Positions 1-64,000 of a stretch of 64,000 bases of DNA are shown here, in pieces (within the stretch, counting starts at the first letter, position 1; every line of letters begins with the position of its first letter). Origin of the DNA: Bacteroidales bacterium (GTDB lineage Bacteria > Bacteroidota > Bacteroidia > Bacteroidales > WCHB1-69). The stretch spans positions 9,575 to 73,574 of the forward strand of contig JAFPVR010000107.1 of assembly GCA_017395245.1 (NCBI GenBank), written 5' to 3'. The position numbers and the translations under genes were made by a program. Under the pieces are notes generated by a model. That model saw nothing but the letters and a program-made list of their open reading frames with translations. It was not told the origin of the DNA and searched no databases.

Positions 1-795
1 GAAGAAGCGTTTCTCGAATTTGTTGAACTCGTCCAGTGCGTCGGGGGCGATGTCCGTGCAGTATTTGAGGTCTTCGCGCTCGGTCATGAGGGCGATGAGC
101 TCTTCTTCGTTGATGACCTCCTTGCGGGCGGTGTTGATCACGCAGCCGCCTTTCGGCATGAGGCTGACCAGCGCCTTGTTGATGGATTTCTTGGTCTGGT
201 CGTTAGCGGGGATGTGCAGGGAAATGTAGTTACAGTTCTTGTACATATCCTCCAAAGTGGCGGGAACGACGACACCTTCGGCTTCCATTTTCTCTTTCGG
301 AACGAAGGGGTCGAATGCCCAGACTTCCATACCGAGGGCACGGGCCTTTTCGGCGACGAGGCGGCCGACATTACCGTAAGCCTGGATACCGACTTTCTTG
401 CCTTTGAGCTCGGCACCGGTGCCGGGTTTGAAGGTGTTGCGGGCCATGTAGATCATCATGCCGAGGGCCAGTTCGGCCACGGCGTTCGAGTTTTGGCCGG
501 GGGTGTTCATGGCCACGATGTTGTTGGCGGTGCAGGCGGCGAGGTCGAGGTTGTCGAAGCCGGCGCCGGCGCGAACGACGACCTTGAGGTTCTTGGCGGC
601 GTCAATCACCTGTGCGGTGACTTTGTCGGAGCGGACAATCATGGCGTCCACATCAGCGACTGCTGCGTAAAGTTCCTCAGGAGTTTCGTATTTCTCCAGC
701 AGGGCCAGTTCATAACCAGCTTTTTCCACAATAGCGCGAATGCCATCGACGGCAGCTTTCGCGAAAGGTTTTTGGGTTGCAACTAATACTTTCAT
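1..795 (-). CDS. serA: D-3-phosphoglycerate dehydrogenase / D-isomer 2-hydroxyacid dehydrogenase (3' end runs off the window)
   Basis: Manual reverse translation from the ATG at 795 gives MKVLVATQKPFAKAAVDGIRAIVEKAGYELALLEKYE...KVGIQAYGNVGRLVAEKARALGMEVWAFDP. It is missing from the ORF track because there is no stop in the window. It lies next to serC. Confidence 0.8.
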   Translation of the reverse strand, partial: MKVLVATQKPFAKAAVDGIRAIVEKAGYELALLEKYETPEELYAAVADVDAMIVRSDKVTAQVIDAAKNLKVVVRAGAGFDNLDLAACTANNIVAMNTPGQNSNAVAELALGMMIYMARNTFKPGTGAELKGKKVGIQAYGNVGRLVAEKARALGMEVWAFDPFVPKEKMEAEGVVVPATLEDMYKNCNYISLHIPANDQTKKSINKALVSLMPKGGCVINTARKEVINEEELIALMTEREDLKYCTDIAPDALDEFNKFEKRFF

Positions 796-862
796 TATTA
801 CTCTTGATTTTAATCGTTAACGGTGAAAGGTGAGCAGAGAGTTGTTAAGGTTAACTACTCAT

Positions 863-883
863 TGTTCACTGTTCACTGTTCAC
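863..883. repeat. Heptamer tandem array, TGTTCAC x3
   Basis: Three exact 7-nt units lie just 3' of the serC stop. They are imperfectly complementary (12/15) to 823-837, GTGAAAGGTGAGCAG. Confidence 0.8.
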
Positions 884-890
884 TTAAATA

Positions 891-2009
891 TTATTTGTTC
901 GCTTTTTCGAAATCCTGCATGCAGGCGACGAGGGCCTCAACGTCTTCGATGGTGCAGGCGTTGTAGAGGCTGGCGCGGAAGCCGCCGACGGAACGGTGGC
1001 CCTTGATGCCGATCATGCCGCGCTCCTTGGCGAAGGCCATGAAAGCATCCTGCTTGTCTTCGTAACCGGGGGCCATCACCCAGCAGTGGTTCATGATGGA
1101 ACGGTCAGCCTTGTCGGCGACGGTGCCCACGAACATGCTGTTGCGGTCGATTTCCTCGTACAGCAGGTTGGATTTCTTCATGTTGATCTTGTTCATCTCC
1201 TCGACGCCGCCGATGGTGTTCTTCAGCCAGGTGAGAGTTTCGTGCATCACGAAGATGGGGAGCACGGGCGGGGTGTTGAACATGGAGATGTTCTTGGCTT
1301 CCTCGGCCGCGTGGGTGCGGTAGTCAACCATGGTGGGCAGCGGGTTCATGTAGGCGCGGTCGCCAATCTGACCCAGGATGTCCTTGCGCACGATGACGAA
1401 GGTGACGCCGGCAGGGCCGACGTTCTTCTGGGCACCGCCGTAGATGAGGCCGTATTTGGTCACATCGACGGGACGGCTCATGATGTCGGAGCTCATGTCG
1501 GCGACGAGCATCACGTTGTTGCACTCCTCGGCGGTGAAGTCCTTGCGGATTTCGGTGCCGTAGATGGTGTTGTTGGTGGTGATGTGGAAGTAGTCGGCGT
1601 CAGCGGGGACGGTCCAGCCCTTCGGGATGTAGTTGTAGGTCTTGTCCTCGGAAGAAGCGACGATTTCGGTAGTACCGAAGTTCTTGGCTTCCTTGGCGGC
1701 CTTCTTGGCCCAGACGCCGGTCTGGAGGTAGGCGGCCTTGGTCTTCATCAGGTTGGCGGGCACCATGAAGAACTGGGTGCTGGCGCCGCCGCCGAGGAAG
1801 AGCACTTCGTAGGTGTCGGGGATGTTGAGGATGTCGCGCCAGAGTTGGCGGGTTTCGGCCATCACTCTCTCCCAACCCGGGGTGCGGTGTGAGATCTCCA
1901 TCAGGCCGATGCCGGTGTTGTCAAAGTTGCGGATGGCGTTGATTGTGGATTCAACAGCCTCTTTCGGGAGGACGCAAGGTCCTGCGTTAAAATTGTGTAC
2001 TTCTTTCAT
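891..2009 (-). CDS. serC: Phosphoserine aminotransferase
   Basis: [20 protein letters not shown]... is a full-length SerC-like sequence. The track start at 2015 is a TTG, and the ATG at 2009 is more likely. Confidence 0.9.
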
Positions 2010-2064
2010 AACCAATTATATACGTTATTTTTTTAAGGTGATAAAATGAAATTCAAATTTGCGG

Positions 2065-2072
2065 CAAAGGTA
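2065..2072 (-). promoter_or_regulatory. Bacteroidota -7 box TACCTTTG (TAnnTTTG)
   Basis: A consensus -7 motif lies about 55 nt upstream of the serC start. Confidence 0.5.
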
Positions 2073-2234
2073 CATAAATTACTAATACAAAACGGATAAA
2101 TATATACTTAAATAAAAATACAATGTATGCTTTTTTTTATGGATTCTGGAGTACGAAATCGATGGCCGTTTGGATAGTTTTTTTGGGGGTGAAATTTTTT
2201 TTTGAAAGGGTGGTGCGGCAATTGAAAAAAAGTG

Positions 2235-2242
2235 TATTTTTA
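2235..2242 (+). promoter_or_regulatory. Near-consensus -7 box TATTTTTA upstream of the tRNA
   Basis: It lies 16 nt upstream of the tRNA-Ser 5' end. The context AAAAAGTGTATTTTTACGGC closely resembles the promoter at 12781. Confidence 0.4.
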
Positions 2243-2257
2243 CGGCCTCAAATTCAA

Positions 2258-2345
2258 GGAGAGATGGCCGAGTGGTCGAAGGCGCGCGCCTGGAGAGCGC
2301 GTAAGCGCCAAAAGCGCTTCATGGGTTCGAATCCCATTCTCTCCG
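2258..2345 (+). tRNA. tRNA-Ser (anticodon GGA), class II with long variable arm
   Basis: Hand-folded cloverleaf: acceptor GGAGAGA/TCTCTCC, anticodon stem CGCGC/GCGCG with loop CTGGAGA, variable arm GCGCCAAAAGCGC, T-arm ATGGG-TTCGAAT-CCCAT, discriminator G. No CCA is encoded. Confidence 0.9.
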
Positions 2346-2413
2346 CTTGATGGTAAAAGCTTGAAAATCAATAAAGTAATAATAATTTAATTTCAACAAA
2401 TCAAAAATCAATT

Positions 2414-3241
2414 ATGAAAAAGCTTATCGCCTTACTTACCGTTTTCGGTTTCTTGACCTTCGGTATTGCAAACACTGCTTTTGCGCAGAAAGACCAAAAA
2501 TCTGCCGAACCTGCCGCTACTGAGCAGGCTACGGAGGAAGTGGCTGAGGCTCCCGCCGCCACCGCACAGGCTGAGCTGTCTGAAGATCCCGACGATTCCA
2601 TCAACCAAAGCTTGCACTACACGTTGAAAGACAAATTCATCCAGGGTGGCGCAGTCTGGATGACCCCCGTGTTGATCTGCTTGATCTTAGGTTTGGCTTT
2701 CGTCATCGAGCGTATATTCTACCTCAATCTTTCCCAAGTGAATTCCAAGAAACTGCTTGACAAGATTGAGAACACTCTCAACACCAAAGGCGTGGATGCT
2801 GCCAAGGAGCTCTGCCGCGACACCAAGGGCCCCCTCGCCGCTGTCTTCTATCAAGGTCTTGACCGTTATGACGAGGGTCTTGATTCCGTCGAGAAAGCCC
2901 TCACCTCCTACGGCGCCGTCCAAATGGCCAAACTGGAGAACAACATGACTTGGATCAGCCTGTTCATCGCTCTGGCCCCGTCCCTCGGATTCTTGGGCAC
3001 CGTTATCGGTATGGTGCAGGCCTTCGATGATATCGAGCGCGCAGGTGATATCTCCCCGACCATCGTCGCCGGCGGTATGAAAGTGGCTTTGTTGACCACC
3101 GTCTTCGGTTTGATCACCGCCATGATCCTCCAAGTGTTCTACAACTACCTCCTTACCCGTATCGACGCCATCGTCAACGATATGGAGGACGCCACCATCT
3201 CCTTCATGGATATTCTGGTGAAAAACAAAGCCAATAAATAA
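2414..3241 (+). CDS. exbB: MotA/TolQ/ExbB proton-channel family protein
   Basis: Signal peptide, acidic linker, then a typical ExbB core (...LAPSLGFLGTVIGMVQAF...GGMKVALLTTVFGL...). Confidence 0.85.
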   Translation: MKKLIALLTVFGFLTFGIANTAFAQKDQKSAEPAATEQATEEVAEAPAATAQAELSEDPDDSINQSLHYTLKDKFIQGGAVWMTPVLICLILGLAFVIERIFYLNLSQVNSKKLLDKIENTLNTKGVDAAKELCRDTKGPLAAVFYQGLDRYDEGLDSVEKALTSYGAVQMAKLENNMTWISLFIALAPSLGFLGTVIGMVQAFDDIERAGDISPTIVAGGMKVALLTTVFGLITAMILQVFYNYLLTRIDAIVNDMEDATISFMDILVKNKANK

Positions 3242-3299
3242 GGGTTAATCCTTACCCGTATTTCATATTATATATACAATAATTATAAATCGTTGTATA

Positions 3300-4253
3300 A
3301 TGAAGAATAAAGTCATTAGTATCGTCATATTCGCGGTCGCCATTCTGGCCTGCGTGCTGGCTCTCATCTTCTCTTTCGTCTCTTTTGACGCGGACAAGAA
3401 AGACAGCTACATCCAGGCTCAGGAAGTGAAAGCGCAGTCACCGCAAATGATTGCCGACTTCGAGACTGCTACGCTGGAGACGCTCCCCAGCGTGATTGAG
3501 AAATACCAGAAAGAGACCCAGGACCGTAAGGAGAACCTCAAAAGCGTTCAACTGGAAAAAGATATTCTCTATACCTACCTGCAAGATCTGAAGAACATCG
3601 ACAACGAGGAGAAATTCAATGCCTATAAGGCCAATTTCCCCGCCCGTTCCGAAGCCCTCTTCGTGAAATGCTCCCCCGACACCAAGAAAAAATGTGTGGA
3701 CGGATTCAACAACGTGAAGTCTTTCAAGGATCTGGAGAAGTATGTTGAGAAGGTGAACGAGGATTACACGGAAGTGAAACAAGCTTACCTGATCGAGAAC
3801 AACTACATCAAAGCAGCCAATGGCCTCATCGGCCGTGCCGATGCCATTAACAACACTGCCTCTTCCAGCAAGAAAGCTGCCGAATTCGAAACCTTCCAGA
3901 ACGACTTGAAGAGCTTCGACAAGAGCGCGTCCCTGCAGAACTTCTTTATTATGCTGGTCTATGTGCTCCTGATCGGTGCCTTTGCCTTGATGGTCTTCTT
4001 CTTGGTGGCCGGCATGATTTCCAACTCTTCCTACCAGATTCTTATCGGCCTCGTGCTGCTGGTGGTGATCTTCTTCATCGGTTACTTGGTGGGCTCTCCC
4101 ACCCTCAGCCCCTCGGCTATCAAGGCCGGTATGACCGGTTCAGGCTACAAGATGGTGAACGCTGCTGTGTTTACTGTTTACACTTGCCTGTTCGTCGCCA
4201 TCATGGCCATTGTCGTGTCATTGATTATGAACGCCGTCAAAAACAAGAACTAA
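3300..4253 (+). CDS. Hypothetical membrane protein (N-terminal TM, coiled/charged middle, C-terminal multi-TM)
   Basis: The ORF has hydrophobic ends and sits between exbB and exbD. Confidence 0.6.
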   Translation: MKNKVISIVIFAVAILACVLALIFSFVSFDADKKDSYIQAQEVKAQSPQMIADFETATLETLPSVIEKYQKETQDRKENLKSVQLEKDILYTYLQDLKNIDNEEKFNAYKANFPARSEALFVKCSPDTKKKCVDGFNNVKSFKDLEKYVEKVNEDYTEVKQAYLIENNYIKAANGLIGRADAINNTASSSKKAAEFETFQNDLKSFDKSASLQNFFIMLVYVLLIGAFALMVFFLVAGMISNSSYQILIGLVLLVVIFFIGYLVGSPTLSPSAIKAGMTGSGYKMVNAAVFTVYTCLFVAIMAIVVSLIMNAVKNKN

Positions 4254-4254
4254 C

Positions 4255-4839
4255 ATGAGTAAAAGAAAAACACCCGGCTTGAATACAGGTGCAATGTCAG
4301 ACATTTCGTTTCTGCTGTTGACCTTCTTCCTGCTGACCTCCTCCATCAACACGGAGCAGGGTATCCCGAGAAAGCTTCCGCCGCCAAAAACGGAGGACGC
4401 CGAGGATAAGAAGGTGGATATCAACAAGAGAAATGTGCTGAACGTTGTGGTGAACTTCCGCGACGAAATCCTGGTGAACGGAGATCAGATTTTGGTGAAC
4501 GAACTGAAGGCGAAAGCCAAGGAGTTCTTTGCCAATCCCAGCAACGACCCCTCCCTGCCTGAGAAGGTGAGCAAACCCATTGACGGCATCGGTGACTTCC
4601 CGGTTTCCAAGGGCGTTGTGTCCCTGACCAACGACCAGGGCACCAGTTACAACATGTACGTGCAGGTGCAGAACGAACTCCAGCGCGCTGTCAATGAGTT
4701 GCGCGATGAGACCGCCCTGCAGTACTTTGGCAAGAAGTATGACGGTCTGGATTCCGCCGCCCAACGCGCCGTCTCCCAGGCTATCCCCATGAGCATTTCC
4801 GAGGCTCCGCCTATGGACTACAGCAATACCGGCAAATAA
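4255..4839 (+). CDS. exbD: Biopolymer transporter ExbD/TolR
   Basis: The N-terminus ...LNTGAMSDISFLLLTFFLLTSS is a typical ExbD TM segment. Confidence 0.8.
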   Translation: MSKRKTPGLNTGAMSDISFLLLTFFLLTSSINTEQGIPRKLPPPKTEDAEDKKVDINKRNVLNVVVNFRDEILVNGDQILVNELKAKAKEFFANPSNDPSLPEKVSKPIDGIGDFPVSKGVVSLTNDQGTSYNMYVQVQNELQRAVNELRDETALQYFGKKYDGLDSAAQRAVSQAIPMSISEAPPMDYSNTGK

Positions 4840-4857
4840 CCTTTAAAACGCAAAGCT

Positions 4858-5346
4858 ATGTCAAGATTCAGAAAAGAAGGAAAAAAAGAGACTCCGGAAC
4901 TCAACATGGGTTCCATGTCCGACATTATCTTCATGTTCCTGTTCTTCTTTATGGTGATCACCACCATGCGTGAGGCTTCGTTGAAGGTGAAATTCCAACC
5001 GCCGCAAGCAACTGAGATTCAGAAGCTGGAGAAGAAATCTCTCGTGGCTAACATCTACATCGGTGCTCCTATCTCCAAGAACGAGAATACCCTGCCCCCC
5101 GGCGAGGTCTCCGTTCAGCTCAACGACCAGACCATCAAGGCCGAAGATCTGAAACGCGACGTGCGTGACTTCATCGGTACCGAGAAAGAGTCCCGCGACG
5201 CCCAAGACCGCGACCGCCTGACGTTCTCCCTGAAGGTTGACAAGGATGTGCAGATGCGCTATGTGAACACCATCAAGCAGGAACTGCGTGCCAACAATGC
5301 GTTGAAAATCAACTACGCAGCTGGCAAAAAGGTGGTTAACAACTAA
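4858..5346 (+). CDS. exbD: Biopolymer transporter ExbD/TolR (second copy)
   Basis: ...LNMGSMSDIIFMFLFFFMVITT is an ExbD-type TM segment. Confidence 0.8.
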   Translation: MSRFRKEGKKETPELNMGSMSDIIFMFLFFFMVITTMREASLKVKFQPPQATEIQKLEKKSLVANIYIGAPISKNENTLPPGEVSVQLNDQTIKAEDLKRDVRDFIGTEKESRDAQDRDRLTFSLKVDKDVQMRYVNTIKQELRANNALKINYAAGKKVVNN

Positions 5347-5360
5347 TTACAATCCGTATA

Positions 5361-5399
5361 TTCAGGGCGATGTTCTGTCATTGCCCTGAATTTGTATTT
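5361..5399 (+). terminator. Rho-independent terminator after the exbBD cluster
   Basis: Hairpin TTCAGGGCGATG-ttctgt-CATTGCCCTGAA followed by TTTGTATTT. Confidence 0.7.
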
Positions 5400-5430
5400 A
5401 AAATTCAATTTCTAATCAAAAATCAATAGT

Positions 5431-7419
5431 ATGAAAAAAATTTTACTTGCTGTTTGTGCGCTGTTTATTTGCAGCACAGTTTTCGCCCAATCTACGGTGA
5501 TAACGAACAATTTCAAGAATGTTGCCGTGAAAAAGACGACCGTTACGGGCCGTGAGGAAGCCGCTCCTCTGAACGTGAATCCTATTACTCGTGCCCATAA
5601 CAACAACTTCCTCGGAACGACGTTCTATGATCTTCAAACGAACGGAACTCAGGCACAGAAGATTGTCGCCCATTCTGATGGTACTGTTTCCGCAGTGTGG
5701 ACAACTGCCGGCGGCACGCTCCAATCCCGTGGTACTGGTTATAACTATTACAACGGTTCAAATTGGATTAACGACGGTTCCAGCACAAGCCGTATCGAGA
5801 ATACTCGTACGGGTTGGGGTACCATCACTTGTGTAGGCGATGCCGAGATCGTGGCTGCCCATAACGGTAGCAATGCTCTCGTTATCAACATTTGTCCTCA
5901 GAAAGGTACGGAGCAGTGGATTTCTTCCACGCTTCAAGGACCGGCTGTTTCCAACGGTACTTCCACCAGCACTTGCTTGCTGTGGCCCATGCTCGCCTCT
6001 TCTGGCAACACCGTTCACTTGATTGCCTGCACGGAGTCCGACGCTGGCTATCTCTATCAAGGTATCCAAACCTGCCTGCTTTATTATCGTGGAACGTTTG
6101 ATGCAAGCTCCAATACCATCAACTGGGAAAACCCTCGCATTGTGGGTAATGTTACCGCTTCTGAGGTTTCCTCTTTCAGTGGTGATGCTTACGCCATCAC
6201 GGCTAAGGACAACACGGTTGCCATTTTGGTTGCCTCTACTTTCTCCGAAGTCTTTATTTGGAAATCCACCGACAATGGTGTAAACTTCAACAAGATTACG
6301 GTTGCTGAGCATCCTTATCCCGGATTCGACGAGACAACAACGCTGGTTCTCGATACCCCCTATGTGGCTGATGGTTCCTGCGCTGTGGCAATTGATGCCG
6401 CTGGTAAAGTGCACACCGCTTTCGGTCTCACCCGTATGTTGAACGACGTTGTTAATGACGGTTCTACCAGCTATTTCCCTGGCGTTGAGGGTCTGCTCTA
6501 TTGGACTGAGGATGATCAACCCATTCTGAATCCCACGCGCAACACGATGGATCCCGATACCCTTGTTGCTGCCGGCTACAAAGTCTTCTTCCGTTCAGAT
6601 CTGAACAATGACGGCGGTGCCTACTATGCACCGTCGGGCTATTCCACCACTTCTTATGGTGTTTCTTCCATCTCCATGCCTCAGATTCTGATCAATGGCA
6701 GCAATGTTTACATGTTCTACTCTGCCTATCTTGATTGGCCTTTCCAGGATCATGCAAATAGCAGAATGTTCAGAGGCGTTTTCGGTACGAAATCTTCCGA
6801 TAACGGTGCCAACTGGGGCGGCGTGAGCTGGCTTTCCTACAATAAGGATTGCTATTATGTCGAAGATTGGACGTGGCTTGATGATACCACGTTCACCATT
6901 AACGATCTGTTGACGGTCATCTCTTCCGAGGGTGAAAGCGTGTTCCCCGCTGTGGCTCAGAAAGTCGTCAACGGCAAAATTAACATGTGGTGGCAACAGG
7001 ATTACACCTCTGGTTGTGAGGTCAAGGAGGACAATGTTGGCATTTGCCAGTCTGAGTCCAACATTTACGGTCTTTCCATTGATGCCAATGACATTGGTGT
7101 GTACAACAATACCGATGAAGTTTGGCAAGGTCTTTGGATCGATTCCACGGGTATCAGCAACCACAACATCTCCGGTATGAAGATGTACCCGAACCCGGCT
7201 ACCGAGACTGTGAATATCACTTTCGCAGCTGAGAATGCTGAAAATGGTGTCCTCTCTGTGCTGAACCTGATGGGCCAGACTGTTTACACGATGCGTGTGG
7301 ACGTGAACGAGGGTTACAATTTTGTGACCGTTCCCGTGAATCAACTCCCCGCTGGTATCTATATGGTGAACATCAGAACCAACAAGGGTATCTCCACGCA
7401 GAAACTTATTGTGAGATAA
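5431..7419 (+). CDS. T9SS type-A sorting-domain protein with Asp-box (BNR/sialidase-like) motifs
   Basis: Signal peptide MKKILLAVCALFICSTVFAQ; Asp-box-like STDNGVNF and SSDNGANW; C-terminal ~80 aa MYPNPATETVNITF...GIYMVNIRTNKGISTQKLIVR, which matches a Por secretion tail (about 7170-7416). Confidence 0.75.
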   Translation: MKKILLAVCALFICSTVFAQSTVITNNFKNVAVKKTTVTGREEAAPLNVNPITRAHNNNFLGTTFYDLQTNGTQAQKIVAHSDGTVSAVWTTAGGTLQSRGTGYNYYNGSNWINDGSSTSRIENTRTGWGTITCVGDAEIVAAHNGSNALVINICPQKGTEQWISSTLQGPAVSNGTSTSTCLLWPMLASSGNTVHLIACTESDAGYLYQGIQTCLLYYRGTFDASSNTINWENPRIVGNVTASEVSSFSGDAYAITAKDNTVAILVASTFSEVFIWKSTDNGVNFNKITVAEHPYPGFDETTTLVLDTPYVADGSCAVAIDAAGKVHTAFGLTRMLNDVVNDGSTSYFPGVEGLLYWTEDDQPILNPTRNTMDPDTLVAAGYKVFFRSDLNNDGGAYYAPSGYSTTSYGVSSISMPQILINGSNVYMFYSAYLDWPFQDHANSRMFRGVFGTKSSDNGANWGGVSWLSYNKDCYYVEDWTWLDDTTFTINDLLTVISSEGESVFPAVAQKVVNGKINMWWQQDYTSGCEVKEDNVGICQSESNIYGLSIDANDIGVYNNTDEVWQGLWIDSTGISNHNISGMKMYPNPATETVNITFAAENAENGVLSVLNLMGQTVYTMRVDVNEGYNFVTVPVNQLPAGIYMVNIRTNKGISTQKLIVR

Positions 7420-7440
7420 TAACACGTATGTTATATTCGG

Positions 7441-7474
7441 AAAGGCAGGCCTACTGTGACCTGCCTTTTTTTCT
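7441..7474 (+). terminator. Rho-independent terminator
   Basis: AAAGGCAGG-cctactgtga-CCTGCCTTT followed by TTTTTCTGTTTT. Confidence 0.75.
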
Positions 7475-7493
7475 GTTTTAATGCTTTTTTGTT

Positions 7494-8369
7494 ATGATTA
7501 AATCGATGACCGGTTTCGGCCGGACGGTTTTAGAGGCCGAAGGGAAATGCATTACGGTCGAAATCCGTACCTTGAACAGCAAACAGTTGGATCTCAACGC
7601 CCGCATTCCGCTGCTGTTCAAGAATTACGAGAACGAAATCCGTTCTATTCTCTCCAAAGAGTTGGAACGTGCCAAGGCCGACTTCACCATGACGGTGGAA
7701 AACCGCTCTGTCAGTAGCGCAGTGGCCATTAATAAAGAATTGGCAGCGTCTTATTATCAGACACTTACGGAGCTGTCGAAAAATCTTGGCAATCCCGTGG
7801 AGAGCGACATTTTCTTGCATGTGCTGCGGATGCCCGACGTGGTCTCCACCCCGCAGGAGGAGGTCAGCGACGAGTTGTGGGTAGCTGTCCGCAATGCCAT
7901 CCTCGATGCTTGCCGCCAACTCAACGAGTTCAGGATTTCCGAGGGCAAAGTACTGGAGGCCGACTTCGTGAAGCGCATCACCCTCATTCGCGACATGATT
8001 GACGAAGTGACCCCCTTTGAGGAGCAGCGCATTGTCAAGATTCGCGAAAAGTTCGAGACGTCGCTCAAGGAACTCGCCCCGAAGGTGCAGTATGACCCCA
8101 ACCGCCTCGAACAGGAGATGTTCTTCTATTTGGAAAAGTTGGATGTCACCGAGGAAAAAGTCCGTTTGCGCAAGCACTGTGACTATTTCATCGAGACCCT
8201 TAACGAAAGCCAGTCGAACGGCAAGAAACTCGGCTTCATCGTGCAGGAGTGCGGCCGCGAGATCAACACCCTCGGTTCCAAGAGCAACGACTTCGACATC
8301 CAGCAGATTGTGGTGCGGATGAAGGACGAGTTGGAGAAATTGAAGGAACAACTGGCGAATGTACTGTAA
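7494..8369 (+). CDS. yicC: YicC family stress-induced protein
   Basis: N-terminus MIKSMTGFGR, and the 291-aa length is typical of YicC. Confidence 0.85.
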   Translation: MIKSMTGFGRTVLEAEGKCITVEIRTLNSKQLDLNARIPLLFKNYENEIRSILSKELERAKADFTMTVENRSVSSAVAINKELAASYYQTLTELSKNLGNPVESDIFLHVLRMPDVVSTPQEEVSDELWVAVRNAILDACRQLNEFRISEGKVLEADFVKRITLIRDMIDEVTPFEEQRIVKIREKFETSLKELAPKVQYDPNRLEQEMFFYLEKLDVTEEKVRLRKHCDYFIETLNESQSNGKKLGFIVQECGREINTLGSKSNDFDIQQIVVRMKDELEKLKEQLANVL

Positions 8370-8390
8370 CAGATACGGTTACACGGTAAT

Positions 8391-8418
8391 GTAGAGACGC
8401 AAAATATTGCGTCTCTAC
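8391..8418. repeat. GTAGAGACGC palindrome family, copy 1
   Basis: GTAGAGACGCAAAATATTGCGTCTCTAC, 22 nt after the yicC stop. Confidence 0.85.
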
Positions 8419-8428
8419 GACCCCCGAT

Positions 8429-8638
8429 AACCAATCACAATTCACCAATCACCAATCACCAATCACAATTCACCAATCACCAATCACAATTCACCAATCA
8501 CCAATCACAATTCACCAATCACCAATCACAATTCACCAATCACAATTCACCAATCACAATTCACCAATCACAATTCACCAATCACCAATCACAATTCACC
8601 AATCACAATTCACCAATCACCAATCACAATTCACTATA
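8429..8638. repeat. Heptamer tandem array, 30 units of CACCAAT (A) / CACAATT (B)
   Basis: Unit order, parsed by hand: a'BAAABAABAABAABABABABAABABAABc'. It ends 2 nt before the der ATG. Confidence 0.95.
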
Positions 8639-8640
8639 AA

Positions 8641-9945
8641 ATGGGAAACATATTGTCATTAATAGGTCGGCCTAACGTGGGGAAGTCCACGTTTTTCAAC
8701 CGCCTCATACAGGCGCGGGAGGCCATTGTGGACGCCACCGCCGGCGTGACGCGAGACCGGCACTACGGCAAGTCCGACTGGAACGGTTACGATTTTTCGG
8801 TGATTGACACCGGCGGTTACGTGGTGGGCTCCGACGACATTTTCGAGTCGGAAATCCGCAAGCAGGCGGCGTTGGCCATTGAGGAGTCGGATGTCATCGT
8901 TTTTATGGTCGATGGCCGCGAGGGATTGACCCCGTTGGATGAGGAAATTGCCGACATTTTGCGCAAGAGCAAGAAGCCTTACTACCTGGCGGTGAACAAG
9001 ATTGACAGTCCGAGTAACTACTTCGATTACACGGAGTTCTATGCGTTAGGTATCGGGGAAATCTATCCCATTTCGGCGGTTTCAGGCAGCGGCACGGGCG
9101 AATTGTTGGACGAGGTGGTGAAGCACTTTTCCAAAGACAAGGACGACCTCCCCGACGATCTGCCGCGTATTGCCATCGTGGGCAAACCGAATGTGGGTAA
9201 GTCTTCGATTATCAATGCGTTCCTCGGAGAGGACAGGCATATTGTGACCCCGTTGGCCGGCACCACCCGCGACACCATTTTCACCCGCTACAAGAGCTTC
9301 GGTTTCGATTTCTACCTCATTGACACCGCCGGACTGCGCAAGAAGAGCAAGGTGGAGGAGAGTTTGGAGTTTTACTCCGTGATGCGGGCCGTACGCTCCA
9401 TCGAAAATTCCGATGTCTGCATTGTGATGGCGGATGCTTCGCAAGGTTTTGACTCCCAGGATCTTAATATCTTCGGATTGTGCGCCCGAAACCACAAGGG
9501 CATAGTGTTGGTGATGAACAAGTGGGATTTGGTGGAGAAAGACACGCACACGCACAAGAATTTCGAAGATGCGTTGAAGAAGCGGATTGCGCCGTTCACC
9601 GACGTGCCGATTATCTTTACGTCTGTAACCGAAAAACAGCGCATTTACAAGGTATTGGAGACGGCCATCCAGGTCTATCAGAACCGCCAGCGCCGGATTT
9701 CCACCTCGGAGCTGAACAATACGCTGCTGCCCATTATTGAGGAGACGCCACCGCCGATGAATAAAGACAAGGTGATCCGTATCAAATATGTTACACAATT
9801 GCCGATTGCTTACCCGACCTTCGCGTTCTTCTGCAACCTGCCGCAGTATGTCGTGGATTCGTACAAACGCTTCTTGGAGAACCAGATCCGCAAGAACTGG
9901 GATTTCTCCGGTGTGCCGATTGAAATTTACTTCCGAAAGAAATAG
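8641..9945 (+). CDS. der: Ribosome-associated GTPase Der/EngA
   Basis: Two G domains ([24 protein letters not shown]) plus a KH-like C-terminus. Confidence 0.9.
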
Positions 9946-9948
9946 CGA

Positions 9949-11259
9949 ATGAAAAAACTATTCATAGAAACGTACGGCTGCCAGATGAATTTCGCGGACA
10001 GCGAGGTGGTTGCCTCCATTTTGAAGGATGACTACACGCTGACGAAAGAGATTTTAGAGGCCGATTTAATCCTCATAAACACCTGCTCCATCCGCGACAA
10101 GGCCGAACAACGCATCCACAAGCGTTTGAAGGAATTAGAGGCTTATAAGCGCAAAAAACGGACCATACAGGTCGGCTTGTTGGGTTGCATGGCCGAACGG
10201 ATGAAGGAGGAATTATTACAGACCGAGCCGGTCTTGGACTTCATTGCCGGTCCGGACGCGTATCGCTCTTTGCCGCAGCTGATTGCCGATTCGCAGCACG
10301 GGCATACTTCCTTCAACGTATTGCTCTCAAAGGAAGAGACTTACGACAACATTATGCCGGTGCGCTACGATGCCAACGGTGTGTCGGCGTTTGTTTCCAT
10401 TATGCGCGGTTGCAACAATTTCTGCTCCTACTGCGTGGTGCCTTACACGCGCGGTCGCGAGCGCAGTCGCAGCCCGAAAACCATCCTCAGCGAAATCGAG
10501 GATTTGTTGAAAGACAATTACAAGGAAGTCACGCTGTTGGGGCAGAATGTGAACTCCTATTACTGGAAAGAGGGCGACGAAGAGGTCTCCTTTGCGAAAC
10601 TGATGGCGATGGTGGCGGAAATGTCGCCGGAACTGCGCGTGCGGTTCGCCACATCGCATCCCAAAGACCTTTCCGACGAGTTGATTGATACGATTGCCCG
10701 CTACGACAATATCTGCAAGTGCATTCATCTGCCGGTACAATCGGGCAGTGACGAAATGCTGCAGAAGATGCGCCGCGTCTATACGCGGGAGAGCTATCTG
10801 GAACGGGTGCGGAAAATCAAGGAAGTGCTGCCGGATTGTGCTATCACGACAGATATTATCGTGGGATTTTGCGGCGAAACCCTTGACAATCACCAGGATA
10901 CATTGTCGATTATGCGTGAGGTCGGCTACGAGTACGCTTACATGTTCAAGTATTCCGAACGCGGCGGCACGTTAGCCTCCAAGCAGTATCCCGACGACAT
11001 TCCCGACGAGGAGAAAACCCGCCGTTTGGAGGAGGTCATCGCGCTGCAAGGAGAACTTTCCATGGCGAGCAACCGCCGCGACGTGGGCAAAACTTTCCGC
11101 GTTTTAGTTGAAGGTGCTTCCAAACGTTCCGACGACCAGCTCTTCGGCCGCAACAGCCAGAACAAAGTGATTATTTTCCCACGCGGCAACCACCAAGTTG
11201 GCGATTATGTGGATGTGACGGTGACGGAATGCACGCCGGCGACGTTATTAGGCAGTTAG
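9949..11259 (+). CDS. miaB: tRNA (N6-isopentenyl-A37) methylthiotransferase
   Basis: MKKLFIETYGCQMNFADSE..., radical-SAM motif CNNFCSYCVVP, TRAM-like C-terminus. Confidence 0.9.
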   Translation: MKKLFIETYGCQMNFADSEVVASILKDDYTLTKEILEADLILINTCSIRDKAEQRIHKRLKELEAYKRKKRTIQVGLLGCMAERMKEELLQTEPVLDFIAGPDAYRSLPQLIADSQHGHTSFNVLLSKEETYDNIMPVRYDANGVSAFVSIMRGCNNFCSYCVVPYTRGRERSRSPKTILSEIEDLLKDNYKEVTLLGQNVNSYYWKEGDEEVSFAKLMAMVAEMSPELRVRFATSHPKDLSDELIDTIARYDNICKCIHLPVQSGSDEMLQKMRRVYTRESYLERVRKIKEVLPDCAITTDIIVGFCGETLDNHQDTLSIMREVGYEYAYMFKYSERGGTLASKQYPDDIPDEEKTRRLEEVIALQGELSMASNRRDVGKTFRVLVEGASKRSDDQLFGRNSQNKVIIFPRGNHQVGDYVDVTVTECTPATLLGS

Positions 11260-11317
11260 TGGTTAGTGGTTAGTGGTTAGTGGTTAGTGGTTAGTGGTTA
11301 GCGGTTAGCGGTTATGG
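11255..11317. repeat. Heptamer tandem array GTTAGTG x6, GTTAGCG x2, GTTATGG x1
   Basis: Parsed by hand. The miaB stop codon TAG (11257-11259) is part of the first unit. Confidence 0.95.
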
Positions 11318-11368
11318 GGGGATAGTATGTCCGTTAAACCCGAAATATATTAAAACATTTTCCAAAAA

Positions 11369-11420
11369 GGGCTGAAAGCCCGACGTATGTCAGCCCAGGG
11401 TGAACGCAGTGAGCCCTGGG
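11369..11420 (+). repeat. GNA-triloop double-hairpin element, copy 1 (subfamily A)
   Basis: GGGCT-GAA-AGCCC, 11-nt spacer, CCCAGGG-tgaaCGCAGtgag-CCCTGGG. It ends 22 nt upstream of the rlmN ATG. Confidence 0.8.
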
Positions 11421-11442
11421 TCGAATAAACGATGAATGAACG

Positions 11443-12483
11443 ATGAACGATATCCGAAATATAAAATATGATGCGTTGGTTTCGTTTTTGACGGCCAACG
11501 GTGAAAAACCGTTTCGGGCGAAACAGATTTGGACGGGATTGTGGAAGCGGGGTGCGGGTTCGTTTGACGAAATGACCGATCTCTCCGTGGCATTGCGGAC
11601 GAAATTACAGGAGAATTTCACGTTCCATAGGGCGGAAATTGTCGAAGAGGCGCATAGTGCCGACAAATCAGCCAAGTTTTTGTTGCAGTTCCACGATGGC
11701 AAGATGGTCGAGGGCGTGCTCATTCCGAGCAAGGAGCGTGTCACCGCGTGCCTCTCCACGCAAGTCGGATGCCCGTTGCATTGCGCGTTTTGCGCTACCG
11801 GCACCATGGGTTTTATCCGCAACCTCCACTACAGCGAGGTCATTGACGAGTACGTACTGCTCAACAATCGGGCGCAAGAGATTTACAATCAGCATATTAC
11901 CAACATCGTTTTCATGGGGATGGGTGAGCCGTTGCTCAATTTCGACAATATGATGACCGCCATCGACATCCTCACGGGCAAGGACTATTTTGCATTGTCG
12001 CCGACACGGATTACGCTATCTACTGCGGGCATTATCAAGGGCATCAAAGCCTTGGCAGACAGAAATTTCCGTTGCGGATTGGCCATTTCGTTGCACAGTG
12101 CTGATCCCAATGTCCGCGGGCAAATTATGCCGGTCACGGAAGGCAACCCGCTCCACGACCTGCAGGCGGCATTAGCTTATTATCACCAGAAAACCGGCGA
12201 GCGCATCACCATCGAGTATTTGTTGTTATCGAAGGTCAATGATTCGGAAAAAGCGGCCGAACAATTAGCTCGTTTCTGCCGTCCGTTTCCTGTGAAAATC
12301 AACATTATCGAATACAATTCCACGCCTGATTCACTGTTCCACAAATCGGATCCGGTACGCAAACAGGGCTTCATCGCCGTTTTGGAGCGTTGCAATATGG
12401 TGGTGAACATCCGCCAGAGCAAGGGCCAGGACATTGCCGCGGCGTGCGGGCAGTTGGTGCGGAAAACGGTTAACGGATTGTAG
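11443..12483 (+). CDS. rlmN: 23S rRNA/tRNA (adenine-C2)-methyltransferase, radical SAM
   Basis: ...GEKPFRAKQIW..., Cys cluster CPLHCAFCATG, 346-aa length. Confidence 0.9.
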   Translation: MNDIRNIKYDALVSFLTANGEKPFRAKQIWTGLWKRGAGSFDEMTDLSVALRTKLQENFTFHRAEIVEEAHSADKSAKFLLQFHDGKMVEGVLIPSKERVTACLSTQVGCPLHCAFCATGTMGFIRNLHYSEVIDEYVLLNNRAQEIYNQHITNIVFMGMGEPLLNFDNMMTAIDILTGKDYFALSPTRITLSTAGIIKGIKALADRNFRCGLAISLHSADPNVRGQIMPVTEGNPLHDLQAALAYYHQKTGERITIEYLLLSKVNDSEKAAEQLARFCRPFPVKINIIEYNSTPDSLFHKSDPVRKQGFIAVLERCNMVVNIRQSKGQDIAAACGQLVRKTVNGL

Positions 12484-12780
12484 GGACGTATCGCAGTTGT
12501 GACGACGACGTGTGTTTTACCCCCTCTCAAAACCCCAGTATTATGGGCAAGTTCTGAACAGAATCCCCATCAATAGGGCGATTGTGGAATTCGTGATGAA
12601 CTCATCTTTAAATATCACATAAATTGCTGATACACAGAAGTGTTCGTGCGTGATAGGTTCGTGATACTCATCAAATAACCCTACAGCATTTCCCATGTTG
12701 TATCTTTGCCGTCGAAATCCTTCCGGAAGGTTTCAGCGTTCTTTGACATATTGGAAGAGTTATATTACTGTAAAAAAGTG

Positions 12781-12788
12781 TATTTTTG
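12781..12788 (+). promoter_or_regulatory. -7 box TATTTTTG
   Basis: It lies 37 nt upstream of the ATG at 12825. A second box, TATCTTTG, is at 12701-12708. Confidence 0.45.
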
Positions 12789-12824
12789 CGGCGTTGATTT
12801 TTATTATTCATCAGATTTGAAAAC

Positions 12825-13235
12825 ATGAAAAACGATCAAAACACCGATCCTATTGCAGAAGCCAGACGTTATGTGGCCAATGCGCAAGAGACAATCAAGA
12901 AGGCCAAGTATGACTCCGAACTGAAAAGCTACACCGACAGCAAATACATCAAGGCGGCTGGCGACTACCTTTGGAAAGGCTGTCTCATCGCCCTTGATGC
13001 AGTGTTTCACGTGCGCACAGGCAAAGGACGCCCATCTATTGACAAGTACCGTGATGCTGTCGCGAAACGAGACAGGAAGTTACTGAACTCCGTGAACATA
13101 GGCTATGAAACCATGCATCTTGTCATGGGTTATGACGGCAACAGAAGCAAAAAAATCTGTGACACCGGTTTCGAGTATGCCAACGACATCATTGACCACT
13201 GCGCTACGCTGATGCCAAAGACGGTGTGTGCGTGA
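12825..13235 (+). CDS. Small helical hypothetical protein (from memory, resembles the Bacteroidales DUF5618 family)
   Basis: A 136-aa ORF in an AT-rich islet with its own promoter-like box. There is no TM segment or signal peptide. The family assignment is recalled, not searched. Confidence 0.5.
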   Translation: MKNDQNTDPIAEARRYVANAQETIKKAKYDSELKSYTDSKYIKAAGDYLWKGCLIALDAVFHVRTGKGRPSIDKYRDAVAKRDRKLLNSVNIGYETMHLVMGYDGNRSKKICDTGFEYANDIIDHCATLMPKTVCA

Positions 13236-13238
13236 TTA

Positions 13239-14630
13239 TCACTGTTCCCGATGCCGCAAGTCCACTACAATTTGCGGATACTTCTCCCGCAAATGCGCGG
13301 CCGTGCGCTCTGCGAAATAAACCGAGCGATGCTGGCCGCCGGTGCAGCCGAAATTGACCGTCAGATGGGTGAACTTGCGTTCCAAGTAGTTGTCCACCGA
13401 CATGTCCACCAACGCACATACGTGATTCACAAAGGTTTCCACCTCTTGATATTGTTCTAAATATTCTTTCACGCAGTCGTCCTTGCCGGTGAAAGTGGCG
13501 TATTTTTTCTCGCGACCGGGATTGGGCAGGGCGCGGCAGTCGAAAACAAAGCCGCCGCCGTTGCCGGAGTTGTCTTCCGGAATCCCTTTCTTGTACGAGA
13601 AACTCTGTACGGTAACCGTCAACACGTCAGGGTTTTCCGATATTGGGGCCACGTAGCTGTCCACTAACGTTTGCAACACTTTCCGCAGTTCGGGCAATCC
13701 TTCCGGCAACGCATTCTGTTCCAGCAAGTAACGCATATTGCGGATGGCGTAGGGAACGCTCTGCAGGAAGTGCGTCTTCCGCTCGAAATAGCCCCGGTAT
13801 CCGTACGCACCCATCGCCTGCATAATGCGGATAAGTGCAAAGGCGTTGAAAGCGGCCTTGAACTGTTGCCGGTCAACTGGGATGTACTTTCCCAGATTGT
13901 CCAAGTAGCATTCCAACAGTTCGTTACGGGTTTCGGGCGAGAGGTCGGCCTTGGCATCATAAAGCAGCGAGGCAATGTCGTATTGCAATGCGCCTTTCCT
14001 GCCACCCTGATAGTCGATGAACCAAACGTCGTCTTCGAAAACCATAATGTTCCGCGACTGGAAATCCCGGTAGAGGAAAAAGTCATCCTCGACACTAAGC
14101 AGGTAGTCCATAAACCGCTGATAGTCATCCTCTAACAGCTGCTCGTTAAACGGGATGTAGGCCATCTTGAGGTAGTAGTACTTGAAGTAGTTGAGGTCCC
14201 ACTGCATGGATTGGCGGTCGAAGGCGGCGCGGGGGTAGGCCACCGACATGTCCAACCCTTTTTTCGCCGTCATCTGGAACTTGGGCAAGGCTGCCACCAC
14301 TTTCCGATAGTCGTCCATAATCTCTTGAAAATCACCATTATCCTTCCGAACTTCGCACAGTTTGTCGTAAAGAGTCTGTTTTCCGAGATCGTTGAGCAGA
14401 TAATGTCTCTCGTCCTCGTGAATGGCCAGCAGGGAGGGAACCTTCAGCCCTTGCGCGGCAAAGAAGCGGGTATACTCGAAAAAGGCGCGGTTCTCCGCCA
14501 CGTCGTCATTGTACACGCCGATGAGGGTGCTGCCGTCTTCGAAGGTGAAGCGGTAGTAGCGCCGGTGCGAGCCGGATTGCGCGAGGGGGACGCAGGAGGT
14601 GGGGGAGGCACCGACGTGGGCGGTGGCCAT
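13239..14630 (-). CDS. Fusion protein: AmgK/APH-like sugar-kinase domain plus RapZ C-terminal domain
   Basis: Kinase motifs LYRDFQSRNIMV and WFIDYQGG. The C-terminus FSYKKGIP...DCRALPNPG...FGCTGGQHRSVYFAE matches the RapZ C-domain. The start is trimmed from 14795 to the ATG at 14630 because 14671-14738 is a repeat element. Confidence 0.75.
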   Translation of the reverse strand: MATAHVGASPTSCVPLAQSGSHRRYYRFTFEDGSTLIGVYNDDVAENRAFFEYTRFFAAQGLKVPSLLAIHEDERHYLLNDLGKQTLYDKLCEVRKDNGDFQEIMDDYRKVVAALPKFQMTAKKGLDMSVAYPRAAFDRQSMQWDLNYFKYYYLKMAYIPFNEQLLEDDYQRFMDYLLSVEDDFFLYRDFQSRNIMVFEDDVWFIDYQGGRKGALQYDIASLLYDAKADLSPETRNELLECYLDNLGKYIPVDRQQFKAAFNAFALIRIMQAMGAYGYRGYFERKTHFLQSVPYAIRNMRYLLEQNALPEGLPELRKVLQTLVDSYVAPISENPDVLTVTVQSFSYKKGIPEDNSGNGGGFVFDCRALPNPGREKKYATFTGKDDCVKEYLEQYQEVETFVNHVCALVDMSVDNYLERKFTHLTVNFGCTGGQHRSVYFAERTAAHLREKYPQIVVDLRHREQ

Positions 14631-14670
14631 TGCGGTTATCGTGTCTGCGGCTGTCGCCTTGTCTGTAATG

Positions 14671-14738
14671 CCCCACACTGCGCTTTGCTTGTGTGGGGTT
14701 AATTGCACTTCGTGCGTGTTGCCTCTTCGAGGCTGCTC
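14671..14738 (-). repeat. GNA-triloop double-hairpin element, copy 5 (subfamily B, with an extra mini-hairpin)
   Basis: Sense strand: GCCTC-GAA-GAGGC, then GCAC-GAA-GTGC, then CCCCACAC-aaGCAAAGCgca-GTGTGGGG. Confidence 0.8.
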
Positions 14739-14784
14739 AGGGAGGTTATTCATATATGTGGTTATTCGATCGTTGCCTATTGCC

Positions 14785-16041
14785 TTAATTGTCATTCAAC
14801 TTGATGAAACAAAACAACATAATCGTAAACGCCCAGAGGGAGGAGCCGCCGTAGCTGATGAAGGGCAAGGGGATGCCGATGATGGGCAGCAGGCCGGTGG
14901 TCATGCCGATGTTGATGAAAAAGTGGAAGGCGATAATGCCCGCGATGCCATAACCGTAGTAGCGGACAAACGGATTACGCTGTTTTTCAGACAGTTTGAG
15001 AATGCGGAAGATGAGGGCGCCGAAGAGGCCGAAGACGACCAAGGTGCCGAAGAAACCCCATTCTTCGCCAATGGCACAGAAGATGAAGTCGGTGCTTTGC
15101 TCGGGCACGAAATTGAGTTTCGTTTGCGTGCCTTTGAGGTAGCCCTTGCCGAAAAGTCCGCCCGAGCCGATGGCAATTTTCGACTGGTTGAGGTTGAAGT
15201 CGGCGCCCAGCGGGTCGGAGGTTTTGCCCAAAATGGTGTCAATGCGCTGCTTCTGGTGCGGTTCGAAACCGTGCTCGTAAAGGAAGTTGACGGAGAATAC
15301 GAACACGATACAGGCCACGTAGACGATGACGTTGCGTCGCATTTTTTTCTTCTTCGTGCGGTTGGCAATCATAAACCCGATGAAAACGGCCGTAATCAGG
15401 GCAAGGGAGTAGGTTTCGTTGAATTTCAGGGTGATGAAGGCCAGGATTGCCGCAATGATGCCGAGTACCAAAAACTCCGCGCTGAATCCTTCGCGGTAGA
15501 AGAGGATGATGAAGGAGAAGAAGACAAGTGCCGAACCTGCATCGTGCTGCAACAATGCCACGATGACCGGGATGAAGATGAGGGCGAACTGCACAATCCA
15601 CACGTTGCGGCGCTGGCTTTCGGTCTTGCCCTCCTGCATGAACTTGGCCAATGCCAACGCCGTGGCCACTTTCATGAATTCCGTAGGCTGTATGCTGAAA
15701 CTGCCGATTTTTATCCACGACTTTGCGCCGTTGATTTCCGCCCCGATGAACAGCACCAAAATCATCAAAAAGAGACAGAACAGGTAGAAAAAATAGGCGT
15801 AATGTTGTATGATACCGCTGTCTATCAACAAGATGACGGTGGCTAAGAAGAAAGAGGTCCCGATCCAGAGCATCTGTTTTCCGTAAGGTTGCCCAAAGTC
15901 GAAAATCGGGGTGGAACCGTCGGGAATGTAGCAGGTGGAGTAGATGGTGATCCAGCCGATGACGACTAAGGCGAGATAGTAAACGATTAGCCTGACATCG
16001 AAGCCTTTGGAGAGTTTGTTATAGGGTTCTAACTTCGGCAT
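14785..16041 (-). CDS. rodA: Rod-shape-determining protein RodA (SEDS family)
   Basis: A 418-aa polytopic FtsW/RodA/SpoVE-like protein directly downstream of PBP2. Confidence 0.85.
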   Translation of the reverse strand: MPKLEPYNKLSKGFDVRLIVYYLALVVIGWITIYSTCYIPDGSTPIFDFGQPYGKQMLWIGTSFFLATVILLIDSGIIQHYAYFFYLFCLFLMILVLFIGAEINGAKSWIKIGSFSIQPTEFMKVATALALAKFMQEGKTESQRRNVWIVQFALIFIPVIVALLQHDAGSALVFFSFIILFYREGFSAEFLVLGIIAAILAFITLKFNETYSLALITAVFIGFMIANRTKKKKMRRNVIVYVACIVFVFSVNFLYEHGFEPHQKQRIDTILGKTSDPLGADFNLNQSKIAIGSGGLFGKGYLKGTQTKLNFVPEQSTDFIFCAIGEEWGFFGTLVVFGLFGALIFRILKLSEKQRNPFVRYYGYGIAGIIAFHFFINIGMTTGLLPIIGIPLPFISYGGSSLWAFTIMLFCFIKLNDN

Positions 16042-16044
16042 GGC

Positions 16045-17853
16045 TCACTTGATTTTCATTTCTTTCATTCGTTGTTCGAGGTCGGTGCGCTCGACCTTGC
16101 GATTGAGGTAAAATTCGGCCATGAGGCTGGCGATGGGGCAGGCCACAGTTGCACCGAAGCCGCCGTTTTCCACCAGGCAGAAGACCACGATTTGAGGGTC
16201 GTTGGCGGGTGCGATGAGGGCGAAGACAGAGTGGTCGCGGCCATGCGGATTTTGGGCCGTACCAGTCTTGCCGGCCACCTCAATGCCGGGGATTTGCGCT
16301 CCGCGTCCCGTACCGCCTGTGACCACCATCCGCATGCCCTGTAGCACCGTCTCAAAGTGCCGCGGATCAATCTTCGAGTAGACTTTTTCGCTGAATTGTG
16401 TGTTTAGGCTGTCGCGGTTGCCGATGGCCCTCACCACATGCGGGCGGATGTAGTAGCCCTTGTTGGCGATGACAGCCAGCATGTTGGCCATCTGCAGCGG
16501 GGTAACCGCCGCCTCGCCCTGACCGATGCCCATGGAGACGACGGTGTTGCCGTTCCAGCTGTTATTGTATTTCTTGTCGAAATATTCCGCCGAAGGAATA
16601 CGGCCTTTCAACTCGTAGGGCAGGTCGGTGTTGAACACTTGCAGAAAGCCCATGGAGCTCATGTAGTCAAGCCAGGCGGTGTAGGCCTCGTCGATGTTCT
16701 TGTATTTGCGGCGGTTGGAGAGGATGTTGTAGTAGGCGCGGCAGAAGAAGGTGTTGCACGAACGCTGGATGGCGCTGTAGATGTTGAGTCCGCCGCAGTT
16801 GTGGCAGTGGACGACGTGGCTGCCAAGATGGTAGCCGCCGCCGGAGCAGGAATAGATGGTTGACGGGGTGATGATGCCGTCTTGCAGGGCGATGAGCCCG
16901 TTGGCTAACTTGAAGGTGGACCCTGGCGGATAAGAGGCCTGTAAAGCCCTGTTGAACAGCGGTTTTTCCGGATCAGAGACCAGTTTGCCGTAGTTTTTCG
17001 GACGGGCGGTGCCGACCAGCAGGTTCGGGTCGTAGTTGGGACTGGAAATCAGGCAGAGGATTTCGCCGGTTTTGGGTTCGATAGCCACGATGGCGCCGCG
17101 TTTGCCGGCCATAAGCTCCTCACCGTAACGCTGAAGTTGCATGTCGAGGGTGCTCCAGATGGAAGTTCCAGGCACAGCCACCACATCGTCGTCGCCGTTG
17201 TTGTAGGGGCCGACCTCGCGGTTATGCACGTCCACAAGCACTTTTTGCTTGCCTTTTACGCCGCGCAGAATCGGTTCGTAGGCCTTTTCGATGCCGCTCT
17301 TGCCGATATAGTCGCCCATCCGGTAGTAACCGTCGTTTTCCACGTCCTGCTCATCCACCTCGCTGACGTACCCCAAAATATGGGCGGCGATAGGTTGCGG
17401 GTAGGTGCGCAGCGTACGTTCCTGCACGAAGAATCCGGGAAATTCCGACATCTTCTCCTGTAGATAACCGTAGTCCTCTTTCGAAATCTGCTGTTTGAAC
17501 AGCGACGGCACGCTGCCGGAATATTTCTTGGCTTTCTCGATTTTTTTCCGCACCTCCTCGATTTCCATGTCCAAGACACGGCACAATTCCGACGTGTCAA
17601 AGTCACGTAACTCTTTGGGTACAACCATCAAGTCGTAGGCGGCGTCGTTATAAACCAACAGCGAATCGTTGCGGTCGTAGATGAAACCGCGTGCCGGGTG
17701 GATGGTCTTCTCACGGATGGCGTTTTCCTCGGCCTTGGTCTTCCACGATTTGTTCAGCACCTGCAGGCGGAACAGGTGGAAGGTGTAGACGGCCATGAGC
17801 AGCCCCAACACGCCCACAATGATATAATATCGATTACTGTTGGTGGGTGCCAT
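16045..17853 (-). CDS. mrdA: Penicillin-binding protein 2 (transpeptidase)
   Basis: N-terminal TM segment, PGSTFKL (SxxK), and KTGTAQ-type motifs. Confidence 0.9.
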   Translation of the reverse strand: MAPTNSNRYYIIVGVLGLLMAVYTFHLFRLQVLNKSWKTKAEENAIREKTIHPARGFIYDRNDSLLVYNDAAYDLMVVPKELRDFDTSELCRVLDMEIEEVRKKIEKAKKYSGSVPSLFKQQISKEDYGYLQEKMSEFPGFFVQERTLRTYPQPIAAHILGYVSEVDEQDVENDGYYRMGDYIGKSGIEKAYEPILRGVKGKQKVLVDVHNREVGPYNNGDDDVVAVPGTSIWSTLDMQLQRYGEELMAGKRGAIVAIEPKTGEILCLISSPNYDPNLLVGTARPKNYGKLVSDPEKPLFNRALQASYPPGSTFKLANGLIALQDGIITPSTIYSCSGGGYHLGSHVVHCHNCGGLNIYSAIQRSCNTFFCRAYYNILSNRRKYKNIDEAYTAWLDYMSSMGFLQVFNTDLPYELKGRIPSAEYFDKKYNNSWNGNTVVSMGIGQGEAAVTPLQMANMLAVIANKGYYIRPHVVRAIGNRDSLNTQFSEKVYSKIDPRHFETVLQGMRMVVTGGTGRGAQIPGIEVAGKTGTAQNPHGRDHSVFALIAPANDPQIVVFCLVENGGFGATVACPIASLMAEFYLNRKVERTDLEQRMKEMKIK

Positions 17854-18812
17854 TATTTGTTGCGGCTTTGCAGCGAGTTGACGAGGGAGAGCACGAAGGC
17901 TTTCTTTTGCTCTTCGGTATGGATGCGGTTAATATCGTCAATGCATTTTGCTGTGTATAAGGCGATTGCTTCTTCAGTAGCCTCTTTCACATTCACCGCA
18001 TCGAAGATGTTTTTTACGGCGAGGAACTTTTCCTTTTCGTTTGCGGGAGTGGTGGAGAAAAGTCTGAGCAGCTCCTGTTTTTGCGATTCGTCAGCCAGTT
18101 CGAGGGCCTTCAGATAGACGTAGGTCTTTTTGTTGTCCTTGATGTCGCCGCCCACGGCCTTGCCAAACACCTCTTCGTCGGCATAGACGTCAAGCAGGTC
18201 GTCGGCGAGCTGGAAGGCGATGCCGAGATGGATGCCGAGGTCGTAAAGGGCTTGCAGGCTCTCTTCGTCGGCACCGGCAAAACGGCCTCCGGCTTTCAGG
18301 CAGCCTGCGAACATGACGGAGGTTTTCAGTCGGATCATGTTCAGGTATTCCTCAAGGGGGACGTTGTCAATTGTTTCAAAATCAAGGTCATACTGTTGAC
18401 CTTCGCACACTTCCAATGCTGTTTTGCCGAAGATGTCGATAAGATCCAGGATGATTTTCGGGTCGCATTGCAGCTTCAAGAGCTGCTGCATGGCCATCAC
18501 CGCGAGAGCATCGCCGGCGAGGATGGCAATGTTGCCGTTCCATTTCTTGTAGACGGTGGGTTGCCCGCGCCGCACATCGGCCTTGTCCATGATGTCGTCA
18601 TGGATGAGCGTGAAGTTGTGCAGCATCTCGAAGGCGGCGGCAATATAGCCAGTTTGTTCCGGGTTGCCGTTGAACATGTCGGATGCGATGCGCACCATCT
18701 GCGGACGCAGACGTTTGCCGGGCTGCATTAAGATGTAAGATATTGGATTATAAAGGTTTGCAGGCTTCTTGCCTTGAAGAATCTCCTGAAAATGCTGTTC
18801 GATGGTATTCAC
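17853..18812 (-). CDS. Polyprenyl diphosphate synthase (trans-IPPS)
   Basis: DDIMD and DDLLD aspartate-rich motifs. The track start at 18848 is a TTG inside the -7 box, so the GTG at 18812 (MNTIEQHF...) is more likely. Its stop overlaps the mrdA ATG by 1 nt. Confidence 0.8.
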   Translation of the reverse strand: MNTIEQHFQEILQGKKPANLYNPISYILMQPGKRLRPQMVRIASDMFNGNPEQTGYIAAAFEMLHNFTLIHDDIMDKADVRRGQPTVYKKWNGNIAILAGDALAVMAMQQLLKLQCDPKIILDLIDIFGKTALEVCEGQQYDLDFETIDNVPLEEYLNMIRLKTSVMFAGCLKAGGRFAGADEESLQALYDLGIHLGIAFQLADDLLDVYADEEVFGKAVGGDIKDNKKTYVYLKALELADESQKQELLRLFSTTPANEKEKFLAVKNIFDAVNVKEATEEAIALYTAKCIDDINRIHTEEQKKAFVLSLVNSLQSRNK

Positions 18813-18837
18813 GACTTTACGGGTTTTTAAAAACCTG

Positions 18838-18845
18838 CAAAAGTA
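18838..18845 (-). promoter_or_regulatory. -7 box TACTTTTG
   Basis: Consensus motif about 25 nt upstream of the proposed GTG start. Confidence 0.5.
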
Positions 18846-18857
18846 CAATTTTTTAGG

Positions 18858-19409
18858 TTAGGAGGGTCGGCATTCCTGCCGACTGTCGTAGCTCAAAATT
18901 TCGTCAATGGAACGGTCGTGGGGCTCGGAAGGGACCTCCGGCACCAGCTGGAAGTCGAAGCAGAGGCCGATAGTGCGGGTATGCGGGTGCTGAGCTAAGA
19001 AACGGTCGTAGTAGCCGCGTCCGCGGCCGAGACGATGCCCTTCGCTGTCGAAGGCCATGCCGGGTACCACAATCAGGTCGAAATCGCCGGTGTAGGGATG
19101 GTTCTGCGGTTCAGGAATGTGGAAGTCCCCTTCGGCAAATACTGTGTCATTGGCCAGCTCCACTGGGATGATATCGTCGCCGACCACGGTGGGCAGGATG
19201 AGGGTTTTCTGGTGACGCCACTCTTCGATAAACATCAGGGTTTGCACTTCGTCGGGCAGGGAGGCGTAGAGCATCACCCGTTCGGCTTGGCGGAAGTGCG
19301 GATTGTCAGCGAGTTTGCGCAGCACCGCCTCCGACTGCAGGCGCAGTTCTTCCGGGGTGTGCTGCTTTTTGGCGGTGCGGATGCTTTGCCGCAAGGTTTT
19401 CTTATCCAT
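18858..19409 (-). CDS. 5-formyltetrahydrofolate cyclo-ligase
   Basis: MDKKTLRQSIR...GMAFDSEGHRLGRGRGYYDRFL. The start is trimmed to the ATG at 19409, because the track extension overlaps purC. Confidence 0.8.
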   Translation of the reverse strand: MDKKTLRQSIRTAKKQHTPEELRLQSEAVLRKLADNPHFRQAERVMLYASLPDEVQTLMFIEEWRHQKTLILPTVVGDDIIPVELANDTVFAEGDFHIPEPQNHPYTGDFDLIVVPGMAFDSEGHRLGRGRGYYDRFLAQHPHTRTIGLCFDFQLVPEVPSEPHDRSIDEILSYDSRQECRPS

Positions 19410-20124
19410 TCTGTAATACGTTTTCAAGTCTTGCGAGCACCTCTTTATAGGCCGTCTCCACATCGCCGAGGTCGCGGCGGAAAAGGTCTCGGTCGAGGTG
19501 TTCGTGGCTTTCGGAGTCCCAAAAACGCGCAGTGTCAGGTGATATCTCGTCAATGAGCATCAAGTTGCCTTCCGTGTCGAAACCGAACTCCACCTTGAAG
19601 TCAATGAGGTCGATATGCGACTTCTTCAGTAAGTTTTTCAGCAACTCGTTGATTTTCTTTAGGATGACAAGAATCTGGTTCAGTGTCTCCTCTTTGGCGA
19701 TACCCAATCCTTCCACGTGGTAGCGGTTAATCATGGGGTCTCGAAGGACATCGCTTTTCAGGCAGATTTCGTAGATGGGCTGTTCGGGTACGGTACCTTC
19801 TTCAATGTCGAGGCGGCGGGAGAGCGACCCTGCGATGATGTTGCGCACGATGAACTCCAACGGCAGGGTGGTGGCTCGGCGGCAAAGTTGTTCGCTTTCG
19901 TCAAGTTGCTCCACAAAGTGGGTGTAGATGCCGTTTTTTTCCAGATATTTGAAAATCAATGCTGAAATCTTGTTGTTCAGCATCCCTTTGTTTGGAATCA
20001 CCGACTTCTTCACCCCGAAATAGGCCGTTTCATCGTCTTTGTAGGTCATAATGATGAAATTCTGGCTCTCGGTGGCGAAAATCTGTTTCGACTTGCCGTT
20101 ATATATCAGTGTCTGTTTTTTCAT
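19402..20124 (-). CDS. purC: SAICAR synthetase
   Basis: MKKQTLIYNGKSKQIFATE...LEFIVRNIIAGS... is typical PurC. Confidence 0.9.
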   Translation of the reverse strand: MKKQTLIYNGKSKQIFATESQNFIIMTYKDDETAYFGVKKSVIPNKGMLNNKISALIFKYLEKNGIYTHFVEQLDESEQLCRRATTLPLEFIVRNIIAGSLSRRLDIEEGTVPEQPIYEICLKSDVLRDPMINRYHVEGLGIAKEETLNQILVILKKINELLKNLLKKSHIDLIDFKVEFGFDTEGNLMLIDEISPDTARFWDSESHEHLDRDLFRRDLGDVETAYKEVLARLENVLQNG

Positions 20125-20500
20125 TTTCCTTCTTCAACAGGACAATCTCAAAGATGGCGTAGAGGAAATAAATCACCATGAAAGCGATGGCAAACTTGAT
20201 GGAATCTTCGCGATTCAGAAACATGTAGAGCAAAAGGAAAAGCAGGCAGGAGAGGAGTTTTACGGTGCGGGAGAGCATGTAGGAGGAGACGAACTTTTTG
20301 CCGTCGCGTCCACTGTCGTCACGCAGCACGATGTACATGGTGAGGAGGGTTATTACGAAGAAGAAGAGCACGATGAACGGCAGCGCGGGGGTGGCGAGCT
20401 GCGGCCAAAGCCACTGGAATAGCACTGCGAGGCCGGCCACAATGACCGAGAACACGATGATGCGGAAGGAAAATTTCCTAATCGGTATTTTTTTGCTCAT
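20099..20500 (-). CDS. Hypothetical 4-TM membrane protein
   Basis: A hydrophobic 133-aa ORF that overlaps both neighbours by about 23 nt. Confidence 0.55.
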   Translation of the reverse strand: MSKKIPIRKFSFRIIVFSVIVAGLAVLFQWLWPQLATPALPFIVLFFFVITLLTMYIVLRDDSGRDGKKFVSSYMLSRTVKLLSCLLFLLLYMFLNREDSIKFAIAFMVIYFLYAIFEIVLLKKENEKTDTDI

Positions 20501-20735
20501 TTTTCGGTTTCTTTTGGGGTTTCAACGAGGATCGAATCATCAGGTAGAGCGATATGGCTATGCCGGCAAGGGAAAGTACAATGGTAAACAACGGACTGGT
20601 ATCCAGCCATTTGTCCACTTTAACCCCTCCGAACACGCCCAAAGCGATAACGGCACCCATCTCAAAGGCCAGGTTGGTATAGGTGGCGTACTGATGGATG
20701 GGGGAGCTTTTCTTCGGGGTTCCCGTTCCGGCCAT
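20478..20735 (-). CDS. AtpZ/AtpI-like small membrane protein
   Basis: ...YATYTNLAFEMGAVIALGVFGGVKVDKWL... resembles the AtpZ family. 85 aa, 2 TM segments. Confidence 0.55.
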   Translation of the reverse strand: MAGTGTPKKSSPIHQYATYTNLAFEMGAVIALGVFGGVKVDKWLDTSPLFTIVLSLAGIAISLYLMIRSSLKPQKKPKNEQKNTD

Positions 20736-20738
20736 GGA

Positions 20739-21134
20739 TTACTTGCGCTCGGGTTGCGGGGCGGGTTGCGGGGCTGCCGGACGGTTGTTGCGCATCTTGC
20801 AGTTGCCGGAAAATTCGGCACCCGGTTCGATGGCGATTTTGCCTGTCTCGATGTTACCGATGAGGTTGGCGGTGGCTTTCAGGGAGACCAGCTCCGAAAC
20901 CAGCAGCGACTCGGCTTTCACCGTGCCCTCGATCTCGATATTGGCGCATTTGATGTTGCCTTCCACAATGCCGCTGCGCCCGACGATGATTTTGGCCTTG
21001 CTTTCGATATTGCCGCGCAAGGCGCCGTCGATGCGGCAGTCGGAGGCGGTAATCATATTGCCCTGCAGCTGCGTGCCTTGGGCAATGACGTTGACGGTGC
21101 TTCCACCGATTTCGCGAGTATCATTATCTCTCAT
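20739..21134 (-). CDS. Bactofilin (polymer-forming cytoskeletal protein)
   Basis: Beta-helix repeat pattern (...GNMITASDCRIDGALRGNIESKAKIIVGRSGIVEGNIKCANIEIEGTV...) with a Pro-rich tail. Confidence 0.75.
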   Translation of the reverse strand: MRDNDTREIGGSTVNVIAQGTQLQGNMITASDCRIDGALRGNIESKAKIIVGRSGIVEGNIKCANIEIEGTVKAESLLVSELVSLKATANLIGNIETGKIAIEPGAEFSGNCKMRNNRPAAPQPAPQPERK

Positions 21135-21146
21135 AATCTTCGTGTT

Positions 21147-23837
21147 TTATTTCTTAAGGTAATTTTCGTTGAAAAATGCAGGATACGTATTCCGTTCACC
21201 ACGTTTGTTGTAGAATGTGGTATAGTTGGTCGAACTCATGGCGTAAGGCTCAATGGTCCCACTTTCAATACTTGATTGGAACGTGCTGTCTTTCAAGAAG
21301 ATGTTGTAATAGTCCATGGCTTCCGAGCTGTTTTCGAACTTGGAAATTGTAATCATCTGACGTGTGTTGTCAATAAAGAAACTGCTGATAGTGAGTTTCT
21401 TAAGACTGAAGTTCGTGTTATTGAATGTGTTAACGCTTTGCTTAATGGTCTGCAATGGCAGTTCGGCGGTCTTCACCAACAGGATGATGTAATGTTGCTC
21501 ACTGGGATTGAAGGTGAACACGCTTGCCTTCGGGGTGTTGTCAGCTTGTATGGACTCCTGCAGTTTTGCCTGCTGGGCGGTGTCTTGCTCAATGCCTAAC
21601 GCCTTGTTGATCTGAGCCGGCGAGTAGTTGGCTAAGAAGTAGCGGGCGAGTTCTGCCACAGGCTGTTGCGCGTAGTTCTTGACGATGTTGGTCATTCCCA
21701 CGATGAGTGTGTCATTGTTGTAGATTTGGCCGGCGGCGATAGCGCGCAGGTAAGCATACTGCGACAGCAAGGTCTCGTCGGGGCAGTTGGGGATGGCGGC
21801 ATCAGCGGCGGCGACCACATTGCGCCAACGTTTCTGGGTGAAGTCCTCATACACCTGCTCATATTGCCGTTCCAGTGTTTTCTCCCGCTCTGCCAGCTTG
21901 TTATAGTACTGCGGATCTTGAATCAGCTTGGCGTAGTCGGTTTCGGCATATTGCGTCAGGAGGATGTTTTTGTAGGTATCCGACTTGGGGTCGTTGATTT
22001 TCTTGTAGAGGGTGTAGAGCATGAAGATGGAGGGGAGGGCGTACTCGCTTTTCGGGTAGCGTTGCAGCAAAGATTCAAAGGAGGCGCAGGCACGCTTGGT
22101 GTCGCTCAGCAAATCCTGGTACATGAAGCCTGTTTCGTATAAATCTTTGGCAATGATGGCGTTGGCCGTGTCTTTTGCCCCTTGGGTAAGTGGGAGATCT
22201 TGCAAGTAGTAGGCCTCTTTTTTCGGGTCGGTCTCCCGTTTGGGAATCGGGTTGCCGTCTTCGTCGTAGTCTACTGTATCGTTGGCTAATGACGGGTCGT
22301 TCATCAGGGCCATATCGTCGAACGAGATCTGTGTCTTGTTGCTGATGAACCAGTTATCCTCCAACTTTCGGTTGCCGAACCGGCGGTAGAAGTCTTGTTG
22401 GCCGGCAGTCACCAACGACTGGTTGTAGAAGTACCATTTGCCGTTGGAGTTGCTTTGGTTGTTGATGTTGGTGTAGGAAGCGGCATTCTGCATGGCGAGC
22501 ATGCGTTCGGCCTCTTCTTCGGCGGCCTTGCGTTCGGCTTCGGTGTAGTCGGCAATCATCTTCCGCACCCACGCATTGCGCTGTCCCTCAGGCAGGCTCG
22601 CGATGCGCAGGAGGCTGTCCTGAAGGTCGATTTCTTCGAGTTTGTCCACCAGGTCTTTGAGCACGTTCGCTTTTTTCTGCAGTTCCTCGTAGTTCGGGTA
22701 GTTCTTCGGGATGCTCATCATGGCGGTGTCGTAATAGTGTTGCGCTTCGCGGTATTCGTTGTCCTCGAAGTAAAGGTCAGCCAAGGTGATGCTGGAGTAA
22801 GTTTTCTGGTAGTGGTTTTCGGTGGAAGCGGACACGGACTTGGCTAAGTAATCCATACGCAGGGCATCGTCTTCGTCAATGCGGGCGATTTCAGAAAAGG
22901 CATAGTAGATTTGGTCGCGATAGTCCTCGTTCTTCTTGTCTTCCAGCATTTTGTTGAGTTGCTTGGTGATGGCGTTGCGGTTGCTTTCGGTACCGTCGTA
23001 GTTGGCGGCGAGGTGCATCTGGGCGCAGAAGGTCATCTCATAGTTGTTGGATTTGTTGATGACGGTCTTGAAGTTTTTCTGGGCCTCCGCCTGCTGTCCA
23101 AGTTGTTCATAAAGTTCGCCGAGGATGAGTTGCAGTCGGGTGCGGAACTCGCGTTTGGGTTTGTTGGCGATAGCGTTGCCGAGATAGTCGATAGCCTCCT
23201 GCACGTCACCGTCGGGGGCGGTGAGGTGGTATTCCGCCTTGGCCGCATTGAAGAGCACTGCGAATTTCTTGTTGTTCTTCTTGTCGTTCATGTAGCGGAT
23301 GGTCTCCAACAGCTCGTCGGCGCTGGCGTAATAACCTTGCCGCATTTGGGTACGGGCGAGCAGTACTTCAGCCTCGTTGAGGACGTTTGACTTGGGGTAA
23401 GTGTGCACGATGTAGTTCAGCACGCGTTGCGCCTGTATGTAATCCTGCTTGTAGAAGTAGGATTTGGCCATCAGGAAGTAGGCGTCGTCAATGGTTTTCA
23501 CGTACTCCTTGCCCTTGATCATCATGGAGTGTTTGTGGATGGCCTTTGACGCTTTTTCGATGGTGCGGTCGAGGTGCGAGAGGCACGGACCGAGGTCGCT
23601 CTTGTCGGGGTAGTTGTAGACCGGTAGGGTGGCCGTATAGTTGTCCTTCGAGAGCTTGGCCAGCTCTTTCTCGGCATCTTTCATCGCTTGGTTGCCGTTC
23701 CAATATACATTGTACCTGCAAGTTACGTTATGGTAGGCGCGGTTCGGGAAGGTGTTTTTGGACGTAGAGCAACCCGTCAGCGCCGCGGTCAGCAGCCCGA
23801 TGCACAATATCGCGAACAGTTTTGTTTTCTTTCTCAA
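21147..23837 (-). CDS. porW: TPR lipoprotein, PorW/SprE-like T9SS component
   Basis: Lipobox LTGCSTSKNTFPNRAYHNVTCRYNVYWNG, as I recall for the SprE/PorW N-terminus. The body is TPR-like and 896 aa long. The start is TTG. Confidence 0.6.
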   Translation of the reverse strand: MRKKTKLFAILCIGLLTAALTGCSTSKNTFPNRAYHNVTCRYNVYWNGNQAMKDAEKELAKLSKDNYTATLPVYNYPDKSDLGPCLSHLDRTIEKASKAIHKHSMMIKGKEYVKTIDDAYFLMAKSYFYKQDYIQAQRVLNYIVHTYPKSNVLNEAEVLLARTQMRQGYYASADELLETIRYMNDKKNNKKFAVLFNAAKAEYHLTAPDGDVQEAIDYLGNAIANKPKREFRTRLQLILGELYEQLGQQAEAQKNFKTVINKSNNYEMTFCAQMHLAANYDGTESNRNAITKQLNKMLEDKKNEDYRDQIYYAFSEIARIDEDDALRMDYLAKSVSASTENHYQKTYSSITLADLYFEDNEYREAQHYYDTAMMSIPKNYPNYEELQKKANVLKDLVDKLEEIDLQDSLLRIASLPEGQRNAWVRKMIADYTEAERKAAEEEAERMLAMQNAASYTNINNQSNSNGKWYFYNQSLVTAGQQDFYRRFGNRKLEDNWFISNKTQISFDDMALMNDPSLANDTVDYDEDGNPIPKRETDPKKEAYYLQDLPLTQGAKDTANAIIAKDLYETGFMYQDLLSDTKRACASFESLLQRYPKSEYALPSIFMLYTLYKKINDPKSDTYKNILLTQYAETDYAKLIQDPQYYNKLAEREKTLERQYEQVYEDFTQKRWRNVVAAADAAIPNCPDETLLSQYAYLRAIAAGQIYNNDTLIVGMTNIVKNYAQQPVAELARYFLANYSPAQINKALGIEQDTAQQAKLQESIQADNTPKASVFTFNPSEQHYIILLVKTAELPLQTIKQSVNTFNNTNFSLKKLTISSFFIDNTRQMITISKFENSSEAMDYYNIFLKDSTFQSSIESGTIEPYAMSSTNYTTFYNKRGERNTYPAFFNENYLKK

Positions 23838-23883
23838 TGATCCGGATTTTTAGTGAGGCGTGATTAACGTAGTTTAGGCGATT

Positions 23884-24495
23884 TTATTTTTCCCGGTTGG
23901 CAAAATATTCTTCCAGGAGGCGTTGCACGTATTTGCCGAAGACGTCGAACTCAATGTTGACGACGCTTCCGGGCTTGAAATTGTGGAAGTTAGTGACTTT
24001 GTAGGTGTAGGGGATGATGGCCACGGAGAAGCGTCCCTTTTCGGAATCGACTACCGTGAGGCTGACGCCGTTGACGGAAATGGAACCTTTCGGCACGGTG
24101 AAGTTGTTCTTTTCGGGGTCGTAGGTGAAGTAGAAGCGCCAGCTGCCGTCCTCATCGACCACCTTTTCGCACACGGCGGTCTGGTCCACATGCCCTTGCA
24201 CGATATGTCCGTCGAAGCGGCCGTCCATGCGCATGCTGCGTTCGAGGTTCACCTCATCGCCCACCTTCCAGGTGCCGAGGTTGGTTTTCAGCATGGTCTC
24301 CTCCATCGCAGTAACCACATACTGTTTCTTCTCCTTGTCTAACTTGACCACGGTAAGGCAGCAGCCGTCGTGGGCCATGCTCTGGTCGATGCTGAGCTCG
24401 TCGGCGAAATCAACTTCCAAGGTGAAGTGGAAGTTGGTCCGGTCCTTTTCAATATTGACGATTTTCCCTGTTTTTTCTATAATTCCAGTGAACAT
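23884..24495 (-). CDS. ribE: Riboflavin synthase
   Basis: MFTGIIEKTGKI...two lumazine-binding repeats. The track start at 24630 runs through the promoter and REPs, so I trimmed it to the ATG at 24495. Confidence 0.9.
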   Translation of the reverse strand: MFTGIIEKTGKIVNIEKDRTNFHFTLEVDFADELSIDQSMAHDGCCLTVVKLDKEKKQYVVTAMEETMLKTNLGTWKVGDEVNLERSMRMDGRFDGHIVQGHVDQTAVCEKVVDEDGSWRFYFTYDPEKNNFTVPKGSISVNGVSLTVVDSEKGRFSVAIIPYTYKVTNFHNFKPGSVVNIEFDVFGKYVQRLLEEYFANREK

Positions 24496-24517
24496 ACTTA
24501 TCCAAAAATAAAACCTG

Positions 24518-24525
24518 CAAAGATA
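24518..24525 (-). promoter_or_regulatory. -7 box TATCTTTG
   Basis: It lies 23 nt upstream of the ribE ATG. Confidence 0.55.
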
Positions 24526-24539
24526 CAAAATTTTCAACA

Positions 24540-24790
24540 TAGGAGCTTCGGCATTCTTGCCGAAAATTTTAGGAGATTCGGCATTCCTGCCGAAAGTCGT
24601 TAATGTCGTTCTGTGGCATTCCTGCCGCACCTCCTATTTTAATGTGACAGGAATGCTGCGGTCCCTATTTAATGCGGCAGGAATGTCGCGGCTCATGTTT
24701 TAATGCGGCAAGAATGCCGCGGCTCATGTTTTAATGCGGCAAGAATGCCGCGGTTCATGTTTTAATGCGGCAGGAATGTCGCGGCTCCTA
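24540..24790. repeat. REP array (8 hairpin cores GGCATTCYTGCC / GGCARGAATGYC) flanking the RAYT 3' side
   Basis: Two TAGGAG-oriented units, one doublet, then five units with a 31-nt period (TTTTAATGCGGCAAGAATGCCGCGGCTCATG). Confidence 0.9.
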
Positions 24791-25454
24791 AAGTGTATTC
24801 GTCAGTATTTAAGTACTGTGGATTGTTTTGAATATAGGTTATGTAGTGCAGGAAGTTGTTGAAATTTCTCACCATGCGGTCGAATATACCCGATTGCCAA
24901 ATAGTGCCCTTTTGACCCAGAACCTTGTTGATAGAATGTGCGGAAAAGCCCTTCACTCTGGAAAATACGGTCGTGACATTATGTCCGTTCATGGGTGTGA
25001 GTAATACGTGAACATGGTTGGGCATAATGACATAGCAATGGAGGATATAGCGTTTCCCGTCATAGAATAGAAGAGCATCCTCTACAATTTTCCTTATATC
25101 GGGTCTTTTAAGAATGCAACTACCGTATCCCGCATCTATCCATCTGTCACACTTTACGAGAATGTTATGATCGTATTCTTCTTGTACCTCTTGGCTCCAG
25201 GGGTAAGGGTGTGCTTTCATCCATTCCTGTTTGTATGCTTTCAGTTCCTCAATTTTCGACTGTGGGATTGAATCTGCCAAACGGAATGTGACAAATTGCG
25301 TTTTACCGTCCTGATGCCAATGCGGCAGATTTGTCCCCCAAATGTTGACATATTTGTTTTTTTCGAGGAATTGATAGGGTCTTTGGCATTCTTGCCGAAG
25401 CCCGTTAGCGTCATTTTGCGACAAGAATGCCGCGGTTTTAAGTTTTGTCTTCAT
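24762..25454 (-). mobile_element. REP-associated tyrosine transposase (RAYT; IS200/IS605-type Y1 HUH transposase)
   Basis: ...NLPHWHQDGKTQFVTFRLADS..., HUH motif MPNHVHVLL, C-terminal Tyr motif LHYITYIQNNP. It is flanked by REP arrays. Both ends of the ORF overlap REPs, so the exact start is uncertain. Confidence 0.8.
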
Positions 25455-25542
25455 TTTTAGTTTTTGTATTAAACGTTACCTAACGTTGAAGCAGATAGGT
25501 TTATTGTATTCCTCAAAAATATACTTGTTGCTAAATGTGGCG

Positions 25543-25669
25543 TAGGAGTTTCGGCATTCTTGCCGAAAATTTTAGGAGTTTCGGCATTCTTGCCGAAAAT
25601 TTTAAGAGTTTCGGCATTCCTGCCGAAGGTTGTTAATAACGTTCTGCGGCAGGAATGCCGCAGCTCCTA
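25543..25669. repeat. REP array (3 direct 30-nt units plus 1 inverted, forming a REPIN-like doublet) on the RAYT 5' side
   Basis: TAGGAGTTTCGGCATTCTTGCCGAAAATTT x2, then TAAGAGTTTCGGCATTCCTGCCGAAGG...CTGCGGCAGGAATGCCGCAGCTCCTA. Confidence 0.9.
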
Positions 25670-25673
25670 TGAC

Positions 25674-25703
25674 AAAAAAAGGGACACCCCCAAAGGATGT
25701 CCC
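25674..25703 (-). terminator. Rho-independent terminator of the MFS gene
   Basis: On the minus strand: GGGACA-tcctttggggg-TGTCCC followed by TTTTTTT. Confidence 0.7.
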
Positions 25704-25717
25704 AGATTATGATTTTC

Positions 25718-25745
25718 GTAGAGACGCGGCGCGCCGCGTCTCTAC
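25718..25745. repeat. GTAGAGACGC palindrome family, copy 2
   Basis: GTAGAGACGCGGCGCGCCGCGTCTCTAC, 4 nt after the MFS stop. Confidence 0.85.
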
Positions 25746-25749
25746 ATAA

Positions 25750-27453
25750 TTATTTGATGTTCGGTTCTTCGAGACCGAGGTGCTGTTTCTTATCGACAGC
25801 CTTCAGGATGACACCGATGACGAGGGCGGCCACACCGAGGCAGGCGAGCATCACCAAAGCCCATGTGTAGTCGAGTTCGTGGGCGGCGGTGCCTGATTCG
25901 TTGGTGGCGTTGAGCACCTTGCCGATGAGCAGCGGGAAGAGCCACAAACCGATGTTCTGGATCCAGAAGATGAGGGCGTAAGCAGAACCGATAATCTTCT
26001 CGTCGACCAATTTCGGGACGCTCGGCCACAAAGCGGCGGGCACCAAGGAGAAGGAGGCACCGAGCACCAAAATGGTGAGGTAAGCTACGATGACACCACC
26101 GACGGCGTTGCCCTTGAACTGCGGCAGAATGAAAGCGAAGGTCAAGTGGCAGATAATCAGCAACAAAGAGCCAATCATCAACATGGAAGCGGCTTTACCC
26201 TTGTGGTCCACATAGTTACCAAGAATAGGCGTGATAGCCACGGCGAGCAGCGGGAAGACGGCGAAGATGGTCTCGGCGGTGCCGCGCATGAAGCCCATAT
26301 AGCAGTAAACGATCAAAGCCACAACAGCGATGGCCATCAGACCGATTTTGGCAGTTTTGTTCTTGGAGAAGTTGCTGGTGAAGGAGCAAGCAGCCACGAC
26401 CAACATCACCAGATATTGGATAATGGTCACGCTGTCGCCTGCCCAGAAACCGGTGCCGGGATTGAGCGTCAGGTTACATTGCAGCATGTTCACGGCATAT
26501 TTCTGGAACGGGAAGATAGCGCTGTAGTAAAGCACGCAGAGCAAAGCCACCAACCAGAAACCACCGGAAGAGAGAATTTTGCCGATGTCGGACACTTTGA
26601 ACGGATCATCTTTCTCTTCGGCCTCGCCGGTCTGGGCATCCAACTTCTTGTCCATGAAGAAATAGACGATGAACATCATCAAAGCAATACAAAGCAACAC
26701 CACGCCGAAAGCGACGGAACGGGAAACGTCCACAACGCCGCCTAACTTGGCGAAGAAGGGTGAGAAGATCATGCAGGTGGCGACACCCAGACGGGCGAGA
26801 GCCATCTCGGAACCCATGGCCAAAGCCGTCTCACGACCCTTGAACCATTTCACAATGCCGCGGGAGACTGTAATACCAGCCATCTCCACACCGCAACCGA
26901 AAATCATGAAGCCGATGGCGGCCACCTTGGCGGAAGCAGGCATCGTGGAGGTAATACGCAAGAATTCCATCGTGTTTGGATCGAATTTGACGGCATTGAT
27001 CTCTTTGACCACACCGTTGACCATCACTTCCCAACGCTCACCATAGAACGGAGCCACACCCAGTTCGTCAAAACCAGGGACATATAGGAAATGGGTGGTA
27101 AACCACTGTGCCAGACTTGAATCGATAAAAGCATCCGTCACAGCGTAGTACTTGATAAGACCACCTACCAGCATGACTGCACCGGACAGGATAGCGGTGA
27201 AACGAACGCCCATCTTATCCAGGATAATACCGGCAAAGATGAGGAAGAAGACGAACACGTTCAGGAACGTCTCAGCACCCTGCATGGTACCGAAGGCAAG
27301 GCTGTCCCATCCACGCTCGGTTTGCATCAAGTCCTTGATGGGGGACAGGATGTCCATGAAGATGTAGGAACAGAACATGGCCAAGGCCAGCAGCAACAAC
27401 GCGGTCCATCTCATGGCCGGGTTGTCTCTCAATGTTTGTAATTTTTCTTCCAT
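25750..27453 (-). CDS. MFS transporter (567 aa, with an extra loop/insert)
   Basis: A polytopic protein with an MFS-like N-terminal half (...FLIFAGIILDKMGVRFT...). Confidence 0.7.
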   Translation of the reverse strand: MEEKLQTLRDNPAMRWTALLLLALAMFCSYIFMDILSPIKDLMQTERGWDSLAFGTMQGAETFLNVFVFFLIFAGIILDKMGVRFTAILSGAVMLVGGLIKYYAVTDAFIDSSLAQWFTTHFLYVPGFDELGVAPFYGERWEVMVNGVVKEINAVKFDPNTMEFLRITSTMPASAKVAAIGFMIFGCGVEMAGITVSRGIVKWFKGRETALAMGSEMALARLGVATCMIFSPFFAKLGGVVDVSRSVAFGVVLLCIALMMFIVYFFMDKKLDAQTGEAEEKDDPFKVSDIGKILSSGGFWLVALLCVLYYSAIFPFQKYAVNMLQCNLTLNPGTGFWAGDSVTIIQYLVMLVVAACSFTSNFSKNKTAKIGLMAIAVVALIVYCYMGFMRGTAETIFAVFPLLAVAITPILGNYVDHKGKAASMLMIGSLLLIICHLTFAFILPQFKGNAVGGVIVAYLTILVLGASFSLVPAALWPSVPKLVDEKIIGSAYALIFWIQNIGLWLFPLLIGKVLNATNESGTAAHELDYTWALVMLACLGVAALVIGVILKAVDKKQHLGLEEPNIK

Positions 27454-27492
27454 AATGATTTATTTTAGTTAGAAATTATTTATCCAATATTG

Positions 27493-27519
27493 TTTGCGGC
27501 AAGAATGCCGCAGCTCCTA
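27493..27519. repeat. Solo REP (GCGGCAAGAATGCCGCAGCTCCTA)
   Basis: It has the same core as the RAYT-flanking REPs. Its CTCCTA tail supplies the TAG stop of the 76-aa gene on the minus strand. Confidence 0.8.
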
Positions 27520-27747
27520 TTTTTCGTTCCGGTTTTTGCTGGATTTTACGAGGTCGATGAGAATATATCCGGTCAACAAACCCCAAATGGCCATCAGAAT
27601 CGGGCTTTTTCTCAGGATGTTGGTGGAATATTGCCCGGATTTGTACCAATAGAGCAGCGAAAGCAGCACGCCGACCGCCATCGCGGCGACATGCAGCCAT
27701 GTGAGGTTCTTCTTCCAAAAATCGTTACTCTCCTTCTTCATGGACAA
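27517..27747 (-). CDS. Small 2-TM membrane protein, hypothetical
   Basis: A 76-aa ORF with two hydrophobic helices. It overlaps the upstream gene by 23 nt. Confidence 0.5.
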   Translation of the reverse strand: MSMKKESNDFWKKNLTWLHVAAMAVGVLLSLLYWYKSGQYSTNILRKSPILMAIWGLLTGYILIDLVKSSKNRNEK

Positions 27748-28510
27748 TCTTGTCGTATTGGTAATTGAAATAGTTGGAGCGGATCTTTTCGCGGATCTGC
27801 GCGTCGCTCCAGCGCACGAGGTCGTAGTAGTTGAACCGACAGTACATCATAAAATCCAAAAGCTCATCGCCTTGCAAGCCCGTAATTTCCGAAACCAGTT
27901 CGCGGTTGTATTTCTGCTGGATGCGATCCATCTCGTCCTCGTAATCGAGCATCTCGTTGTAGAGGCGGCCCATCTTGCCTTTGTGGCTGTATTTGTCGTA
28001 GAGGAAGGAGATGGGCGACAAGGTGACTTTGCCGCCGAGCGACAAAATGTTGCCGTTCGGTTTGAAGGCGGCGTTGGCCTTTTGCCATTCCGACAGCTGC
28101 GTTTCCTCCATACGTTTGTAGTAGTCAGGAAGTTCCAGCGTCACGATGTCTTTTTTGAACCCCTCGTACGATGGGTTGATACCGATGATGGTAACCTCCT
28201 TCAGCATGGTGGCCTTGTAATAAAGAAAAAAGTCCTCGAAACCGTAGAACAGCTTCTGGTCGATGACGGCCACATGCTGCCGGTAGGTGGACTTTGAGAT
28301 GATGAGCGTGTCGTTGAGCGACAACTCGATGGTGAAGCGTCCGTTCTTGTCGGTGAAGGCGAACTTCTGGGTGTTCATGTTATAGACGCTGGCGCCGGAT
28401 AGCGGTTGGTAGGTGATGCCGTCGAAGACTCGCGCTGAATACTTTTTTTGCTGCGCGAATACCGCCGACAGGCAGCACAAAATCCCTACTATGAGCCAGA
28501 GTCTTTTCAC
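27725..28510 (-). CDS. Carboxypeptidase-regulatory-like domain protein, hypothetical
   Basis: Signal peptide plus ...ARVFDGITYQPLSGASVYNMNTQKFAFTDKNGRFTIE... (CarboxypepD_reg-like beta-sandwich). Confidence 0.55.
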   Translation of the reverse strand: MKRLWLIVGILCCLSAVFAQQKKYSARVFDGITYQPLSGASVYNMNTQKFAFTDKNGRFTIELSLNDTLIISKSTYRQHVAVIDQKLFYGFEDFFLYYKATMLKEVTIIGINPSYEGFKKDIVTLELPDYYKRMEETQLSEWQKANAAFKPNGNILSLGGKVTLSPISFLYDKYSHKGKMGRLYNEMLDYEDEMDRIQQKYNRELVSEITGLQGDELLDFMMYCRFNYYDLVRWSDAQIREKIRSNYFNYQYDKIVHEEGE

Positions 28511-28518
28511 GGTGACGG

Positions 28519-29397
28519 TTATCCGTTGAGCGCATTGGCACCGCTCACAATCTCGATCAGCTCGTTGGTGATAGACGACTGGCGGGCGTTGTTGTACTTC
28601 AGGCGCAGTTCGCGAAGAATCTCCGTAGCGTTGTCGGTAGCCTTGGTCATGGAGGTCATTCTGGCACCGTGTTCCGACGCGATGGAGTCGGATAACGTCT
28701 TATACAGTTGGGTGCGTAAAATTTTGGGAATCAGCTCTTGCAGGAGTTGGTCTGCGGATGGCTCAATGATATAGTCGCTGGTCACTTTCTGCTCTTCATT
28801 GCCTGTGGGAGGGAGCACGGGCAGGAATTCCTCCACGGTCACCCGTTGTGTTGCGGCATTGAGGAACTGGTTATAGACCACCTCCACCTTGTCGATTTCG
28901 TGATGGATAAATTTCTGAACCAAATCGTCGGCCATGGTGGAAAGTTCGGTGAAGTCGGGGTTGTCGAGCAGTTCTTCGTTGTGGTAGGCCACAGGGTAGA
29001 GCTTGCTGAGCTGGTCGTTACCCTTTTTGCCGATGCAGAACAGCTGCAGATGGCCGGCGCGATGTTGGTCGGCATATTTTTCGGCAATTAAGTGTTGGAC
29101 CGTTTTGATAACATTTGAGTTGAACGCGCCGCAAAGCCCTTTGTTGGAGGTGATGACCACGATGGCCACCTTTTCGGGCTCGCGCTGTTCGAAGAGCGGC
29201 AGTTGATCGACACCCATATTGGAACCGGCCAGATTGTTCAGAATCTCGTTCAGCTTTTGGGAGTAGGGGCGGAGATGCTGGATGGCGGTCTGGGCGCGGC
29301 GGAGCTTGGCGGCCGACACCAGCTTCATGGAGCTGGTGATCTTCTGCGTCGACTCAATCGAGCTGATTCGCGTGCGTATTTCTTTCAGGTTGCCCAT
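28519..29397 (-). CDS. atpG: F1 ATP synthase gamma subunit
   Basis: MGNLKEIRTRISSIESTQKITSSMKLVSAAKLRRAQ... Confidence 0.9.
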   Translation of the reverse strand: MGNLKEIRTRISSIESTQKITSSMKLVSAAKLRRAQTAIQHLRPYSQKLNEILNNLAGSNMGVDQLPLFEQREPEKVAIVVITSNKGLCGAFNSNVIKTVQHLIAEKYADQHRAGHLQLFCIGKKGNDQLSKLYPVAYHNEELLDNPDFTELSTMADDLVQKFIHHEIDKVEVVYNQFLNAATQRVTVEEFLPVLPPTGNEEQKVTSDYIIEPSADQLLQELIPKILRTQLYKTLSDSIASEHGARMTSMTKATDNATEILRELRLKYNNARQSSITNELIEIVSGANALNG

Positions 29398-29399
29398 AG

Positions 29400-30989
29400 T
29401 TATTCGTATTTTTTGGCCACTGTTGCGCAGGCTTCGGTCATCTTCGCCATGATGTCGTCGTCAATCACACCCTTAGCGAGTGTGTCGAGGATGTCCTGAT
29501 GGTTGGAGTGCATATAGGAGATGAACTCCGTTTCGAAGTTGCGAACACTGGCAACGGGGATTTTCTGCAGCAGGCCGCGGGCGCCGCAGAAGATGATGGC
29601 CACTTGCTCTTCCACCTTGTAGGGGGTATATTGCGGTTGTTTAAGGATTTCCACGTTGCGCACACCCTTGTCGAGGATGAACTGCGTGGCGGCATCGACG
29701 TCGGAACCGAACTTGGCGAAGGATTCCATCTCGCGGTATTGTGCCTGGTCGAGTTTCAGGGTGCCGGCCACCTTCTTCATGGACTTGATCTGGGCGTTAC
29801 CACCCACGCGCGACACGGAGATACCCACGTTGATGGCGGGGCGCACACCGGCGTTGAACAGCGATGTCTCCAAGAAAATCTGGCCGTCGGTGATGGAAAT
29901 CACGTTGGTGGGGATGTAGGCGGAGACGTCGCCGGCCTGGGTCTCGATGATGGGCAGTGCCGTCAGGGAGCCGCCGCCCTTGACCAAGGGCTTCAGTGTG
30001 GCGGGCAGGTCGTTCATCTTGGCTGCAATCTCATCGGATTCAATGATTTTGGCGGCGCGTTCCAGCAGGCGGGAGTGGAGGTAGAAGACATCACCGGGGT
30101 AGGCCTCGCGTCCGGGCGGACGGCGGAGCAGCAGTGACACTTCACGGTAGGCCACGGCCTGTTTGGAGAGGTCGTCGTAAATGATGAGGGCGTGGCGGCC
30201 CGTATCGCGGAAGTATTCGCCGATGGCGGCGCCGGCGAACGGGGCGTAGAATTGCATGGCAGCAGCGTCTGATGCTGTGGCGGCCACCACGATGGTGTAG
30301 GGCATGGCCCCGCGCTCCGTGAGGGTCTTCACCAACGCGGCCACGGAGGAACCTTTCTGTCCCACAGCCACATAGATACAGTAGACAGGCTCGCCTTTGT
30401 CGTAGAACGACTTCTGGTTGATGATGGTGTCGATGGCGATGGCGGTCTTGCCGGTCTGGCGGTCGCCGATGATAAGCTCACGCTGGCCGCGGCCGATGGG
30501 GATCATGGCGTCGATGGCCTTGATGCCGGTTTGCAGCGGGCGTTTCACGGGTTGACGGTAGATGACGCCGGGGGCCTTGCGCTCGATGGGCAACTCGATG
30601 AGATCGCCTTCGATGTCGCCTTTGCCGTCAATGGGCTGGCCCAAAGTATTGATGACGCGACCCAGCAGTCCCTCGCCCACCTTGAGGGAGGCGATGCGGC
30701 CGGTGCGCTTGCAGATGTCACCTTCGTTCAGCGACTTTGAGTCGCCCAAGAGCACGACACCCACATTGTCCTCTTCCAGGTTGAGGGCGATGCCGGTGAC
30801 TTCGTCGCCGTTTCGGGTTCTGAACATCACCAGTTCGCCGGATTGGACGTTATGGAGGCCGTAAACACGGGCGATGCCGTCGCCGACCAGCAGCACGGTG
30901 CCCACCTCTTCCATCTCGGACTTCTGGTTGAAATTCTCAAGTTGCTGACGCAGTATGGATGTAACTTCTGAGGGTTTGATTTCTGCCAT
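29400..30989 (-). CDS. atpA: F1 ATP synthase alpha subunit
   Basis: Walker [10 protein letters not shown], 529 aa. Confidence 0.95.
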
Positions 30990-31001
30990 GTATAGGGAAA
31001 T

Positions 31002-31562
31002 TTAAAATTGTACTTGGAAACTGTTTTGGGAAAACTCCTGACGTAACTTGTTGATTTTGGTTAAGATGCAGGTGTCAAGAAAGTAGTCGTCCATTTGGAC
31101 GACGAAGCCGCCGATGATGGAGGGTTCCACCGACTCTTTCAGTTCGATGGTGGCGTGCGTCTGTTCGGTGAGCAGCGAGACAATCTTGGACTTGAGTTCG
31201 TCGCTCAGCGGCTGTGCCGTGACAATACTGGCGGTCCTGATATTGTGAGCCTGTTTGTATAATTTGAAAAACCCCTCGCTAATGGTGTCCAAATCCGGTT
31301 CGCGTCTTTTCTTGAGCAGCAGGTCCAGGAACTGGTAAGTGGTTTCGTGGAGGGTTCCGTTGAAGACACTTTCGAAGATTTGGTGTTTTTGGTGGGGGGG
31401 CACCACAGGGTTGCGCAGCAGCATCTGCAGTTCGCGGTTCTCCTTCAGGGTGTTCGCGAAAAGTTGCAGGTCGCCGAAAACCTCCTCAATCTGGTTTCTC
31501 TCGCCGGCGAAGTCGAACAGCGCCTTGGCGTATCGGTTGGATAATTTTGGGTTTTTCATCAA
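31002..31562 (-). CDS. atpH: F1 ATP synthase delta (OSCP) subunit
   Basis: ...LSNRYAKALFDFA..., 186 aa, directly upstream of atpA. Confidence 0.8.
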   Translation of the reverse strand: MMKNPKLSNRYAKALFDFAGERNQIEEVFGDLQLFANTLKENRELQMLLRNPVVPPHQKHQIFESVFNGTLHETTYQFLDLLLKKRREPDLDTISEGFFKLYKQAHNIRTASIVTAQPLSDELKSKIVSLLTEQTHATIELKESVEPSIIGGFVVQMDDYFLDTCILTKINKLRQEFSQNSFQVQF

Positions 31563-31580
31563 TGATTTTTAAAACGGCGG

Positions 31581-31588
31581 CAAATATA
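31581..31588 (-). promoter_or_regulatory. -7 box TATATTTG
   Basis: It lies about 20 nt upstream of the atpH start. This suggests atpHAG has its own promoter here. Confidence 0.45.
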
Positions 31589-31598
31589 CTATTTTTTT

Positions 31599-31626
31599 GA
31601 CTTAAGACTTAAGACTTGAGACTTGA
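31599..31626. repeat. Heptamer array GACTTAA x2, GACTTGA x2
   Basis: Parsed by hand; lies between the pyrE stop and the atpH promoter. Confidence 0.85.
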
Positions 31627-31675
31627 GAAAAAACACAGATCAAATGTTAATCTTGTCACATCGCATCTCATGTCT

Positions 31676-32251
31676 CTACATTTTGCGGCTGCCGGGTTTG
31701 ACGAAGGGCAGACCTTGTTTGCAGAGCGGGCAGTCTTCCACGGCCCAGTTTTGGATGTTGAGTTTGGTCGCGCTGTAGACGGGGTAGGGGAAGGAACCGT
31801 CGCTGCGGTCGGCGATGCAGCAGACACCGATGACCTCCGCGCCGAAAGCTTTCAGCACCTCGATGGTCTCCAATGAAGACTTGCCGGTGGTGACGACATC
31901 TTCGGAGATGAGGAGTTTCATACCGGGTTTCACCTCGAAGCCGCGGCGCAGGCACATCACATTGTCGACGCGTTCGGTGAAGATGGCCGGGACGCCGAGC
32001 TGGCGGCCGAGTTCGTAGGCCACGATGATGCCGCCCATGGCCGGACCCACCACCATATCCACGTGCAGGTCCTTCACCTGCTCCGTGATTTTCGCAATCA
32101 CGCGCTCGGCCCTGTCGGGATATTGCAACAGTTTGGCGCACTGGCAATAACGGTCGCTATGACGGCCGGAGGAAAGGAGGAAATGACCTTCGAGCAGTGC
32201 TTCCGACTGCTTCAGTTCTTCAATGACGGTGTTTTTAATTTCTTCACTCAT
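31676..32251 (-). CDS. pyrE: Orotate phosphoribosyltransferase
   Basis: ...[22 protein letters not shown]...[13 protein letters not shown] (PRPP-binding motif). Confidence 0.9.
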
Positions 32252-32289
32252 AATATTTTAAGATTTTATTATTGTCTGATAATGAAGCG

Positions 32290-32297
32290 CAAAGATA
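32290..32297 (-). promoter_or_regulatory. -7 box TATCTTTG
   Basis: It lies about 40 nt upstream of the pyrE ATG. Confidence 0.5.
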
Positions 32298-32308
32298 CAA
32301 TTTTTTTG

Positions 32309-32343
32309 GTTTACAGTTTACGTTTTACAGTTTGCAGTTAACG
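32309..32343. repeat. Heptamer array GTTTACA/GTTTACG/TTTTACA/GTTTGCA/GTTAACG
   Basis: Five phased 7-nt units in the divergent pyrE / giant-gene spacer. Confidence 0.8.
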
Positions 32344-32409
32344 GGGAAATATCAACATTCGTATTTTCATAAAATATAAAAAATAAGACGGATAATAGCC
32401 TGAAAATTG

Positions 32410-32417
32410 TATCTTTG
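32410..32417 (+). promoter_or_regulatory. -7 box TATCTTTG for the giant gene
   Basis: It lies 38 nt upstream of the ATG at 32455. Confidence 0.55.
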
Positions 32418-32454
32418 CAGATTTATGTAAATTGTGTAAAAAGTATATTGTTAA

Positions 32455-35400
32455 ATGAGGAGGGCAGTAGCCATATTGATGTTGTGGATGTTGTGCTGCG
32501 GATGGATTTCCGCACAGCAACAGCATTTCCCGTATAATGTTGATGTGCAAATACTTCCCGGGCATTGCTACGACGATTCCCACCTCATCTTCACCTTGAC
32601 GGATGATAACGGCAACATAATCCAAATCGATCCCCAGACCCACAACGCGGTGAATCTCGGCCAGTACCCGTTGTACAATGTCCAGTATCATTACCAAAGC
32701 GTTTCCGGCGGGCTTGGGGTGCATTACGATTATGACAATGACATTATGCTATCGGCGGGCACCTATTGCGTGGGGGTTGTCGCAGAAATCCCTGCGGCTG
32801 GCGGAAGTTACACACAAGTGGACACCACCTTCTGCAATGTCCAGGTCACGACATCCTATGACCACTTGGAAGCCACGGCCCTTTCCAATGTGGCCTACGA
32901 CAATGATGGTGACGTGGAAAGGTATGGCTTTCGGGCCTCCTTCCACTGCGCCGATGTAGGACGCATACAGTTGCGTATTGTCCAGGGGTCTTTCCCTTAT
33001 ACCGTGACCATTCTTGATGAACAGCAGGATACGGTCAGACATACTGTGTTCTATTATCGTGCTAACAGTGGCAATAATCCCTATGCCGCAAGTTATCGCG
33101 ACTACTATACTTTCGATAGCCTTCCCATAGGGACATACTCCATATACGTATCCGATTCATGCGGATATACCGTGCCGTTAGCATTCAACATACCAGATTA
33201 TGAGCCTGCCCGGTATTTGGCACTTGTGAAATCTGACCTTTCAGGTTGTTTAGATGAAACCGTAGTCCCTTTCGTAGTCGAAAGAAGATACCCTTCAGGG
33301 ATCGGCGCCATCTGGTGTAATTACAATTATTCCTATATGGACAGCATCCTGATGTATCGTTTCATTAACCCGGGAGGCGATACCACAGAATGGAAAAACA
33401 TAAACACGCCTGGCTATGCTGCCACATGGGTTTCCGTTTATGACACATTCCCAAGTTATTGTAATATCTTCTACGATACTATCAAGATGCAATTGCATGA
33501 TTTGTGCCATGACACGCTGATGACGTATTCGTTCCGATTTCTTCCCCAGTTCGGGTTTTCCGATTCGATAGTTGAGGTTTATCAGCAAGATACGATCATT
33601 CATGACACCTGCGCCACCCATCTTCCAAATGGAGTCTCCACGCAGACGTACAAAATTTGGGGAAGTACTTGGACCGGTGCAGGAAAGACTATTTACGGGA
33701 GCGCCTATAGTGCTTATCCGGTGCCATTTCGCTATTACAGATGTCCGCTTTCGTATAATATTTGGTCCTTGCCGGATTCCACGCTGTTAGGACACGACCA
33801 GTCTGATGAATTCACGGGATTGGGTACTTGGGAGACCTACTTTGCGGATACGAGCCTCCATGTGTACGTCTCTGTGACGGATGCCCAAGGTTGTACGTTA
33901 GCGGATAAAGATACTGTATTGGTTTACCAGACAGAGCCTGTGGATGAGTTGCTTTTTTGGTATGAGTGTCATAACGACAAAGACGATGACGGGAAAGACC
34001 ATTGTTGTGCGGATCGCTACTTGTGGATTCAGGAACACGGGGTGGATGCCGACACATTTCGCCGGAATATGACCCTTCGCCTGATTGAGAGCCCTCTGTA
34101 TAATCAGTTCAATTTCACAGCGATACGACAAGACGGTGTATGGACGGTCACGCCCGACGACCCGAACAACCATTCCACCTACCTGGAGTTTTCCTACGAG
34201 GACGGATGGCGCGCTACTGTCCGCGACTCTGTCTGCCTGCCTCCCGGACGTTACACGTTTGAGGTCTCCACAGACTGCGGTGTAGATACGATTACGTATT
34301 CATGGGCAGGTTATTATTATGACACCCTTGACTTTGTTTCCGCCCCGCAATATGAAATTCAACAGCTTTGCGGCGACATGGTGTTCACGCAAATATCCAC
34401 AGGTCTTGTGAATTACATGTATTTTATTGACCCTGAAGTTAGCAATGACATACCTGAGGAGACGATTCCTAACTACGCGTGTTCAAGTTATTCTCCAGAC
34501 GGCGGTAGCGACTACAGGGACTCGCATGGAAGAAACGTATTGGTATTTTCTATACCTGGAACCTATTCCATTACAACATACGCTTATAACTGGTATTGTT
34601 CCAATTGCGCGGATTGGTGTAGTGAATATCACTACCATTACGACACCATTACAGTTGCCTTCTCCTATGTCGATTTTGACATGGCGGCCGCATTGTTGTG
34701 CGACGCCTCGGCAACAACGGGAATCGTGACGGCGCAAGCCATCAACGGAAACTCGCCCTATACATACACCCTGTATAGCCAATGGGGTGCCACCGGTGAT
34801 GTCATCGCCACCAACACCACCGGCTTTTTCGATAATGTGCCCATGACCGTGGGGCAGCATTTTTCCGTGCAGGTGACAGACTCGTGCCAAATTAGTTTTT
34901 CGGTCAACCTCACGGCGACGTTGCTCACTCATGGGAGCCTGGTGTGGGAACAGAACGCCAACACAGGACTCCACTGTGCGGGTGATACCGTGCAACTCAC
35001 TGCCATGAACTTTCCTCCGCCGGCAACATACCAGTGGTCGGGGCCGAATGGCTTTAGCAGCACTTCGCAGACAGTCGATGTGGTGCTGCCTGACTACAGT
35101 GAAAATGGTTGGTACACCGTGGAAATCCTCAACAGCGACATCTGTGGTATGAGTGTCTTTGACAGCATTTTGGTGTCTATGGCACCCGATCCCCAGGTGA
35201 CCATTACGGGGGATACCACTGTCTGCCCTGGCGGTTCTCTCATTTTGCAGGCAAGCTCTTCCATCGGGGAGTCAAGCTATTTTTGGAGCACCGGCGACAC
35301 CACCTCGACCATTACCGCCACACAAGATCAGGCCACCGAATACACCGTGACCGCAACCTCCCCGGTCGGCTGTACGGGTACGGCCTCAAAAACCGTTGAA

Positions 35401-38400
35401 ATACAAGCCCCCAACCCGATTAGCACCCACGTCTATCTCTGCTCCGACTCCACGACTACGCTCACCGCCCGCGCGGCCGACGCATACGCATGGAGTACAG
35501 GTGCCACCACAAGTTTTATAACTGTTTCAGCAGCAGGAATCTATCGTGTGACTGCCACACCTTCCGATGGATGCTCCGTGGTGGACACTTTTGTGGTCAC
35601 TACCGTGAAGGTCAATGGCATCTCCAACATTGATATCCCCGACATCTGTGCCGGCGACACTGCCGCCATCACCGTGGGGCATGCCGCCTCCTGTAATCTC
35701 ACCATTATCACTCACGAGACTATTTTAGCTCTCAATGACACCGTTTTCCTGCCCGACGGCGCCGACTGCCTTCCATACGGTTGCTCGTACCAGTCATCGC
35801 TGCACTTCGCCGGCTATGAGGACACTGCTAAAGTGAACAGTGTGGATGACATACGTTATGTGCGGCTCAATATAGAGCATTCATACGCGGGTGACATCTA
35901 TATCAACATCACCTGCCCGAACGGACAGAAAGCAGATATTATAAGGTGGGGGGATTATCAGCAGTTTCCTTCAGATGCTCAAACTTATTGTGCTTCCGAT
36001 ATTTCCAATAGTTCCAAAGGATGGCAAAGCGATGTAGAAGGGAGTTACAATGCATCGCAAGGTACAGATTTTGGAGTGCCCTATAATCATAGTGATTCGG
36101 GATTCCCTTGTGACGCCACTCGACCAAACAATGCACCGGGTACAGGTTGGAACTATTGTTGGTCCAACAATACTTCCGAGGGATATACTTACGCAGAAGG
36201 CACGGGCAGTTTGATATATCGGGAATGTAATGCGGTTTTCAACTACGATGCGACTCCCACTTACATTACTTGGCCGATACCAATGGCGGTATACCCAAAG
36301 TCTTTCGATTCCTCCAATGTGGCTGCCGGAACACAATTCTACCATCCTGACGAGTCTTTTGACAGTTTGGTCGGATGTCCGTTGAACGGGGACTGGTACA
36401 TTGAAGTTTTAGATGGCATCAATGTTGACAACGGCTATATTTTTGGCTGGGAGTTAGCCTTAACTCCTGACATCCAGATGATTGAGTATGTCGATGTGGT
36501 GAGTACGACAGTGGATGGTCCGTGGGTAACGGCCACCTCCGACTCCTCCTTCCTCTTCACGCCACCCGCCAATTTGCCCAATGACACAACCATCAGCTAC
36601 ACCTTCCACTGCCACAGTCCGTTCGGGTGCGGCTACGACACGGTGGTGAGTGTCACTTTCCATCCCCGACAGGATATTGTCATCGACACGACCGCCTGCA
36701 ACAGCCTTGTCTGGAACGGGGTCACGTATACTACGGACACCACTTTTACAGATTCCCTGACGAATATTCACGGGTGCGACAGCATCATTACGGTCAATAT
36801 TCATGTCATCACCACACCCTCTGTCGATATCATAGGATCGCACTATTTTTGTCCCGGCGATACAGTCATGCTTACCGCCGTTGCGGGAGGACAGGCGCAA
36901 TATCTTTGGAGCAACGGGGAAACAGATTCCACCATTACGGTTACGGAAGCGGGCGTTTACACCGTCACCGCCTATTTCCCGGGCGGTTGTTCGGCCGAAT
37001 CCGATGAATTTCATCTTTTCGAGGTGGAAAACCCCATCTTAGGCGGTTTTTTGAACGATATGGTGGCAGGTGATACGCAGACGGTGGTTATCGGCACTAT
37101 GGCGGGCGATAATCTCCAATACCAGCTGCCGCAGTCCACGCTCACCTACTCGACGGTCACATTTTTGCCCGACGGCGAGCCTTGCGGTGACCCGCCGAGC
37201 TGCTCCTACAAGGCCACGATGTCCTTTTCCGGTTTCCCTGAAACGGCTGTCATCCATTCCGCAGACGAAATACGGTATATCCGGCTGAAAGTAGAGCATT
37301 CCTGGATCAAGGATTTGTACATCAACTTGACCTGCCCGAGCGGAAAAAGTGCCGATATTCTCAAGAAGTTCAACGGAAACAGCTCTTCCCCGTGTTTGGA
37401 TTCCATCAGTCCTTCGCACAGAGGGTGGCAGGACAACTATTTTGCGTCAACCAACACTTCGATTTATTTCGGCTATGCTTTCTGGAAGTCGGACAATGGG
37501 AATCGATGTGATCCGAACAGACCTGACAATCAACCCGGTATAGGATGGAACTATTGCTGGTCGAACAACACGACCGAAGGTTATCAGTATGCGCCGGGCG
37601 CGGGCAGCCTGATTTACGAACCTGAAAATGTGCACTCACATACGGTCGATTACCTGACCAAGTATGTGGTGGATTCCTCTGATGCGGCGGCCGGCACGAA
37701 CTTCTACCATCCGGATGTCCCGTTTGACAGCTTGGTGGGCTGCCCCGTCAACGGACTTTGGACGGTTGAGGTGATCGACGGCATTCAAGGCGACAACGGC
37801 TATATTTTCGAATGTGAGCTCTCGGTGGCGGAACAGTTGTGCAGTACGCATTATGCACACGTGTCGGAAATCGGTTTTGAGGGATTGTGGGCAGAAAACG
37901 GTTCCGCGGATTCCTCCTTTGTCATCACCCCGCCTGCGGATTTGGCTAACGACACGGTCGTTGGTTATACGTTCACGTTGACGGACGAAAACGGATGTGT
38001 CTTTGATACAACGATTTACATTCACATTTATGCTCATAAGCATACCGATCTTTACGATACGGTTCCTACCGACGAATTGCCGTATGTATGGAACGGGCCG
38101 ACGATTACGCATGCGGGCTGTAGCGACACATTGTTGTTTACAACGCACGGTGCCGACAGTGTGGTGACGATGCATCTGTCCGTGATTTACCCGTTTGATA
38201 CGACCATTTGCACGAATGTTTTCCCGCTGAGTTGGCATGGGCACACGTTCAATGGTGTCGACACCCTTACGATTTCCCATCCGTTGGCTTGCGGTTGCGA
38301 CAGTATGGAAGTACTGACGGTGGCGGAAAGCCCTGTATATCAGGATACTTCATACGTTTCGGTCTGCGAAAGTAACTTGCCGTATATGTGGCGTGGTCAG

Positions 38401-41400
38401 TCGTTGAACTCAACTGGTGTCTATGCCGATACGCTGTTCACCGTTGCCGGATGTGACAGCATCCTCGTTTTGAACCTGCGAGTTGAAGATGTCTATGAAA
38501 TCCCGTTGCAAGAATCTATCTGCCAAGGTGATACATTCCTATTCTTTGGCCAGATGCTTACGCAATCCGGCGTCTACACCGATACGCTGCAAACGAGCTC
38601 GGGATGCGACAGTGTCATTATCTTGAATCTGACCGTCAATCCGACCTACAACATTCCCTTCACGGTCACCATTTGTCAGGGCGATGCGTTCTTTTTCTTT
38701 GGTCAATTACTTACCGAAGAGGGAGTTTACGCCGATACGATGCAGACCGTTGCTGGCTGTGACAGTGTGATTACCTTGACCTTGGTCGTCAATCCGACCT
38801 ACAACATTCCCGTTTCGGGTGCTATCTGTCAGGGCGACACGTTCCTCTTCTTCGATCAGCAGCTTACCGAAGAGGGTGAATACACCAAAACGCTGCAAAC
38901 TGTCAAGGGTTGTGACAGTGTGATTACCCTGACACTGACCGTCAACCCGACTTACAGCATACCGGTTTCGGAAGCCATTTGCGCGGGCGACACGTTCGAT
39001 TTCCATGGGGAATCGCTCACCGAAGCGGGTGTTTACCTCGATACGTTGCAAACTATCAGCGGCTGCGACAGCATTATTGTCCTGAATCTTTCGGTCAACC
39101 CAGTCTACTATATTACTTTGTCGGATACCATTTGCGCAGGCGACACGTTCTATTTCTTCAGTCTGGCTCTAACCTCGGCGGGTGTCTATACAGACACTTT
39201 GCAGTCTATCAGCGGCTGCGACAGTATCATTACGTTGAATCTGGTGGCCAATCCTGTGTATAACATCCCTTTATCAGCGGAAATCTGTGCGGGCGACACG
39301 TTCCTGTTTTTCGGCCAAAGTCTCATGACGACGGGTCTCTATACGGACACCTTGCAGACTGTAAACGGCTGTGACAGTGTCATTTCCTTGCATCTGACGG
39401 TTAATGAGGCTACGAGCGAGACAATTGTTGTCAACATTGTGGAGAACGACCTGCCGTACGAAATCAATCAGACGAGTTACGATTCTGCCGGCACCTATAT
39501 CCAACATCTCACCAATGCCGCCGATTGCGACAGCCTGTTGACGATTCATTTGTTTGTGGCGAACAACACGATTACGCATCAACAAGCCATGATTTGTCAG
39601 AACATGCTTCCGGCTGTATGGCAAGGCCATGTCTGGCAGGGGGCGGGAGTTATTATTGACACGTTGGAGGCCGCTAATGGCGCGGACAGCATTGTGGTGC
39701 TGACTCTGACAGTGGGACTGCCCACGGAAAGTGAACTTTACGATACTATATTACAGAATAACCTTCCGTATGTGCTGAACGACAGTAGCTATTTTGCGAC
39801 GGGTGTTTATGTACAACAACGGATTAATGTCGCTGGCTGCGACAGCACTATCACATTTCATTTGACAGTATTGCTTAATCAGCGGACTGAATTGGACAGC
39901 ACCGTGTGCGACAGCCTGTTGCCTGTGGTTTGGAACGGGATAACGTTTACCGATGCAGGTGTGGATTCGGTCTTGTTGGAGGCATCTAATGGTGTTGACA
40001 GTACCGTGGTGATGACGGTGAATGTAAAACCCTCTTCTGATAGTACGTTGATTGTAAGCGTGATAGAAAACAGTCTTCCCTATGTGCTCAACGATTTTGA
40101 ATACGGTGATCCGGGGACGTATACCCAAAGTCTCGATAACGCTATCGGGTGTGACAGCACGCTTACGCTGGTGCTCACAGTCCTGTACAATGTGCGTACG
40201 GAGGTGGACAGCGTCGTATGCGACAGTTTGCTGCCAATTACTTGGAACGGTGTGGAATTCACGGGTGCGGGCGCAGATTCCGTCCTGTTAACAGCCTCCA
40301 CGCAAGTCGATAGTCTGGTGGTTATGACCTTGACGGTGAATTATCCGACGACCGGATTGGTGACGGACACCGTCGTGCAGAACAACCTGCCGTATTTGTT
40401 GAATGGTACAGAATATGATACCACGGGTATTTATCTCCAACATCTGGCAAACGTTTCCGGTTGTGACAGCACGCTCACCCTTGATTTGACGGTGTTGTAT
40501 AATGTGAAAACATACTTGGACAGCACAGTTTGCGATAGTCTGTTGCCTGTGCAATGGAATGGAATCACATTCACCGAAGCGGGTATGGACACGGTTATCT
40601 ACCAGGCTGCAAATGGGGCGGATAGTATGGTGGTTATGACGTTGAATGTCAACGCTTCGTCATATAACACTATAATAGTCAACGAAATAGAAAATAATCT
40701 GCCGTACACGCACAACGGTATTGATTACGATTCTTCAGGAATATATATTCAGCACTTGGAGAATGCGTTGGGCTGTGACAGCACGCTCATCATTGAGTTG
40801 ACAGTGCTGTACAATGTGCGGGCCGAGGTGGACAGCGTCGTGTGCGACAGCCTGTTGCCAATTACTTGGAACGGGGTGGAATTTTCTGGTGCAGGCACGG
40901 ATTCCGTCACCATATTGGCGGCCTCCGGTGTAGACAGTACGGTGGTGATGACCGTGACGATAGCCTATCCGACGGAAGGAACGTTCGCGGACACGGTAGT
41001 GGAAAACAGCCTGCCGTATCAGCTTAACGGTTTCTCTTACGATTCGGCGGGTGTTTATACGCAACATCTGACCAATGTTGACGGTTGTGACAGTACGCTC
41101 ACGTTTGGGCTGACTGTGCTGTACAATGTGGCTTCCGAGGCGGATAGTGCGGTCTGTCCGAATGCGCTGCCGATAGTTTGGAACGGCAAGACGTTCACAG
41201 CAGCGGGGGTGCAGTCGGCTGTGCTGACTGCTGCTAACGGGGTGGACAGTACAGTGACCATGACGGTCACTACGCTGCCGAGCCCAACGGCCCACATTTC
41301 CGGACCTTCTGTGCTTTGTGCCGATTCGTACACCACGCTAACGGCTGACAGTGCCATGTCGTATCTTTGGAGCAACGGCATGACAACGCAGAGTATCAAT

Positions 41401-44400
41401 GTGCATGCTACGGGTTCTTACAGCGTGACGGTAACTAACGAATTGGGATGCACCGCTTCTGAAACGTATGTTGTGGGCAATATGGTGACGGTGGATCCGT
41501 TGACCGCTATCAACCTCCCGTCCCATCTGTGCGCCGGAAACAGCTACACAATGACCGCTGGCTACCACTCAACAGACAATTTCGTCATCGGTGCCATTGA
41601 GGAGACGCATTCTGTGGCGGAGACCGTGTTCCTTCCCGACGGGATTTACTGTTCTCCTTACGGCTGCTCCTACCAGTCGCCGCTGACGTTCACCGATTTC
41701 GCCGCCGGTTCCACCGTGACCAATGTCAACGACATCCGTTATGTGCGTCTTAACATGGAGCACTCTTACGCCGGTGACATCTACATCAATATCACCTGTC
41801 CCAACGGGCAGAAGGCGGATATTATGAAGTATGCCGGTACGGGCACGTCCAGTTGTACGGGTTCCATTCCTGCGGGTTCCATCGGTTGGCAAAGCGGTAA
41901 CAATGCCAGCCAATCGACCTTTTTCGGAATGGCATACGACTATTCCACAACAAGTTGCAATTCCTCGGTCTCGGCCAATGCTCCGGGTGTCGGTTGGAAC
42001 TATTGCTGGTCGAACAACACCGACCAGGGTTATAGTTATGCGCCAGGGACCGGCAGCTTGATTTACCGGTCGGCTAACTCGCATTATCACCCATACGCAT
42101 ACGGAACGAATTCGGTATCGATTTTCGACTCCTCGAATGTGGCGGCGGGCACTCAATTCTATCATCCCGACCAGTCGTTTTCCAGTTTGATTGGATGTCC
42201 GCTGAACGGTTCTTGGTACATCGAAGTGGTGGATGGTTATTCGATCGACAACGGCTATCTTTTCGGATGGGAACTTGCATTGGCCTCCACCTTTGCCACC
42301 TCGAACAACACAGAGGTGGTTGCGGTGACGGTGGAGGGTCCGTGGGCGACGATGACGGATACCACCACCTTCGTCATTTCCCCGCCGGATACGTTGCAAC
42401 ATGATACGCTGGCCGCCTACACCGTCCATTTTTACGATGAAAACGGCTGCGGTTACGATACGGTGGTCTTCCTTAATGTTTATGCGCAAAGCCACATCGC
42501 TTTTGACACGACGGTCTGCAACAGTTTTGTTTGGGCCGGAACCACCTACACTCAAAGCCAGATCATTACTTGGAACGGGGTCAATGCGCATGGCTGTGAC
42601 AGCACCGTTGCCATCAATTTGAGCGTCTATCCCAATCCTGCGGTCTCCATCACGGGTCAGCCTGTGGCTTGCGTGGACGATACCGCGAATTTGGTCGCTG
42701 CCTGTGCGGATACGACGGCTCTCCTTGTCTGGAGTACCGGCGACACTGCGCAGACGATTACTGTGACAACGGCAGGTACCTATACCGTGACGGCCACCAA
42801 TGTGGGCGGTTGCACTTCCGAATCCACCGTCACAGTTGCGTTTTCCAGTCCGAGCCAGTCCACTACCGACACGACGGTCTGCGACAGTTTCCTTTGGAAC
42901 GGCACGCTTTACACCCAGACAGGCACTTATAAGGACACTTTGACGAACGCTGCAGGCTGTGACAGTATTGCAACGCTCAATCTGACAGTGAAATACAGCT
43001 ATCTGACTCACGATACGCTGCAGCTTTTGCAGAGCCAGCTGCCCTATCATTTCGTGCCATCCGACACCACTTTCGCGTACGGTTCACCGGCGGAGTTCCA
43101 GTTCAGTTACACGCTCCCTGCCCAAAACGGCTGCGATTCTGTGATTTTGGAGAAAGTATACATCTACATGAACTATTCCCAGTCGTTTGACACGACCGTT
43201 TGTGCCAGTGCGGTGCCGTTGACCTGGCACGGGCATACTTTCACGGCCACGGCGACAGTCACCGATTCGTTGCAGACCGTGCATGGCAGCGACAGTGTGC
43301 TGACCTATACGGTGACGGTGGATGTAATCAGCGCAAACATCGGCAATGTCACCCATATTGCCTGTTACGGTGACAATACCGGTGCGGCCACAGCGACGGT
43401 CACAGGCGGTATATCGCCGTTGACCTATCAATGGACGAACGGAGCAGGGGCTTCGGTGTCGTCCACGACTCAGATTAGCAATCGGCCGGCAGGCGACTAC
43501 ACGTTTACTGTCACAGATGCTGCCGGCTGCTCGGCCACCGCTTCGGTGACACTCAACACGTTGCATGGGCAGATGCTGTCGGGAACCATTTCCGGTCCGC
43601 AGACGTTCTGTTTTGGCGACACGGTTGGCACGATTTCCGGCACGGCGGCCACCGGCGACGGCTGCGTCTATCAGTGGCAGATTTCCGCCGACGGCACGTC
43701 ATGGACGCCGTTGCAGGGAACCAACAACACCCAGAATTATACGTTCCAGACACCCGTGACCAACTCCTTCCATCTGCGCCGCGCCTGGATAAGCACCGAT
43801 TGCGGCACGCTCTACAGCGATACGTTGGACATCTCCGTTTGGCCCGTCTCCAGCGACACCATCTATGATGACATCTGTGTGGGTAATCCTTATAATGAGC
43901 ATGGTTTCAACATTTCCGAGACGGAAACCGTAGGTTTAGGCACCCTGACTTCTTGGATACATTACACCAGTGTCCATGGCTGCGACAGTACGGTGACGCT
44001 GATACTCGACATACACGAACCAAGGGAGACGGATATCAGTGCGGAAGTCTGTGAAGGCACTGGATATTACGAGAACGGATTTGCTATTCCGGCTTCGGAG
44101 ACGGTCGGGGAGGATTCCCTCTCCCGCGTTCTCAATCTACAGACCGTTGACGGATGTGACAGTGTTGTGCGGTTGGCGATTACCGTCATCGATACAGCGT
44201 TGCGTATTGTCAGTCCCACAGCTGATTTTTGCGAAGACATGTCGGCGGAACTGTTTGTGGTAACGAACATGACAGACTACGAATGGAGCACCGGCGAGCA
44301 GACGCCGAATATCACGGTGACGGTCCCCGGCGTGTACAAAGTGACGGCTTCGGAGGGCGGCTGCAGTGTCACGGCGCGGTATGTTATCGAGCCTTGCGTA

Positions 44401-44682
44401 TATCAGCTTTACCTGCCCAACGCTATCACGCCCGCTCGTGGCGACGGCCTCAACGACTACTTCTACATTCCGGAGCTCGCGAAAGGTTCAATCAACCTGT
44501 TCGAAATCAGCGTTTTCAACCGCTGGGGTGAGATGGTGTTCTACTCCACCGACAAGAATTTCCAGTGGAACGGCGAATACAAGGGGAAGATTTACCACCA
44601 GACGGTCTATACCTACGTTATCGAATATACGGACTATGCAGGTCGGCCGTTCCGCGTGACGGGAACGATAACGGTGTTGTAA
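32455..44682 (+). CDS. Giant (4075 aa) T9SS type-B sorting-domain surface protein, adhesin-like
   Basis: Signal peptide MRRAVAILMLWMLCCGWISAQ. The body carries Ig/SprB-like repeats, three P-domain-like modules and about 35-40 Cys-containing ~52-aa repeats. The C-terminus LYLPNAITPARGDGLNDYFYI...FNRWGEMVFYS...WNG matches the gliding-motility-associated C-terminal domain. Confidence 0.9.
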   Translation: MRRAVAILMLWMLCCGWISAQQQHFPYNVDVQILPGHCYDDSHLIFTLTDDNGNIIQIDPQTHNAVNLGQYPLYNVQYHYQSVSGGLGVHYDYDNDIMLSAGTYCVGVVAEIPAAGGSYTQVDTTFCNVQVTTSYDHLEATALSNVAYDNDGDVERYGFRASFHCADVGRIQLRIVQGSFPYTVTILDEQQDTVRHTVFYYRANSGNNPYAASYRDYYTFDSLPIGTYSIYVSDSCGYTVPLAFNIPDYEPARYLALVKSDLSGCLDETVVPFVVERRYPSGIGAIWCNYNYSYMDSILMYRFINPGGDTTEWKNINTPGYAATWVSVYDTFPSYCNIFYDTIKMQLHDLCHDTLMTYSFRFLPQFGFSDSIVEVYQQDTIIHDTCATHLPNGVSTQTYKIWGSTWTGAGKTIYGSAYSAYPVPFRYYRCPLSYNIWSLPDSTLLGHDQSDEFTGLGTWETYFADTSLHVYVSVTDAQGCTLADKDTVLVYQTEPVDELLFWYECHNDKDDDGKDHCCADRYLWIQEHGVDADTFRRNMTLRLIESPLYNQFNFTAIRQDGVWTVTPDDPNNHSTYLEFSYEDGWRATVRDSVCLPPGRYTFEVSTDCGVDTITYSWAGYYYDTLDFVSAPQYEIQQLCGDMVFTQISTGLVNYMYFIDPEVSNDIPEETIPNYACSSYSPDGGSDYRDSHGRNVLVFSIPGTYSITTYAYNWYCSNCADWCSEYHYHYDTITVAFSYVDFDMAAALLCDASATTGIVTAQAINGNSPYTYTLYSQWGATGDVIATNTTGFFDNVPMTVGQHFSVQVTDSCQISFSVNLTATLLTHGSLVWEQNANTGLHCAGDTVQLTAMNFPPPATYQWSGPNGFSSTSQTVDVVLPDYSENGWYTVEILNSDICGMSVFDSILVSMAPDPQVTITGDTTVCPGGSLILQASSSIGESSYFWSTGDTTSTITATQDQATEYTVTATSPVGCTGTASKTVEIQAPNPISTHVYLCSDSTTTLTARAADAYAWSTGATTSFITVSAAGIYRVTATPSDGCSVVDTFVVTTVKVNGISNIDIPDICAGDTAAITVGHAASCNLTIITHETILALNDTVFLPDGADCLPYGCSYQSSLHFAGYEDTAKVNSVDDIRYVRLNIEHSYAGDIYINITCPNGQKADIIRWGDYQQFPSDAQTYCASDISNSSKGWQSDVEGSYNASQGTDFGVPYNHSDSGFPCDATRPNNAPGTGWNYCWSNNTSEGYTYAEGTGSLIYRECNAVFNYDATPTYITWPIPMAVYPKSFDSSNVAAGTQFYHPDESFDSLVGCPLNGDWYIEVLDGINVDNGYIFGWELALTPDIQMIEYVDVVSTTVDGPWVTATSDSSFLFTPPANLPNDTTISYTFHCHSPFGCGYDTVVSVTFHPRQDIVIDTTACNSLVWNGVTYTTDTTFTDSLTNIHGCDSIITVNIHVITTPSVDIIGSHYFCPGDTVMLTAVAGGQAQYLWSNGETDSTITVTEAGVYTVTAYFPGGCSAESDEFHLFEVENPILGGFLNDMVAGDTQTVVIGTMAGDNLQYQLPQSTLTYSTVTFLPDGEPCGDPPSCSYKATMSFSGFPETAVIHSADEIRYIRLKVEHSWIKDLYINLTCPSGKSADILKKFNGNSSSPCLDSISPSHRGWQDNYFASTNTSIYFGYAFWKSDNGNRCDPNRPDNQPGIGWNYCWSNNTTEGYQYAPGAGSLIYEPENVHSHTVDYLTKYVVDSSDAAAGTNFYHPDVPFDSLVGCPVNGLWTVEVIDGIQGDNGYIFECELSVAEQLCSTHYAHVSEIGFEGLWAENGSADSSFVITPPADLANDTVVGYTFTLTDENGCVFDTTIYIHIYAHKHTDLYDTVPTDELPYVWNGPTITHAGCSDTLLFTTHGADSVVTMHLSVIYPFDTTICTNVFPLSWHGHTFNGVDTLTISHPLACGCDSMEVLTVAESPVYQDTSYVSVCESNLPYMWRGQSLNSTGVYADTLFTVAGCDSILVLNLRVEDVYEIPLQESICQGDTFLFFGQMLTQSGVYTDTLQTSSGCDSVIILNLTVNPTYNIPFTVTICQGDAFFFFGQLLTEEGVYADTMQTVAGCDSVITLTLVVNPTYNIPVSGAICQGDTFLFFDQQLTEEGEYTKTLQTVKGCDSVITLTLTVNPTYSIPVSEAICAGDTFDFHGESLTEAGVYLDTLQTISGCDSIIVLNLSVNPVYYITLSDTICAGDTFYFFSLALTSAGVYTDTLQSISGCDSIITLNLVANPVYNIPLSAEICAGDTFLFFGQSLMTTGLYTDTLQTVNGCDSVISLHLTVNEATSETIVVNIVENDLPYEINQTSYDSAGTYIQHLTNAADCDSLLTIHLFVANNTITHQQAMICQNMLPAVWQGHVWQGAGVIIDTLEAANGADSIVVLTLTVGLPTESELYDTILQNNLPYVLNDSSYFATGVYVQQRINVAGCDSTITFHLTVLLNQRTELDSTVCDSLLPVVWNGITFTDAGVDSVLLEASNGVDSTVVMTVNVKPSSDSTLIVSVIENSLPYVLNDFEYGDPGTYTQSLDNAIGCDSTLTLVLTVLYNVRTEVDSVVCDSLLPITWNGVEFTGAGADSVLLTASTQVDSLVVMTLTVNYPTTGLVTDTVVQNNLPYLLNGTEYDTTGIYLQHLANVSGCDSTLTLDLTVLYNVKTYLDSTVCDSLLPVQWNGITFTEAGMDTVIYQAANGADSMVVMTLNVNASSYNTIIVNEIENNLPYTHNGIDYDSSGIYIQHLENALGCDSTLIIELTVLYNVRAEVDSVVCDSLLPITWNGVEFSGAGTDSVTILAASGVDSTVVMTVTIAYPTEGTFADTVVENSLPYQLNGFSYDSAGVYTQHLTNVDGCDSTLTFGLTVLYNVASEADSAVCPNALPIVWNGKTFTAAGVQSAVLTAANGVDSTVTMTVTTLPSPTAHISGPSVLCADSYTTLTADSAMSYLWSNGMTTQSINVHATGSYSVTVTNELGCTASETYVVGNMVTVDPLTAINLPSHLCAGNSYTMTAGYHSTDNFVIGAIEETHSVAETVFLPDGIYCSPYGCSYQSPLTFTDFAAGSTVTNVNDIRYVRLNMEHSYAGDIYINITCPNGQKADIMKYAGTGTSSCTGSIPAGSIGWQSGNNASQSTFFGMAYDYSTTSCNSSVSANAPGVGWNYCWSNNTDQGYSYAPGTGSLIYRSANSHYHPYAYGTNSVSIFDSSNVAAGTQFYHPDQSFSSLIGCPLNGSWYIEVVDGYSIDNGYLFGWELALASTFATSNNTEVVAVTVEGPWATMTDTTTFVISPPDTLQHDTLAAYTVHFYDENGCGYDTVVFLNVYAQSHIAFDTTVCNSFVWAGTTYTQSQIITWNGVNAHGCDSTVAINLSVYPNPAVSITGQPVACVDDTANLVAACADTTALLVWSTGDTAQTITVTTAGTYTVTATNVGGCTSESTVTVAFSSPSQSTTDTTVCDSFLWNGTLYTQTGTYKDTLTNAAGCDSIATLNLTVKYSYLTHDTLQLLQSQLPYHFVPSDTTFAYGSPAEFQFSYTLPAQNGCDSVILEKVYIYMNYSQSFDTTVCASAVPLTWHGHTFTATATVTDSLQTVHGSDSVLTYTVTVDVISANIGNVTHIACYGDNTGAATATVTGGISPLTYQWTNGAGASVSSTTQISNRPAGDYTFTVTDAAGCSATASVTLNTLHGQMLSGTISGPQTFCFGDTVGTISGTAATGDGCVYQWQISADGTSWTPLQGTNNTQNYTFQTPVTNSFHLRRAWISTDCGTLYSDTLDISVWPVSSDTIYDDICVGNPYNEHGFNISETETVGLGTLTSWIHYTSVHGCDSTVTLILDIHEPRETDISAEVCEGTGYYENGFAIPASETVGEDSLSRVLNLQTVDGCDSVVRLAITVIDTALRIVSPTADFCEDMSAELFVVTNMTDYEWSTGEQTPNITVTVPGVYKVTASEGGCSVTARYVIEPCVYQLYLPNAITPARGDGLNDYFYIPELAKGSINLFEISVFNRWGEMVFYSTDKNFQWNGEYKGKIYHQTVYTYVIEYTDYAGRPFRVTGTITVL
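35707..36466 (+). other. P-domain-like module 1 (proprotein-convertase P/Homo-B-like, with a long insert)
   Basis: TVFLPDG...VRLNIEHSYAGDIYINITCPNGQKADI...GWNYCWSNNT...CPLNGDWYIEVLDGINVDNGYIFGWELAL. Confidence 0.6.
37123..37830 (+). other. P-domain-like module 2
   Basis: VTFLPDG...IRLKVEHSWIKDLYINLTCPSGKSADI...GWNYCWSNNT...CPVNGLWTVEVIDGIQGDNGYIFECELSV. Confidence 0.6.
38050..41273 (+). repeat. 21 consecutive ~50-55-aa Cys repeats (in-frame ~156-165-nt coding repeats)
   Basis: Each unit follows C-x2-3-(LP/GD)...W/F..G...G.Y.DTL....GCDS.(4-5)L.L.V. Units 4-9 (38494-39405) are near-identical. Units 10-21 (39405-41273) alternate between two subtypes. Confidence 0.85.
41590..42288 (+). other. 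P-domain-like module 3
   Basis: TVFLPDG...VRLNMEHSYAGDIYINITCPNGQKADI...GWNYCWSNNT...CPLNGSWYIEVVDGYSIDNGYLFGWELAL. It is protein-identical to module 1 over stretches, but with many synonymous DNA differences. Confidence 0.6.
44394..44679 (+). other. T9SS type-B C-terminal sorting domain (within the giant CDS)
   Basis: CVYQLYLPNAITPARGDGLNDYFYIPEL...ISVFNRWGEMVFYSTDKNFQWNGEYKGK...YTYVIEY. Confidence 0.8.
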
Positions 44683-44718
44683 ACGCGCCAACGGCACGTC
44701 TCTACATTATTTGGAGGT

Positions 44719-44746
44719 GTAGAAACGCAAAATTTTGCGTCTCTAC
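44719..44746. repeat. GTAGAGACGC palindrome family, copy 3 (left arm GTAGAAACGC)
   Basis: GTAGAAACGCAAAATTTTGCGTCTCTAC sits between the convergent giant gene and ispD and overlaps the ispD stop by 4 nt. A degenerate partial copy (...CACGTCTCTAC) lies at about 44678-44705. Confidence 0.8.
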
Positions 44747-45453
44747 GATTCCCATGAAAAATTTTTTTCCAAGGTAACAATATCTTCCGGGTAGGTGAGC
44801 TTCATATTGGCGACCTCACCGGGAACGATGAATATCGGCACATCAGGACAATAGCGGAGGAGCACGCCGCAGTCGTCGGTGCTGGTGAAATTCGGGTCTT
44901 GCAGGGCTTTGCGGTAGGCTTCCCGGATGACGTCTATGCGGAAGGCCTGCGGGGTCTGGGCGCAGCGCAGCCGCTTGCGTGCAGGTATCGCGGTGATGAA
45001 ATCCCCGTCATCGGTCACTTCGAAAACCGTGTCTGTGGCGGGAATGGCGACAGCCACGGCAGGATGGGCCTCTAATGCCGTAACAGTTTCGGTGATAATC
45101 CGTTGGCTCACCGCCGGACGGGCCGCATCGTGGAAGATGAGGTTGACATCGCTTGCCCCGTCGTAGGCATTGATGGCGGCCAATGTGGAATAATGCCTTT
45201 CCGCACCGCCGGGCAGCAGTTTGCGCACCTTCCGCCAGCCATTTCGGTCGATAATCTCCTGCATCTGCGGCAGATAGTCGGCGTTCATCACCACCGCAAT
45301 CTCGTCGATGCCTTCGTTTTGCTCGAATGCCTCGATGCTGTGCTCGATGACGGTTTTCCCCGCCAACGGCAGGAACTGTTTCGGCAGCGCAGAACCGAAC
45401 CGCTGGCCACTGCCACCGGCGAGGATTACTGCTATGTTCCTGATGTCGTTCAT
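44743..45453 (-). CDS. ispD: 2-C-methyl-D-erythritol 4-phosphate cytidylyltransferase
   Basis: MNDIRNIAVILAGGSGQRFGSALPKQFLPLAGK... Confidence 0.9.
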   Translation of the reverse strand: MNDIRNIAVILAGGSGQRFGSALPKQFLPLAGKTVIEHSIEAFEQNEGIDEIAVVMNADYLPQMQEIIDRNGWRKVRKLLPGGAERHYSTLAAINAYDGASDVNLIFHDAARPAVSQRIITETVTALEAHPAVAVAIPATDTVFEVTDDGDFITAIPARKRLRCAQTPQAFRIDVIREAYRKALQDPNFTSTDDCGVLLRYCPDVPIFIVPGEVANMKLTYPEDIVTLEKNFSWES

Positions 45454-45480
45454 CGTATTATTATCGTCATTCGTTCCAAT

Positions 45481-45536
45481 CCCAGGGTTGCGGCTTCGCC
45501 TTACCCTGGGCTACCGAGCTTTTGCCCCTGCGGGGC
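45481..45536 (-). repeat. GNA-triloop double-hairpin element, copy 2 (subfamily A)
   Basis: Sense strand: GCCCC-GCA-GGGGC, 12-nt spacer, CCCAGGGT-aagGCGAAGCcgca-ACCCTGGG. It ends 27 nt upstream of the ispD ATG. Confidence 0.8.
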
Positions 45537-45572
45537 TGCTCAAGGAATAATACTATATATAAAAACTGCCCA

Positions 45573-45620
45573 GTGTTCAAGTTTCAAGTTTCAAGTCCAA
45601 AGTCTTAAGTCTTAAGTCTA
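45573..45620. repeat. Heptamer array (GTGTTCA, AGTTTCA x2, AGTCCAA, AGTCTTA x2, AGTCTAT)
   Basis: Seven phased units that abut the yitT stop codon. Confidence 0.85.
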
Positions 45621-46565
45621 TCACTCCTCCGTCGGCAGTGCCTTGAATCCCTGGCCCATAATTTCGGAGCTGTCGATGACGTTCACGAAGGCGGTGGGGT
45701 CGATGTGGCGGAGGTTGTTTTTCAGTTTGACGAGGTCGGCGCGTTCGAGGGAGACGTAGATCATGGGGCGTTCGGTGCCGGCATAGAGGCCCTGGCCGAG
45801 GAAGAGGGTGCCGCCGCGATGGAGGTCGTTGAGGATGTAGTTACGCATCGCCTCCACGTTGTTGGTCACGATATAGACCGTCTTGTAGGTCTTCAAACCG
45901 TCCACAATCAGGTCGATGATCTTGCCTTCGATGTAAATCAAGATGATGGAGTAGATGGGCAGACGAATCTGTTTGAAGGCGATGAGGGTGGTGAGGGTGA
46001 TGACGGAATCGACGACCATCACCAGCGTGCCGAGGGAGATTTTGGTGTATTTGTGGATGATCATGGAGATGATGTCGCTGCCGCCGGAGGTGGCGCCCGA
46101 CTTGAAAATCAGGCCGATGGCGATACCGTAGATAATACCGGCCACGACGGTGTTCAGGAAGTAGTCGGGAACGAAGAAGAGTTCGCTGTGCGGAATCTGC
46201 ACCATGTTGGGCATACTGGCGGTTTCCATGATGCCTTCGTGAATGACGGGGTTGTAACCCCAGAAAGTCTCTAATACCCAGGTGAATGCGAAAATCAGGA
46301 TAGTGGAAAGGATGGTCTTGAATCCGAATTTCGGACCGAGAATCCAGGTGCCGACGAGCAGTAGCGGGATGTCCATGCAGATGGCGTAGTAACTGATTTT
46401 CCACGGCCATACGGTGTTCAGCACGTTGGAAAGACCGTAGGTGCCGCCGGGGGCCAGCAGGTAGGGGTTGACAAACATCACGTCGCCGACTGCAAAAAGG
46501 AAGCTGCCGACGATAAGCATTAAGTATGCGATAATCTGCTCTTTAACATTGTTTTTCTGCTCCAT
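45621..46565 (-). CDS. YitT family membrane protein (DUF2179 C-terminal domain)
   Basis: A polytopic N-terminal region plus ...GGTLFLGQGLYAGTERPMIYVSLERADLVKLKNNLRHIDPTAFVNV... Confidence 0.8.
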   Translation of the reverse strand: MEQKNNVKEQIIAYLMLIVGSFLFAVGDVMFVNPYLLAPGGTYGLSNVLNTVWPWKISYYAICMDIPLLLVGTWILGPKFGFKTILSTILIFAFTWVLETFWGYNPVIHEGIMETASMPNMVQIPHSELFFVPDYFLNTVVAGIIYGIAIGLIFKSGATSGGSDIISMIIHKYTKISLGTLVMVVDSVITLTTLIAFKQIRLPIYSIILIYIEGKIIDLIVDGLKTYKTVYIVTNNVEAMRNYILNDLHRGGTLFLGQGLYAGTERPMIYVSLERADLVKLKNNLRHIDPTAFVNVIDSSEIMGQGFKALPTEE

Positions 46566-46588
46566 TTCTCTCGATTTTTTGCGGCGGC

Positions 46589-46596
46589 AAAAGTAC
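46589..46596 (-). promoter_or_regulatory. -7 box TACTTTTG
   Basis: It lies about 24 nt upstream of the yitT ATG. Confidence 0.5.
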
Positions 46597-46608
46597 GAAA
46601 TATTGTGA

Positions 46609-46678
46609 AAAAATCCCCGCAGATTACGCAGACTAACGCAGACCTTATTTTCTGCGCAAATCTGCGAGATCTGCGGGA
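46609..46678 (-). terminator. Modular three-segment terminator hairpin built from CGCAGA/TCTGCG units
   Basis: CCCGCAGA-tta-CGCAGA-ctaa-CGCAGA, 8-nt loop, TCTGCG-caaa-TCTGCG-aga-TCTGCGGG. On the minus strand it is followed by ATTTTTTC. It lies after the macB permease stop. Confidence 0.6.
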
Positions 46679-46714
46679 GAATTTATACGTGCAGATACGC
46701 GCGATACGCGGAGA

Positions 46715-47935
46715 TCACTCGTACCTTAACGCCGAAATAGGATCCATATTCGCTGCCTTCTTCGCGGGATACCAGCCGAAGAAGATGCCGGTGAGGGCGC
46801 AGACGAGGAATGACCCCACAATAGCCATTTGGCTCACTACATACGGCATGTGCATCAGCTTGGAGGCCACATACGCGATAATCAGTCCTAATATGATGCC
46901 GATGATGCCGCCAATCAGACTCAGAATCACACTTTCGCTCAAGAACTGCAGCATGATGTCGCGGTTGTGCGCTCCGATAGCCATGCGAAGACCAATCTCC
47001 TTAGTACGCTCGGTCACTGTTACATACATGATGTTCATAATGCCGATGCCGCCCACCACCAACGAGATGGAAGCGATGGCGGCTAACAGTGTGGTCATAA
47101 GGCCGGTGACAGAACTGATGGTGGAGACCAGCTCTTCCTGCGTGCGGATGTCGAAGTCATCGCTCATGCCGCTTTTGATGCCGTGGTTGCTGCGCAAGAT
47201 GTAGGTGATTTCCGTGGCGGCCAGCTCGGATTCCTCTTCCGAGGTGGCGGAGGCAAACATCATGTTGAAGTAGTTGATGCCTAGAAAACGTTTCTGGATG
47301 GTGGTGTAGGGCGCAAATACGATGTCGTCTTGGTCTTCGCCCATGCCGTTCTGTCCCTTAGAGGCTAAAACGCCGATGACGGTCATCGGGATGGAGCCGA
47401 ACCGAATGGACTTGCCTAAAGGGCTCTCGCCGTTGGTAAAGAGCTCATCTACAACGGTCTGTCCGATAACGCACACTTTGTTGTAACGTTTCACGTCTTC
47501 GTCGGTGAACATCACCCCTTCCGCCAGCTCGTATTTGCGGATGTCGAGATAGGCGGCCGATACACCGTTTACGGAGCAGCTGTGGTTGTTGTTGCCGTAG
47601 ATCAGCTGCTTGCTGCTACTGACCATCGGGGAGACAGCGGCCACGTAGCGGGTTTTCTCCTCAAGTGCTTGCAAGTCCTTGTTGTCCAACGATTTGGACG
47701 ATGACATACCCATATCCACGCCGCCTCTTTGCTGACGGGCGGGCATGATCATGATCATATTGGAGCCCATGGAAGAGAGCTCCGATTTGACACTCTGGGT
47801 GGAGGCCTGCCCAATGCTGACCATGGCGATAACGGATGCGATACCAATAACGATGCCTAACATGGTCAGCGCAGTGCGCATTTTGTTGCGGAACAGCGAG
47901 CTGAAGGCGACTTTTACAAGATTTCCGATATTCAT
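46715..47935 (-). CDS. ABC transporter permease, MacB/FtsX type
   Basis: N-terminal TM segment, periplasmic domain and a C-terminal FtsX-like 3-TM region; 406 aa. Confidence 0.85.
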   Translation of the reverse strand: MNIGNLVKVAFSSLFRNKMRTALTMLGIVIGIASVIAMVSIGQASTQSVKSELSSMGSNMIMIMPARQQRGGVDMGMSSSKSLDNKDLQALEEKTRYVAAVSPMVSSSKQLIYGNNNHSCSVNGVSAAYLDIRKYELAEGVMFTDEDVKRYNKVCVIGQTVVDELFTNGESPLGKSIRFGSIPMTVIGVLASKGQNGMGEDQDDIVFAPYTTIQKRFLGINYFNMMFASATSEEESELAATEITYILRSNHGIKSGMSDDFDIRTQEELVSTISSVTGLMTTLLAAIASISLVVGGIGIMNIMYVTVTERTKEIGLRMAIGAHNRDIMLQFLSESVILSLIGGIIGIILGLIIAYVASKLMHMPYVVSQMAIVGSFLVCALTGIFFGWYPAKKAANMDPISALRYE

Positions 47936-47938
47936 AGC

Positions 47939-48682
47939 TTAGTCTTCTTTTTGGAGGTTGATGGCGGCGAGCGCTTCGGCGGCCGACTGCGTATTGATAG
48001 GCGCATCTTCGATGATCTGGCCGTCGCGGAGCTTGATCTTGCGGGTGGTGAAGGTGGCAATGTCGGGCTCGTGGGTCACGAACGCGATGGTTTTGCCCTG
48101 ACTGTGAAGGTCTTGGAAGAGACTCATGATTTCATAGGAGGTGCGGGTGTCGAGGTTGCCGGTGGCCTCGTCGGCGAGCAGGATGACGGGATCGTTGACC
48201 AAGGCGCGGGCGATGGCCACACGCTGTTGCTGTCCGCCGGAGAGCTGGTTCGGCATGTGCTCCATTCGGCTTTCCAATCCCACCAGTTTCAATGCGGCAA
48301 CGGCACGGTCGCGGCGTTCCTTGGCGGGCACGTCACTGTTGTAAAACAATGGCAGTTCCACATTTTCAATGGCCGTGGTGCGTGCCAACAGGTTGTAGTT
48401 CTGGAACACAAAACCGATCTTGCGGTTGCGCAGTGTCGATAACTCGTTCTTGCTCAGCTTTTTGATAGATACGCCGTCAATGATATAGTCGCCGGCGGAG
48501 GGCGTGTCCAAGCAGCCTAAAATGTTCAGCAAGGTCGATTTTCCCGATCCGCTGGTGCCCATAATGCTCACGAACTCGCCTTCGGTGATGGTGAACGAGA
48601 CCCCGCGCAGGGCTCGCACATCTTCGCTGCCCACGCGAAATACGCGCTCCAACTTCTCAACTCGTAATATGTCTTTTGCCAT
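47939..48682 (-). CDS. ABC transporter ATP-binding protein (MacB/LolD type)
   Basis: [15 protein letters not shown]..., Walker [10 protein letters not shown], signature [15 protein letters not shown]. The start is trimmed to the ATG at 48682. Confidence 0.9.
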
Positions 48683-48724
48683 AATTGTCCTTTTTCTGTG
48701 GAGGACGCACACACAGGTGCATCC

Positions 48725-49963
48725 CTACCTGGTTTTTCGCTCTGGCGGGCCCATTTTGAAGGGGTTGGAACCGCCTTCGTTCGAACCATTGCCTGGCATT
48801 CCCTCCATGGCTTCGCTAACGCTGATGACCACCTCTTCGCCTTCGCGCAAACCTTCGGGTATCAGCGTCTTAACGCCGTTGTTCAGGCCAACGGTTACGC
48901 TTCTCTGTTCGTAAACATTTTCGCCTGCCTTCACCCAGATGGTCTTCTTCGTGATGTCTTTCAATCCTTGGGTGAGTTCCTCTTGGTTCTTGTACAGCGA
49001 CTTGAAGGTGTATCCTTTTTTCTCCAACTGCTTCATCATTTCGGGGTCGATGGAGGCGAACAGGGCAGTCATCGGGATGCTGACGCCGCTCTCTTTCTTG
49101 GTGGTGATAGTCACGCTGGCGGTCATGCCCGGGAAGAGCTTGCTCTCGGGGTTGGGCGCGTCGATGATGACAGTGTACGTCACCACGTTGGCTGTTACCG
49201 TCGGGTTGATGCGGACCTCCTTGACGATGCCGGTGAATACGTCGTCGGGGAAAGCGTCCACGGTGAAGGTCACAGGCTGTCCGGCTTTCACCTCGCCAAT
49301 ATCCGCTTCATCCACCTTTGTTTCCACCTGCATTTTGGTCAGGTCGTTGGCGATGGTGAACAGCGTGGGCGTGTTGAACGAGGCAGCCACCGTCTGCCCC
49401 TCCTCCACCGCCTTGTCCATGACAACGCCGTCGATGGGCGAGTAGATGGTGGCGTAGGAGAGGTTCGTCTGTGCGCGCGACAGTTCCGACTGGGCCGTTT
49501 TAAGCTGGTTTTTGGCCAACGTCAGCGTGTTGACCGCCGACTCGTAAGCCTCCAAAGTGGCGGCTTTGTTGTCGTACAGGGTTTTGATGCGGTCATATTG
49601 CTGCTGCGCCAACGTCAGGTTGCTTTGGGCATTCGACACGCTGGCCTGCGCCGTTTTCAGCTGTTCGTTGAGGTTGGAGCGGTCGAGTTCGGCCAAAAGC
49701 TGTCCCTTTTTCACCACGCTGTTGAAATCGACGTAGATATGCTCCACGATACCGGACACCTGCGTACCGACATCCACCTTGTAGACGGGCTGCAGCTCGC
49801 CGGTGGCCGTCACAGTGACTTCAATGTTGTCGATAATGCTGCGCTCGGTCATCACCCGCAGCTCGCCTTTCTTGCCTTTCTTTAACACGGAAACCAGGAT
49901 TAACGCGATAATCACCACCGCGATAATGCCCAATATCCACCAGAGTTTTTTCGATTTTTTCAT
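48725..49963 (-). CDS. Efflux periplasmic adaptor subunit (HlyD/MacA family)
   Basis: N-terminal TM segment, coiled-coil hairpin, and barrel-sandwich/lipoyl-like segments. Confidence 0.85.
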   Translation of the reverse strand: MKKSKKLWWILGIIAVVIIALILVSVLKKGKKGELRVMTERSIIDNIEVTVTATGELQPVYKVDVGTQVSGIVEHIYVDFNSVVKKGQLLAELDRSNLNEQLKTAQASVSNAQSNLTLAQQQYDRIKTLYDNKAATLEAYESAVNTLTLAKNQLKTAQSELSRAQTNLSYATIYSPIDGVVMDKAVEEGQTVAASFNTPTLFTIANDLTKMQVETKVDEADIGEVKAGQPVTFTVDAFPDDVFTGIVKEVRINPTVTANVVTYTVIIDAPNPESKLFPGMTASVTITTKKESGVSIPMTALFASIDPEMMKQLEKKGYTFKSLYKNQEELTQGLKDITKKTIWVKAGENVYEQRSVTVGLNNGVKTLIPEGLREGEEVVISVSEAMEGMPGNGSNEGGSNPFKMGPPERKTR

Positions 49964-49980
49964 ATTTTTATTTTTTGATT

Positions 49981-50037
49981 CCCCACACTGCGCTTCGCTT
50001 GTATGGAGTTATTGAAATTTTGTCTCTTCGAGACTGC
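49981..50037 (-). repeat. GNA-triloop double-hairpin element, copy 3 (subfamily B)
   Basis: Sense strand: GTCTC-GAA-GAGAC, 13-nt spacer, CTCCATAC-aaGCGAAGCgca-GTGTGGGG. The two G.T pairs work only on the sense strand. It ends 17 nt upstream of the adaptor ATG. Confidence 0.8.
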
Positions 50038-50048
50038 TTTAAGATTCT

Positions 50049-50069
50049 ATAACCAATAACCAATAACCA
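50049..50069. repeat. Heptamer array ATAACCA x3
   Basis: It abuts the tolC-like stop codon. Confidence 0.85.
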
Positions 50070-51389
50070 TTATAATGTTACCGGAATTCCCATATAGACA
50101 TCCAAGATCTTCCGCTGCAGAACATACGAATATTTGGCCTGCATGAACAGGTTGAGCTGGTTGAGGAAGTTGGTCTGCTGCTGGATGAGGTCAACGGCGG
50201 TGACGGAACCGTATTTGAAACGCAGGCTGTAGGTTTTGTAGTTGGCGAGGTAGGCGTCTTTTTTGGCCTCAGCTGAGATGTAGTTGTTCTGTGCCTTGGC
50301 CACGTCGATGTAGCTCTGATGCAACTCCTGATTGACTTTGTAGATGGTTTCTTTGTTTTCCAATTCAACCTGTTCGGCGCGGTATTCTGCCAGTTTCACA
50401 CTGTTGCGGACGCTGCTGCGCTGGTAGATTGGGATGTTGAGGCTGAGGCCGATGTTCTCGCCAAGACCGTGCCACAACTGTGTGCCCCAGCCGGTGTTGG
50501 GCGAAGTCAGATTCGAACCGTTGTAACCTGTACTGATGCCCGCGCTTGCCGAAAGTGTCGGGTAGTAATTCGCCTTCTGGATTTTTATGTTGTACTCTGC
50601 GTTGGTGATCTCGTTTTCACTCATCTTCAGTTCTGGCAGGTAGTTGGTGGAACGGTCGATGAGCTCCTGCAACTCGGGAAGCTCCAAGTTTTTGAACAAG
50701 GTAGCGCTGTCGGGGGGGACAATGGTAATCTGTACGGAAGGATCTATGGAGAGTAAGTTTTTAAGTGTTAGATAGTTGGATTGGATAGTGTGTCTGGTGT
50801 TTTCGATATTGTAGAGGTCGGACGTGTATTGTGCCTGCAACATTTTGTAGTCGCTTTCGAGAATCTGACCCACGTCGAGCTGCTGTTTTCCCTGCTCCAT
50901 CTGCTCTTGGCTGGCGGTGAGCACCTGTTGTTGGTAGCCGAGGATCTCCTCGTTCATCATAATGGCCAAGAAAGCCTGTATCACGGATATGCGGATTTTG
51001 TTTTTGCTGCTTTCAAGCGAGAGTTGCGACTGTTCGACATTCAGCTTGCTCTGTTTGATTTTGTTGGCATTGCTCAACCCGTTGAAAAGGGTCATACCCG
51101 CGTTGATGCCATAGTTGCCATTCCAGCCAACGGATTTCTCGTAGTTGCCGAAGTTGAAACCTTGTGTCACCGAACCCGAAACCGTCGGGGCGATGTTCTC
51201 CTTCGCCTGCCGCAAATTCAGCTCCGACGTGGAGATGTCGATACTGCCCGACTGGAGAGAGAAATTGTTGGACTCCGCGTAATGCAGACAATCCTCAAGG
51301 GTGAAGGTTTGTTTCAAGGTGTTTTCTTGGGCATATATATTGCTGAAAAACAACAACATAAGACCTGTTATCACAAAATATTTCTTCAT
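50070..51389 (-). CDS. TolC-family outer-membrane efflux protein
   Basis: Signal peptide and a duplicated OEP repeat structure; 439 aa; upstream of the adaptor/ABC genes. Confidence 0.85.
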   Translation of the reverse strand: MKKYFVITGLMLLFFSNIYAQENTLKQTFTLEDCLHYAESNNFSLQSGSIDISTSELNLRQAKENIAPTVSGSVTQGFNFGNYEKSVGWNGNYGINAGMTLFNGLSNANKIKQSKLNVEQSQLSLESSKNKIRISVIQAFLAIMMNEEILGYQQQVLTASQEQMEQGKQQLDVGQILESDYKMLQAQYTSDLYNIENTRHTIQSNYLTLKNLLSIDPSVQITIVPPDSATLFKNLELPELQELIDRSTNYLPELKMSENEITNAEYNIKIQKANYYPTLSASAGISTGYNGSNLTSPNTGWGTQLWHGLGENIGLSLNIPIYQRSSVRNSVKLAEYRAEQVELENKETIYKVNQELHQSYIDVAKAQNNYISAEAKKDAYLANYKTYSLRFKYGSVTAVDLIQQQTNFLNQLNLFMQAKYSYVLQRKILDVYMGIPVTL

Positions 51390-51445
51390 ACAATATCTAT
51401 ATATAACAAAATTGCGACTCTGTTTTTATCGAAAGGTTTAATCAA

Positions 51446-51500
51446 CAAAGTCAAAGGTCAAGGTCAAAGGTCAAAGTCAAAGGTCAAAGTCAAAGGTCAA
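51446..51500. repeat. Tandem array AAAGTC/AAAGGTC (6/7-nt units, 13-nt super-unit)
   Basis: CAAAGTCAAAGGTCAAGGTCAAAGGTCAAAGTCAAAGGTCAAAGTCAAAGGTC. Confidence 0.85.
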
Positions 51501-51543
51501 AAAAACAGGCAACAAGTCCATTCTAATTCCCTGTTGCCTGTTT
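51499..51543 (-). terminator. Rho-independent terminator after cdaA
   Basis: On the minus strand: ACAGGCAAC-aggg...ctt-GTTGCCTGT followed by TTTTTTT. Confidence 0.7.
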
Positions 51544-51575
51544 CCTATTGCCTAATGCCTACTCCCTAATGCCTT
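51534..51575. repeat. Heptamer array TTGCCTG/TTTCCTA/TTGCCTA/ATGCCTA/CTCCCTA/ATGCCTT
   Basis: Six phased units. The last one contains the cdaA stop codon. The array overlaps one terminator arm. Confidence 0.75.
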
Positions 51576-52368
51576 ACTCCTTCGTCAGCATTTCCTCAAG
51601 CGCCTGACGGAGCGTGGAGGAGGTGTAGTCGCGGGTGAGCTGGCCATTGTGGCAGATGGAAATATTGCCGGTCTGCTCGGAAACGACTACGGCGATGGCA
51701 TCGGTGAATTCGGTGGCACCAAGGGCGGAGCGGTGGCGCAGACCGACCTCCTGCGGCAAGTCGCGATTTTTCGACACGGGCAGGATGCAGCGCGCGGCCG
51801 CAATCCGATGATCCTTGATGATGACTGCGCCATCGTGCAACGGACTGTTTTTGAAGAAGATATTCTCCAACAGTTCCGCCGAAGGTTTGGCGTCAATCAC
51901 CTCGCCGGTGTTCAGAAACTCGTCCAACGGGGTCTTCCGGGCGAAGATGATCAGGGCGCCTGTCATGGTGGCCGACATGTGGCGGCAGGCACTCTTCACC
52001 GCTTCAATCTCCTCAACGTAGGCAGAGTTTTTGTTCTGCTTTGAGAACCTGTCGCTGAAAAAGTGTACCACCCGGCCGTCGCCGATGTAGAGCAGGAATT
52101 TGCGGATTTCGGGTTGGAACAGGATGATGACGGCCAGCACGCCCACGTTCATGAGTTCCCCCATCAGGGCGGAAAGCATGGTGAAGTGGAAATAGGAGAC
52201 CACCTCCCAAATCACGAACAGCAGCGCCAGCACCCAGAAAATCTTCACGGCGGCGGTGCCTTTCGTCAGCTTGTAGAGCTCGAAAAGCAGTACAGCCACA
52301 ATCAGGATGTCGAGGACATCCACGATGCGGAAGCTGACGAAGTCGAATATGGCGGCCAGGGTCATCAT
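51574..52368 (-). CDS. cdaA: Diadenylate cyclase (c-di-AMP synthase), membrane-anchored
   Basis: Three N-terminal TM segments plus a DAC domain ...PLHDGAVIIKDHRIAAARCILPVS...GLRHRSALG... Confidence 0.9.
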   Translation of the reverse strand: MMTLAAIFDFVSFRIVDVLDILIVAVLLFELYKLTKGTAAVKIFWVLALLFVIWEVVSYFHFTMLSALMGELMNVGVLAVIILFQPEIRKFLLYIGDGRVVHFFSDRFSKQNKNSAYVEEIEAVKSACRHMSATMTGALIIFARKTPLDEFLNTGEVIDAKPSAELLENIFFKNSPLHDGAVIIKDHRIAAARCILPVSKNRDLPQEVGLRHRSALGATEFTDAIAVVVSEQTGNISICHNGQLTRDYTSSTLRQALEEMLTKE

Positions 52369-52380
52369 TCTTAATGGGGA

Positions 52381-53283
52381 TTAGGCCATCAAAGCAGCCA
52401 GGGCGATAGAGTACATTTTGGTCTTGGCGCTGTCGCCACGGGAGGAGAGCACGCACGGCACCTTGGCGCCTTTCAGCAGTGCGCCCAGTTCGGCGTGGCT
52501 GAATTTGGTGCAGCATTTGTAGAACACGTTGCCTGTCTCGATGTTCGGGAAGAGCAGACAGTCGGCATCACCGGCCACTTCGCTCTTGAACTTCTTGATT
52601 TCCACCGTCTCCGGGTCGATGGCGAGGTCCAACGAGATAGGACCTTCAACGGCCACGTTGCCCAGTTGGCCGCGGTTGCCCATAGCGGCGAGCAGGGCGG
52701 CGTCCACGCAAGCCTGCATACCCACAGACATTTGCTCCGTGGCGGCCAAGCAGGCCACTTTCGGTCTCTCAATGCCGAGAGCTTTGGCGGTTTCGACCAA
52801 ATATTTGAGGATGGCTTGTTTCTCCTTGAACTCGGGAGCGGGAATCACGGCCACATCGCCCACGATGAGCAATTTGTGGTAGGCCGGGTTCTCAATCACG
52901 GTCACGTGCGACAGGGTGGCCTTCGGCGGGCAGAGGCCCTTCTCCTTGTTCAGGATGGCACGCATGTATTTGTCGGTGGGCAGCAGACCCTTCATCAGAA
53001 TCTGGCCTTCGCCGGCGTTGATGAGTTCGCAGCTCTTCGTGGCCGCCTTCGTGTCCACATATTCGGGCACGATGGTGAACTTCGACATATCAAAGCCGTG
53101 TTCCTTGCACACTTTTTCGATTTCCTCGGGGTTACCGACGAGGGTAGCGTCAATCACGCCCAGTTCCACAGCGGCGTAAACGGCCTCAATGGTGTGCGCA
53201 TCGTTGGCGTTGGCAGCCACCAGTCTTTTTTTCGGTTTTGATTTTACTAACTCTACTAATTGGTCTAATTTCGTGATAGCCAT
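52381..53283 (-). CDS. ptb: Phosphate acyl(butyryl/acetyl)transferase, PTA_PTB family
   Basis: A 300-aa protein, MAITKLDQLVELVKSKPKKRLVAANANDAHTIEAV...ILMKGLLPTDKYMRAILNKEKGL. Confidence 0.75.
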   Translation of the reverse strand: MAITKLDQLVELVKSKPKKRLVAANANDAHTIEAVYAAVELGVIDATLVGNPEEIEKVCKEHGFDMSKFTIVPEYVDTKAATKSCELINAGEGQILMKGLLPTDKYMRAILNKEKGLCPPKATLSHVTVIENPAYHKLLIVGDVAVIPAPEFKEKQAILKYLVETAKALGIERPKVACLAATEQMSVGMQACVDAALLAAMGNRGQLGNVAVEGPISLDLAIDPETVEIKKFKSEVAGDADCLLFPNIETGNVFYKCCTKFSHAELGALLKGAKVPCVLSSRGDSAKTKMYSIALAALMA

Positions 53284-53311
53284 AATGTTACAATTTTATT
53301 GTTAGAAAGCG

Positions 53312-53319
53312 CAAAGATA
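53312..53319 (-). promoter_or_regulatory. -7 box TATCTTTG
   Basis: It lies about 30 nt upstream of the ptb ATG. Confidence 0.5.
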
Positions 53320-53462
53320 TAATTTTTTCGGTTACATGGTTATGTGCTTATTCGGTTGAGAGCAGTTTTCGCGCTGTCGTTGTAGGCGGTTTCTCTATGC
53401 AGGAGTTTTCCAGCTATGAAGACCAGAGGTCGGTATCGAATGTTTCTGATTGTTTAAAACTG

Positions 53463-53488
53463 TTGAGGCGATGAACACATCGCCTCAA
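53463..53488 (-). terminator. Perfect 11-bp hairpin terminator
   Basis: TTGAGGCGATG-aaca-CATCGCCTCAA. On the minus strand it is followed by CAGTTTTAAA. Confidence 0.5.
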
Positions 53489-53542
53489 AAACCACTACCC
53501 TCATTATTAACCACCGATATGAAAACCATATCGTTGTTGGGG

Positions 53543-53878
53543 TCAACCCCGGCGACTCCGATATTCCCTCGGGGTCATTCCGACCTCCCTTTTGAAAAAG
53601 CGCGCAAAAGAGGATTGTACATCAAAACCAAGAAGATTGCTGACTTGCTGGACGGTGTGGTCATCACGTGAATCGAGCAGCACTTTGGCGCGGGCGGCGA
53701 GGAAGTAGGTAATCCATCCTTTAGGACTGATGCCGGTGTCTCTTTTGATAATCTCAGAGAAGTGCTTCGGAGAAAGGCAGCAAATGCTGGCGTAGAAGGC
53801 CATTTCGTGCGATTCTCTATGGTGCTGGATAAGGGCCATGCATTTCATTAAAAAAGGTTCCGCTGCTCTCTCAAACAC
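53543..53878 (-). pseudogene. AraC-family HTH domain only (111 aa); probably a 5'-truncated remnant
   Basis: ...SPKHFSEIIKRDTGISPKGWI...VQQVSNLLGFDVQSSFARFFKREVGMTPREYR is only the C-terminal HTH_18-type domain. There is no sensor domain and no -7 box, and a palindrome element lies 43 nt upstream. Confidence 0.45.
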
Positions 53879-53920
53879 CGGGATTTTTCGGTTGTCTTTT
53901 CGTTAGGAGGGGATATTCTT

Positions 53921-53948
53921 GTAGAGACGCACGGCCGTGCGTCTCTAC
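53921..53948. repeat. GTAGAGACGC palindrome family, copy 4
   Basis: GTAGAGACGCACGGCCGTGCGTCTCTAC, a perfect 28-nt palindrome. Confidence 0.85.
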
Positions 53949-53954
53949 AATACC

Positions 53955-53989
53955 CCTATTGCCTCCTGCCTTTTGCCTATTGCCTAAAA
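53955..53989. repeat. Heptamer array CCTATTG/CCTCCTG/CCTTTTG/CCTATTG/CCTAAAA
   Basis: Five phased units immediately upstream of the ahcY -7 box. Confidence 0.8.
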
Positions 53990-53993
53990 ATAC

Positions 53994-54001
53994 TATCTTT
54001 G
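53994..54001 (+). promoter_or_regulatory. -7 box TATCTTTG
   Basis: It lies 39 nt upstream of the ahcY ATG at 54040. Confidence 0.55.
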
Positions 54002-54039
54002 CAGCCTCAAATTTTCGAACAAATAAAATTTATAACAAT

Positions 54040-55449
54040 ATGATAGACAATACTTTAAAATACAAAATCGCTGACATGTCGTTGGCGGAATGGGGACACA
54101 AGGACATTGATGTTTCCCAAAAGGAGATGCCGGGTCTGCTGGCCATCCGTGAGAAATACGGTGACAGCAAGCCTTTGAAGGGTGTGCGCATCATGGGTTC
54201 GCTGCACATGACTATCCAGACCGCCGTGCTGATTGAGACGCTGACGCACCTTGGCGCGGAAGTGCGCTGGTGCAGCTGCAACATCTTTTCCACACAGGAC
54301 CACGCCGCTGCTGCCATTGCCGACAATGGCGTGAGCGTTTTTGCCTGGAAGGGTGAAAGCCTCGAAGATTACTGGTGGTGCACGGTGAACGCCCTTTCGT
54401 TCCCCGATGGCAAAGGCCCGCAACTCATCGTGGACGATGGCGGCGATGCCACCCTGCTTATCCATTTGGGCTGCAAGGCCGAAGACGACCCGACCGTTCT
54501 TGACGCTGAACCCGAATCGCACGAACAAGCTGTGATTTTCAATACGTTGAAGCAAGTGCTGAAGGAAGATCCGCACCACTGGCACAACATGGTGAAGGAG
54601 ATTAGGGGCGTTTCCGAGGAGACGACCACTGGCGTGCACCGTCTGTATCAGATGATGGAGCGCGGTGAGCTGCTTTTCCCGGCCATCAACGTCAACGACT
54701 CCGTGACGAAGTCAAAATTCGACAACAAATACGGCTGCCGCGAATCTCTCGCCGATGGCATCAAGCGCGCCACCGACGTGATGGTGGCTGGCAAGGTGGT
54801 CGTCGTGTGCGGCTATGGCGATGTGGGCAAGGGCTGTGCGCAGGCGATGCGCTCCTACGGCGCCCGCGTGATTGTCACCGAGGTCGATCCCATCTGCGCC
54901 CTGCAGGCCGCGATGGAGGGTTTCGAAGTCAAAACCGTGGAAGATGCACTCGATGAGGGCAATATCTACGTCACCTGTACCGGCAACTGCGATGTCATCA
55001 CCGTGGATCACCTCAACAAGATGAAAGACCAGTCCATTGTCTGCAACATCGGCCATTTCGATAACGAGATACAGGTCAGCGCGTTCGAGAGCCAGTCGAA
55101 CATCCAGAAGCGCAACATCAAGCCGCAGGTGGATGAGTACATTTTCCCCAACGGGCACTCCATCTTTATCTTGGCGGAAGGCCGCCTCGTGAATTTGGGT
55201 TGCGCCACTGGGCACCCCTCCTTCGTGATGAGCAACTCCTTCACTAACCAGGTGATGGCCCAGCTCGACCTCTGGCAGCACGACTACAAGGTGGGCGTTT
55301 ACAACCTGCCGAAGCACCTTGATGAGGAGGTTGCTCGTTTGCACTTGGGCAAAATCGGCGTCAAGCTGACAAAGCTCACGCAAAAGCAGGCCGACTATAT
55401 CGGTGTGAAAGTGGAAGGCCCGTATAAAACGGATGCATACCGGTACTAA
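54040..55449 (+). CDS. ahcY: Adenosylhomocysteinase
   Basis: [41 protein letters not shown]... The start is trimmed from the track's 53959. Confidence 0.95.
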
Positions 55450-55451
55450 AC

Positions 55452-55486
55452 TTTGGCTATTGGCTGTTAGCTATTGGCATTGGGGA
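55452..55486. repeat. Heptamer array TTTGGCT/ATTGGCT/GTTAGCT/ATTGGCA/TTGGGGA
   Basis: Five phased units starting 3 nt after the ahcY stop. The last unit runs into the terminator stem. Confidence 0.8.
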
Positions 55487-55511
55487 TACTCGAAAGTGTA
55501 TCCCTTTTTTT
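55483..55511 (+). terminator. Rho-independent terminator of ahcY
   Basis: GGGATAC-tcgaaagt-GTATCCC followed by TTTTTTT. Confidence 0.75.
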
Positions 55512-55518
55512 GTGGGTG

Positions 55519-56451
55519 TTATGTCAGTTTGGAAAGCTTTGGCGAGAGGAGTGTCTTCCAGAACCGGTTTTTGAAGCGCCGGACGAAGGCATAGGAGTAT
55601 CGTTGGCCGCCGAAGCCCTGATAGAAATCCGCCATATTGGGATTGTTGGTGTAACATTCTATGATACAGCCGGTTTCCGCATGGTCGTGGATGTAAGCGT
55701 CCATTAGGGTGTACATGGGTTTGCAGGCCGACAGCCGGTTGTCGCGACCGGAAAACAACAGACTGCGGCAGTTGAAATCGTGCGGGAACAAGGCGCCGGC
55801 TGCCAGTTCGTTGTCCGGTGTGCGGACTCCGTAAATATCTAACATTCCGTCATTAAACAGCTTTTCGGAGATGCGTTCCAGTATCGCATAATCCCGAGGG
55901 TGATACTGGACATTCTGTTCTTTCCCTCGGTTCAGGCGGAACAAATCGATGACATCCGTGATGGATTCCTTCTGGACGGTGACGCGGCACTGTTTGTTCT
56001 GTGCCGCCTTGAGGTTTTTGCGTGCGTTCTTGGAATAGGCCGCCTGAAGCGTATCGAAGGAGGGCTGCAGCGACAACGCGTACGAATAAAACGCCTCTGC
56101 GTCCGTTTGGGGTGTCGAGTTCACGTTCATCAGCACATCGGCCAAAACGTAACGCCGAGACATCTCTTTCAAAAAAGATTCGACCTCATCCGGCGTCAGC
56201 GTTCGTGCAGAAAAGATGCCCATTAGGCGCAAAAAGAAGGGTGTGTAAACATATTTTAACACTCCTTTTTGGCGAGTTGGAAGGGGCATTATGGCATCGT
56301 AATCGTCCTCGACCAGCGCGTGCCAAGTGTCGTCGCCGGTGAGCAGATCCAGCATTGCATATTCCACAAAGATAGTGGGGGTCAGACTGTTGCGAACGGT
56401 CTGATCCCATTTTGCAGGGTCGATTTCGGAATGTTTCAGGAAACGGATCAT
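55519..56451 (-). CDS. Uncharacterised protein, GNAT/FemAB-like acyltransferase fold suspected
   Basis: MIRFLKHSEIDPAKWDQTV...ALVEDDYDAIMPLPTRQKGVLKYVYTPFF... is recalled as a conserved Bacteroidota family. The real start is the ATG at 56451, which overlaps the gpsA stop (TGATG). The rest of the 612-aa track ORF is an antisense artefact. Confidence 0.55.
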   Translation of the reverse strand: MIRFLKHSEIDPAKWDQTVRNSLTPTIFVEYAMLDLLTGDDTWHALVEDDYDAIMPLPTRQKGVLKYVYTPFFLRLMGIFSARTLTPDEVESFLKEMSRRYVLADVLMNVNSTPQTDAEAFYSYALSLQPSFDTLQAAYSKNARKNLKAAQNKQCRVTVQKESITDVIDLFRLNRGKEQNVQYHPRDYAILERISEKLFNDGMLDIYGVRTPDNELAAGALFPHDFNCRSLLFSGRDNRLSACKPMYTLMDAYIHDHAETGCIIECYTNNPNMADFYQGFGGQRYSYAFVRRFKNRFWKTLLSPKLSKLT

Positions 56452-57500
56452 CACACAAAATGTTCGGCGATGCGCTTCATCTCGGATGAGACGTTGTTGT
56501 TTTCGTACAAAATGCCGTAGATAGTCTCGACGATGGGAATGTCGGCGCCGATTTTCTTGTTGATTTCGTGCACGCAGCGGCAGGCGGTGTATCCTTCGGA
56601 CACCATGCGCAGCTCCAAGAGGGAGACGCGCACCGAAAGTCCGTGGCCGATCATAATGCCGAACAGGCGGTTGCGGCTGAAGGTGGAATAGGCGGTGACG
56701 AGAAGGTCGCCCAAATAGACCGAATCGGAGATATGGCGGTTTTCGTTTGGGTAAACCTCTGATACAAAGTATTTCATCTCCTTGACGCAGTTGGCCACAT
56801 AGGCGGCGATGAAATTGTCGCCGTAGCCGAGTCCGCTGTAGATGCCGGCACCAAGGGCGTAGATGTTTTTGAGTACGATGGCCAATTCCGCGCCCATCAC
56901 ATCGTTGGAAACGGAGGTGCGGCAGTAGCGGGTGGTGAAGAATTTCGCTACCGTCTCGGCCAGTTCCGTGTTGGTGGAGGCGGCGGTCAGGAAGGTGAAT
57001 TTCTCCTGCGCAATCTCTTCGGCATGCGACGGGCCACTGATGATACAGAGCTGATCCAGAGGCACTTTGAACTGTGACTGCATGTAGTCGCTGATGAGTT
57101 GCATGGTTTCGGGCACGATGCCCTTCACCGCAAGGATGATTTTCTTCTTCGACAGTTGCGACCGTTTGAGCGGCTCCAATGTCTTGTGCAGATAGGCCGA
57201 AGGCGTGACGATGATGACATAGTCGGCGCGCGCCACCGTGTTCTTGATATCGGTGCTCACCTTCACGTCTTCCGGATTGATGAAGACGGAGCTGAGATAT
57301 TTTGGGTTGTGCCCGTATTTCATGATGCTTTCCGCCACCTCTTCCTGCCTTACCCACCAGTGGATGTGCTCCAAGTTTACCGAGATGATCTTCACAATCG
57401 CCGTCGCCCAGCTGCCGCTGCCGATCACCGCTACGCGGTATCGGGCGCGGCTTTTCCGGCTGCGCGGGAGGATTGTGGAAGACAGATGTTCGTTCGTCAT
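56451..57500 (-). CDS. gpsA: NAD(P)H-dependent glycerol-3-phosphate dehydrogenase
   Basis: ...VAVIGSGSWATAI...GPSHAEEIA...LKNIYALGAG... Confidence 0.9.
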   Translation of the reverse strand: MTNEHLSSTILPRSRKSRARYRVAVIGSGSWATAIVKIISVNLEHIHWWVRQEEVAESIMKYGHNPKYLSSVFINPEDVKVSTDIKNTVARADYVIIVTPSAYLHKTLEPLKRSQLSKKKIILAVKGIVPETMQLISDYMQSQFKVPLDQLCIISGPSHAEEIAQEKFTFLTAASTNTELAETVAKFFTTRYCRTSVSNDVMGAELAIVLKNIYALGAGIYSGLGYGDNFIAAYVANCVKEMKYFVSEVYPNENRHISDSVYLGDLLVTAYSTFSRNRLFGIMIGHGLSVRVSLLELRMVSEGYTACRCVHEINKKIGADIPIVETIYGILYENNNVSSEMKRIAEHFV

Positions 57501-57520
57501 TTTAACATTTTTTAAGCGTG

Positions 57521-57528
57521 CAAAGATA
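57521..57528 (-). promoter_or_regulatory. -7 box TATCTTTG
   Basis: It lies 21 nt upstream of the gpsA ATG. Confidence 0.55.
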
Positions 57529-57541
57529 CACTATTTTTTGG

Positions 57542-57549
57542 TACTTTTG
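57542..57549 (+). promoter_or_regulatory. -7 box TACTTTTG (possible promoter of the 57703 gene)
   Basis: It is the only consensus box on the + strand in this divergent spacer. If used, it implies a ~150-nt leader that contains the heptamer array. Confidence 0.35.
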
Positions 57550-57593
57550 CTGTTTAATTTCGTTTGTTCTTCTACTTATTGATAATGAAGAGG

Positions 57594-57677
57594 TTAGACT
57601 TAAGACTTAAGACGTTAGACTTGAGACGTTAGACTTTGGACCTGAAACCTGAAACCTGAATCTTGAAACTTGAATCT
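57594..57677. repeat. Heptamer array of 12 phased units that drift in sequence
   Basis: TTAGACT TAAGACT TAAGACG TTAGACT TGAGACG TTAGACT TTGGACC TGAAACC TGAAACC TGAATCT TGAAACT TGAATCT. Confidence 0.9.
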
Positions 57678-57702
57678 TCGGAATATATAAACCCCAAGCA
57701 AT

Positions 57703-59016
57703 ATGAAAAATATACGACTTTTATGGCTATTTCTCCTGGCATTTGCGTTTGCGGGTGTTCATGCGCAGGTGGTGCTGGATTTTGACGAGACCTATGCGCA
57801 GGAACTGCTGAAACCAGGTACCCCCGCACCGGATTTCCAGTTGCAGACACCCGATGGCAAAACGTTGAAATTCAGCGAGTTTTCCAAAGGAAAATACGCC
57901 GTCATCGACTTTTGGGCTTCCTGGTGCCCCGACTGCCGCAAAGACCTCCCCGAAATCATCCGCCTCTACAACAAGTTCCACGAAAAAGGCGTAGAGTTCC
58001 TCGGGGTCTCTTTCGACACGGACAAGGAGAAATGGACGGATTTCATCGCCAAATCGGGTGTTCCCTACCCGCAGGTAAGCGAGCTGAAGCGGATGAACCA
58101 GTCGGAGGTGGCCAAAGCCTACGGTGTGCGTTGGATTCCCTCTATTTATCTTGTTGGACCCGACGGCAAAGTGCTGGTTAGCACGGTGTTGTCGTATAAG
58201 ATTGAGAAAAAGCTGTACGATATTTTCATAGAGCCAACCCCTGTTACGCTTTCCGGAGGTTGTGACACGATCACCATCGACGGGAGCAAGGGAAAATTGT
58301 GGGCTGAGCTCTACAAGCCGCAATTGAATCCTGGTCAGCGTTGCGATTTGGTGATTATGTGCCACGGCTTGAATTGCGACCACGATTTCGAATTAATGCA
58401 GCGAATTGCCATTCAGTTAAGGTCGGCAGGTTTCGCTACGCTGATGTTCGACTTTAATGGACACGGCAAGAGTGATGGCAAGTTTGTGGATATGACGATT
58501 CCGAACGAAATCGAAGATTTGGAACAGGTGCTGGCGTATGCACAAGACTTACGGTTTGTGGATGATATCGCTTTAGTGGGTCACTCGCAGGGTGCCATTG
58601 TGGCGGCGATGGTCGCGAGCAAGCATCCCGAGGACATCAAGGCGGTGACGCTCTTGGCTCCGTCCTCTTCGGTGCGCGATGATATTGCCCGAGGCAACCT
58701 CTTCGGCATTGAGTTCAACCCCCTTGATCCGCCTGACAGCCTCGTGCTGGCCAACGGCATCGCTCTTGGTCGCCGCTATCTGAAAACCGCGCTATACCTT
58801 CCCATCTTCGAGGCGGCAGCCAGCTATCATGGCAGTGCCTGCATCATCCACGGCAACGGCGACCGCCTTGTGCCCTTCACCTGCGGCGAGCGTTTCCACC
58901 AGCTTTGGAACGGAAGCGAGTACTACGAACTCGAATATTACGACCACAACTTCACCAACTGTATCTACCGGCCGGTGGAGATCACGACGGAGTATCTGAA
59001 ACAGGTGATGAAGTAG
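57703..59016 (+). CDS. Secreted fusion protein: TlpA-like thioredoxin domain plus alpha/beta hydrolase domain
   Basis: Signal peptide; WASWCPDCRKDLPE (CxxC) ...GVRWIPSIYLVGPDGKV; the C-terminal half has VIMCHGLNC...FDFNGHGKSDG...LVGHSQGA (a GxSxG nucleophile elbow). Confidence 0.7.
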   Translation: MKNIRLLWLFLLAFAFAGVHAQVVLDFDETYAQELLKPGTPAPDFQLQTPDGKTLKFSEFSKGKYAVIDFWASWCPDCRKDLPEIIRLYNKFHEKGVEFLGVSFDTDKEKWTDFIAKSGVPYPQVSELKRMNQSEVAKAYGVRWIPSIYLVGPDGKVLVSTVLSYKIEKKLYDIFIEPTPVTLSGGCDTITIDGSKGKLWAELYKPQLNPGQRCDLVIMCHGLNCDHDFELMQRIAIQLRSAGFATLMFDFNGHGKSDGKFVDMTIPNEIEDLEQVLAYAQDLRFVDDIALVGHSQGAIVAAMVASKHPEDIKAVTLLAPSSSVRDDIARGNLFGIEFNPLDPPDSLVLANGIALGRRYLKTALYLPIFEAAASYHGSACIIHGNGDRLVPFTCGERFHQLWNGSEYYELEYYDHNFTNCIYRPVEITTEYLKQVMK

Positions 59017-59020
59017 TAAC

Positions 59021-59055
59021 TTTAAGTCTCAAGTCTCAAGTCTTAAGTCTCAATC
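59021..59055. repeat. Heptamer array TTTAAGT/CTCAAGT x2/CTTAAGT/CTCAATC
   Basis: Five phased units starting 5 nt after the stop codon. Confidence 0.85.
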
Positions 59056-59059
59056 AGAA

Positions 59060-59101
59060 ACAACAAACGGACGACCCCTTTCGGAATCGTCCGTTTGTTG
59101 T
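59060..59101. terminator. Long hairpin between convergent genes (bidirectional terminator candidate)
   Basis: ACAACAAACGGACGA-cccctttcggaa-TCGTCCGTTTGTTGT, a 15-bp stem. Confidence 0.55.
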
Positions 59102-59121
59102 ATATGCTATAAATGCTTATT

Positions 59122-60318
59122 TTACAGCAGATTGTACGTGTCGGTAGCGATCACCAGCTCCTCGTTGGTGGTCACGACCACGAGCTTCGTGGTGGAGTCG
59201 GGGGTGGAGATGATGCCGTCCTCGCCGCAGTATTTCTCGTTGGCTTCGTGGTCCATCTTCGCGCCGAGCCATTCCAGGTTCTCGCAAATCTTCTCGCGTT
59301 GGAACCAGGCGTTCTCGCCGATGCCGCCCGTAAAGAGAATCACGTCCACACCGCCCATAGCCGCTGCGTACGCGCCGATGTACTTGCGCACACGGTAGGC
59401 GAACATGTTGAAGGCGTCGGTGCTGCGCTCGTCGCCAGCGTCGCGGCCGGCGCGGATGTCGCGCATATCGACGCTCTTGCCGGAGATGCCCAGCAGACCG
59501 CTCTTCTTGTTGATGAGGGTGTTCATCGCTTTGGTGTCAAGGTTTTCCATGTCCATGATGTAGAGCAGTGCGCCGGCGTCGAGGTCGCCCACGCGGGTGC
59601 CCATCACGAGGCCTTCCACAGGGGTGAAGCCCATGGAGGTGTCGATGCTCTTGCCGTTCTTGATGGCGCAGATAGAGGCACCGTTGCCGAGGTGGCAGCT
59701 CACGATTTTCGCGCTCTCGTAAGGGATGCCGGCAATTTCAGCGGCCTTCGGACCCACGTATTTGTGGCTCGTGCCGTGGAAACCGTAGCGACGGATTTTC
59801 TTCTCGGTGTAATACTCGTACGGAAGAGCATAGAGGAACGCCTCCGACGGCATGGTCTGGTGGAAGGAGGTGTCGAACACGCCGACGTGCTTCACGTTCG
59901 GAAGCAGTTTCTTCATCGCGTCGATGCCGGTGAGGCTGGCGGGGTTGTGCAGGGGAGCCAGGGCACAGAGCTTCGCGATTTCCTCGCGCTCTTTGTCGCC
60001 GATGACACAGCTCTCTTTGAAGTATTCGCCGCCGTGTGCCACACGGTGACCCACCGCGCCAATCTCGTCCAACGACTTGATAACGCCATGCTCGGGATCG
60101 GTCAACATGTTCAGTACCAGCTTGATACCTTCCTCATGTGTGGGAATGGGGGTCTGCACGTAGCATTTCTCCTTGCCGACGGGCTTATGGGTGAACTCAC
60201 CCATCTCCAAGCCGACACGCTCAACCAAACCTTTAGCCAAAAGTTCGGGTTGCGGCTCCATCTCCAACAATTGGTATTTGATGGAGGAACTTCCGCAGTT
60301 AAGGACTAATATTTTCAT
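59122..60318 (-). CDS. ackA: Acetate kinase
   Basis: MKILVLNCGSSSIKYQL..., 398 aa. Confidence 0.95.
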   Translation of the reverse strand: MKILVLNCGSSSIKYQLLEMEPQPELLAKGLVERVGLEMGEFTHKPVGKEKCYVQTPIPTHEEGIKLVLNMLTDPEHGVIKSLDEIGAVGHRVAHGGEYFKESCVIGDKEREEIAKLCALAPLHNPASLTGIDAMKKLLPNVKHVGVFDTSFHQTMPSEAFLYALPYEYYTEKKIRRYGFHGTSHKYVGPKAAEIAGIPYESAKIVSCHLGNGASICAIKNGKSIDTSMGFTPVEGLVMGTRVGDLDAGALLYIMDMENLDTKAMNTLINKKSGLLGISGKSVDMRDIRAGRDAGDERSTDAFNMFAYRVRKYIGAYAAAMGGVDVILFTGGIGENAWFQREKICENLEWLGAKMDHEANEKYCGEDGIISTPDSTTKLVVVTTNEELVIATDTYNLL

Positions 60319-60357
60319 ATTCTTTGTTTTTTGTGACTTTATATGTTTATTGTAGGG

Positions 60358-60521
60358 GTGATCTGTGATTAGTGATTGGTGATTAGTGATTGGTGATTAG
60401 TGATTGGTGATTAGTGATTGGTGATTAGTGATTGGTGATTAGTGATTGGTGATTAGTGATTGGTGATTAATATCATAATTGTTCATTATAAATTGCCCAT
60501 TGTTAATTGTACATTGTACAT
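60358..60521. repeat. Heptamer array of about 23 units: GTGATTA/GTGATTG alternation, then a degenerate phased tail
   Basis: GTGATCT, then (GTGATTA GTGATTG) x7, then GTGATTA ATATCAT AATTGTT CATTATA AATTGCC CATTGTT AATTGTA CATTGTA. On the minus (sense) strand it reads as the CACCAAT/CACTAAT family, the same as 8429-8638. Confidence 0.9.
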
Positions 60522-60526
60522 AGAAA

Positions 60527-61285
60527 TCATTCTTCCCCGCGGAGGATGTCGGCGATGTGGATAATGCCCACATCAACGTCGTGCTGCTGTTTGTAGGCGT
60601 CTAAAAGTTGGAGGCAGTGGATGTCGGTGGAGGTGATAAACTCGGCTCCCTGGTTGTAGGCGCGAAGCACGATTTCGCCGGTCATCTTCTCGGCAGCCTC
60701 GGGGTTCAGCATCGGGAATCGGCCGTTGGCGCCGCAACAACAGTTTTTTACTTCGGTGTCCTCAATCAGGTCGAGACCGACAGTGTTCCGAAGCAAGGTC
60801 TCCGGGGCGTTGTTGGCTGGATAAAGATGTTTGGCCGAGCAGGATTTGAAGTAGAATACGCGATGACGAAATTCGTTGCCCAACCGATCCACTTTCAACA
60901 CATTGACAATGTAATCACACAGCTCATACACATTTTTGATGAAGGTGTTGAGCTCGTTAGGAAGCGTGGCGTTCTTGAGGATAAGATCGAAATGGCGGTG
61001 CATGAAGCCTGCGCAGGCGGCATCGGGAACAACCACTGGGAACTTTTTGCCGTGCAATTCGCAATATTCCGTGTAGGAGCGGATGACCTGATAACCCAAG
61101 TCCTTGGCGTACTGCATTTCGCCCTCCATGAAGAAGCGGCGGCCGCAGCAGGTGCTTTCCATGTCGTAATGGCAGAACTGTTCCAGACGGTTGAGCACCG
61201 TAATCACGCTCGTCACTGTCTCCGCCTGGAAGAGGTCCATCTGGCAGGGAACGTATAAGAATACCGTCTGTTGCGAATCCGACAT
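60527..61285 (-). CDS. (Fe-S)-binding protein with cysteine-rich CCG domains, LutA/GlcF-like
   Basis: MSDSQQTVFLYVPCQMDLF...STCCG...; second half ...FKSCSAKHLY...NCCCGANG. Confidence 0.7.
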   Translation of the reverse strand: MSDSQQTVFLYVPCQMDLFQAETVTSVITVLNRLEQFCHYDMESTCCGRRFFMEGEMQYAKDLGYQVIRSYTEYCELHGKKFPVVVPDAACAGFMHRHFDLILKNATLPNELNTFIKNVYELCDYIVNVLKVDRLGNEFRHRVFYFKSCSAKHLYPANNAPETLLRNTVGLDLIEDTEVKNCCCGANGRFPMLNPEAAEKMTGEIVLRAYNQGAEFITSTDIHCLQLLDAYKQQHDVDVGIIHIADILRGEE

Positions 61286-61306
61286 TTTCGTTGTTTTTGT
61301 TTATGA

Positions 61307-61364
61307 CCCCCACACTGCGCTACGCTTGTGTTGGGTTATTAAAATCTTGCCTCTTCGAGGCTGC
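61307..61364 (-). repeat. GNA-triloop double-hairpin element, copy 4 (subfamily B)
   Basis: Sense strand: GCCTC-GAA-GAGGC, 13-nt spacer, CCCAACAC-aaGCGTAGCgca-GTGTGGGGG. It ends 21 nt upstream of the lutA-like ATG. Confidence 0.8.
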
Positions 61365-61383
61365 TTAATGAAATATTTTTAAT

Positions 61384-61411
61384 GTAGAGACGTGCCATGG
61401 CGCGTCTCTAC
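61384..61411. repeat. GTAGAGACGC palindrome family, copy 5
   Basis: GTAGAGACGTGCCATGGCGCGTCTCTAC, 4 nt after the nrdJ stop. Confidence 0.8.
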
Positions 61412-61415
61412 TGGG

Positions 61416-63992
61416 TTAATTACCGCATTTCGCGTAGCCGCAGTTCGAGCACGTCAGGCAGCCTTCCTTGAACTCCATCGTGTCTTTCTGTTGGCAGTTG
61501 GGGCAGACAACACCTTTCTGTTTGGTGCCGTCTTGGATGAATTTCTTGAGGGCGCGGCAGACACCGTTGCGCCAAGAATTGATGCTCTCCTGGCGGAAGT
61601 TGAGACCGGAGATGATGTTCACGATGTGGTTCACGGGGATACCGTTGCGCAGCAGCGCGGAGGTCATCTTGGCGTAGTTCCAGAACTCCTGGTCGAAGCA
61701 GCGGTCGAGGCCGCGCAAGATCACTTCGTAACCGGCCTTGTCGTTATAGACAAAGTCGTAGGATTTGGTGCCGTCTTCGTGGCGGTTTTTCACGATAATG
61801 CCGTGATCGACCCACTTGGGCAGCAGGAAACTCTCGTCGCCCGTCTTGCCGGTGAAGATTTCGTAAGGTTTGCCCTCGTAGAGACCGATGTAAGCCACCC
61901 AATCCTCGTTGTTGTTCTTAAAGTGGATGACGTCGGCGCGCAGCTCGCGCGGACGCTTGAAGTTCTTCGTTTTTTCCTTGTTTTCCTCTTCCTTCTTGGA
62001 TTGGTCGAGGGAGTTGAGCACGCCGTCGCGGGAACCCTCGCGATAGACGGTCAGACCCTTGCAGCCCACCTCCCAGGCTTTCATGTAGAGATTTCCGACC
62101 ACCTCCTCGGTGATGTCGGCCGGCAGGTTGACCGTGACGGAGATGGAGTGGTCCACCCACTTTTGCACGGAGCCCTGCAGTTCGACTTTCTTGATGTAGT
62201 CGGTGTCGGCAGCGGTGGCTTTGTAGTAGGGCGACTGTTCCACAAGTGCGAAAATCTCCTTTTCGCTCATGTTTTTCATCTGTTCGAGGGTGTAGCCTTT
62301 GGTTTCGGCCCAAACCACGAATTTGTGATGGAACACCATGTATTCCTCGAACATGTCGCCGACCGTGTCCTTAACCACAGTTTTCGATACAGAAATGTCG
62401 TTGGGGTTGATTTTGCGGCGGCGCTTGTAGACCACGTTGAAGGCGGGTTCGATACCGGAAGTAGTTTGTGTACAAATACTTACGCTGCCGGTGGGGGCGA
62501 TGGTGAGCAGGGCGATGTTGCGGCGGCCGTAACGGATCATGTCGTCGTAAAGCTTCGGGTCAGCGTCGCGGAGACGCTGGATGAAGGGGTTGTGGCCCTC
62601 CTTGATGCAGCTGTAGATGGGGAACGCGCCGCGCTCCTTGGCCATGGTGACGGAGGAGCGGTAGGCTGCGAGGGCCAGCTGTTTGTGCACTTCCGTGGAG
62701 AAGGCGTTGGCCTCGTCGGTGCCGTAGGTGAGGCCGAGGGCGGCGAGCATGTCGCCTTCGGCGGTGATACCTAAACCGGTGCGGCGGCCTTTCAGCGACT
62801 GCTTGCGGATTTTGAGCCAGAGCTCTTTCTCCACGCGCTTCACGGACTCGCTTTCGGGGTCGCTCTCAATCTTGGCCAGGATAGCGTCGATTTTCTCCAA
62901 CTCCAAGTCGATAATGTCGTCCATCAGTCGTTGCGCGTACTGCACATGCTGGCGGAAACGCGGCATGTTGAAGACGGCGTTTTCGGTGAACGGGTTGTCG
63001 ACGTAGCTGTAGAGGTTCATGGAGATGAGGCGGCAGCTGTCGTAGGGACAGAGCGGGATTTCGCCGCAGGGGTTTGTGGAGATGGTTTCGAAACCTTCGT
63101 CCGCGTAGCAGTCGGGAATGGACTCGCGGCGGATGTTGTCCCAGAAGAGGACACCGGGTTCGGCGGACTTCCAGGCGTTGTGAATAATCTTGTCCCACAG
63201 CTTCTTGGCATCAGTCTCACGTTTCACTTTGGGGTTGTCGCCGCTGATGGGATACTGTTGGGTGTAGGGGGTATGGTTTTGGACGCTTTGCATGAATTCG
63301 TCATCGACGCGGACGGAGACGTTGGCGCCGGTGACTTTGCCTTGGGTCATTTTTGCATCTATAAATTGCTCTGCATCAGGGTGTTTGATAGAGATGGAGA
63401 GCATGAGGGCACCGCGGCGACCATCCTGTGCCACCTCGCGGGTGGAGTTGGAGAAGCGTTCCATGAAGGGCACGATACCGGTGGAGGTTTGGGCGCAGTT
63501 CTGTACGTGGCTGCCGGAGGGACGGATGTCGGACATGTCGTGGCCGACGCCGCCGCGCCGTTTCATCAGCTGCACCTGCTCCTCATCCATCTTCATGATG
63601 CCGCCGTAGGAGTCAGCGTTGCCGCTGTTGCCGATAACGAAGCAGTTGGAGAGGGAGACCACCTGGTACTTGTTGCCGATGCCGGCCATAGGGCTGCCCT
63701 GCGGAATCACGTACTTGAAATGGTCGAAAAGGTCGAAGATCTGTTCCTCGCTCATCGGGTTGGCATAACGGCGCTCAATGCGGGCGAATTCGCGGGCCAT
63801 GCGGCGATGCATGTCCGCCGGGGTACGCTCCACCAACTCGCCGTTGGCGTTCTTCAGCGCGTATTTGTCAATCCAAACGCCGGCCGCCAGTTCGTCGCCA
63901 CCGAAATACGCCGCCACGTCGGGGAAAATCTCCTCCTTGGTGTAGGTGACGGGTTCTGGCACGGGCTCGTCAAGCTCCGCGTCCGGCATCAC
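61416..63992 (-). CDS. nrdJ: Adenosylcobalamin-dependent (class II) ribonucleoside-diphosphate reductase
   Basis: ...STNPCGEIPLCPYDSCRLISMNL..., C-terminal Zn-ribbon CPNCQQKDTMEFKEGCLTCSNCGYAKCG. The start lies within 8 nt of the window edge, so the 5' end is not fully certain. Confidence 0.85.
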   Translation of the reverse strand: MMPDAELDEPVPEPVTYTKEEIFPDVAAYFGGDELAAGVWIDKYALKNANGELVERTPADMHRRMAREFARIERRYANPMSEEQIFDLFDHFKYVIPQGSPMAGIGNKYQVVSLSNCFVIGNSGNADSYGGIMKMDEEQVQLMKRRGGVGHDMSDIRPSGSHVQNCAQTSTGIVPFMERFSNSTREVAQDGRRGALMLSISIKHPDAEQFIDAKMTQGKVTGANVSVRVDDEFMQSVQNHTPYTQQYPISGDNPKVKRETDAKKLWDKIIHNAWKSAEPGVLFWDNIRRESIPDCYADEGFETISTNPCGEIPLCPYDSCRLISMNLYSYVDNPFTENAVFNMPRFRQHVQYAQRLMDDIIDLELEKIDAILAKIESDPESESVKRVEKELWLKIRKQSLKGRRTGLGITAEGDMLAALGLTYGTDEANAFSTEVHKQLALAAYRSSVTMAKERGAFPIYSCIKEGHNPFIQRLRDADPKLYDDMIRYGRRNIALLTIAPTGSVSICTQTTSGIEPAFNVVYKRRRKINPNDISVSKTVVKDTVGDMFEEYMVFHHKFVVWAETKGYTLEQMKNMSEKEIFALVEQSPYYKATAADTDYIKKVELQGSVQKWVDHSISVTVNLPADITEEVVGNLYMKAWEVGCKGLTVYREGSRDGVLNSLDQSKKEEENKEKTKNFKRPRELRADVIHFKNNNEDWVAYIGLYEGKPYEIFTGKTGDESFLLPKWVDHGIIVKNRHEDGTKSYDFVYNDKAGYEVILRGLDRCFDQEFWNYAKMTSALLRNGIPVNHIVNIISGLNFRQESINSWRNGVCRALKKFIQDGTKQKGVVCPNCQQKDTMEFKEGCLTCSNCGYAKCGN

Positions 63993-64000
63993 GGCCGATG

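Follow-up and report, generated by a model that had tools for sequence, protein, structure and literature searches.

The intergenic DNA of the window, i.e., the whole stretch of 64,000 nucleotides analysed here from an uncultured rumen Bacteroidales bacterium, carries tandem arrays of seven-nucleotide units, which are probably slippage-driven heptanucleotide microsatellites of the LSSR/STRR type, tolerated in this uncultured lineage of rumen/gut Bacteroidales only where non-coding DNA is dispensable. TRF found arrays of period 7, or of its multiples 14, 21 and 35, at all 14 sites that an earlier note on this 64-kb stretch had listed, and the units parsed there by hand were correct. The sites reported by TRF are the following:

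863-883: (TGTTCAC)x3, 7 nt downstream of the stop of serC (minus strand).
8429-8638: CACCAAT/CACAATT, 30 units, family F2 with its C-rich strand on +, in the yicC-der spacer, preceded by a GTAGAGACG...CGTCTCTAC hairpin (8391-8418) and followed by the der ATG (8641).
11255-11317: (GTTAGTG)x6, (GTTAGCG)x2 and GTTATGG, 9 units, family F2, after miaB.
31599-31626: (GACTTAA)x2 then (GACTTGA)x2, family F1, with the pyrE stop on one side and the atpH promoter on the other; a Bacteroidetes-type -7 box (TATATTTG, minus strand) follows 10 nt downstream of the array.
32309-32343: GTTTACA-type, degenerate, 5 units, in the divergent spacer between pyrE and a giant SprB-like gene, with the -7 box of pyrE (TATCTTTG, minus strand) 11 nt downstream.
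45573-45620: AGTTTCA units then AGTCTTA units, family F1, after yitT, followed in the sense direction by an AT-rich stretch and then by a dispersed two-hairpin element before ispD.
50049-50069: (ATAACCA)x3, read as (TGGTTAT)x3 in the sense direction, family F2, abutting the tolC stop, with TAATGGT as a degenerate first unit.
51446-51500: CAAAGTC/AAAGGT with a true period of 13 (6+7), 95% matches, upstream of tolC.
51534-51575: TTGCCTA-type, degenerate, family F3, overlapping the cdaA stop.
53955-53989: CCTATTG-type, family F3, upstream of ahcY, with a GTAGAGACG...CGTCTCTAC hairpin (53921-53948) before it and the -7 box of that gene (TATCTTTG at 53994) after it.
55452-55486: ATTGGCT-type, F3-like, in a convergent spacer, flanked by the ahcY stop and by a terminator-like hairpin (55482-55505).
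57594-57677: TTAGACT/TAAGACT (family F1) then TGAAACC/TGAATCT, 12 units, in the divergent spacer between gpsA and an AhpC-hydrolase gene.
59021-59055: CTCAAGT/CTTAAGT, family F1, following the stop of the gene at 57703-59016 and preceding a bidirectional terminator-like hairpin (59060-59101).
60358-60521: (GTGATTA GTGATTG)x7.5, perfect period 14, family F2, then degenerate ATTGTAC-type units, downstream of a CCG-domain gene.

Since ackA lies on the minus strand (59122-60318), the 59021 array stands in a convergent spacer and the 60358 array upstream of ackA.

Seven is the sole enriched short period in the window, and it is enriched in intergenic DNA only. TRF and lag-7 autocorrelation, run on intergenic versus coding DNA with shuffled controls, agreed on this: the intergenic match fraction was 0.346, 0.335, 0.324 and 0.306 at lags 7, 14, 21 and 28, against ~0.26-0.28 at other lags, and the lag match fractions of the window's coding DNA gave a period-3 signal without any lag-7 excess. 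In a sliding 21-nt test, where a strict block is defined by at least 18 matches at a given lag, the window yielded ten strict blocks at lag 7, all ten of them intergenic, none at lags 4-6 and 8-12, one at lag 13, and no lag-7 block in 50 shuffles. The arrays thus lie only between genes, as the earlier note had it, and none was found inside an ORF of the window; its statement that they take up most spacers was overstated, about half (13-14 of the 27 spacers of at least 50 nt) bearing one, and arrays make up 876 of the ~4,700 intergenic nt. The constant 7-nt register that it described is kept at most sites, the period-13 array at 51446-51500 being the exception, and a 21-nt superperiod is not consistent among the arrays, in which TRF found periods of 14, 21 and 13. 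Arrays occur in tandem, divergent and convergent spacers, flanked by housekeeping genes (serC, der, miaB, rlmN, atpH, pyrE, ispD, tolC, cdaA, ahcY, gpsA, ackA). The contacts with stop and start codons noticed earlier are real: the first GTTAGTG unit contains the miaB TAG, tolC and cdaA each end in or next to the first unit of their array, the yitT array directly adjoins the stop of its gene, and 2 nt separate both the ahcY stop from the array after it and the der ATG from the array before it.

These are head-to-tail copies of a short unit (within the 1-11 nt of microsatellites), longer than chance allows, and units of a length not divisible by 3 are found only in non-coding DNA. They are contiguous 7-mers without spacers, unlike CRISPR, which has 23-50 nt repeats, unique spacers and usually cas genes. 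The units of the window are AT-rich (~36% GC) and have no capacity to form G4 structures; the arrays themselves are not palindromic, and folding predicts the long ones to be without structure (MFE 0). Predicted hairpins arise where arrays are paired in inverted orientation, i.e., at the loci L066 and L007 and in the serC 3' region of the window, where the 863-883 array pairs, as one arm, with a degenerate inverted copy (~823-845) into an imperfect hairpin (796-893, minus strand, RNA fold of -21.6 kcal/mol, z = -3.7); inverted heptamer arrays also occupy the serC-downstream spacer in sister species.

Comparison of assemblies shows that the arrays are polymorphic in register. The same arrays with the same flanks are carried by many independent metagenome assemblies from several studies and assemblers, and short arrays (21-84 nt, well within read length) are reproduced exactly, so that the arrays must be real; their absence from independent assemblies, which the earlier note took as the sign of an artefact, was not what we found. 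Among assemblies of the same species with identical flanking proteins, length differences are exact multiples of 7 (-126, -133, -168, -28 and -7 nt), bearing in mind that these are short-read metagenome assemblies, which can collapse repeats and leave array lengths above ~100-150 nt uncertain. The der array has 30, 12, 11, 6 and 6 copies in assemblies encoding identical Der. The miaB array has 9 versus 5-6 units between strains and is replaced by (ATGCTGA)x5 in strain L004, the yitT array is 48 nt long in four further assemblies and one unit shorter (41 nt) in two, and the tolC-stop array has 3 versus 2 units between strains. The 31599 array is absent from L137-type contigs encoding identical PyrE, and L139 has an extra (CATCTTC)x4 array. 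It is the pure arrays that vary; the degenerate ones at 57594, 59021, 55452, 51534, 53955 and 32309 are identical across assemblies (32309 in three other assemblies, 57594 in three, 59021 in seven, 51534 in L091), and the period-13 array at 51446 is identical in L091 as well. What appears to be a proto-array growing in place is directly observed upstream of ackA, where the long array of the window corresponds to 4 degenerate proto-units in other strains (L148, L151); a further strain (L152) has an extra 14-nt duplication.

These in-register indels point to slippage as the likely molecular step, and the following scenario may be proposed. An array would be born from a short proto-array of two to four similar 7-mers lying in dispensable non-coding DNA, and would then grow or shrink by slipped-strand mispairing in replication, possibly also by unequal recombination, in whole units or in 14/21-nt blocks. 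Loops of 7 nt exceed the size handled by MutS-type mismatch repair; pure arrays would therefore escape this repair, continue to grow and stay polymorphic until point mutations turn them into fixed degenerate ones. Because 7 is not a multiple of three, an array arising within a gene would shift the reading frame and be purged by selection, which would confine the arrays to spacers. There they would fill whatever space is free, between stop codon and terminator hairpin, upstream of core promoters or between cistrons, up to the very stop or start codons. Such arrays would be neutral, and most of them probably have no dedicated function, although some may have been incidentally co-opted as hairpin arms, unstructured leaders or spacing. 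Two facts speak against slippage as a complete explanation: it does not account for the number 7, and simple local slippage does not predict that the same unit families recur.

As a matter of fact, the three families F1, F2 and F3 recur at unlinked loci, each at 3-4 loci in 64 kb. Four identical unit pairs are shared between loci against 0.2 expected, and 14 pairs with at most one mismatch against 3.2 expected (P<0.001, holding against three null models). The impression that units differ between loci thus stands only in part. This recurrence suggests a process beyond local slippage, be it sequence-dependent expansion, spread of arrays or selection of binding sites. The phenomenon is also restricted to a lineage: the window has a lag-7 excess of z = 13, and of the three sister-species loci two (L007, L008) reach 4.5-4.8; z is ~0 for the majority of relatives whose Der is 80-90% identical and for the majority of the 80 Bacteroidota loci. 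Separate lag-7 signals were picked up in L066, L071 (Aequorivita) and L079. Sister species carry arrays at the same spacers (yicC-der, miaB-rlmN, serC-downstream) with different units; turnover is rapid, and the unit families of the window recur there at other loci. Between the orthologous miaB-rlmN arrays, the unit is GTTAGTG in the window and GTTAGCA/GTTAGTA in the sister species L007, a change that indicates concerted evolution. That these spacers keep an array in several species could mean that its presence there is selected for.

One may ask whether the arrays are tracts bound by a lineage-specific nucleic-acid-binding protein that reads a small 7-nt vocabulary, one protein per heptad. 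The candidates would be an OB-fold or Csp/S1-like protein acting on RNA or ssDNA, or a duplex-binding factor, and the tracts would form a global regulatory or architectural network; a binding-partner model has been proposed for the TAACTGA repeats and for the heptamers of Nostoc (PMC4679880; bioRxiv 10.1101/2022.06.06.494920). We hold both the tracts and the network to be possible but unlikely here. In their favour, F1, F2 and F3 recur far above chance, the families are common to sister species while individual arrays turn over, the atpH, pyrE and ahcY arrays lie 4-11 nt plus an A/T tract upstream of -7 boxes, and one array ends 2 nt short of the der ATG. However, the arrays are under no strand constraint: F2 is found in both orientations relative to transcription within one replichore, and the yicC-der array lies on opposite strands in the window and in the sister species. 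Moreover, arrays sit in every type of spacer, convergent 3' regions included, their copy number ranges from 2 to at least 30 between strains beside essential housekeeping genes, many are degenerate, and no candidate protein was identified.

Alternatively, the arrays might belong to small intergenic elements, mobile or dispersed (MITE-, BOX- or REP-like), as modules carried from place to place by transposition or recombination and not born where they now lie; we consider this improbable. The window does contain a dispersed and conserved two-hairpin element of ~100 nt, matched by Rfam Acido-Lenti-1 with 41 bits (11368-11420) and 24 bits (45481-45537), and three arrays are attached to it, at three operon junctions where the order is always stop, heptamer array, AT-rich stretch, element and ATG. 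At L066, der is flanked by two hairpins with the same loop and stems of (AGAATTT)n/(AAATTCT)n, and in the window two arrays directly follow GTAGAGACG...CGTCTCTAC palindromes. The der-miaB insertion is present or absent within one species, this junction measuring 3-4 nt in the window and L009, and being made of 135-235 nt of heptamers in L003, L004, L007 and L008. Yet only 3-5 of the 14 arrays adjoin such elements, and copies of one element carry different units (GTTAGTG, AGTCTTA, GTTTCAG). Neither terminal inverted repeats, target-site duplications nor a transposase were seen, and the apparent in-place growth of proto-arrays is at odds with an arrival by transposition.

The earlier note had spoken of slippage-prone contingency spacers, and it is the first half of this expression that holds, given the length differences in multiples of 7 nt and the purity of the variable arrays. 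Contingency loci proper, in which copy number would tune or switch the adjacent gene through promoter spacing or the 5' UTR, are very unlikely. The in-register copy-number polymorphism is real and der and ackA have the two longest and most variable arrays immediately upstream, but classical contingency loci are disfavoured because the neighbours are core housekeeping genes and not surface, restriction-modification or virulence genes; besides, many arrays lie 3' of genes or in convergent spacers, and no array of the window stands between -33 and -7 promoter elements.

That the arrays might act as frame-independent translational insulators, the stop triplets of 7-nt units closing all three frames within 21 nt and thereby blocking read-through, was also an earlier suggestion, and it is scarcely credible. 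It is true that all three frames are closed on one strand or both by 13 of the 14 arrays, against ~12% of equal-length non-array intergenic samples scored on one randomly chosen strand, and that in several cases the first unit of an array contains the stop codon of a gene. Such closure is nevertheless an arithmetic consequence of any 7-nt unit with a stop triplet, and the idea fails because the sense strand is not preferred (three frames closed in 8/13 on the sense strand and 7/13 on the antisense strand) and because the largest array, the 210-nt yicC-der array with a single strand that folding predicts to be without structure, lacks a stop in all three sense frames; nor has the tolC array a sense-strand stop. 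Finally, contigs often break inside long arrays (several inside the ackA-upstream array) and in one scaffold the der array contains an N gap, but with the same arrays and flanks recurring in independent assemblies the probability that they are an assembly artefact is negligible.

Microsatellites with a 7-base unit have already been described in cyanobacteria, Xanthomonas, Beggiatoaceae and a few Bacteroidetes. The earlier note could name no described function for the arrays; the phenomenon itself has been described, as LSSRs, STRR, TAACTGA and GGGAATC repeats (PMC4679880, PMC4692102). According to these summaries, Mrazek, Guo and Shah reported heptanucleotide LSSRs in 2007, with Burkholderia, cyanobacteria, actinobacteria and Xanthomonas on the top list, and heptamer slippage was proposed to be tied to the DNA polymerase footprint. 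As far as these two secondary summaries allow the comparison, the arrays of our uncultured rumen Bacteroidales resemble LSSRs in that tandem 7-nt units are over-represented intergenically in phylogenetically scattered lineages, that units which are not multiples of 3 are kept out of genes and that slippage has been proposed; the host is different. The cyanobacterial STRR include three heptanucleotides in Calothrix PCC 7601 (cited in PMC4692102). As in the STRR so summarised, one genome has several heptamer families, each of them at many intergenic loci and in variable copy number, and the window indeed has a few unit families (F1, F2, F3) at unlinked intergenic loci. Its units, AT-rich and in many arrays degenerate, differ from what we take to be the canonical cyanobacterial STRR units. 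Given this difference and a Bacteroidales host, the arrays should be called STRR-like rather than strict STRR.

Outside these systems, promoter repeats of 7-nt units are known whose function has been demonstrated, and they count among the contingency loci: 7-bp repeats reportedly lie upstream of hmw1A and hmw2A in H. influenzae, where copy number varies between strains and is linked to phase variation. TTTTGAT repeats are located in the ctxAB promoter of V. cholerae, as mentioned in bioRxiv 10.1101/2021.05.14.444153. Both resemble our arrays, on these short accounts, in having 7-nt tandem units upstream of genes with strain-variable copy number, and both differ in being single virulence loci with known regulators or phase variation, whereas the arrays of the window are genome-wide, stand beside housekeeping genes and are also found in 3' and convergent spacers. 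The GGGAATC repeats of Xanthomonas and the GGGGA(C/T)T repeats of Nostoc (Rehm et al. 2015; PMC4692102) likewise occur at times as inverted pairs able to form hairpins, with no tie to virulence genes; unlike those of the window, whose long arrays are predicted to be free of structure, their units are G-rich and G-quadruplex-forming. In Porphyromonas gingivalis, a MITE with a minisatellite constitutes a modular intergenic element, to judge from the mention in PMC4596501, to which the three arrays within the recurring two-hairpin composite may be likened; most arrays of the window, by contrast, stand alone and bear no visible transposition hallmarks.

The TAACTGA repeats described by MacGregor in 2015 are found in Beggiatoaceae, cyanobacteria and five Bacteroidetes, with Flexibacter, Paludibacter, Gramella and Aequorivita among the hosts, and other heptamer repeats were noted in the spacers that bear them (PMC4679880). 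They share with our arrays the intergenic position, the sporadic distribution including Bacteroidetes and, for some, an end a few nt before a start codon. In contrast, unit families are many in the window, a forward orientation is not the rule and start codons are not preferred, der being the only gene whose start codon is abutted by an array, and (TAACTGA)x2 has no match in it at up to 2 mismatches per 14 nt. Units one mismatch away from TAACTGA do occur in relatives, as TAACTGC (L004/L007) and TAACTGT (L018), and Aequorivita, a TAACTGA host according to PMC4679880, is among the loci flagged by our lag-7 scan.

The heptamer arrays are genuine and statistically overwhelming. At all 14 listed sites Tandem Repeats Finder returned a period of 7 or its multiples 14, 21 and 35, and the units that the earlier note had parsed by hand proved correct when the sequence was re-checked. 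Genes were called by combining ORFs and family searches with the calls made on related contigs. Lag-7 autocorrelation, a check that the note had proposed, was then in excess in the window's intergenic DNA and not in its coding DNA: intergenic self-match was 0.346, 0.335, 0.324 and 0.306 at lags 7, 14, 21 and 28 against about 0.26-0.28 at other lags, and coding DNA gave the period-3 signal alone. A sliding 21-nt test yielded ten lag-7 blocks in the window, all ten intergenic; lags 4-6 and 8-12 gave no block and lag 13 a single one, and 50 shuffles gave none. The statement that arrays fill most spacers has to be tempered: the arrays are there, but a significant lag-7 block occurs in 13-14 of the 27 spacers of at least 50 nt, that is about half, and arrays cover 876 of some 4,700 intergenic nt. 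Likewise, the 7-nt register is kept as period 7 or its multiples everywhere except in the array at 51446-51500, whose period is 13 (6+7). No consistent superperiod of 21 nt (two helical turns), of the kind relevant to phased protein binding, emerged, the higher-order periods being 14, 21, 35 or 13 according to the array.

The relatives of the Der GTPase encoded at 8641-9945 (window GC content 52%) reach 98% identity and are all uncultured. In the genome scan the nearest species are rumen or gut MAGs, RUG11592 (CACXUB01) and RUG083 (OMYJ01) at 98% Der identity and one at 96%, followed at 80-90% by MAGs from yak, buffalo, horse and deer. Exactly the same Der protein is encoded on 19 contigs of independently assembled ruminant metagenomes. 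Among assemblies with identical flanking proteins the arrays are polymorphic in register, their lengths differing by whole units.

Array length in assemblies with identical flanking proteins
Upstream of der: 30, 12, 11, 6 and 6 units; one scaffold with an N gap inside the array
After miaB: 9 versus 5-6 units
After tolC: 3 versus 2 units
After yitT: 48 versus 41 nt
Upstream of ackA: the window has perfect (GTGATTA GTGATTG)n, two other strains have only four degenerate units, and a third carries a further 14-nt duplication

Degenerate arrays have the same sequence in every assembly where they were seen. This is classic microsatellite behaviour, in which purity and length raise instability and point mutation ends it, and the arrays have grown from proto-arrays. 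They also break short-read assemblies and can displace the stop codons predicted for the ends of genes, with consequences for the quality of metagenome-assembled genomes and for their annotation.

The array units are not arbitrary. Comparison of 16 arrays in the window gives four pairs whose unit is identical up to rotation and strand (0.2-0.3 expected) and 14 pairs within one mismatch (3-4 expected). This recurrence has P<0.001 under each of three null models, one of which uses 7-mers drawn from non-array spacers. The recurring units form three families, which are also present at other loci in sister species.

Unit families and positions of their window arrays
F1, AAGTCTT/AAGACTT-like: 31599, 45600, 57596, 59024
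F2, TGGTTAT/GTTAGTG/GTGATTR/ATTGGTG-like: 50049, 11255, 60365, 8429
F3, TGCCTAT/TGGCTAT-like: 51526, 53955, 55453

Such dispersed families could stem from sequence-dependent expansion, from spread of the arrays or from a binding factor. GC skew is positive over nearly the whole window, which indicates a single replichore; within it F2 arrays run both with and against the direction of transcription and follow no orientation rule, which argues against an RNA-level or replication-strand-specific role. Scans of viral contigs gave 4 matches to (AAGTCTT)x3 and 40 to (TGGTTAT)x3, in very diverse contigs including giant-virus bins, and were uninformative on origin.

Turnover is rapid. In sister species (L007-L009) the spacers downstream of serC and between yicC and der and miaB and rlmN also carry heptamer arrays, with other units and even on the opposite strand: CACCAAT in the window versus TGGTTAT and others in L007-L009, and GTTAGTG versus GTTAGTA or GTTAGCA, a difference that looks like a sign of concerted evolution. 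TAATTGA units occur in L008 and ATGCTGA units in L004, a strain with identical Der. The der-miaB junction measures 3-4 nt in L009, as it does in the window and in several conspecific strains; in L007 it holds 147 nt of AAGTCTA/AAGTTTA units, and in L008 and the identical-Der strains L003 and L004 it holds 135-235 nt of heptamers plus a conserved hairpin element. At 9900-10000, L003 and L004 also depart from the window: the 3' end of der changes to an allele like that of L008. Its synonymous pattern differs, the der-miaB insertion is present and MiaB is at 95% identity, which suggests homologous recombination between species there.

The trait is also restricted by lineage. When 80 Bacteroidota loci were scored for intergenic lag-7 excess, the window came out at z = 13, L007 and L008 at 4.5-4.8 and locus L018 at 2.4; the excess is about 0 over the whole L009 locus, yet a clear array stands in its yicC-der spacer. 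Sister species at 96-98% Der identity have arrays and unit vocabulary in common; most relatives at 80-90% lack arrays and have z about 0. One of the latter range, L014 (87%), has a period-8 array, (TTAAGAAA)x4, in its yicC-der spacer at 9967-10000 and no heptamers there. Array-free relatives include RGIG9735, RGIG7251 and Tb.RUG.328. Three unrelated loci reach 3.8-4.7: a distant Bacteroidales MAG (L066), Aequorivita (L071), a genus with long heptamer arrays already published (PMC4679880), and L079. The trait is therefore sporadic and evolutionarily young, a pattern that agrees with published work on long simple-sequence repeats (PMC4679880, PMC4692102).

Within the spacers, the arrays touch stop and start codons as had been reported, the first unit containing the stop codon of miaB, tolC and cdaA in the window, and that of miaB also in L004 and L008. 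Since ackA lies on the minus strand (59122-60318), the spacer that holds the 59021 array is convergent, and the array at 60358 is upstream of ackA. Promoters were located by the Bacteroidetes -7 box, TAnnTTTG.

Placement of window arrays
Just upstream of core promoters (TAnnTTTG), with an A/T tract between: atpH, pyrE, ahcY
Between stop codon and terminator-like hairpin: after ahcY; after the gene at 57703-59016
Between cistrons, reaching as far as the following start codon: der, tolC, ispD, ackA
In divergent spacers

Given these positions at promoters, terminators, cistron junctions and stops, the arrays occupy whatever sequence is dispensable and end at functional elements. A sigma-70 promoter and terminator scan, ill-suited to Bacteroidetes, gave counts not above shuffles. 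Long arrays use three-letter alphabets and, in single orientation, are predicted to be structure-free; only inverted pairs are predicted to form hairpins, strong ones in L066 (z = -7.7 and -4.5) and L007 (z = -5.6) and, in the window, a weaker one downstream of serC (z = -3.7). In L066 (63% Der identity) one hairpin element has a copy on either side of der (1000-1085 and 2405-2495, with the two DNA-fold scores just given). Its stems are inverted arrays, (AGAATTT)n and (AAATTCT)n, and its loop GGGAGCGGG(G/A)AAATC is common to both copies.

The arrays are probably slippage-driven heptanucleotide microsatellites of the long simple-sequence repeat (LSSR) or cyanobacterial short tandemly repeated repetitive (STRR) type. 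Only dispensable non-coding DNA would tolerate them, and most would have no dedicated function. Slippage would generate the whole-unit length changes; 7-nt loops escape mismatch repair, as those formed here presumably do; the arrays would be neutral, and some may have been co-opted as hairpin arms or leaders. The foremost alternative, a binding factor that reads heptads, is possible though doubtful: recurring units could come from such a factor, and the arrays follow neither a consistent phasing nor an orientation rule. It is tempting, if rather speculative, to extend this idea to a lineage-specific factor that writes or reads heptads and installs a small conserved 7-nt vocabulary, which would comprise AAGTCTT-like, TGGTTAT/GTGATTR-like and TGCCTAT-like units, into any free spacer, former 3-nt operon junctions included. 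Candidates would be a replisome or repair component altered so as to slip in steps of 7 nt, or a nucleic-acid-binding protein that reads heptads. That the arrays are modules of dispersed elements is unlikely; heptamers do accompany a hairpin element at some der-miaB junctions. An Rfam scan of the window placed no family over the arrays, its sole matches being a tRNA and an Acido-Lenti-1-like element adjoining two of them. Contingency tuning comes slightly lower still; arrays do vary between strains, but their neighbours are housekeeping genes and none interrupts an ORF or separates promoter elements, so that classical phase variation, too, is unlikely, though the der and ackA arrays might affect expression. 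Frame-independent translational insulation, also put forward in the earlier note, is very improbable: closure of all three frames is frequent, yet it is an arithmetic by-product of 7-nt units, as had been recognized, and is unbiased between strands (sense 8/13, antisense 7/13). In the largest array (yicC-der, 210 nt) and in the tolC array the sense strand has no stop at all. An assembly artefact is practically out of the question, because short arrays are well within read length and their differences are thus not noise, the uncertain lengths being those of two long arrays.

Heptanucleotide repeats are the commonest long simple repeat in bacteria, known since 2007, and cyanobacterial STRR have been known since about 1990; the window arrays are thus a decades-old phenomenon, here in a rumen Bacteroidales clade, for which the literature searched contained no report of heptamer arrays. 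According to the summaries in PMC4679880 and PMC4692102, heptamers are the most abundant LSSR class in Mrazek et al. (2007), and a link to the polymerase footprint has been proposed. The window arrays share the defining features of LSSRs, and their dispersed unit families are a hallmark of STRR, TAACTGA and GGGAATC repeats; host and units differ from STRR, so they are not STRR in the strict sense. LSSRs, STRR, TAACTGA repeats and GGGAATC/GGGGAYT repeats are the closest matches. TAACTGA repeats, whose occurrence includes five Bacteroidetes (PMC4679880), differ in that the window has no TAACTGA array, no orientation rule and no start-codon rule. A few window units come within one mismatch of TAACTGA or of STRR units; by our estimate about one such match would arise by chance (16 units, all rotations, both strands), and this likeness is a lead only. 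The clade is an unusually good natural experiment, with arrays in about half of the spacers, several unit families, register variation between strains sampled in many public metagenomes, and hundreds of rumen metagenomes covering it, which makes population-level slippage estimates tractable. As arrays are shared by close species and missing from most somewhat more distant relatives, gene content and population genetics could identify a replication, repair or binding factor; if a heptad factor exists, the comparison could explain why bacterial long repeats prefer period seven.

The window has other repeats as well.

Other repetitive features of the window
8391-8418, 25718-25745, 53921-53948, 61384-61411: exact copies of a 28-nt palindrome
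44719-44746: variant copy of it
11340-11425 (+ sense), 45470-45560 (- sense): two-hairpin element
24668-24787, 25543-25627, also 25637-25669: tandem 31-nt and 30-nt repeats
24762-25454, minus strand: ORF of 230 aa
46616-46715: repeats of 9-10-nt period between yitT and a macB-like permease gene
32455-44682: gene for a giant SprB/CHU_C (T9SS-type) protein, 4,075 aa

The palindrome GTAGAGACG(N10)CGTCTCTAC has 4-5 copies in intergenic spacers (none expected by chance), its stem conserved and its loop variable as in a REP-like element or a shared terminator; two copies lie 6-10 nt ahead of heptamer arrays, and in other strains (L137-type) a related copy replaces the heptamer array of the pyrE-atpH spacer. 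The two-hairpin element, about 100 nt long (TTTTTAAAAACATCTTCCTTGAGCAGCCCC...GGGGC...AGCCCAGGG...CCCTGGGAATAAA), also occurs at L003 4330-4475, L004 1884-2044 and L008 11330-11437. Three different operon junctions carry it, and the arrangement never varies: stop, heptamer array, AT-rich stretch, element, ATG. Its match to Rfam Acido-Lenti-1 (RF01687) is on the opposite strand from the genes, with 41.1 bits at 11368-11420 (gathering score 37, which this exceeds) and 24 bits at 45481-45537. This family is described from Acidobacteria and Lentisphaerae and is not known from Bacteroidales. The 31-nt and 30-nt repeats, each with a GCGGCAGGAATGCCGC-type hairpin, are mutually inverted around the 230-aa ORF, which matches no Pfam family, a layout resembling REP/BIME-type clusters round a gene. 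The repeats between yitT and the permease gene (CGCAGANNN / ATACGCGCAG) form a 27-nt inverted repeat and a tandem run; strains L148 and L151 have a similar run, of ATACGAG/ATACGCG, upstream of ackA. Finally, the giant SprB/CHU_C gene has internal tandem repeats of 153 nt (51 aa) at 38575-39058; its product is 4,067, 4,068 or 4,075 aa long across strains, and contigs with identical PyrE encode proteins of 1,115-1,120 or 761 aa in its place.

Follow-up and report, generated by a model that had tools for sequence, protein, structure and literature searches.

A modular hairpin element repeated before start codons in Bacteroidales, a probable divergent relative of Acido-Lenti-1

Five copies in the window

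The window (the whole stretch of 64 000 nt that was analysed) contains five intergenic hairpin elements, c1-c5, each situated shortly upstream of a start codon (Table 1); the flanking genes are those named by an initial annotation made from the sequence alone. A covariance model, R1, built from copies in other genomes and run on the window with filters off, found exactly these five sites, including c1, which was not in the training set; the next match had E=0.85. The conserved halves of the element had three to four matches in the window, with none expected (100 shuffles). Both results exclude chance. The identity of the five sites as members of one modular hairpin repeat with many copies is well supported. 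The initial annotation had located all five, with strands and hairpins, and R1 added no others; the copies, however, start 12-13 nt earlier than it placed them, a conserved unpaired leader having been missed.

Table 1. Positions of the hairpin elements and associated features in the window, with scores of model R1 (distance is counted from the hairpin end to the ATG)
Feature	Position	Strand	Form	Gap (upstream gene / downstream gene)	Downstream ATG	Distance (nt)	R1 score (bits)	E
c1	11358..11422	+	two-hairpin 'c1-type' subfamily	MiaB-like gene / rlmN	11443	22	21	8.7e-4
c5	14669..14745	-	canonical three-hairpin form	rodA / APH/RapZ-C kinase gene	14630	40	96.3	~1e-23 to 5e-23
c5 leader	14745-14733	-
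c5 H1	14733-14721	-	GCCTC-GAA-GAGGC
c5 H2	14715-14705	-	GCAC-GAA-GTGC
c5 H3	14698-14671	-	CCCCACAC-AA-GC-AAA-GC-GCA-GTGTGGGG
c2	45479..45548	-	two-hairpin subfamily, GGTAG foot	yitT-family gene / ispD	45453	27	59.8	1e-13
c3	49979..50046	-	canonical type without H2	OEP (TolC-like) gene / HlyD-family gene	49963	17	68.6	6e-16
c4	61306..61373	-	canonical type without H2	ribonucleotide reductase gene / CCG-domain (LutA-like) gene	61285	22	71.2	1e-16
GTAG double-foot palindrome	61384-61411		12 nt upstream of c4

Copies c1 and c2 are members of separate subfamilies. In c1, leader ATTTTCCAAAAA is followed by hairpin H1 (GGGCT-GAA-AGCCC), linker GACGTATGTCAG and the large hairpin H3 (CCCAGGGT..ACGCAGT..GCCCTGGG); its sense strand folds at -28.6 kcal/mol (z=-3.85), and further c1-type copies were seen at loci L104, L105, L100, L014, L090 and L053. 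Copy c2 consists of H1 (GCCCC-GCA-GGGGC), linker AAAAGCTCGGTAG and H3 (CCCAGGGT-AA-GGC-GAA-GCC-GCA-ACCCTGGG), with the foot immediately 5′ of the large hairpin; copies of its type also occur at L019, L029, L034, L048, L052, L055, L062 and L101. Copy c3, with H1 GTCTC-GAA-GAGAC and H3 CTCCATAC..GCGAAGC..GTGTGGGG, includes two G.U pairs and has orthologous copies in L035 and L023. The minimum free energy fold of c5 is the structure of the covariance model, and an orthologous copy was found in L073; with the start at 14630, the APH domain of the downstream kinase begins at residue 18. A heptamer array or a GTAG palindrome precedes four of the five copies, a BIME-like mosaic with arrays and palindromes such as had been described from the window.

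Architecture, strand and setting of the family

A pattern scan of the genome collection gave at least 111 loci, and nhmmer and covariance-model searches recovered ~165 copies from ~25 rumen Bacteroidales MAGs; the copy sample was gathered with a pattern favouring the canonical subfamily. We estimate the density at roughly 50-80 copies per Mb, which would amount to well over a hundred per genome. It is well supported that the Bacteroidales element is confined to an uncultured clade of this order from rumen and gut.

Each copy is made up of a conserved unpaired leader, (A)UUCCUURAGCAG (in DNA (A)TTCCTTRAGCAG), the 5-bp H1, usually a 4-bp H2, and the 8-bp H3, the loop of which carries a GC-GNA-GC tip (GCGAAGC or GCGCAGC). 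All hairpin tips are G-N-A triloops closed by C-G, with loops GGA, GAA, GCA or GTA. Since three hairpins were present in 105 of the 118 aligned copies, the two-hairpin form being a minority, the GCAC-GAA-GTGC hairpin that had been called an extra feature of c5 is there, but it is the standard middle hairpin of the family. The 8-bp size given for the large hairpin held as well, apart from one A.G mismatch in the large stem of c4. The canonical form has TTAA, ATAA or GTAA at the foot position. The family includes subfamilies, mosaics (L069 combines c1-type and canonical types) and nested insertions, and in places H3 is partly duplicated in tandem.

Covariation of the stems, proposed from five copies, is real across the family and strongly expressed, with C-G to U-A swaps in dozens of copies: 14-24 (CG87/UA29), 16-22 (CG63/UA53), 33-39 (GC60/AU43) and 55-70 (CG97/UA16). 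Standard pairs filled 98.5% of pair cells, compared with 31-48% in slid registers. On the gene-sense strand of the Bacteroidales copies G.U pairs outnumber A.C mismatches 37:15; these counts, along with the G-N-A loops, favour the gene-sense strand as the strand that is read, as the initial annotation had supposed. The folding of c3 points the same way (sense -18.0 kcal/mol, z=-3.42; antisense -11.7 kcal/mol, z=-0.47).

Orientation follows the genes. In co-directional gaps we counted 119 sense and 4 antisense copies (97% sense, p=2e-30); in the window, orientation flips with the genes inside 3.3 kb (c1 on the plus strand, c5 on the minus strand), so the element tracks transcription and not replication. 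Six copies lay in divergent gaps; five of them adjoin the start they point at, and three have a -7 box upstream.

The proximity to a downstream start extends from the five copies to the family: with gene calls and start codons taken from a crude codon-usage caller, the distance from element to ATG has a median of 37 nt, a mode of 10-40 nt, an interquartile range of 23-70 nt, a 5th percentile of 15 nt and a minimum of ~9-15 nt, with a tail beyond 100 nt. The interval is A-rich (41% A). Within the gap the element is the module nearest the start: heptamer arrays lie on its upstream side in 30 gaps and on its downstream side in 6 (p=1e-6), and no such positional bias of the arrays was seen in element-free gaps. 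The Bacteroidetes -7 box, TAnnTTTG, was present in 7 of 108 element gaps (6%) versus 95 of 230 element-free co-directional gaps (41%; p=4e-12); as controls, 75% of divergent and 6% of convergent gap strands carried it. This scarcity indicates that the element is operon-internal. Successive gaps of a single string of genes may be occupied (five in L049), and most internal cistrons at the sampled loci have no element.

Comparison of 56 orthologous pairs between species gave 85% identity for the element, 46-51% for the remainder of the gap and 63-68% for third codon positions; identity of orthologous copies exceeds that of non-orthologous ones (0.89 versus 0.855, p=2e-4). By these comparisons the sequence of the element is constrained. 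Paralogs are 88% identical family-wide, and with identity as high as this the conservation could reflect gene conversion or re-insertion rather than selection on each copy. In 39 of 169 orthologous comparisons there was no canonical copy, some of the gaps holding only heptamer arrays, the palindrome or nothing; the same orthologous gaps were filled by c1-type copies in some genomes and canonical copies in others. No single copy is therefore indispensable. Turnover of gaps between species counts against an RNA-module reading.

The initial annotation knew of no description of such an element; in fact, Rfam family RF01687 (Acido-Lenti-1) matches c1 on the minus strand at 41.1 bits (gathering score 37), and the L104 copy too is above threshold. 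Both are matched by R1 as well. The best match to c2 was also RF01687, full-length and on the opposite strand, with a score (24.1 bits, E=6e-4) below the gathering score. Copies c3-c5 and the dominant three-hairpin form were not detected by Rfam, so the Rfam match accounts for the element only in part: the repeat itself is already catalogued, while the dominant Bacteroidales three-hairpin variant is new. That the Bacteroidales element is a divergent relative of Acido-Lenti-1, itself a REP/BIME-like repeat, is well supported. Read on the annotated strand, the RF01687 seed contains 38 A.C mismatches and 8 G.U pairs, and on the opposite strand the small loop is G-N-A in 56 of 70 sequences; Acido-Lenti-1 thus appears to be annotated in Rfam on the wrong strand. 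In Lentisphaera the related units are arranged as inverted pairs and tandem arrays and show no clear polarity relative to transcripts, another observation that runs counter to an RNA-module reading.

Possible roles and origin

With gaps devoid of promoters and a position too near the ATG for a promoter, the copies would have to be transcribed in the sense direction as parts of polycistronic mRNAs. We tentatively favour the view that a REP-like repeat serves there as an intercistronic RNA hairpin module. One could propose that its stable, independent hairpins form a kind of 'punctuation' between cistrons: the module may be a barrier to exonucleases and a boundary for endonucleolytic processing in the flanking A/U-rich stretches, setting the stability of individual mRNA segments, and its self-contained fold would leave the A-rich, Shine-Dalgarno-less initiation region downstream unpaired. 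Spread and homogenisation probably went through a single-stranded-DNA stage, as for REP elements. REP/BIME elements are known to make the mRNA segments lying upstream of them more stable, and MITEs, the Neisseria Correia elements for example, undergo co-transcription and processing (PMC3733652). The triloops fit less well: C-G-closed GNA triloops typify DNA mini-hairpins, in which they are very stable, and lose much of this stability in RNA (PMC13037366); in an RNA selected for stability, GNRA or UNCG loops would be the expected choice.

It is also conceivable, if rather unlikely, that the element does nothing for the host and is a selfish repeat of the REP/REPIN or MITE kind, mobilised as single-stranded DNA by an enzyme of the HUH (RAYT) or another type, with the biases arising from survival of harmless insertions. 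A high-copy, strictly intergenic, modular repeat with mosaics, nested insertions and H3 duplications, with presence, absence and module replacement differing between species, would be expected under such a scenario. The element is under-represented in divergent gaps and in gaps with a promoter, a depletion also reported for REPs (PMC3733652); in c2-type copies and Acido-Lenti-1 seeds the large hairpin is preceded, on the GNA strand, by a (G)TAG foot, the canonical REP layout (PMC6006769); the mini-hairpin loops are of the DNA type (PMC13037366), the inverted pairs of Lentisphaera are REPIN-like, and a Y1-HUH (RAYT-like) gene with subclass 2.4-type motifs is present in the window. That gene and its 80-91% identical relatives, however, are flanked by another hairpin, CGGCA-RGAA-TGCCG; the GNA element was found at none of 39 RAYT loci. 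The earlier suggestion of a non-autonomous HUH-transposase substrate therefore received no direct support. Furthermore, the GTAG foot is lost in the canonical form, and neither terminal inverted repeats nor target-site duplications were found in the copies. The sense bias, the last-module position and the 85-89% identity of orthologues against ~65% at synonymous-like sites would be hard to obtain by passive filtering alone; a filter removing antisense copies as terminators is not supported by the terminator scan.

We consider it improbable that the element is a translation-initiation element for internal cistrons that works without Shine-Dalgarno pairing, as a standby or landing platform or a protein site (e.g. 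for bS1 or an RRM protein) at a short, constant distance 5′ of the start, controlling translation and not mRNA stability. Its start-proximal location as the last module, the A-rich stretch before the ATG and its occurrence in internal gaps that lack a promoter and require de novo initiation would all agree with this; as the element never comes nearer to the ATG than about 9-15 nt, the region of ribosome contact stays free. Conservation is higher in the unpaired leader and the linkers than in the stems, suggesting that they are recognised by sequence. The spacing to the ATG is broad for a fixed-distance device, though; many orthologous gaps, and most internal cistrons at the same loci, do without the element; and no complementarity to rRNA or conserved partner sequence downstream of the element was found.

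More improbable still would be a DNA-level site, with GNA mini-hairpins extruded on the non-template (sense) strand, while the operon is being transcribed or is supercoiled, in a protein-binding or topological role. REP/BIME elements bind gyrase, IHF or Pol I, and primases and N4 polymerase recognise single-stranded DNA hairpins. A non-template-strand structure is polar with respect to transcription and thus fits the orientation data; the wobble asymmetry (G.T tolerated, A.C not) holds equally for DNA, and the triloops, far more stable in DNA, have known natural examples acting on single-stranded DNA (PMC13037366). Nothing in such a role, however, explains adjacency to start codons or avoidance of promoter-bearing gaps; no DNA-binding or HUH gene was found adjoining the copies, and the sense-strand RNA fold reproduces the covarying helices.

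Two further readings are very improbable. The Rfam model matches c1, c2 and the L104 copy on a strand antisense to the flanking genes, and Weinberg et al. classed the motif as likely RNA, not cis-regulatory (PMC2864571), as would suit a small trans-acting RNA gene; but the wobble counts of the seed and of the Bacteroidales copies agree on the other strand, antisense folds are no better (those of c1 and c3 clearly worse), and hundreds of near-identical antisense 'genes' per genome would have to sit in operon gaps, each lacking a promoter box of its own. An intrinsic terminator or attenuator of the upstream gene, for which stable G+C-rich hairpins after stop codons (within 10 nt of the stop in 18 copies) would speak, is hardly credible either: as initially annotated, no T-tract follows c1-c5, the 3′ flank being A-rich; a terminator scan of the window flagged the element on neither strand, while classical hairpin-plus-T-tract terminators exist elsewhere in it; only 3 of 132 copies are in convergent gaps; and, with only 10-40 nt to the next ATG and no promoter box, efficient termination would silence the downstream gene.

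Comparison with known systems

The closest known system is Acido-Lenti-1, a motif of Weinberg et al. 2010 (PMC2864571) entered in Rfam as 'Acido-Lenti-1; Gene; sRNA'. Both have an 8-bp large hairpin, a linker of ~12 nt, a 5-bp triloop hairpin and a conserved dinucleotide beyond it; both are multi-copy within genomes, Acido-Lenti-1 often in arrays, and no role has been ascribed to it. The dominant Bacteroidales form differs by its middle hairpin, the GC-GNA-GC tip in the large loop and the 12-nt leader; it occurs in rumen taxa, whereas the Rfam family comes from Acidobacteria or Lentisphaerae. Bacteroidales copies are single, sense and start-proximal in operons, unlike the Lentisphaera units, and by wobble counts the functional strand is opposite to the one annotated.

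With the REP/BIME/REPIN elements of Enterobacteria and Pseudomonads (RAYT/TnpA-REP) the element shares a high-copy extragenic hairpin in mosaics with other short repeats, subfamilies within a genome, long vertical retention, depletion from promoter regions, presumed co-transcription with neighbours and, in c2-type copies and Acido-Lenti-1 seeds, the (G)TAG foot. It differs in having no GT[AG]G foot in the canonical form, in consisting of two or three separate hairpins instead of a single palindrome, in its near-absolute sense polarity next to starts and not at gene 3′ ends or in convergent gaps, and in not flanking the RAYT gene of the same genome. The 'atypical secondary structures' that flank RAYT subclass 2.6 (Quentin et al. 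2018, PMC6006769) are found in the same phylum and likewise are REP-like hairpins that lack a canonical GTAG foot; their stem has 8 bp, and their triloop is GGA or AGA on one strand (e.g. GCTAG-CGCGAGCG-TCC-CGCTCGTG); their sequence is different, however, each is a single hairpin and not a composite, and the window RAYT, by its subclass 2.4-type motifs and its own flanking hairpin, stands apart from them.

Co-transcribed MITEs (Neisseria Correia/NEMIS, ERIC) are also short intergenic repeats transcribed with adjacent genes, and their stable RNA folds change mRNA stability or processing (PMC3733652); they have terminal inverted repeats, target-site duplications and one long hairpin, unlike the element. 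Finally, the element shares the C-G-closed G-N-A loop, present at all its tips, with the d(GCGAAGC) DNA mini-hairpins of Hirao and colleagues (PMC13037366); the known examples are single hairpins at initiation sites of phage or plasmid single-stranded DNA replication or transcription, whereas here such tips recur in a dispersed chromosomal repeat within operons.

Copies, forms and folded structure

Reading the sequence in the same direction as the neighboring genes, we found the five sites of the initial annotation as described there, in layout and in detail: at each, a 5-bp hairpin closed on a G-N-A triloop (H1) and a spacer precede an 8-bp hairpin (H3) that holds a GC-GNA-GC or similar mini-hairpin in its loop; after the hairpins comes an A-rich stretch, with a start codon 17-40 nt on. 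The neighboring genes named in the annotation were also the right ones at all five sites. The two hairpins stand in the order known from the Rfam family Acido-Lenti-1 (RF01687), with a linker of 11-22 nt in all five copies, and in c2-c5 the AG of the leader motif AGCAG lies directly before H1. Three details had to be revised. The true 5′ boundary is 12-13 nt further 5′, where an unpaired but conserved leader, (A)TTCCTTRAGCAG, begins; the 4-bp hairpin of c5 (H2), taken initially for an extra one, is the norm for the family; and copies c1 and c2 represent separate subfamilies.

The two conserved halves of the element occurred 3-4 times in the window versus 0 expected. A covariance model (R1) trained on copies from elsewhere than this genome, run on the window with filters off, found precisely the five sites and nothing more above noise, c1 being recovered although it was left out of model building. 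Chance origin of the five copies is excluded, and the finding is real and statistically robust.

One genome per species was scanned with a degenerate two-part pattern, which matched at least 111 loci, practically all in uncultured ruminant Bacteroidales MAGs; among the matches listed there were one chance match and one probably misbinned contig. This 2.8-kb contig, JAFVGH010000028.1 (L068), was binned as Fibrobacter; its canonical copy is almost identical to one from Bacteroidetes MAG RUG13189 (L107), and for that reason we consider it probably misbinned. A search of 2.9 million viral contigs for phage carriage gave 0 matches to the element. The dominant form reads TTCCTTRAGCAG - [GYCYC-GNA-GRGRC] - AARAC - [GCRC-GAA-GYGC] - AAWTAA - [CCCCAYAC-AA-GC-GNA-GC-GCA-GTGTGGGG]. 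The c1-type, with leader ATTCCAAAAA, H1 GGGCT-GNA-AGCCC and an H3 starting with CCCAGGG, is present in several MAGs; at one locus (L069) modules of the canonical form and of the c1-type are combined in a mosaic. Searches of the sampled loci (0.9 Mb) by nhmmer and covariance models yielded at least about 165 copies, 143 of them near full length, in a sample that is drawn by a pattern favoring the canonical subfamily and in which all genomes are MAGs. With five copies per 64 kb in the window and ∼45 per 0.9 Mb in the sampled loci beyond the triggering copies, density comes to about 50-80 per Mb; a genome would thus probably carry well over a hundred copies.

Some copies contain nested insertions of other palindromes. 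After some full copies we saw H3-only partial repeats, arranged head to tail with a period of ∼33-35 nt or longer, which suggests slippage or local amplification.

Structure was analyzed on an alignment of 118 copies (with only the five window copies as input, MAFFT put H1 of c1 in the wrong place). Among the 118 copies listed, standard pairs made up 98.5% of pair cells versus 31-48% with the 3′ partners slid by 1-3 columns. Pairs left free by the search pattern swapped C-G for U-A, or G-C for A-U, in dozens of copies (pair 14-24: CG 87, UA 29; pair 16-22: CG 63, UA 53; pair 33-39: GC 60, AU 43; pair 55-70: CG 97, UA 16); since the copies are related these swaps are non-independent events, and it is the register control, together with the number of distinct variable pairs, that makes the helices secure. 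Stem covariation, proposed from the five copies, is therefore borne out on the larger set.

On the gene-sense strand there were 37 G.U and 15 A.C among the non-Watson-Crick cells. Loops read on this strand were of G-N-A type (in the 118-copy set, H1: GGA 59, GAA 50, GTA 8; H2: GAA 93 of 105; H3 tip: GAA 62, GCA 42). Sense-strand folds of the window copies matched the model structure, with z-scores from -2.5 to -3.9, and antisense folds were poorer for c1, c2 and c3. Wobble counts, loops and folds together identify the gene-sense strand as the pairing strand, in agreement with the initial reading.

Within the c2 subfamily, pairing is possible between the leader UURAGC and the linker GCUYGG, with H1 enclosed; the minimum free energy fold of c2 contains this helix, and in several c2-type copies G-to-A in the leader goes together with C-to-U in the linker, with exceptions. 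A closing helix between leader and 3′ flank was rejected, as the flank has no conserved complement.

Coordinates of element copies and neighboring features in the window and in contigs of related MAGs (L numbers)
Feature	Location	Strand	Flanking genes (upstream; downstream) or remark
Element copy c1 (c1-type)	window 11358..11422	+	MiaB-like gene; rlmN
Element copy c5 (canonical, full)	window 14669..14745	-	rodA; APH/RapZ-C kinase
Element copy c2 (c2-type)	window 45479..45548	-	YitT-family gene; ispD
Element copy c3 (canonical, no H2)	window 49979..50046	-	OEP/TolC-like gene; HlyD-family gene
Element copy c4 (canonical, no H2)	window 61306..61373	-	ribonucleotide reductase; CCG-domain protein
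Leader-linker helix around H1 of c2	window 45510-45545		
Deposited kinase gene call	L001 11797-13311; window 14630-14795		begins upstream of c5
Y1-HUH (RAYT-like) gene	window 24762-25454	-	
CGGCA hairpin arrays	window 24549-24800, 25543-25660		
REPtron	window 24540-25760		
Double-foot palindromes	window 8391-8418, 25718-25745, 44719-44746, 53921-53948, 61384-61411		
Heptamer arrays (examples)	window 8430-8634, 11255-11314, 45576-45619, 50049-50069, 51446-51574, 57596-57674, 59024-59053, 60365-60521		
4075-residue ORF	window 32455-44682		
Tandem repeats within this ORF	window 38575-39058		unit ∼153 nt (51 residues)
H3-only partial repeats	L076:4759-4852, L058:5453-5476, L092:2800-2825, L090 after 7527, L105 after 5461		
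CCCCTTC module nested in H1	L018:6307-6425		
Bare GNA mini-hairpin array	L040:1990-2130		

Position within operons and conservation

Genes were called by our own crude codon-usage caller, whose output for the window agrees with the deposited calls. For the 132 copies listed with both neighbors called, 119 were in sense orientation in co-directional gaps and 4 in antisense (P = 2e-30 for this split), 6 were in divergent and 3 in convergent gaps; the co-orientation with genes suspected from five copies thus extends to the family. Within 3.3 kb of the window the genes change strand and the element changes with them (c1 on the plus strand, c5 on the minus); it therefore tracks transcription, not replication. 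Distance to downstream starts, which the initial annotation had proposed to tabulate, is biased too: among the copies listed the next ATG follows at a median of 37 nt (interquartile range 23-70, mode 10-40, 5th percentile 15). The distance from the upstream stop has a flat distribution over 0-100 nt. Heptamer arrays were 5′ of the element in 30 gaps and 3′ in 6 (P = 1e-6); in element-free gaps arrays had no preference (stop side in 27 of 49). The element is therefore the module that stays nearest the start.

In the divergent gaps, five of the six copies adjoin the start that they point at. A perfect Bacteroidetes -7 box (TATTTTTG) precedes three of the six by 27-85 nt, so that in these cases the element falls within a 5′ UTR. 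The most telling comparison of co-directional gaps was by the -7 box TAnnTTTG on the sense strand, present in 75% of divergent gap strands (positive control) and 6% of convergent ones (negative control): it was found in 41% (95/230) of element-free gaps versus 6% (7/108) of element-bearing gaps (P = 4e-12). With element bases excluded, motif density was still five-fold lower in the element-bearing gaps. This scarcity indicates that the element sits in promoter-less, operon-internal gaps; occupancy of successive gaps in strings of genes (five copies in one contig, L049; three each in L072, L091 and L113) fits such a setting. With only a few tens of nucleotides left to the next ATG, we infer that the element must be transcribed in sense within polycistronic mRNAs.

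A promoter in the element or just 5′ of it was rejected, with TAnnTTTG within 50 nt in only 3 of 137 copies; an A/T-rich (in RNA, A/U-rich) box at -27 to -11 of the element fitted no known Bacteroidetes promoter consensus. Nor does the TGA or TAA of the leader serve as the stop of the upstream gene, this being true for just 1 of 115 copies. One reading frame of the element is stop-free and can be crossed by ORFs; evidence against its being translated comes from the covarying stems and from where the APH domain starts. The deposited kinase gene call takes a start 5′ of c5 and runs across the element, as do 22 downstream ORFs in the sampled set; such read-through starts are probably mis-annotated. 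The open frame thus matters in practice, gene callers extending downstream ORFs through the element. A 'gene-less' 4.4 kb in one contig (L016), considered as a non-coding array, was actually a tandem gene duplication overlooked by the gene caller.

Conservation was assessed in 56 cross-species pairs of copies with homologous flanking genes on both sides. Median identity was 85% in the element, 46-51% in the rest of the same gap, 63-68% at third codon positions, and 89-96% at first and second positions. For the same genome pairs, orthologous copies were more similar than non-orthologous ones (0.89 vs 0.855; 32 of 45 pairs; P = 2e-4), and paralogs within a genome were 88% identical. These values imply descent at fixed positions together with strong family-wide constraint or homogenization. 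Turnover was seen as well: 39 of 169 orthologous comparisons lacked a canonical copy, about ten of the 39 having a c1-type copy in its place; in the other gaps there were heptamer arrays only, GNA mini-hairpin arrays of another kind or a GTAG palindrome, or the gap was too short for any module.

Acido-Lenti-1, RAYT genes and other repeats

The initial annotation had considered the element undescribed. This does not hold for c1, which scored 41.1 bits against RF01687, above the curated gathering score of 37 bits, on the strand opposite to the genes; one copy from a related MAG (L104) also passed (38.5 bits). Copy c2 is borderline: with lax filters RF01687 was its best family, full-length and again opposite to the genes, at 24.1 bits (E = 6e-4), below threshold. 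No RF01687 match was obtained for c5, nor for c3 and c4 at E ≤ 10. Gathering-score and E-value scans of the whole window with Rfam matched only c1, and no other family accounts for the element. The window thus has one formal member, and the claim of novelty is only partly right: c3-c5 belong to a divergent variant missed by current models.

Acido-Lenti-1 was derived from 89 sequences, chiefly of Lentisphaera araneosa and Acidobacteria, the one recorded comment being on its occasional proximity to group II introns (Weinberg et al. 2010, PMC2864571); a 2026 preprint mentions Rfam-annotated copies in Tannerella, of which little is known (bioRxiv 10.64898/2026.02.09.704811). We found its architecture in the element: an 8-bp hairpin joined by a ∼12-nt linker to a 5-bp triloop hairpin, after which comes a conserved CU, read as AG on the opposite strand. 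The canonical Bacteroidales form differs by an additional hairpin within the linker. An orthologous gap may hold a canonical copy in one species and a c1-type copy in another; this, with the reciprocal model matches of c1 and the L104 copy, ties the three-hairpin form to Acido-Lenti-1.

In Rfam the family is typed as an sRNA gene, with the large hairpin first. This choice of strand is contradicted by wobble pairs: 70 distinct seed rows have 8 G.U and 38 A.C on the annotated strand, and the Bacteroidales copies read that way have 15 and 37. On the other strand the small loop is G-N-A in 56 of the 70 rows, and it is on that strand that the Bacteroidales copies are in sense with their neighboring genes. 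The orientation of RF01687 is probably inverted in Rfam. New in our results is a variant with three hairpins in Bacteroidales, together with its sense polarity, which is near-absolute, its exclusion from promoter-bearing gaps and its start-codon adjacency; also new are conservation beyond that of synonymous-like sites and the evidence for an Rfam family on the wrong strand. A model that is apparently mis-stranded and misses the largest subfamily affects automated ncRNA annotation of Bacteroidota genomes, the Tannerella case being an example.

Judged by their coordinates, RF01687 seeds lie in tandem arrays whose periods are near 74, 110 and 195 nt, and the flanking sequences of Weinberg et al. 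have its units as inverted pairs beside GCGAAGC mini-hairpin arrays; from these arrangements Acido-Lenti-1 itself is a dispersed REP/BIME-like repeat. Bare GNA mini-hairpins form tandem arrays both in a Bacteroidales MAG, as (ACAGCCGAAGGCTCACCA)n, and in the L. araneosa flanks of the Weinberg supplement, as (CAGCGAAGCGGUCUUA)n, and an intergenic repeat landscape of the same kind is thus common to two phyla.

The window carries a Y1-HUH (RAYT-like) gene, with NHVH...WQ...YIQNNP motifs found by motif scan and a score of 26 bits against Pfam Y1_Tnp (cut-off 23); the motifs fit RAYT subclass 2.4 (Quentin et al. 2018, PMC6006769). On both sides it is flanked by ∼30-nt arrays of a CGGCA-RGAA-TGCCG hairpin, which also occurs inside the 5′ part of the gene, the whole making up a REPtron. 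Its three closest relatives (80-91% identity; L118-L120, rumen metagenomes) have the same hairpin arrays in the same arrangement. The GNA element was absent from the flanks of the window gene and, in a metagenome scan, from 39 relatives' loci; the REPtron of this RAYT is thus built on another repeat. Identity with the 'atypical REPs' of class 3 and subclass 2.6 of Quentin et al. was rejected, the sequences being different.

Other repeats share the gaps. Perfect 28-nt 'double-foot' palindromes, GTAGAGACGY-N8-RCGTCTCTAC with a variable center, number 38 in the sampled sequence, usually just past stops, with the nearest GNA element kilobases away; bounded by GTAG on one side and CTAC on the other, they are REP-like. 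They could not be tied to the window RAYT, whose close relatives have no such palindrome. Tandem heptamer arrays of many units (GGTTAGT, ACTTAAG, GGTTATT, GTGATTA and others) take up much of the intergenic space. In related MAGs about 21% of the element-free gaps contain one, and unit sequence and length vary between species at orthologous gaps. They resemble the STRR heptamer repeats of cyanobacteria. Just 5′ of some GNA elements (L041, L023, L055, L113, L115) lies a composite module, CCCCTTC-loop-GAAGGGG, GCCC-GNA-GGGC, then GGGGTAGTAATAT; in one case the module is nested within H1 of an element. A 4075-residue ORF with internal tandem repeats, probably a giant surface or secreted protein, also lies in the window.

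Proposed action in cis and comparison with REP elements

The element is a structured, strand-specific, conserved repeat in promoter-less gaps just 5′ of internal cistrons, and it appears to act in cis within polycistronic RNA. We favor an intercistronic hairpin module that would present a barrier to exonucleases, may set bounds for processing in the flanking A/U-rich stretches (the -27 to -11 box), and by folding on itself could spare the A-rich region where the next gene is initiated from pairing.

Foremost among the rival readings is that of a selfish REP-like repeat whose distribution was filtered by selection. Copies in the sampled loci are almost always intergenic, and in being high-copy, extragenic, imperfect palindromes they are like REPs; an ssDNA stage in the spread of the family is plausible. 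Marks of a MITE were lacking: the ends TTCCTTRAGCAG and GTGTGGGG are not inverted repeats, and filled versus empty orthologous gaps show no target-site duplication. Smaller rivals are a translation-initiation platform, to be set beside the short distance to the start codon, and a DNA structure of the non-template strand. On the latter, wobble bias alone cannot separate RNA from sense-strand ssDNA, as DNA also tolerates G.T, and C-G-closed GNA triloops are a hallmark of DNA hairpins, their RNA counterparts being much less stable (PMC13037366). The antisense sRNA of Rfam, also a smaller rival, has the strand evidence against it.

An intrinsic terminator was rejected: as stated initially no U-tract follows the hairpins, the 3′ flank is A-rich (17% T), and a scan that does find canonical terminators elsewhere in the window was negative on both strands; termination would, besides, silence the downstream gene. 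The same scan gave no support to antisense copies acting as polar terminators, a possible source of the orientation bias. An association with one functional class, as for a riboswitch or attenuator, was not seen, the downstream genes (rlmN, ispD, HlyD-family, CCG-domain and kinase genes) being unrelated; this, and the many successive gaps occupied in unrelated operons, argue against a gene-specific regulator.

In this phylum translation initiation is independent of Shine-Dalgarno pairing, and operon-internal control of expression is poorly understood. The element fills a large share of operon-internal promoter-less gaps in a widespread, uncultured group of rumen Bacteroidales; should it govern how stable mRNA segments or how accessible start sites are, it would amount to a general layer of post-transcriptional organization, notable for that very reason. 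One could speculate about a dedicated 'operon punctuation' signal of a Shine-Dalgarno-less lineage, a protein-recognized RNA module (the conserved leader and three GNA-capped hairpins) marking internal cistron starts and coupling site-specific processing to a protected, translation-competent 5′ end, though we think this improbable. Were it true, the whole of Acido-Lenti-1 would be mis-stranded in Rfam, and would be a cross-phylum REP-like class in which DNA-type GNA mini-hairpins were domesticated for RNA-level control.

The analogy with REPs holds in part. Of the REP foot, GT[AG]G at 0-2 nt 5′ of the hairpin, the family has a mixed record: c2-type copies carry it next to the large hairpin (GGTAG-CCCAGGGT), and most Acido-Lenti-1 seeds, read on the strand with the GNA loops, have TAG there. 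This position reads CAG in c1 and TTAA, ATAA or GTAA in canonical copies. The large hairpin matches the published 'long REP' descriptor (PMC6006769). REPIN and BIME units are inverted doublets; inverted pairs are present for the related Lentisphaera units, whereas Bacteroidales copies are singletons or head-to-tail partial repeats, with one inverted pair (contig L090). Effects on mRNA such as those we propose are known for REP/BIME elements and for several MITEs (PMC3733652); the polarity of the GNA element and its proximity to start codons are, however, absent from those.

Follow-up and report, generated by a model that had tools for sequence, protein, structure and literature searches.

Repetitive extragenic palindromes (REP elements) classically act as barriers to mRNA decay, and REP-mediated rearrangements are known in enterobacteria; ectopic conversion, or microhomology-mediated 5'-end replacement, is a general mechanism. 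Heptamer-type direct repeats (STRR) occupy cyanobacterial intergenic regions. Minihairpins with GNA triloops, such as d(GCGAAGC), were reportedly described by Hirao and Yoshizawa in the 1990s. The REP, BIME, and REPIN-RAYT literature places these palindromes in Enterobacteria and Pseudomonas (e.g., PMC3116915, PMC3337134). TAACTGA heptamer repeats lie 5' of start codons in Beggiatoaceae, Cyanobacteria, and five Bacteroidetes (MacGregor 2015, PMC4679880). Acido-Lenti-1 is a likely RNA, not cis-regulatory and of unknown function, from Acidobacteria and Lentisphaerae (Weinberg et al. 2010, PMC2864571), and it has been annotated in Tannerella genomes (bioRxiv 10.64898/2026.02.09.704811).

The whole 64,000-nt stretch of DNA analyzed here (the window) contains a family of two- and three-hairpin modules, of types A1, A2, and B, that is specific to its lineage. 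Like REP elements and BIMEs, the modules are short GC-rich imperfect palindromes that are dispersed and intergenic (operon junctions included), their subtypes form composite modules, a given orthologous site may hold or lack a copy, and copies in the same genome are alike, with two copies in the related locus L015 resembling each other. Unlike those elements, the rumen family has a single orientation with respect to transcription, lies close to the next start codon, has GNA triloops throughout, is not arranged as inverted REPIN pairs, and has an uncultured rumen Bacteroidales as its host. The REP-type 5' GT[AG]G tetranucleotide is found only in A2 (GGTAG-CCCAGGG); A1 has GTCAG or GTCAA, and B has TTAAC. 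This is apparently an undescribed REP-like family of uncultured rumen Bacteroidales. As in the GNA minihairpins, all module stems end in C-GNA-G (CGAAG, CGCAG, or CGTAG), and the sequence GCGAAGC is itself part of hairpin 2 in B modules and of the A2 copies before miaB, with GGCGAAGCC in the window copy before ispD; however, those minihairpins are biophysical models and isolated natural sites rather than a dispersed repeat family. As in the heptamer repeats of other bacteria, 7-nt arrays fill the space from stop codon to start codon in one orientation and with a copy number that varies among relatives, but here there are many units (GTTAGTG, GACTTAA, CAGTTAG, CCAATCA, GTGATTA, and others), none of them TAACTGA in the forward direction, and the arrays are followed by hairpin modules.

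Hairpin modules between co-directional genes

We found 38 copies of the family at 8 distinct junctions in the window and related loci, all of them intergenic. The window contains 5 copies, listed here with the hairpins of the copy before rlmN:

11364..11421, + strand: A1-type hairpin module (nhmmer), before rlmN
11369-11381, + strand: hairpin 1 of this A1 module, GGGCTGAAAGCCC
11393-11421, + strand: hairpin 2 of this A1 module, GCCCAGGGTGAACGCAGTGAGCCCTGGGT; its triloop is GCA, and it has tandem G.A pairs
14670..14741, - strand: B-type module (GCAGCCTCGAAGAGGC, GCACGAAGTGC, CCCCACAC..GTGTGGGG), between ftsW and an APH-like gene
45479..45545, - strand: A2-type hairpin module (nhmmer), before ispD
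49980..50043, - strand: B-type module, between gene 50070-51389 (very tentatively labelled tolC-like) and an hlyD-like gene (MKKSKKLWW)
61306..61369, - strand: B-type module, between an 857-aa gene and a gene starting MSDSQQT

The A1, A2, and B subfamilies were defined by eye and with nhmmer; a MAFFT alignment of the two upstream regions misplaced hairpin 1. Wherever both neighbors could be called (32/32 copies), the module lies between co-directional genes and in the same orientation as those genes, which has a probability of 2^-8 = 0.004 when counted by junction. Most copies are 13 to 32 nt 5' of the next ATG, behind a heptamer array, and each stem-loop is GC-rich, with a C-G pair closing a GNA triloop at its tip. 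In the A2 module before ispD, an outer helix (CTTGAGC/GCTCGG) surrounds hairpin 1, GCCCCGCAGGGGC (45536-45524), and hairpin 2 (45511-45481) is composed of GCCCAGGGT-AA-GGCGAAGCC-GCA-ACCCTGGG. The rlmN module is predicted to fold as RNA at -28.2 kcal/mol (z = -4.4) on the + strand and at -22.4 kcal/mol on the - strand, and the ispD module at -34.2 kcal/mol (z = -3.4) on the gene strand. In hairpin 2, compensatory changes occur at 3 pairs, and one U.G pair is invariant; on the other strand it would be C.A. Across 31 unique copies, folding energy is lower on the gene strand by a mean of 2.9 kcal/mol, and this strand has 43 G.U pairs to the other's 14.

The same junction in related genomes may carry A1, A2, B, or nothing; for example, relatives have an A1 module at the junction that holds the B-type module 49980..50043 in the window. 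Only 3 nt separate der from miaB in the window and in relatives L014, L021, L026, and L027, and in other relatives this junction contains heptamers or heptamers plus A2, while the MiaB start MKKLFIE is constant across all these states. Copies of type A precede unrelated and unchanged N-termini, namely, MKKLFIETYGCQ, MKKSKKIWW, and MKKTLLL (A1 before the last two), and where they precede the miaB, hlyD-like, and lipoprotein genes, they are joined to different leaders with the native N-termini intact. On these junction comparisons, modules are gained, lost, and swapped among close relatives without altering the downstream start codon or N-terminus, and the module itself has no start codon. When filled and empty junctions (der-miaB and yitT-ispD) were compared for the signs of a MITE, terminal inverted repeats and target-site duplications, they gave a possible 3-nt GAC direct repeat only and no terminal inverted repeats.

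In the window, no gene behind a module (0 of 5) has a TAnnTTTG -7 box within 200 nt, whereas 11 other genes have one; yitT has a canonical Bacteroidetes -7 box (TACTTTTG) 30 nt 5' of its ATG. (The sigma-70 model used for a further promoter scan at the rlmN and ispD loci is unsuited to Bacteroidetes.) The scan for intrinsic terminators on the gene strand gave none at either locus, and the gene strand after hairpin 2 reads tcgaataaacg or attggaacgaa, with no U-run. If the hairpins are functional, they may be stable stem-loops within multi-gene transcripts, acting as RNA-decay barriers or processing sites by analogy with REP elements. The copies were probably spread and homogenized by recombination between copies.

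An Rfam scan of the whole window under gathering and E-value thresholds gave one tRNA and one marginal match to Acido-Lenti-1 (RF01687) only. The latter covers 11368-11420 on the - strand with 41.1 bits, against a gathering score of 37, and the ispD copy scores 24.1 bits, below threshold and also on the strand opposite to the gene. The module resembles Acido-Lenti-1 in joining hairpins of 8 and 5 bp through a ~12-nt linker (GGCUA..UA..CG), with the rlmN copy above the curated threshold. It differs in that the match is antisense to the genes (on the Rfam strand the 8-bp hairpin is first and the 5-bp hairpin last) and in phylum, since this DNA is from a rumen Bacteroidales MAG and the described RNA is from Acidobacteria and Lentisphaerae. 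The two scores, together with a TTTTT that follows hairpin 1 of the rlmN copy on the - strand, could indicate that the hairpins by themselves encode a small antisense RNA of this family, transcribed against rlmN and ispD. One module copy looks like an antisense hairpin with a T-run after it, which speaks against the RNA role suggested above for the gene strand. However, no other A1/A2 copy in 11 related loci (124 kb) reaches the gathering score, and most copies have CCAAGAG or CCATGAG and no T-run. The G.U counts, the invariant U.G pair in hairpin 2, and the folding energy all favor the gene strand, and module orientation always matches that of the flanking genes. We consider such an antisense RNA very unlikely.

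Shared sequence at the rlmN and ispD starts

The genes and leaders next to the two A-type modules are as follows:

9949..11259, + strand: miaB (UPF0004 / Radical_SAM / TRAM; ORF and Pfam), co-directional with rlmN and 5' of it
11255..11314, + strand: heptamer array, GTTAGTG x 8.6, from the miaB stop codon onward (TRF and sequence)
11422..11442, + strand: rlmN leader, degenerate CGATGAA-type tandem units (11-mer x 2.3; 7-mer x 2.3 reaching into the CDS)
11443..12483, + strand: rlmN, codons 1-7 (11443-11463) = MNDIRNI
44743..45453, - strand: ispD, codons 1-7 (45453-45433) = MNDIRNI
45454..45480, - strand: ispD leader attggaacgaatgacgataataatacg, colinear with the rlmN leader
45576..45619, - strand: heptamer arrays (GACTTAA and AACTTGA types), from the yitT stop codon onward (TRF and sequence)
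45621..46565, - strand: yitT-family membrane protein gene, co-directional with ispD and 5' of it

An earlier, sequence-only reading of this DNA had pointed out the resemblance between the two starts, and its observations hold. The translated products of rlmN and ispD share their first seven residues, and the 21 coding nucleotides differ at 4 positions (GAT/GAC, CGA/AGG at two positions, and AAT/AAC). A GCCCAGGG...CCCTGGG hairpin is located 22 to 27 nt 5' of both genes, and the heptamer TGAACGA is repeated in tandem (x2, 11437-11450) across the rlmN ATG, where TRF reports period 7 for 11436-11451 and period 11 for 11423-11447. The pattern GCCCAGGG-N(4-30)-CCCTGGG matches only 11393-11420 (+) and 45481-45511 (-), with 0.01 matches expected, and the degenerate pattern ATGAACGAYATHMGNAAYATH has 2 matches in the window, which are the rlmN and ispD starts only, with a chance expectation of 0.

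The peptide match by itself is unusual yet possible given a large scan. The first 4 residues are common to 0.39% of 5,174 within-locus gene pairs, and each extra matching residue lowers this rate about 5-fold, so that ~0.02 matches of 7 residues are expected per 42-gene window. The synonymous-only divergence, which had been taken as a sign of selection on the peptide or on decoding, carries no information, because identical peptides cannot differ in any other way. The Arg codon at position 5 is always CGN in rlmN, and the same position in ispD alleles is AGA, AGG, AAA, AAG, ACG, CGG, or CGA; on this comparison, the two Arg codons are not a drifting pair.

The similarity at the DNA level extends beyond the peptide. 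Over the segment from -26 to +21, rlmN and A-type ispD are colinear and 74 to 84% identical, compared with 54 to 59% for rlmN and B-type ispD and 71 to 80% for rlmN and its own diverged orthologues. The leaders alone are similar with z = 4.1 to 5.3 (p <= 0.003), and |z| is <1.7 for the leaders of 10 other genes with the same modules, which served as a control. The leaders of rlmN and ispD have the same order of units, CGAATGA(A), CGATGAnnnAA, CGATGAA, and CGATATY. Among many pairs compared over their first 21 nt, 17 to 19 identical positions are typical, and the highest value is 20/21, for L125 ispD and the window rlmN. The shared block of leader and start can be written as CGAATGACGAT-ATGAACGAYAT. 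The sequence-only reading holds in part, in that the similarity continues past the hairpin through the leader and the start codon; the part that made the repeat a start-codon cassette is not upheld. Because the similarity runs through leader and start codon, copying probably links the two 5' ends.

Both leaders contain upstream ATGs. There are two in the rlmN leader, both out of frame, and the one at 11432 begins a 4-codon uORF whose TGA stop overlaps the main ATG; in the ispD leader an ATG at -17 begins a 6-codon uORF that ends on the ATGA of the start. A uORF ending on this ATGA was considered as a conserved feature but is not decisive; it is kept in A-type and module-less ispD and is patchy in rlmN.

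Native N-termini of RlmN and IspD

The rlmN product, assigned to RlmN, the C2 methyltransferase of A2503 in 23S rRNA and of tRNA, has RlmN_N (PF21016) and Radical_SAM (PF04055) domains by Pfam. There are 7,658 RlmN homologues with E <= 1e-50, whose N-termini read MxDIRxI, and this start is present, independently of the upstream DNA, in 120 RlmN homologues and 32 loci. Orthologues down to 58% identity start M[NKEDT]DIR.I behind either type of module (A or B), behind heptamer arrays alone, and behind a terminator. Leaders of the CGATGAA type are common among rlmN loci (L012, L015, L018, L021, and L026). By homologue comparison, MNDIRNI is the ancestral N-terminus of Bacteroidales RlmN. The hairpin repeat had been proposed as the source of the rlmN start, but orthologues without a module already start MxDIRxI. 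The RlmN start is found regardless of the upstream DNA, a result that the sequence-only reading had itself named as a refutation; judged by that yardstick, its cassette is therefore refuted for rlmN.

The ispD product has IspD (PF01128) and NTP_transf_3 (PF12804) domains by Pfam, with NIAVILAGGSGQRFG conserved and the (I/V)LAGGxGxR N-terminal motif of IspD-family cytidylyltransferases present. Relatives of IspD usually start M-x-NIAV or M-x-RNIAV (the family-wide mode is MxNIAV, and [KR]NIAV is common), and an MNDI-like start is absent from 150 diverse IspD representatives. In the rumen clade, IspD has ~3 additional, fast-changing N-terminal residues (MNDI, MNNI, MKKQ, and others). This extension is dispensable, since ispD in L053, L055, and L056 starts at codon 4 (MRNVAV). 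By comparison with the family, the IspD start in the window is a lineage-specific MNDI extension followed by the ancestral RNI(AV). The module had also been held to supply the ispD start; loci with an 11-nt spacer in place of a module already begin MNNIRNI or MNSIRNI.

Among relatives, the ispD junction has A1, A2, B, heptamers only, or an 11-nt spacer. The module type varies between A1 and A2 while the leader and start are unchanged, and the leader is conserved across IspD proteins that are 69 to 97% identical. Its 5' part (GGAACAAA) is common to A2 and B alleles and is therefore native to ispD. The junction states are interspersed on the IspD tree, which is a neighbor-joining tree with no support values, and L045 and L050 have an identical 135 nt upstream of ispD, yet they encode IspD proteins with 96% and 83% identity to the window protein. 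Recombination at ispD loci is evident from these comparisons. Three attempts at polarizing the ispD alleles were dropped. The ancestral module state could not be taken from neighbor-joining IspD trees, in which types are interspersed and recombination is evident. The window AGG (Arg) was not kept as a derivative of ACG/AAG (Thr/Lys), as deeper-branching ispD alleles have AGA, CGG, or CGA (Arg), and a junction after codon 4, with AGA native to ispD, was abandoned because the B allele has CGA.

Origin of the shared start region

The IspD extension and ~25 nt of leader are colinear with the rlmN leader and start, and we therefore propose an ectopic copy. A short copy of the rlmN initiation region, made by gene conversion or template switch, would have overwritten the ispD 5' end in an ancestor of the clade, would have been joined at a CGNAAYATA (RNI) microhomology that already existed in ispD, and would later have drifted to MNDIK, MNDIT, MNNIR, and others. 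The direction from rlmN to ispD has one basis, which is that the RlmN N-terminus is ancestral. We consider an old ectopic copy of the rlmN start region onto ispD, joined at the shared RNI, to be the most likely explanation, with a probability of roughly 0.5. As in known ectopic conversion, the tract is short (~35 to 50 nt), it is shared by two nonhomologous genes that are 34 kb apart, and it has 8 to 9 nt of microhomology on its 3' side, but the event here is deduced from sequence alone. We know of no documented transfer of only a leader and four codons between housekeeping genes.

The main rival, which we rate somewhat below the ectopic copy, is that the two starts evolved in place and converged by coincidence, with the unconstrained IspD tail drifting to MNDI before the native RNIAV and no DNA moving between the loci. 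The tail could have drifted by point mutations, or ispD could have recruited an in-frame ATG from upstream and then changed codon 4 from ATG to ATH, and both leaders would be slippage-generated duplications of similar start regions (ACGATGAAYGA). Several observations fit this. The IspD tail variants are near-continuous (MKKQRNI, MTKIRNI, MNSIRNI, MNNIRNI, MNDIRNI, MNDIKNI, MNDITNI, MNNITNI, and MKKTTNI) and are connected by single-nucleotide steps, so that a stepwise path in place exists, which argues against a copy. Position 4 is M in MNNMTNI, MKMTNI, and MNMTNI and is the start codon in L053. The module-less loci with an 11-nt spacer and MNNIRNI or MNSIRNI also fit, and those with MNNIRNI may be ancestral, which would likewise speak against a copy. 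The ispD-native 5' part of the leader, common to A2 and B alleles, is a further point against it. The B allele MKKQRNI is already identical to rlmN at 14/21 nt, including CGAAACATA, and local tandem repetition, with the ATG inside it, is plain to see in the rlmN leader. Since the leaders are of low complexity (GAT/GAA-rich) in a slippage-prone genome, independent tandem duplications could inflate their similarity, and the ~0.02 peptide matches expected per window are within reach across many windows. On the other hand, leader similarity at z = 4 to 5 is confined to the rlmN-ispD pair, and unit order and lengths are the same in both leaders, while rlmN orthologues vary widely in unit pattern. 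The identity from -26 to +21 is as high as among rlmN orthologues. A change from MKKQ to MNDI requires at least 6 nucleotide changes that reproduce the 12 nt of rlmN exactly, and 0/150 diverse IspD representatives have an MNDI-like start.

The two starts could also be kept alike by selection for a common initiation or regulatory context, in which one trans-acting factor or a re-initiation mechanism acts on leader and first codons, mini-uORF included, without Shine-Dalgarno pairing. An upstream ATG whose frame ends on the start's ATGA is present in all A-type and module-less ispD loci, 8 of them with it at -17 and 3 with it at -8 or -5; for rlmN, the window and L012 each have such an ATG at position -11. 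The ispD leader is conserved over the range of IspD divergence given above. Nevertheless, this conservation is explicable by plain descent, the uORF is present in only 5/16 close rlmN loci and 0 distant ones, and B-type ispD alleles and many rlmN alleles do not have the leader, all of which makes a selected context quite unlikely. A speculative idea, which we think unlikely as well but somewhat less so, combines movement with function: the ~45-nt block of purine-rich leader, mini-uORF, and first 4 to 7 codons would be a portable, SD-independent initiation unit, moved between essential genes by recombination in repeat-rich DNA and retained for joint post-transcriptional control of RlmN and IspD. 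If true, repeat-rich intergenic DNA would be a vehicle that shuffles 5' UTRs and N-terminal codons among unrelated genes. Lastly, the sequence-only reading held that a mobile cassette of hairpins, leader, ATG, and seven codons was inserted before both genes and gave them their start codons and leaders. The block at issue is the leader plus ATGAACGAYATH. The hairpin type, leader, and first codons are indeed common to both loci, the rlmN ATG lies inside a tandem heptamer, and modules are clearly gained and lost at junctions. Against this, the RlmN start MxDIRxI is also found in module-less lineages down to 58% identity, and at ispD the A1/A2 type changes but leader and start stay. The A1/A2 copies before the miaB, hlyD-like, and lipoprotein genes have other leaders and native N-termini, so these other A copies do not bring the same leader, ATG, or codons with them. 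In 805 kb of clade sequence, ATGAAYGAYAT is found at the starts of rlmN and ispD and of no third gene, a scan of low power because the loci resample only about 35 to 60 distinct junctions. If true, the cassette would be a mobile repeat that imposes both start codons and N-terminal peptides on housekeeping genes, but it is unsupported here and we regard it as extremely improbable.

The known functions of RlmN and IspD are not affected by the repeat family or by an ectopic copy. For genome annotation, the family is a hazard, producing over-long ORF calls (MWGRPEQTM..., MPTQGE..PWD..) and a wrong-strand Rfam match. It is also a natural system for the role of intergenic stem-loops in bacteria without Shine-Dalgarno-led initiation. 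The probable ectopic copy, if confirmed, would be an example of the exchange of an N-terminal tail and 5' leader between unrelated genes.

Shared starts and hairpin modules

Two ORFs, confirmed by the Pfam domains of their called products, encode proteins that start with the same seven residues, MNDIRNI, which bears out the sequence-only reading:

11443-12483, + strand, rlmN
44743-45453, - strand, ispD (IspD-family cytidylyltransferase)

A degenerate 21-mer for this start matches only these two sites in the window, with 0 expected; for the 7-residue peptide match alone, the expectation is roughly 0.02 per window. The common upstream hairpin, GCCCAGGG-N-CCCTGGG (2 matches in the window, 0.01 expected), is located 22 nt from the ATG of rlmN and 27 nt from that of ispD. 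As the sequence-only reading described, the rlmN ATG lies inside a tandem heptamer (TGAACGA, 11437-11450). The same reading took the four differences between the coding segments, all synonymous, as an argument for selection, but since the peptides are identical, no other kind of nucleotide difference is possible and the observation is uninformative. Proteins identical to those of the window were found on ruminant gut metagenome contigs, and the nearest genomes are uncultured rumen Bacteroidales MAGs.

When all intergenic regions were read, five window junctions had one common layout, which is stop codon, heptamer array, AT-rich stretch, 5-bp hairpin, spacer, 8-12-bp hairpin, A-rich leader, and ATG. 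Three module subtypes were told apart with nhmmer profiles:

A1: GGGCYGNARGCCY, then CCCAGGGTGAACGNAGTGAGCCCTGGG
A2: TTGAGCA-GCCCCG..GGGGC-AAAAGCTCGGTAG, then a CCCAGGG hairpin
B: GCAGCCTCGAAGAGGC, then GCRCGAAGYGC, then CCCCACAY..GCGAAGCGC..RTGTGGGG

Every module stem is capped by a GNA triloop closed by C-G, and most copies end 13-32 nt 5' of the next ATG. The window and the loci fetched from related genomes, which resample few junctions, contain 38 copies, spread over 8 different junctions: der-miaB, miaB-rlmN, yitT-ispD, ftsW-APH-like, one before an hlyD-like gene (preceded by a gene tentatively labelled tolC-like), one before a lipoprotein gene, one in the related locus L013, and one at 61.3 kb. 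The modules are a REP-like dispersed family. The antisense strand of the rlmN copy matches RF01687 (Acido-Lenti-1, an RNA with no function assigned; Weinberg 2010, PMC2864571) at 41.1 bits, where the gathering score is 37. For the ispD copy the score is 24.1 bits, and no other A copy from 11 related loci passes the threshold. We consider this an architectural resemblance and not family membership.

Module turnover and the origin of the starts

The sequence-only reading proposed that a repeat-derived cassette supplied the start codon and N-terminal leader of both genes. Modules, however, come and go without donating a start codon. In the window (9945-9949) and four relatives, 3 nt lie between der and miaB, and in other relatives the two genes are separated by heptamers or by heptamers plus A2 (100-150 nt of heptamers and an A2 module in L012, L015, L017, L019, and L020), which is a clean empty/filled site pair for the repeat; MiaB starts with MKKLFIE whatever the state of the junction. 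Upstream of the hlyD-like gene, a B module in the window corresponds to A1 in L018, L047, and L055. Between yitT and ispD there is an A1, A2, or B module, only heptamers, or nothing but an 11-nt spacer, and on IspD trees (which have no support values) these alternatives are intermixed. Since modules are gained and lost while the starts stay, the module brings no start codon. Copies in the same genome, such as the two in L015, have variants in common. L045 and L050 have the same 135 nt upstream of ispD but encode IspD proteins with 96% and 83% identity to that of the window, which puts the breakpoint of a recombination event, or the join of an assembly chimera, at the start codon.

Nearly all full-length proteins among the 120 nearest RlmN homologues (58-98% identity) start with M[NKEDT]DIR.I. 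In 32 rlmN loci, the start is unchanged whether the DNA before it is an A or B module, heptamers running up to the ATG, or a terminator belonging to an unrelated upstream gene. Because the start is independent of upstream DNA, MNDIRNI is, judging from the homologues, ancestral to RlmN, and orthologues without a module share this type of start, so the repeat is not its source; this is the outcome that the sequence-only reading named as refuting its proposal.

Distant IspD relatives (57-60% identity) start with M[KR][KR]NIAV. In a set of 150 diverse IspD representatives, the start is most often MxNIAV and commonly [KR]NIAV, and MNDI is found in none. Rumen-clade IspD proteins have about three extra residues, which are highly variable (MNDIR, MNDIK, MNDIT, MNNIR, MNSIR, MTKIR, MNNIT, MKKQR, and MKKTT), and ispD loci without a module already start with MNNIRNI. 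Heptamer arrays occupy the place of codon 1 in L053, L055, and L056, so that translation has to begin at codon 4 (MRNVAV), indicating that the extension is dispensable. Arg5 of the window IspD is AGG, and other alleles have AGA, CGG, or CGA, or others again Lys or Thr; the rlmN Arg codon is always CGN. The main rival explanation, that an unconstrained IspD tail evolved in place and acquired its likeness to rlmN through slippage-made leaders and chance, is tentative, at perhaps one chance in three. The simplest single event, to which we assign a probability of about 0.5, would be a short ectopic copy of the rlmN initiation region onto ispD, joined within a CGNAAYATA microhomology; it is simplest because MNDI is ancestral in RlmN, RNI is native in IspD, and the extension is exactly NDI.

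From -26 to +21, rlmN (window and L012) and A-type ispD are 74-84% identical, a level equal to that between rlmN and its own orthologues with diverged leaders (71-80%); for rlmN and B-type ispD the figure is 54-59%. The rlmN and ispD leaders have a common unit order (CGAATGA(A), CGATGAnnnAA, CGATGAA, CGATATY), and the first 21 nt of L125 ispD are the same as those of window rlmN except at one position (20/21). Many rlmN loci have CGATGAA-type leaders, apparently duplicated locally from the rlmN start. Leader-only alignment of rlmN with ispD gives z = 4.1-5.3, compared with |z| < 1.7 for ten leaders that follow these modules at other genes. A generic cassette is very improbable. A selected common initiation context, involving a uORF terminating at the start's ATGA, is an unlikely alternative with little support; such uORFs occur in all A-type and module-less ispD loci and are patchy among rlmN loci:

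11432-11446, + strand, rlmN uORF (MNER), TGA stop overlapping the main start as ATGA
45470-45450, - strand, ispD uORF (MTIIIR), TGA stop overlapping the main start as ATGA

Other repeats and neighboring features

Intergenic regions are filled by tandem arrays of many heptamers (CCAATCA/CAATTCA, GTTAGTG, GACTTAA, GTGATTA/G, CAAAGGT, and others). These resemble the intergenic heptamer repeats of Beggiatoaceae, Cyanobacteria, and a few Bacteroidetes (PMC4679880), from which they differ in having many unit types. The arrays often begin directly at a stop codon, and units or copy numbers differ in relatives at the same junctions. A second hairpin family (GTAGAGACGC-loop-GCGTCTCTAC, 9-14-bp stems) opens with GTAG, a tetranucleotide characteristic of REP elements, and in three of four cases a stop codon precedes the copy by 4-22 nt.

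8430-8634, 11255-11314, 31599-31628, 45576-45619, 50049-50069, 51446-51580, 57588-57678, 59024-59053, 60365-60521: heptamer arrays
8391-8418, 25718-25745, 53919-53950, 61384-61411: second hairpin family
24668-24787 and 25543-25627: 30-31 nt tandem repeats, each with a CGGCATTCTTGCCG-type hairpin, on either side of the gene at 24762-25454
25612-25663, 27495-27512: single copies of the CGGCATTCTTGCCG-type hairpin
13239-14795, - strand: longest ORF of the APH/PapZ_C-like gene, spanning the B module at 14670-14741
32455-44682, + strand: SprB / CHU_C (type IX secretion) surface protein gene, 4,075 aa, convergent with ispD
38575-39058: 153-nt (51-aa) tandem repeats within the SprB / CHU_C gene

The true start of the APH/PapZ_C-like gene is probably the ATG at 14630 (MATAHVG...). 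Public gene calls for ispD relatives include false N-terminal extensions read from hairpins (MWGRPEQTM..., MPTQGE..PWDTNDDNNTM...). Behind the A1 module of L047, the 3' half of hairpin 2 (AGGTGAACGAAGYGAGCCCTGGG, 23 nt) is present in about five tandem copies (1400-1517) before the hlyD-like gene. In RUG312 (L016, about 9970-10010), the miaB 3' end is apparently fused to rlmN codon 2 (…GEYVDV|MIFDI…), with the miaB tail, intergenic region, and rlmN ATG all absent; either a deletion or a misassembly could account for this.

Strand and probable transcription of the modules

All 32 copies with both neighbors callable lie between co-directional genes and have the same direction as those genes. Hairpin 2 of A1 has 3 pairs with compensatory changes and an invariant U.G pair, which would be C.A on the opposite strand. 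Among 31 unique copies, the gene strand folds better by 2.9 kcal/mol and has 43 G.U pairs versus 14 on the other strand; the gene-strand folds of the two window copies have z = -4.4 (rlmN) and -3.4 (ispD). We conclude that the modules are sense-strand stem-loops between co-directional genes. The Bacteroidetes -7 box (TAnnTTTG) is found within 200 nt of none of the five module-bearing genes and is present for eleven other window genes; yitT, the gene directly 5' of ispD, has such a box at -30. On the gene strand, the hairpins are not followed by a U-run. On this sequence evidence, the co-directional genes flanking the modules probably share a transcript, in which the modules may serve as decay barriers or processing sites.
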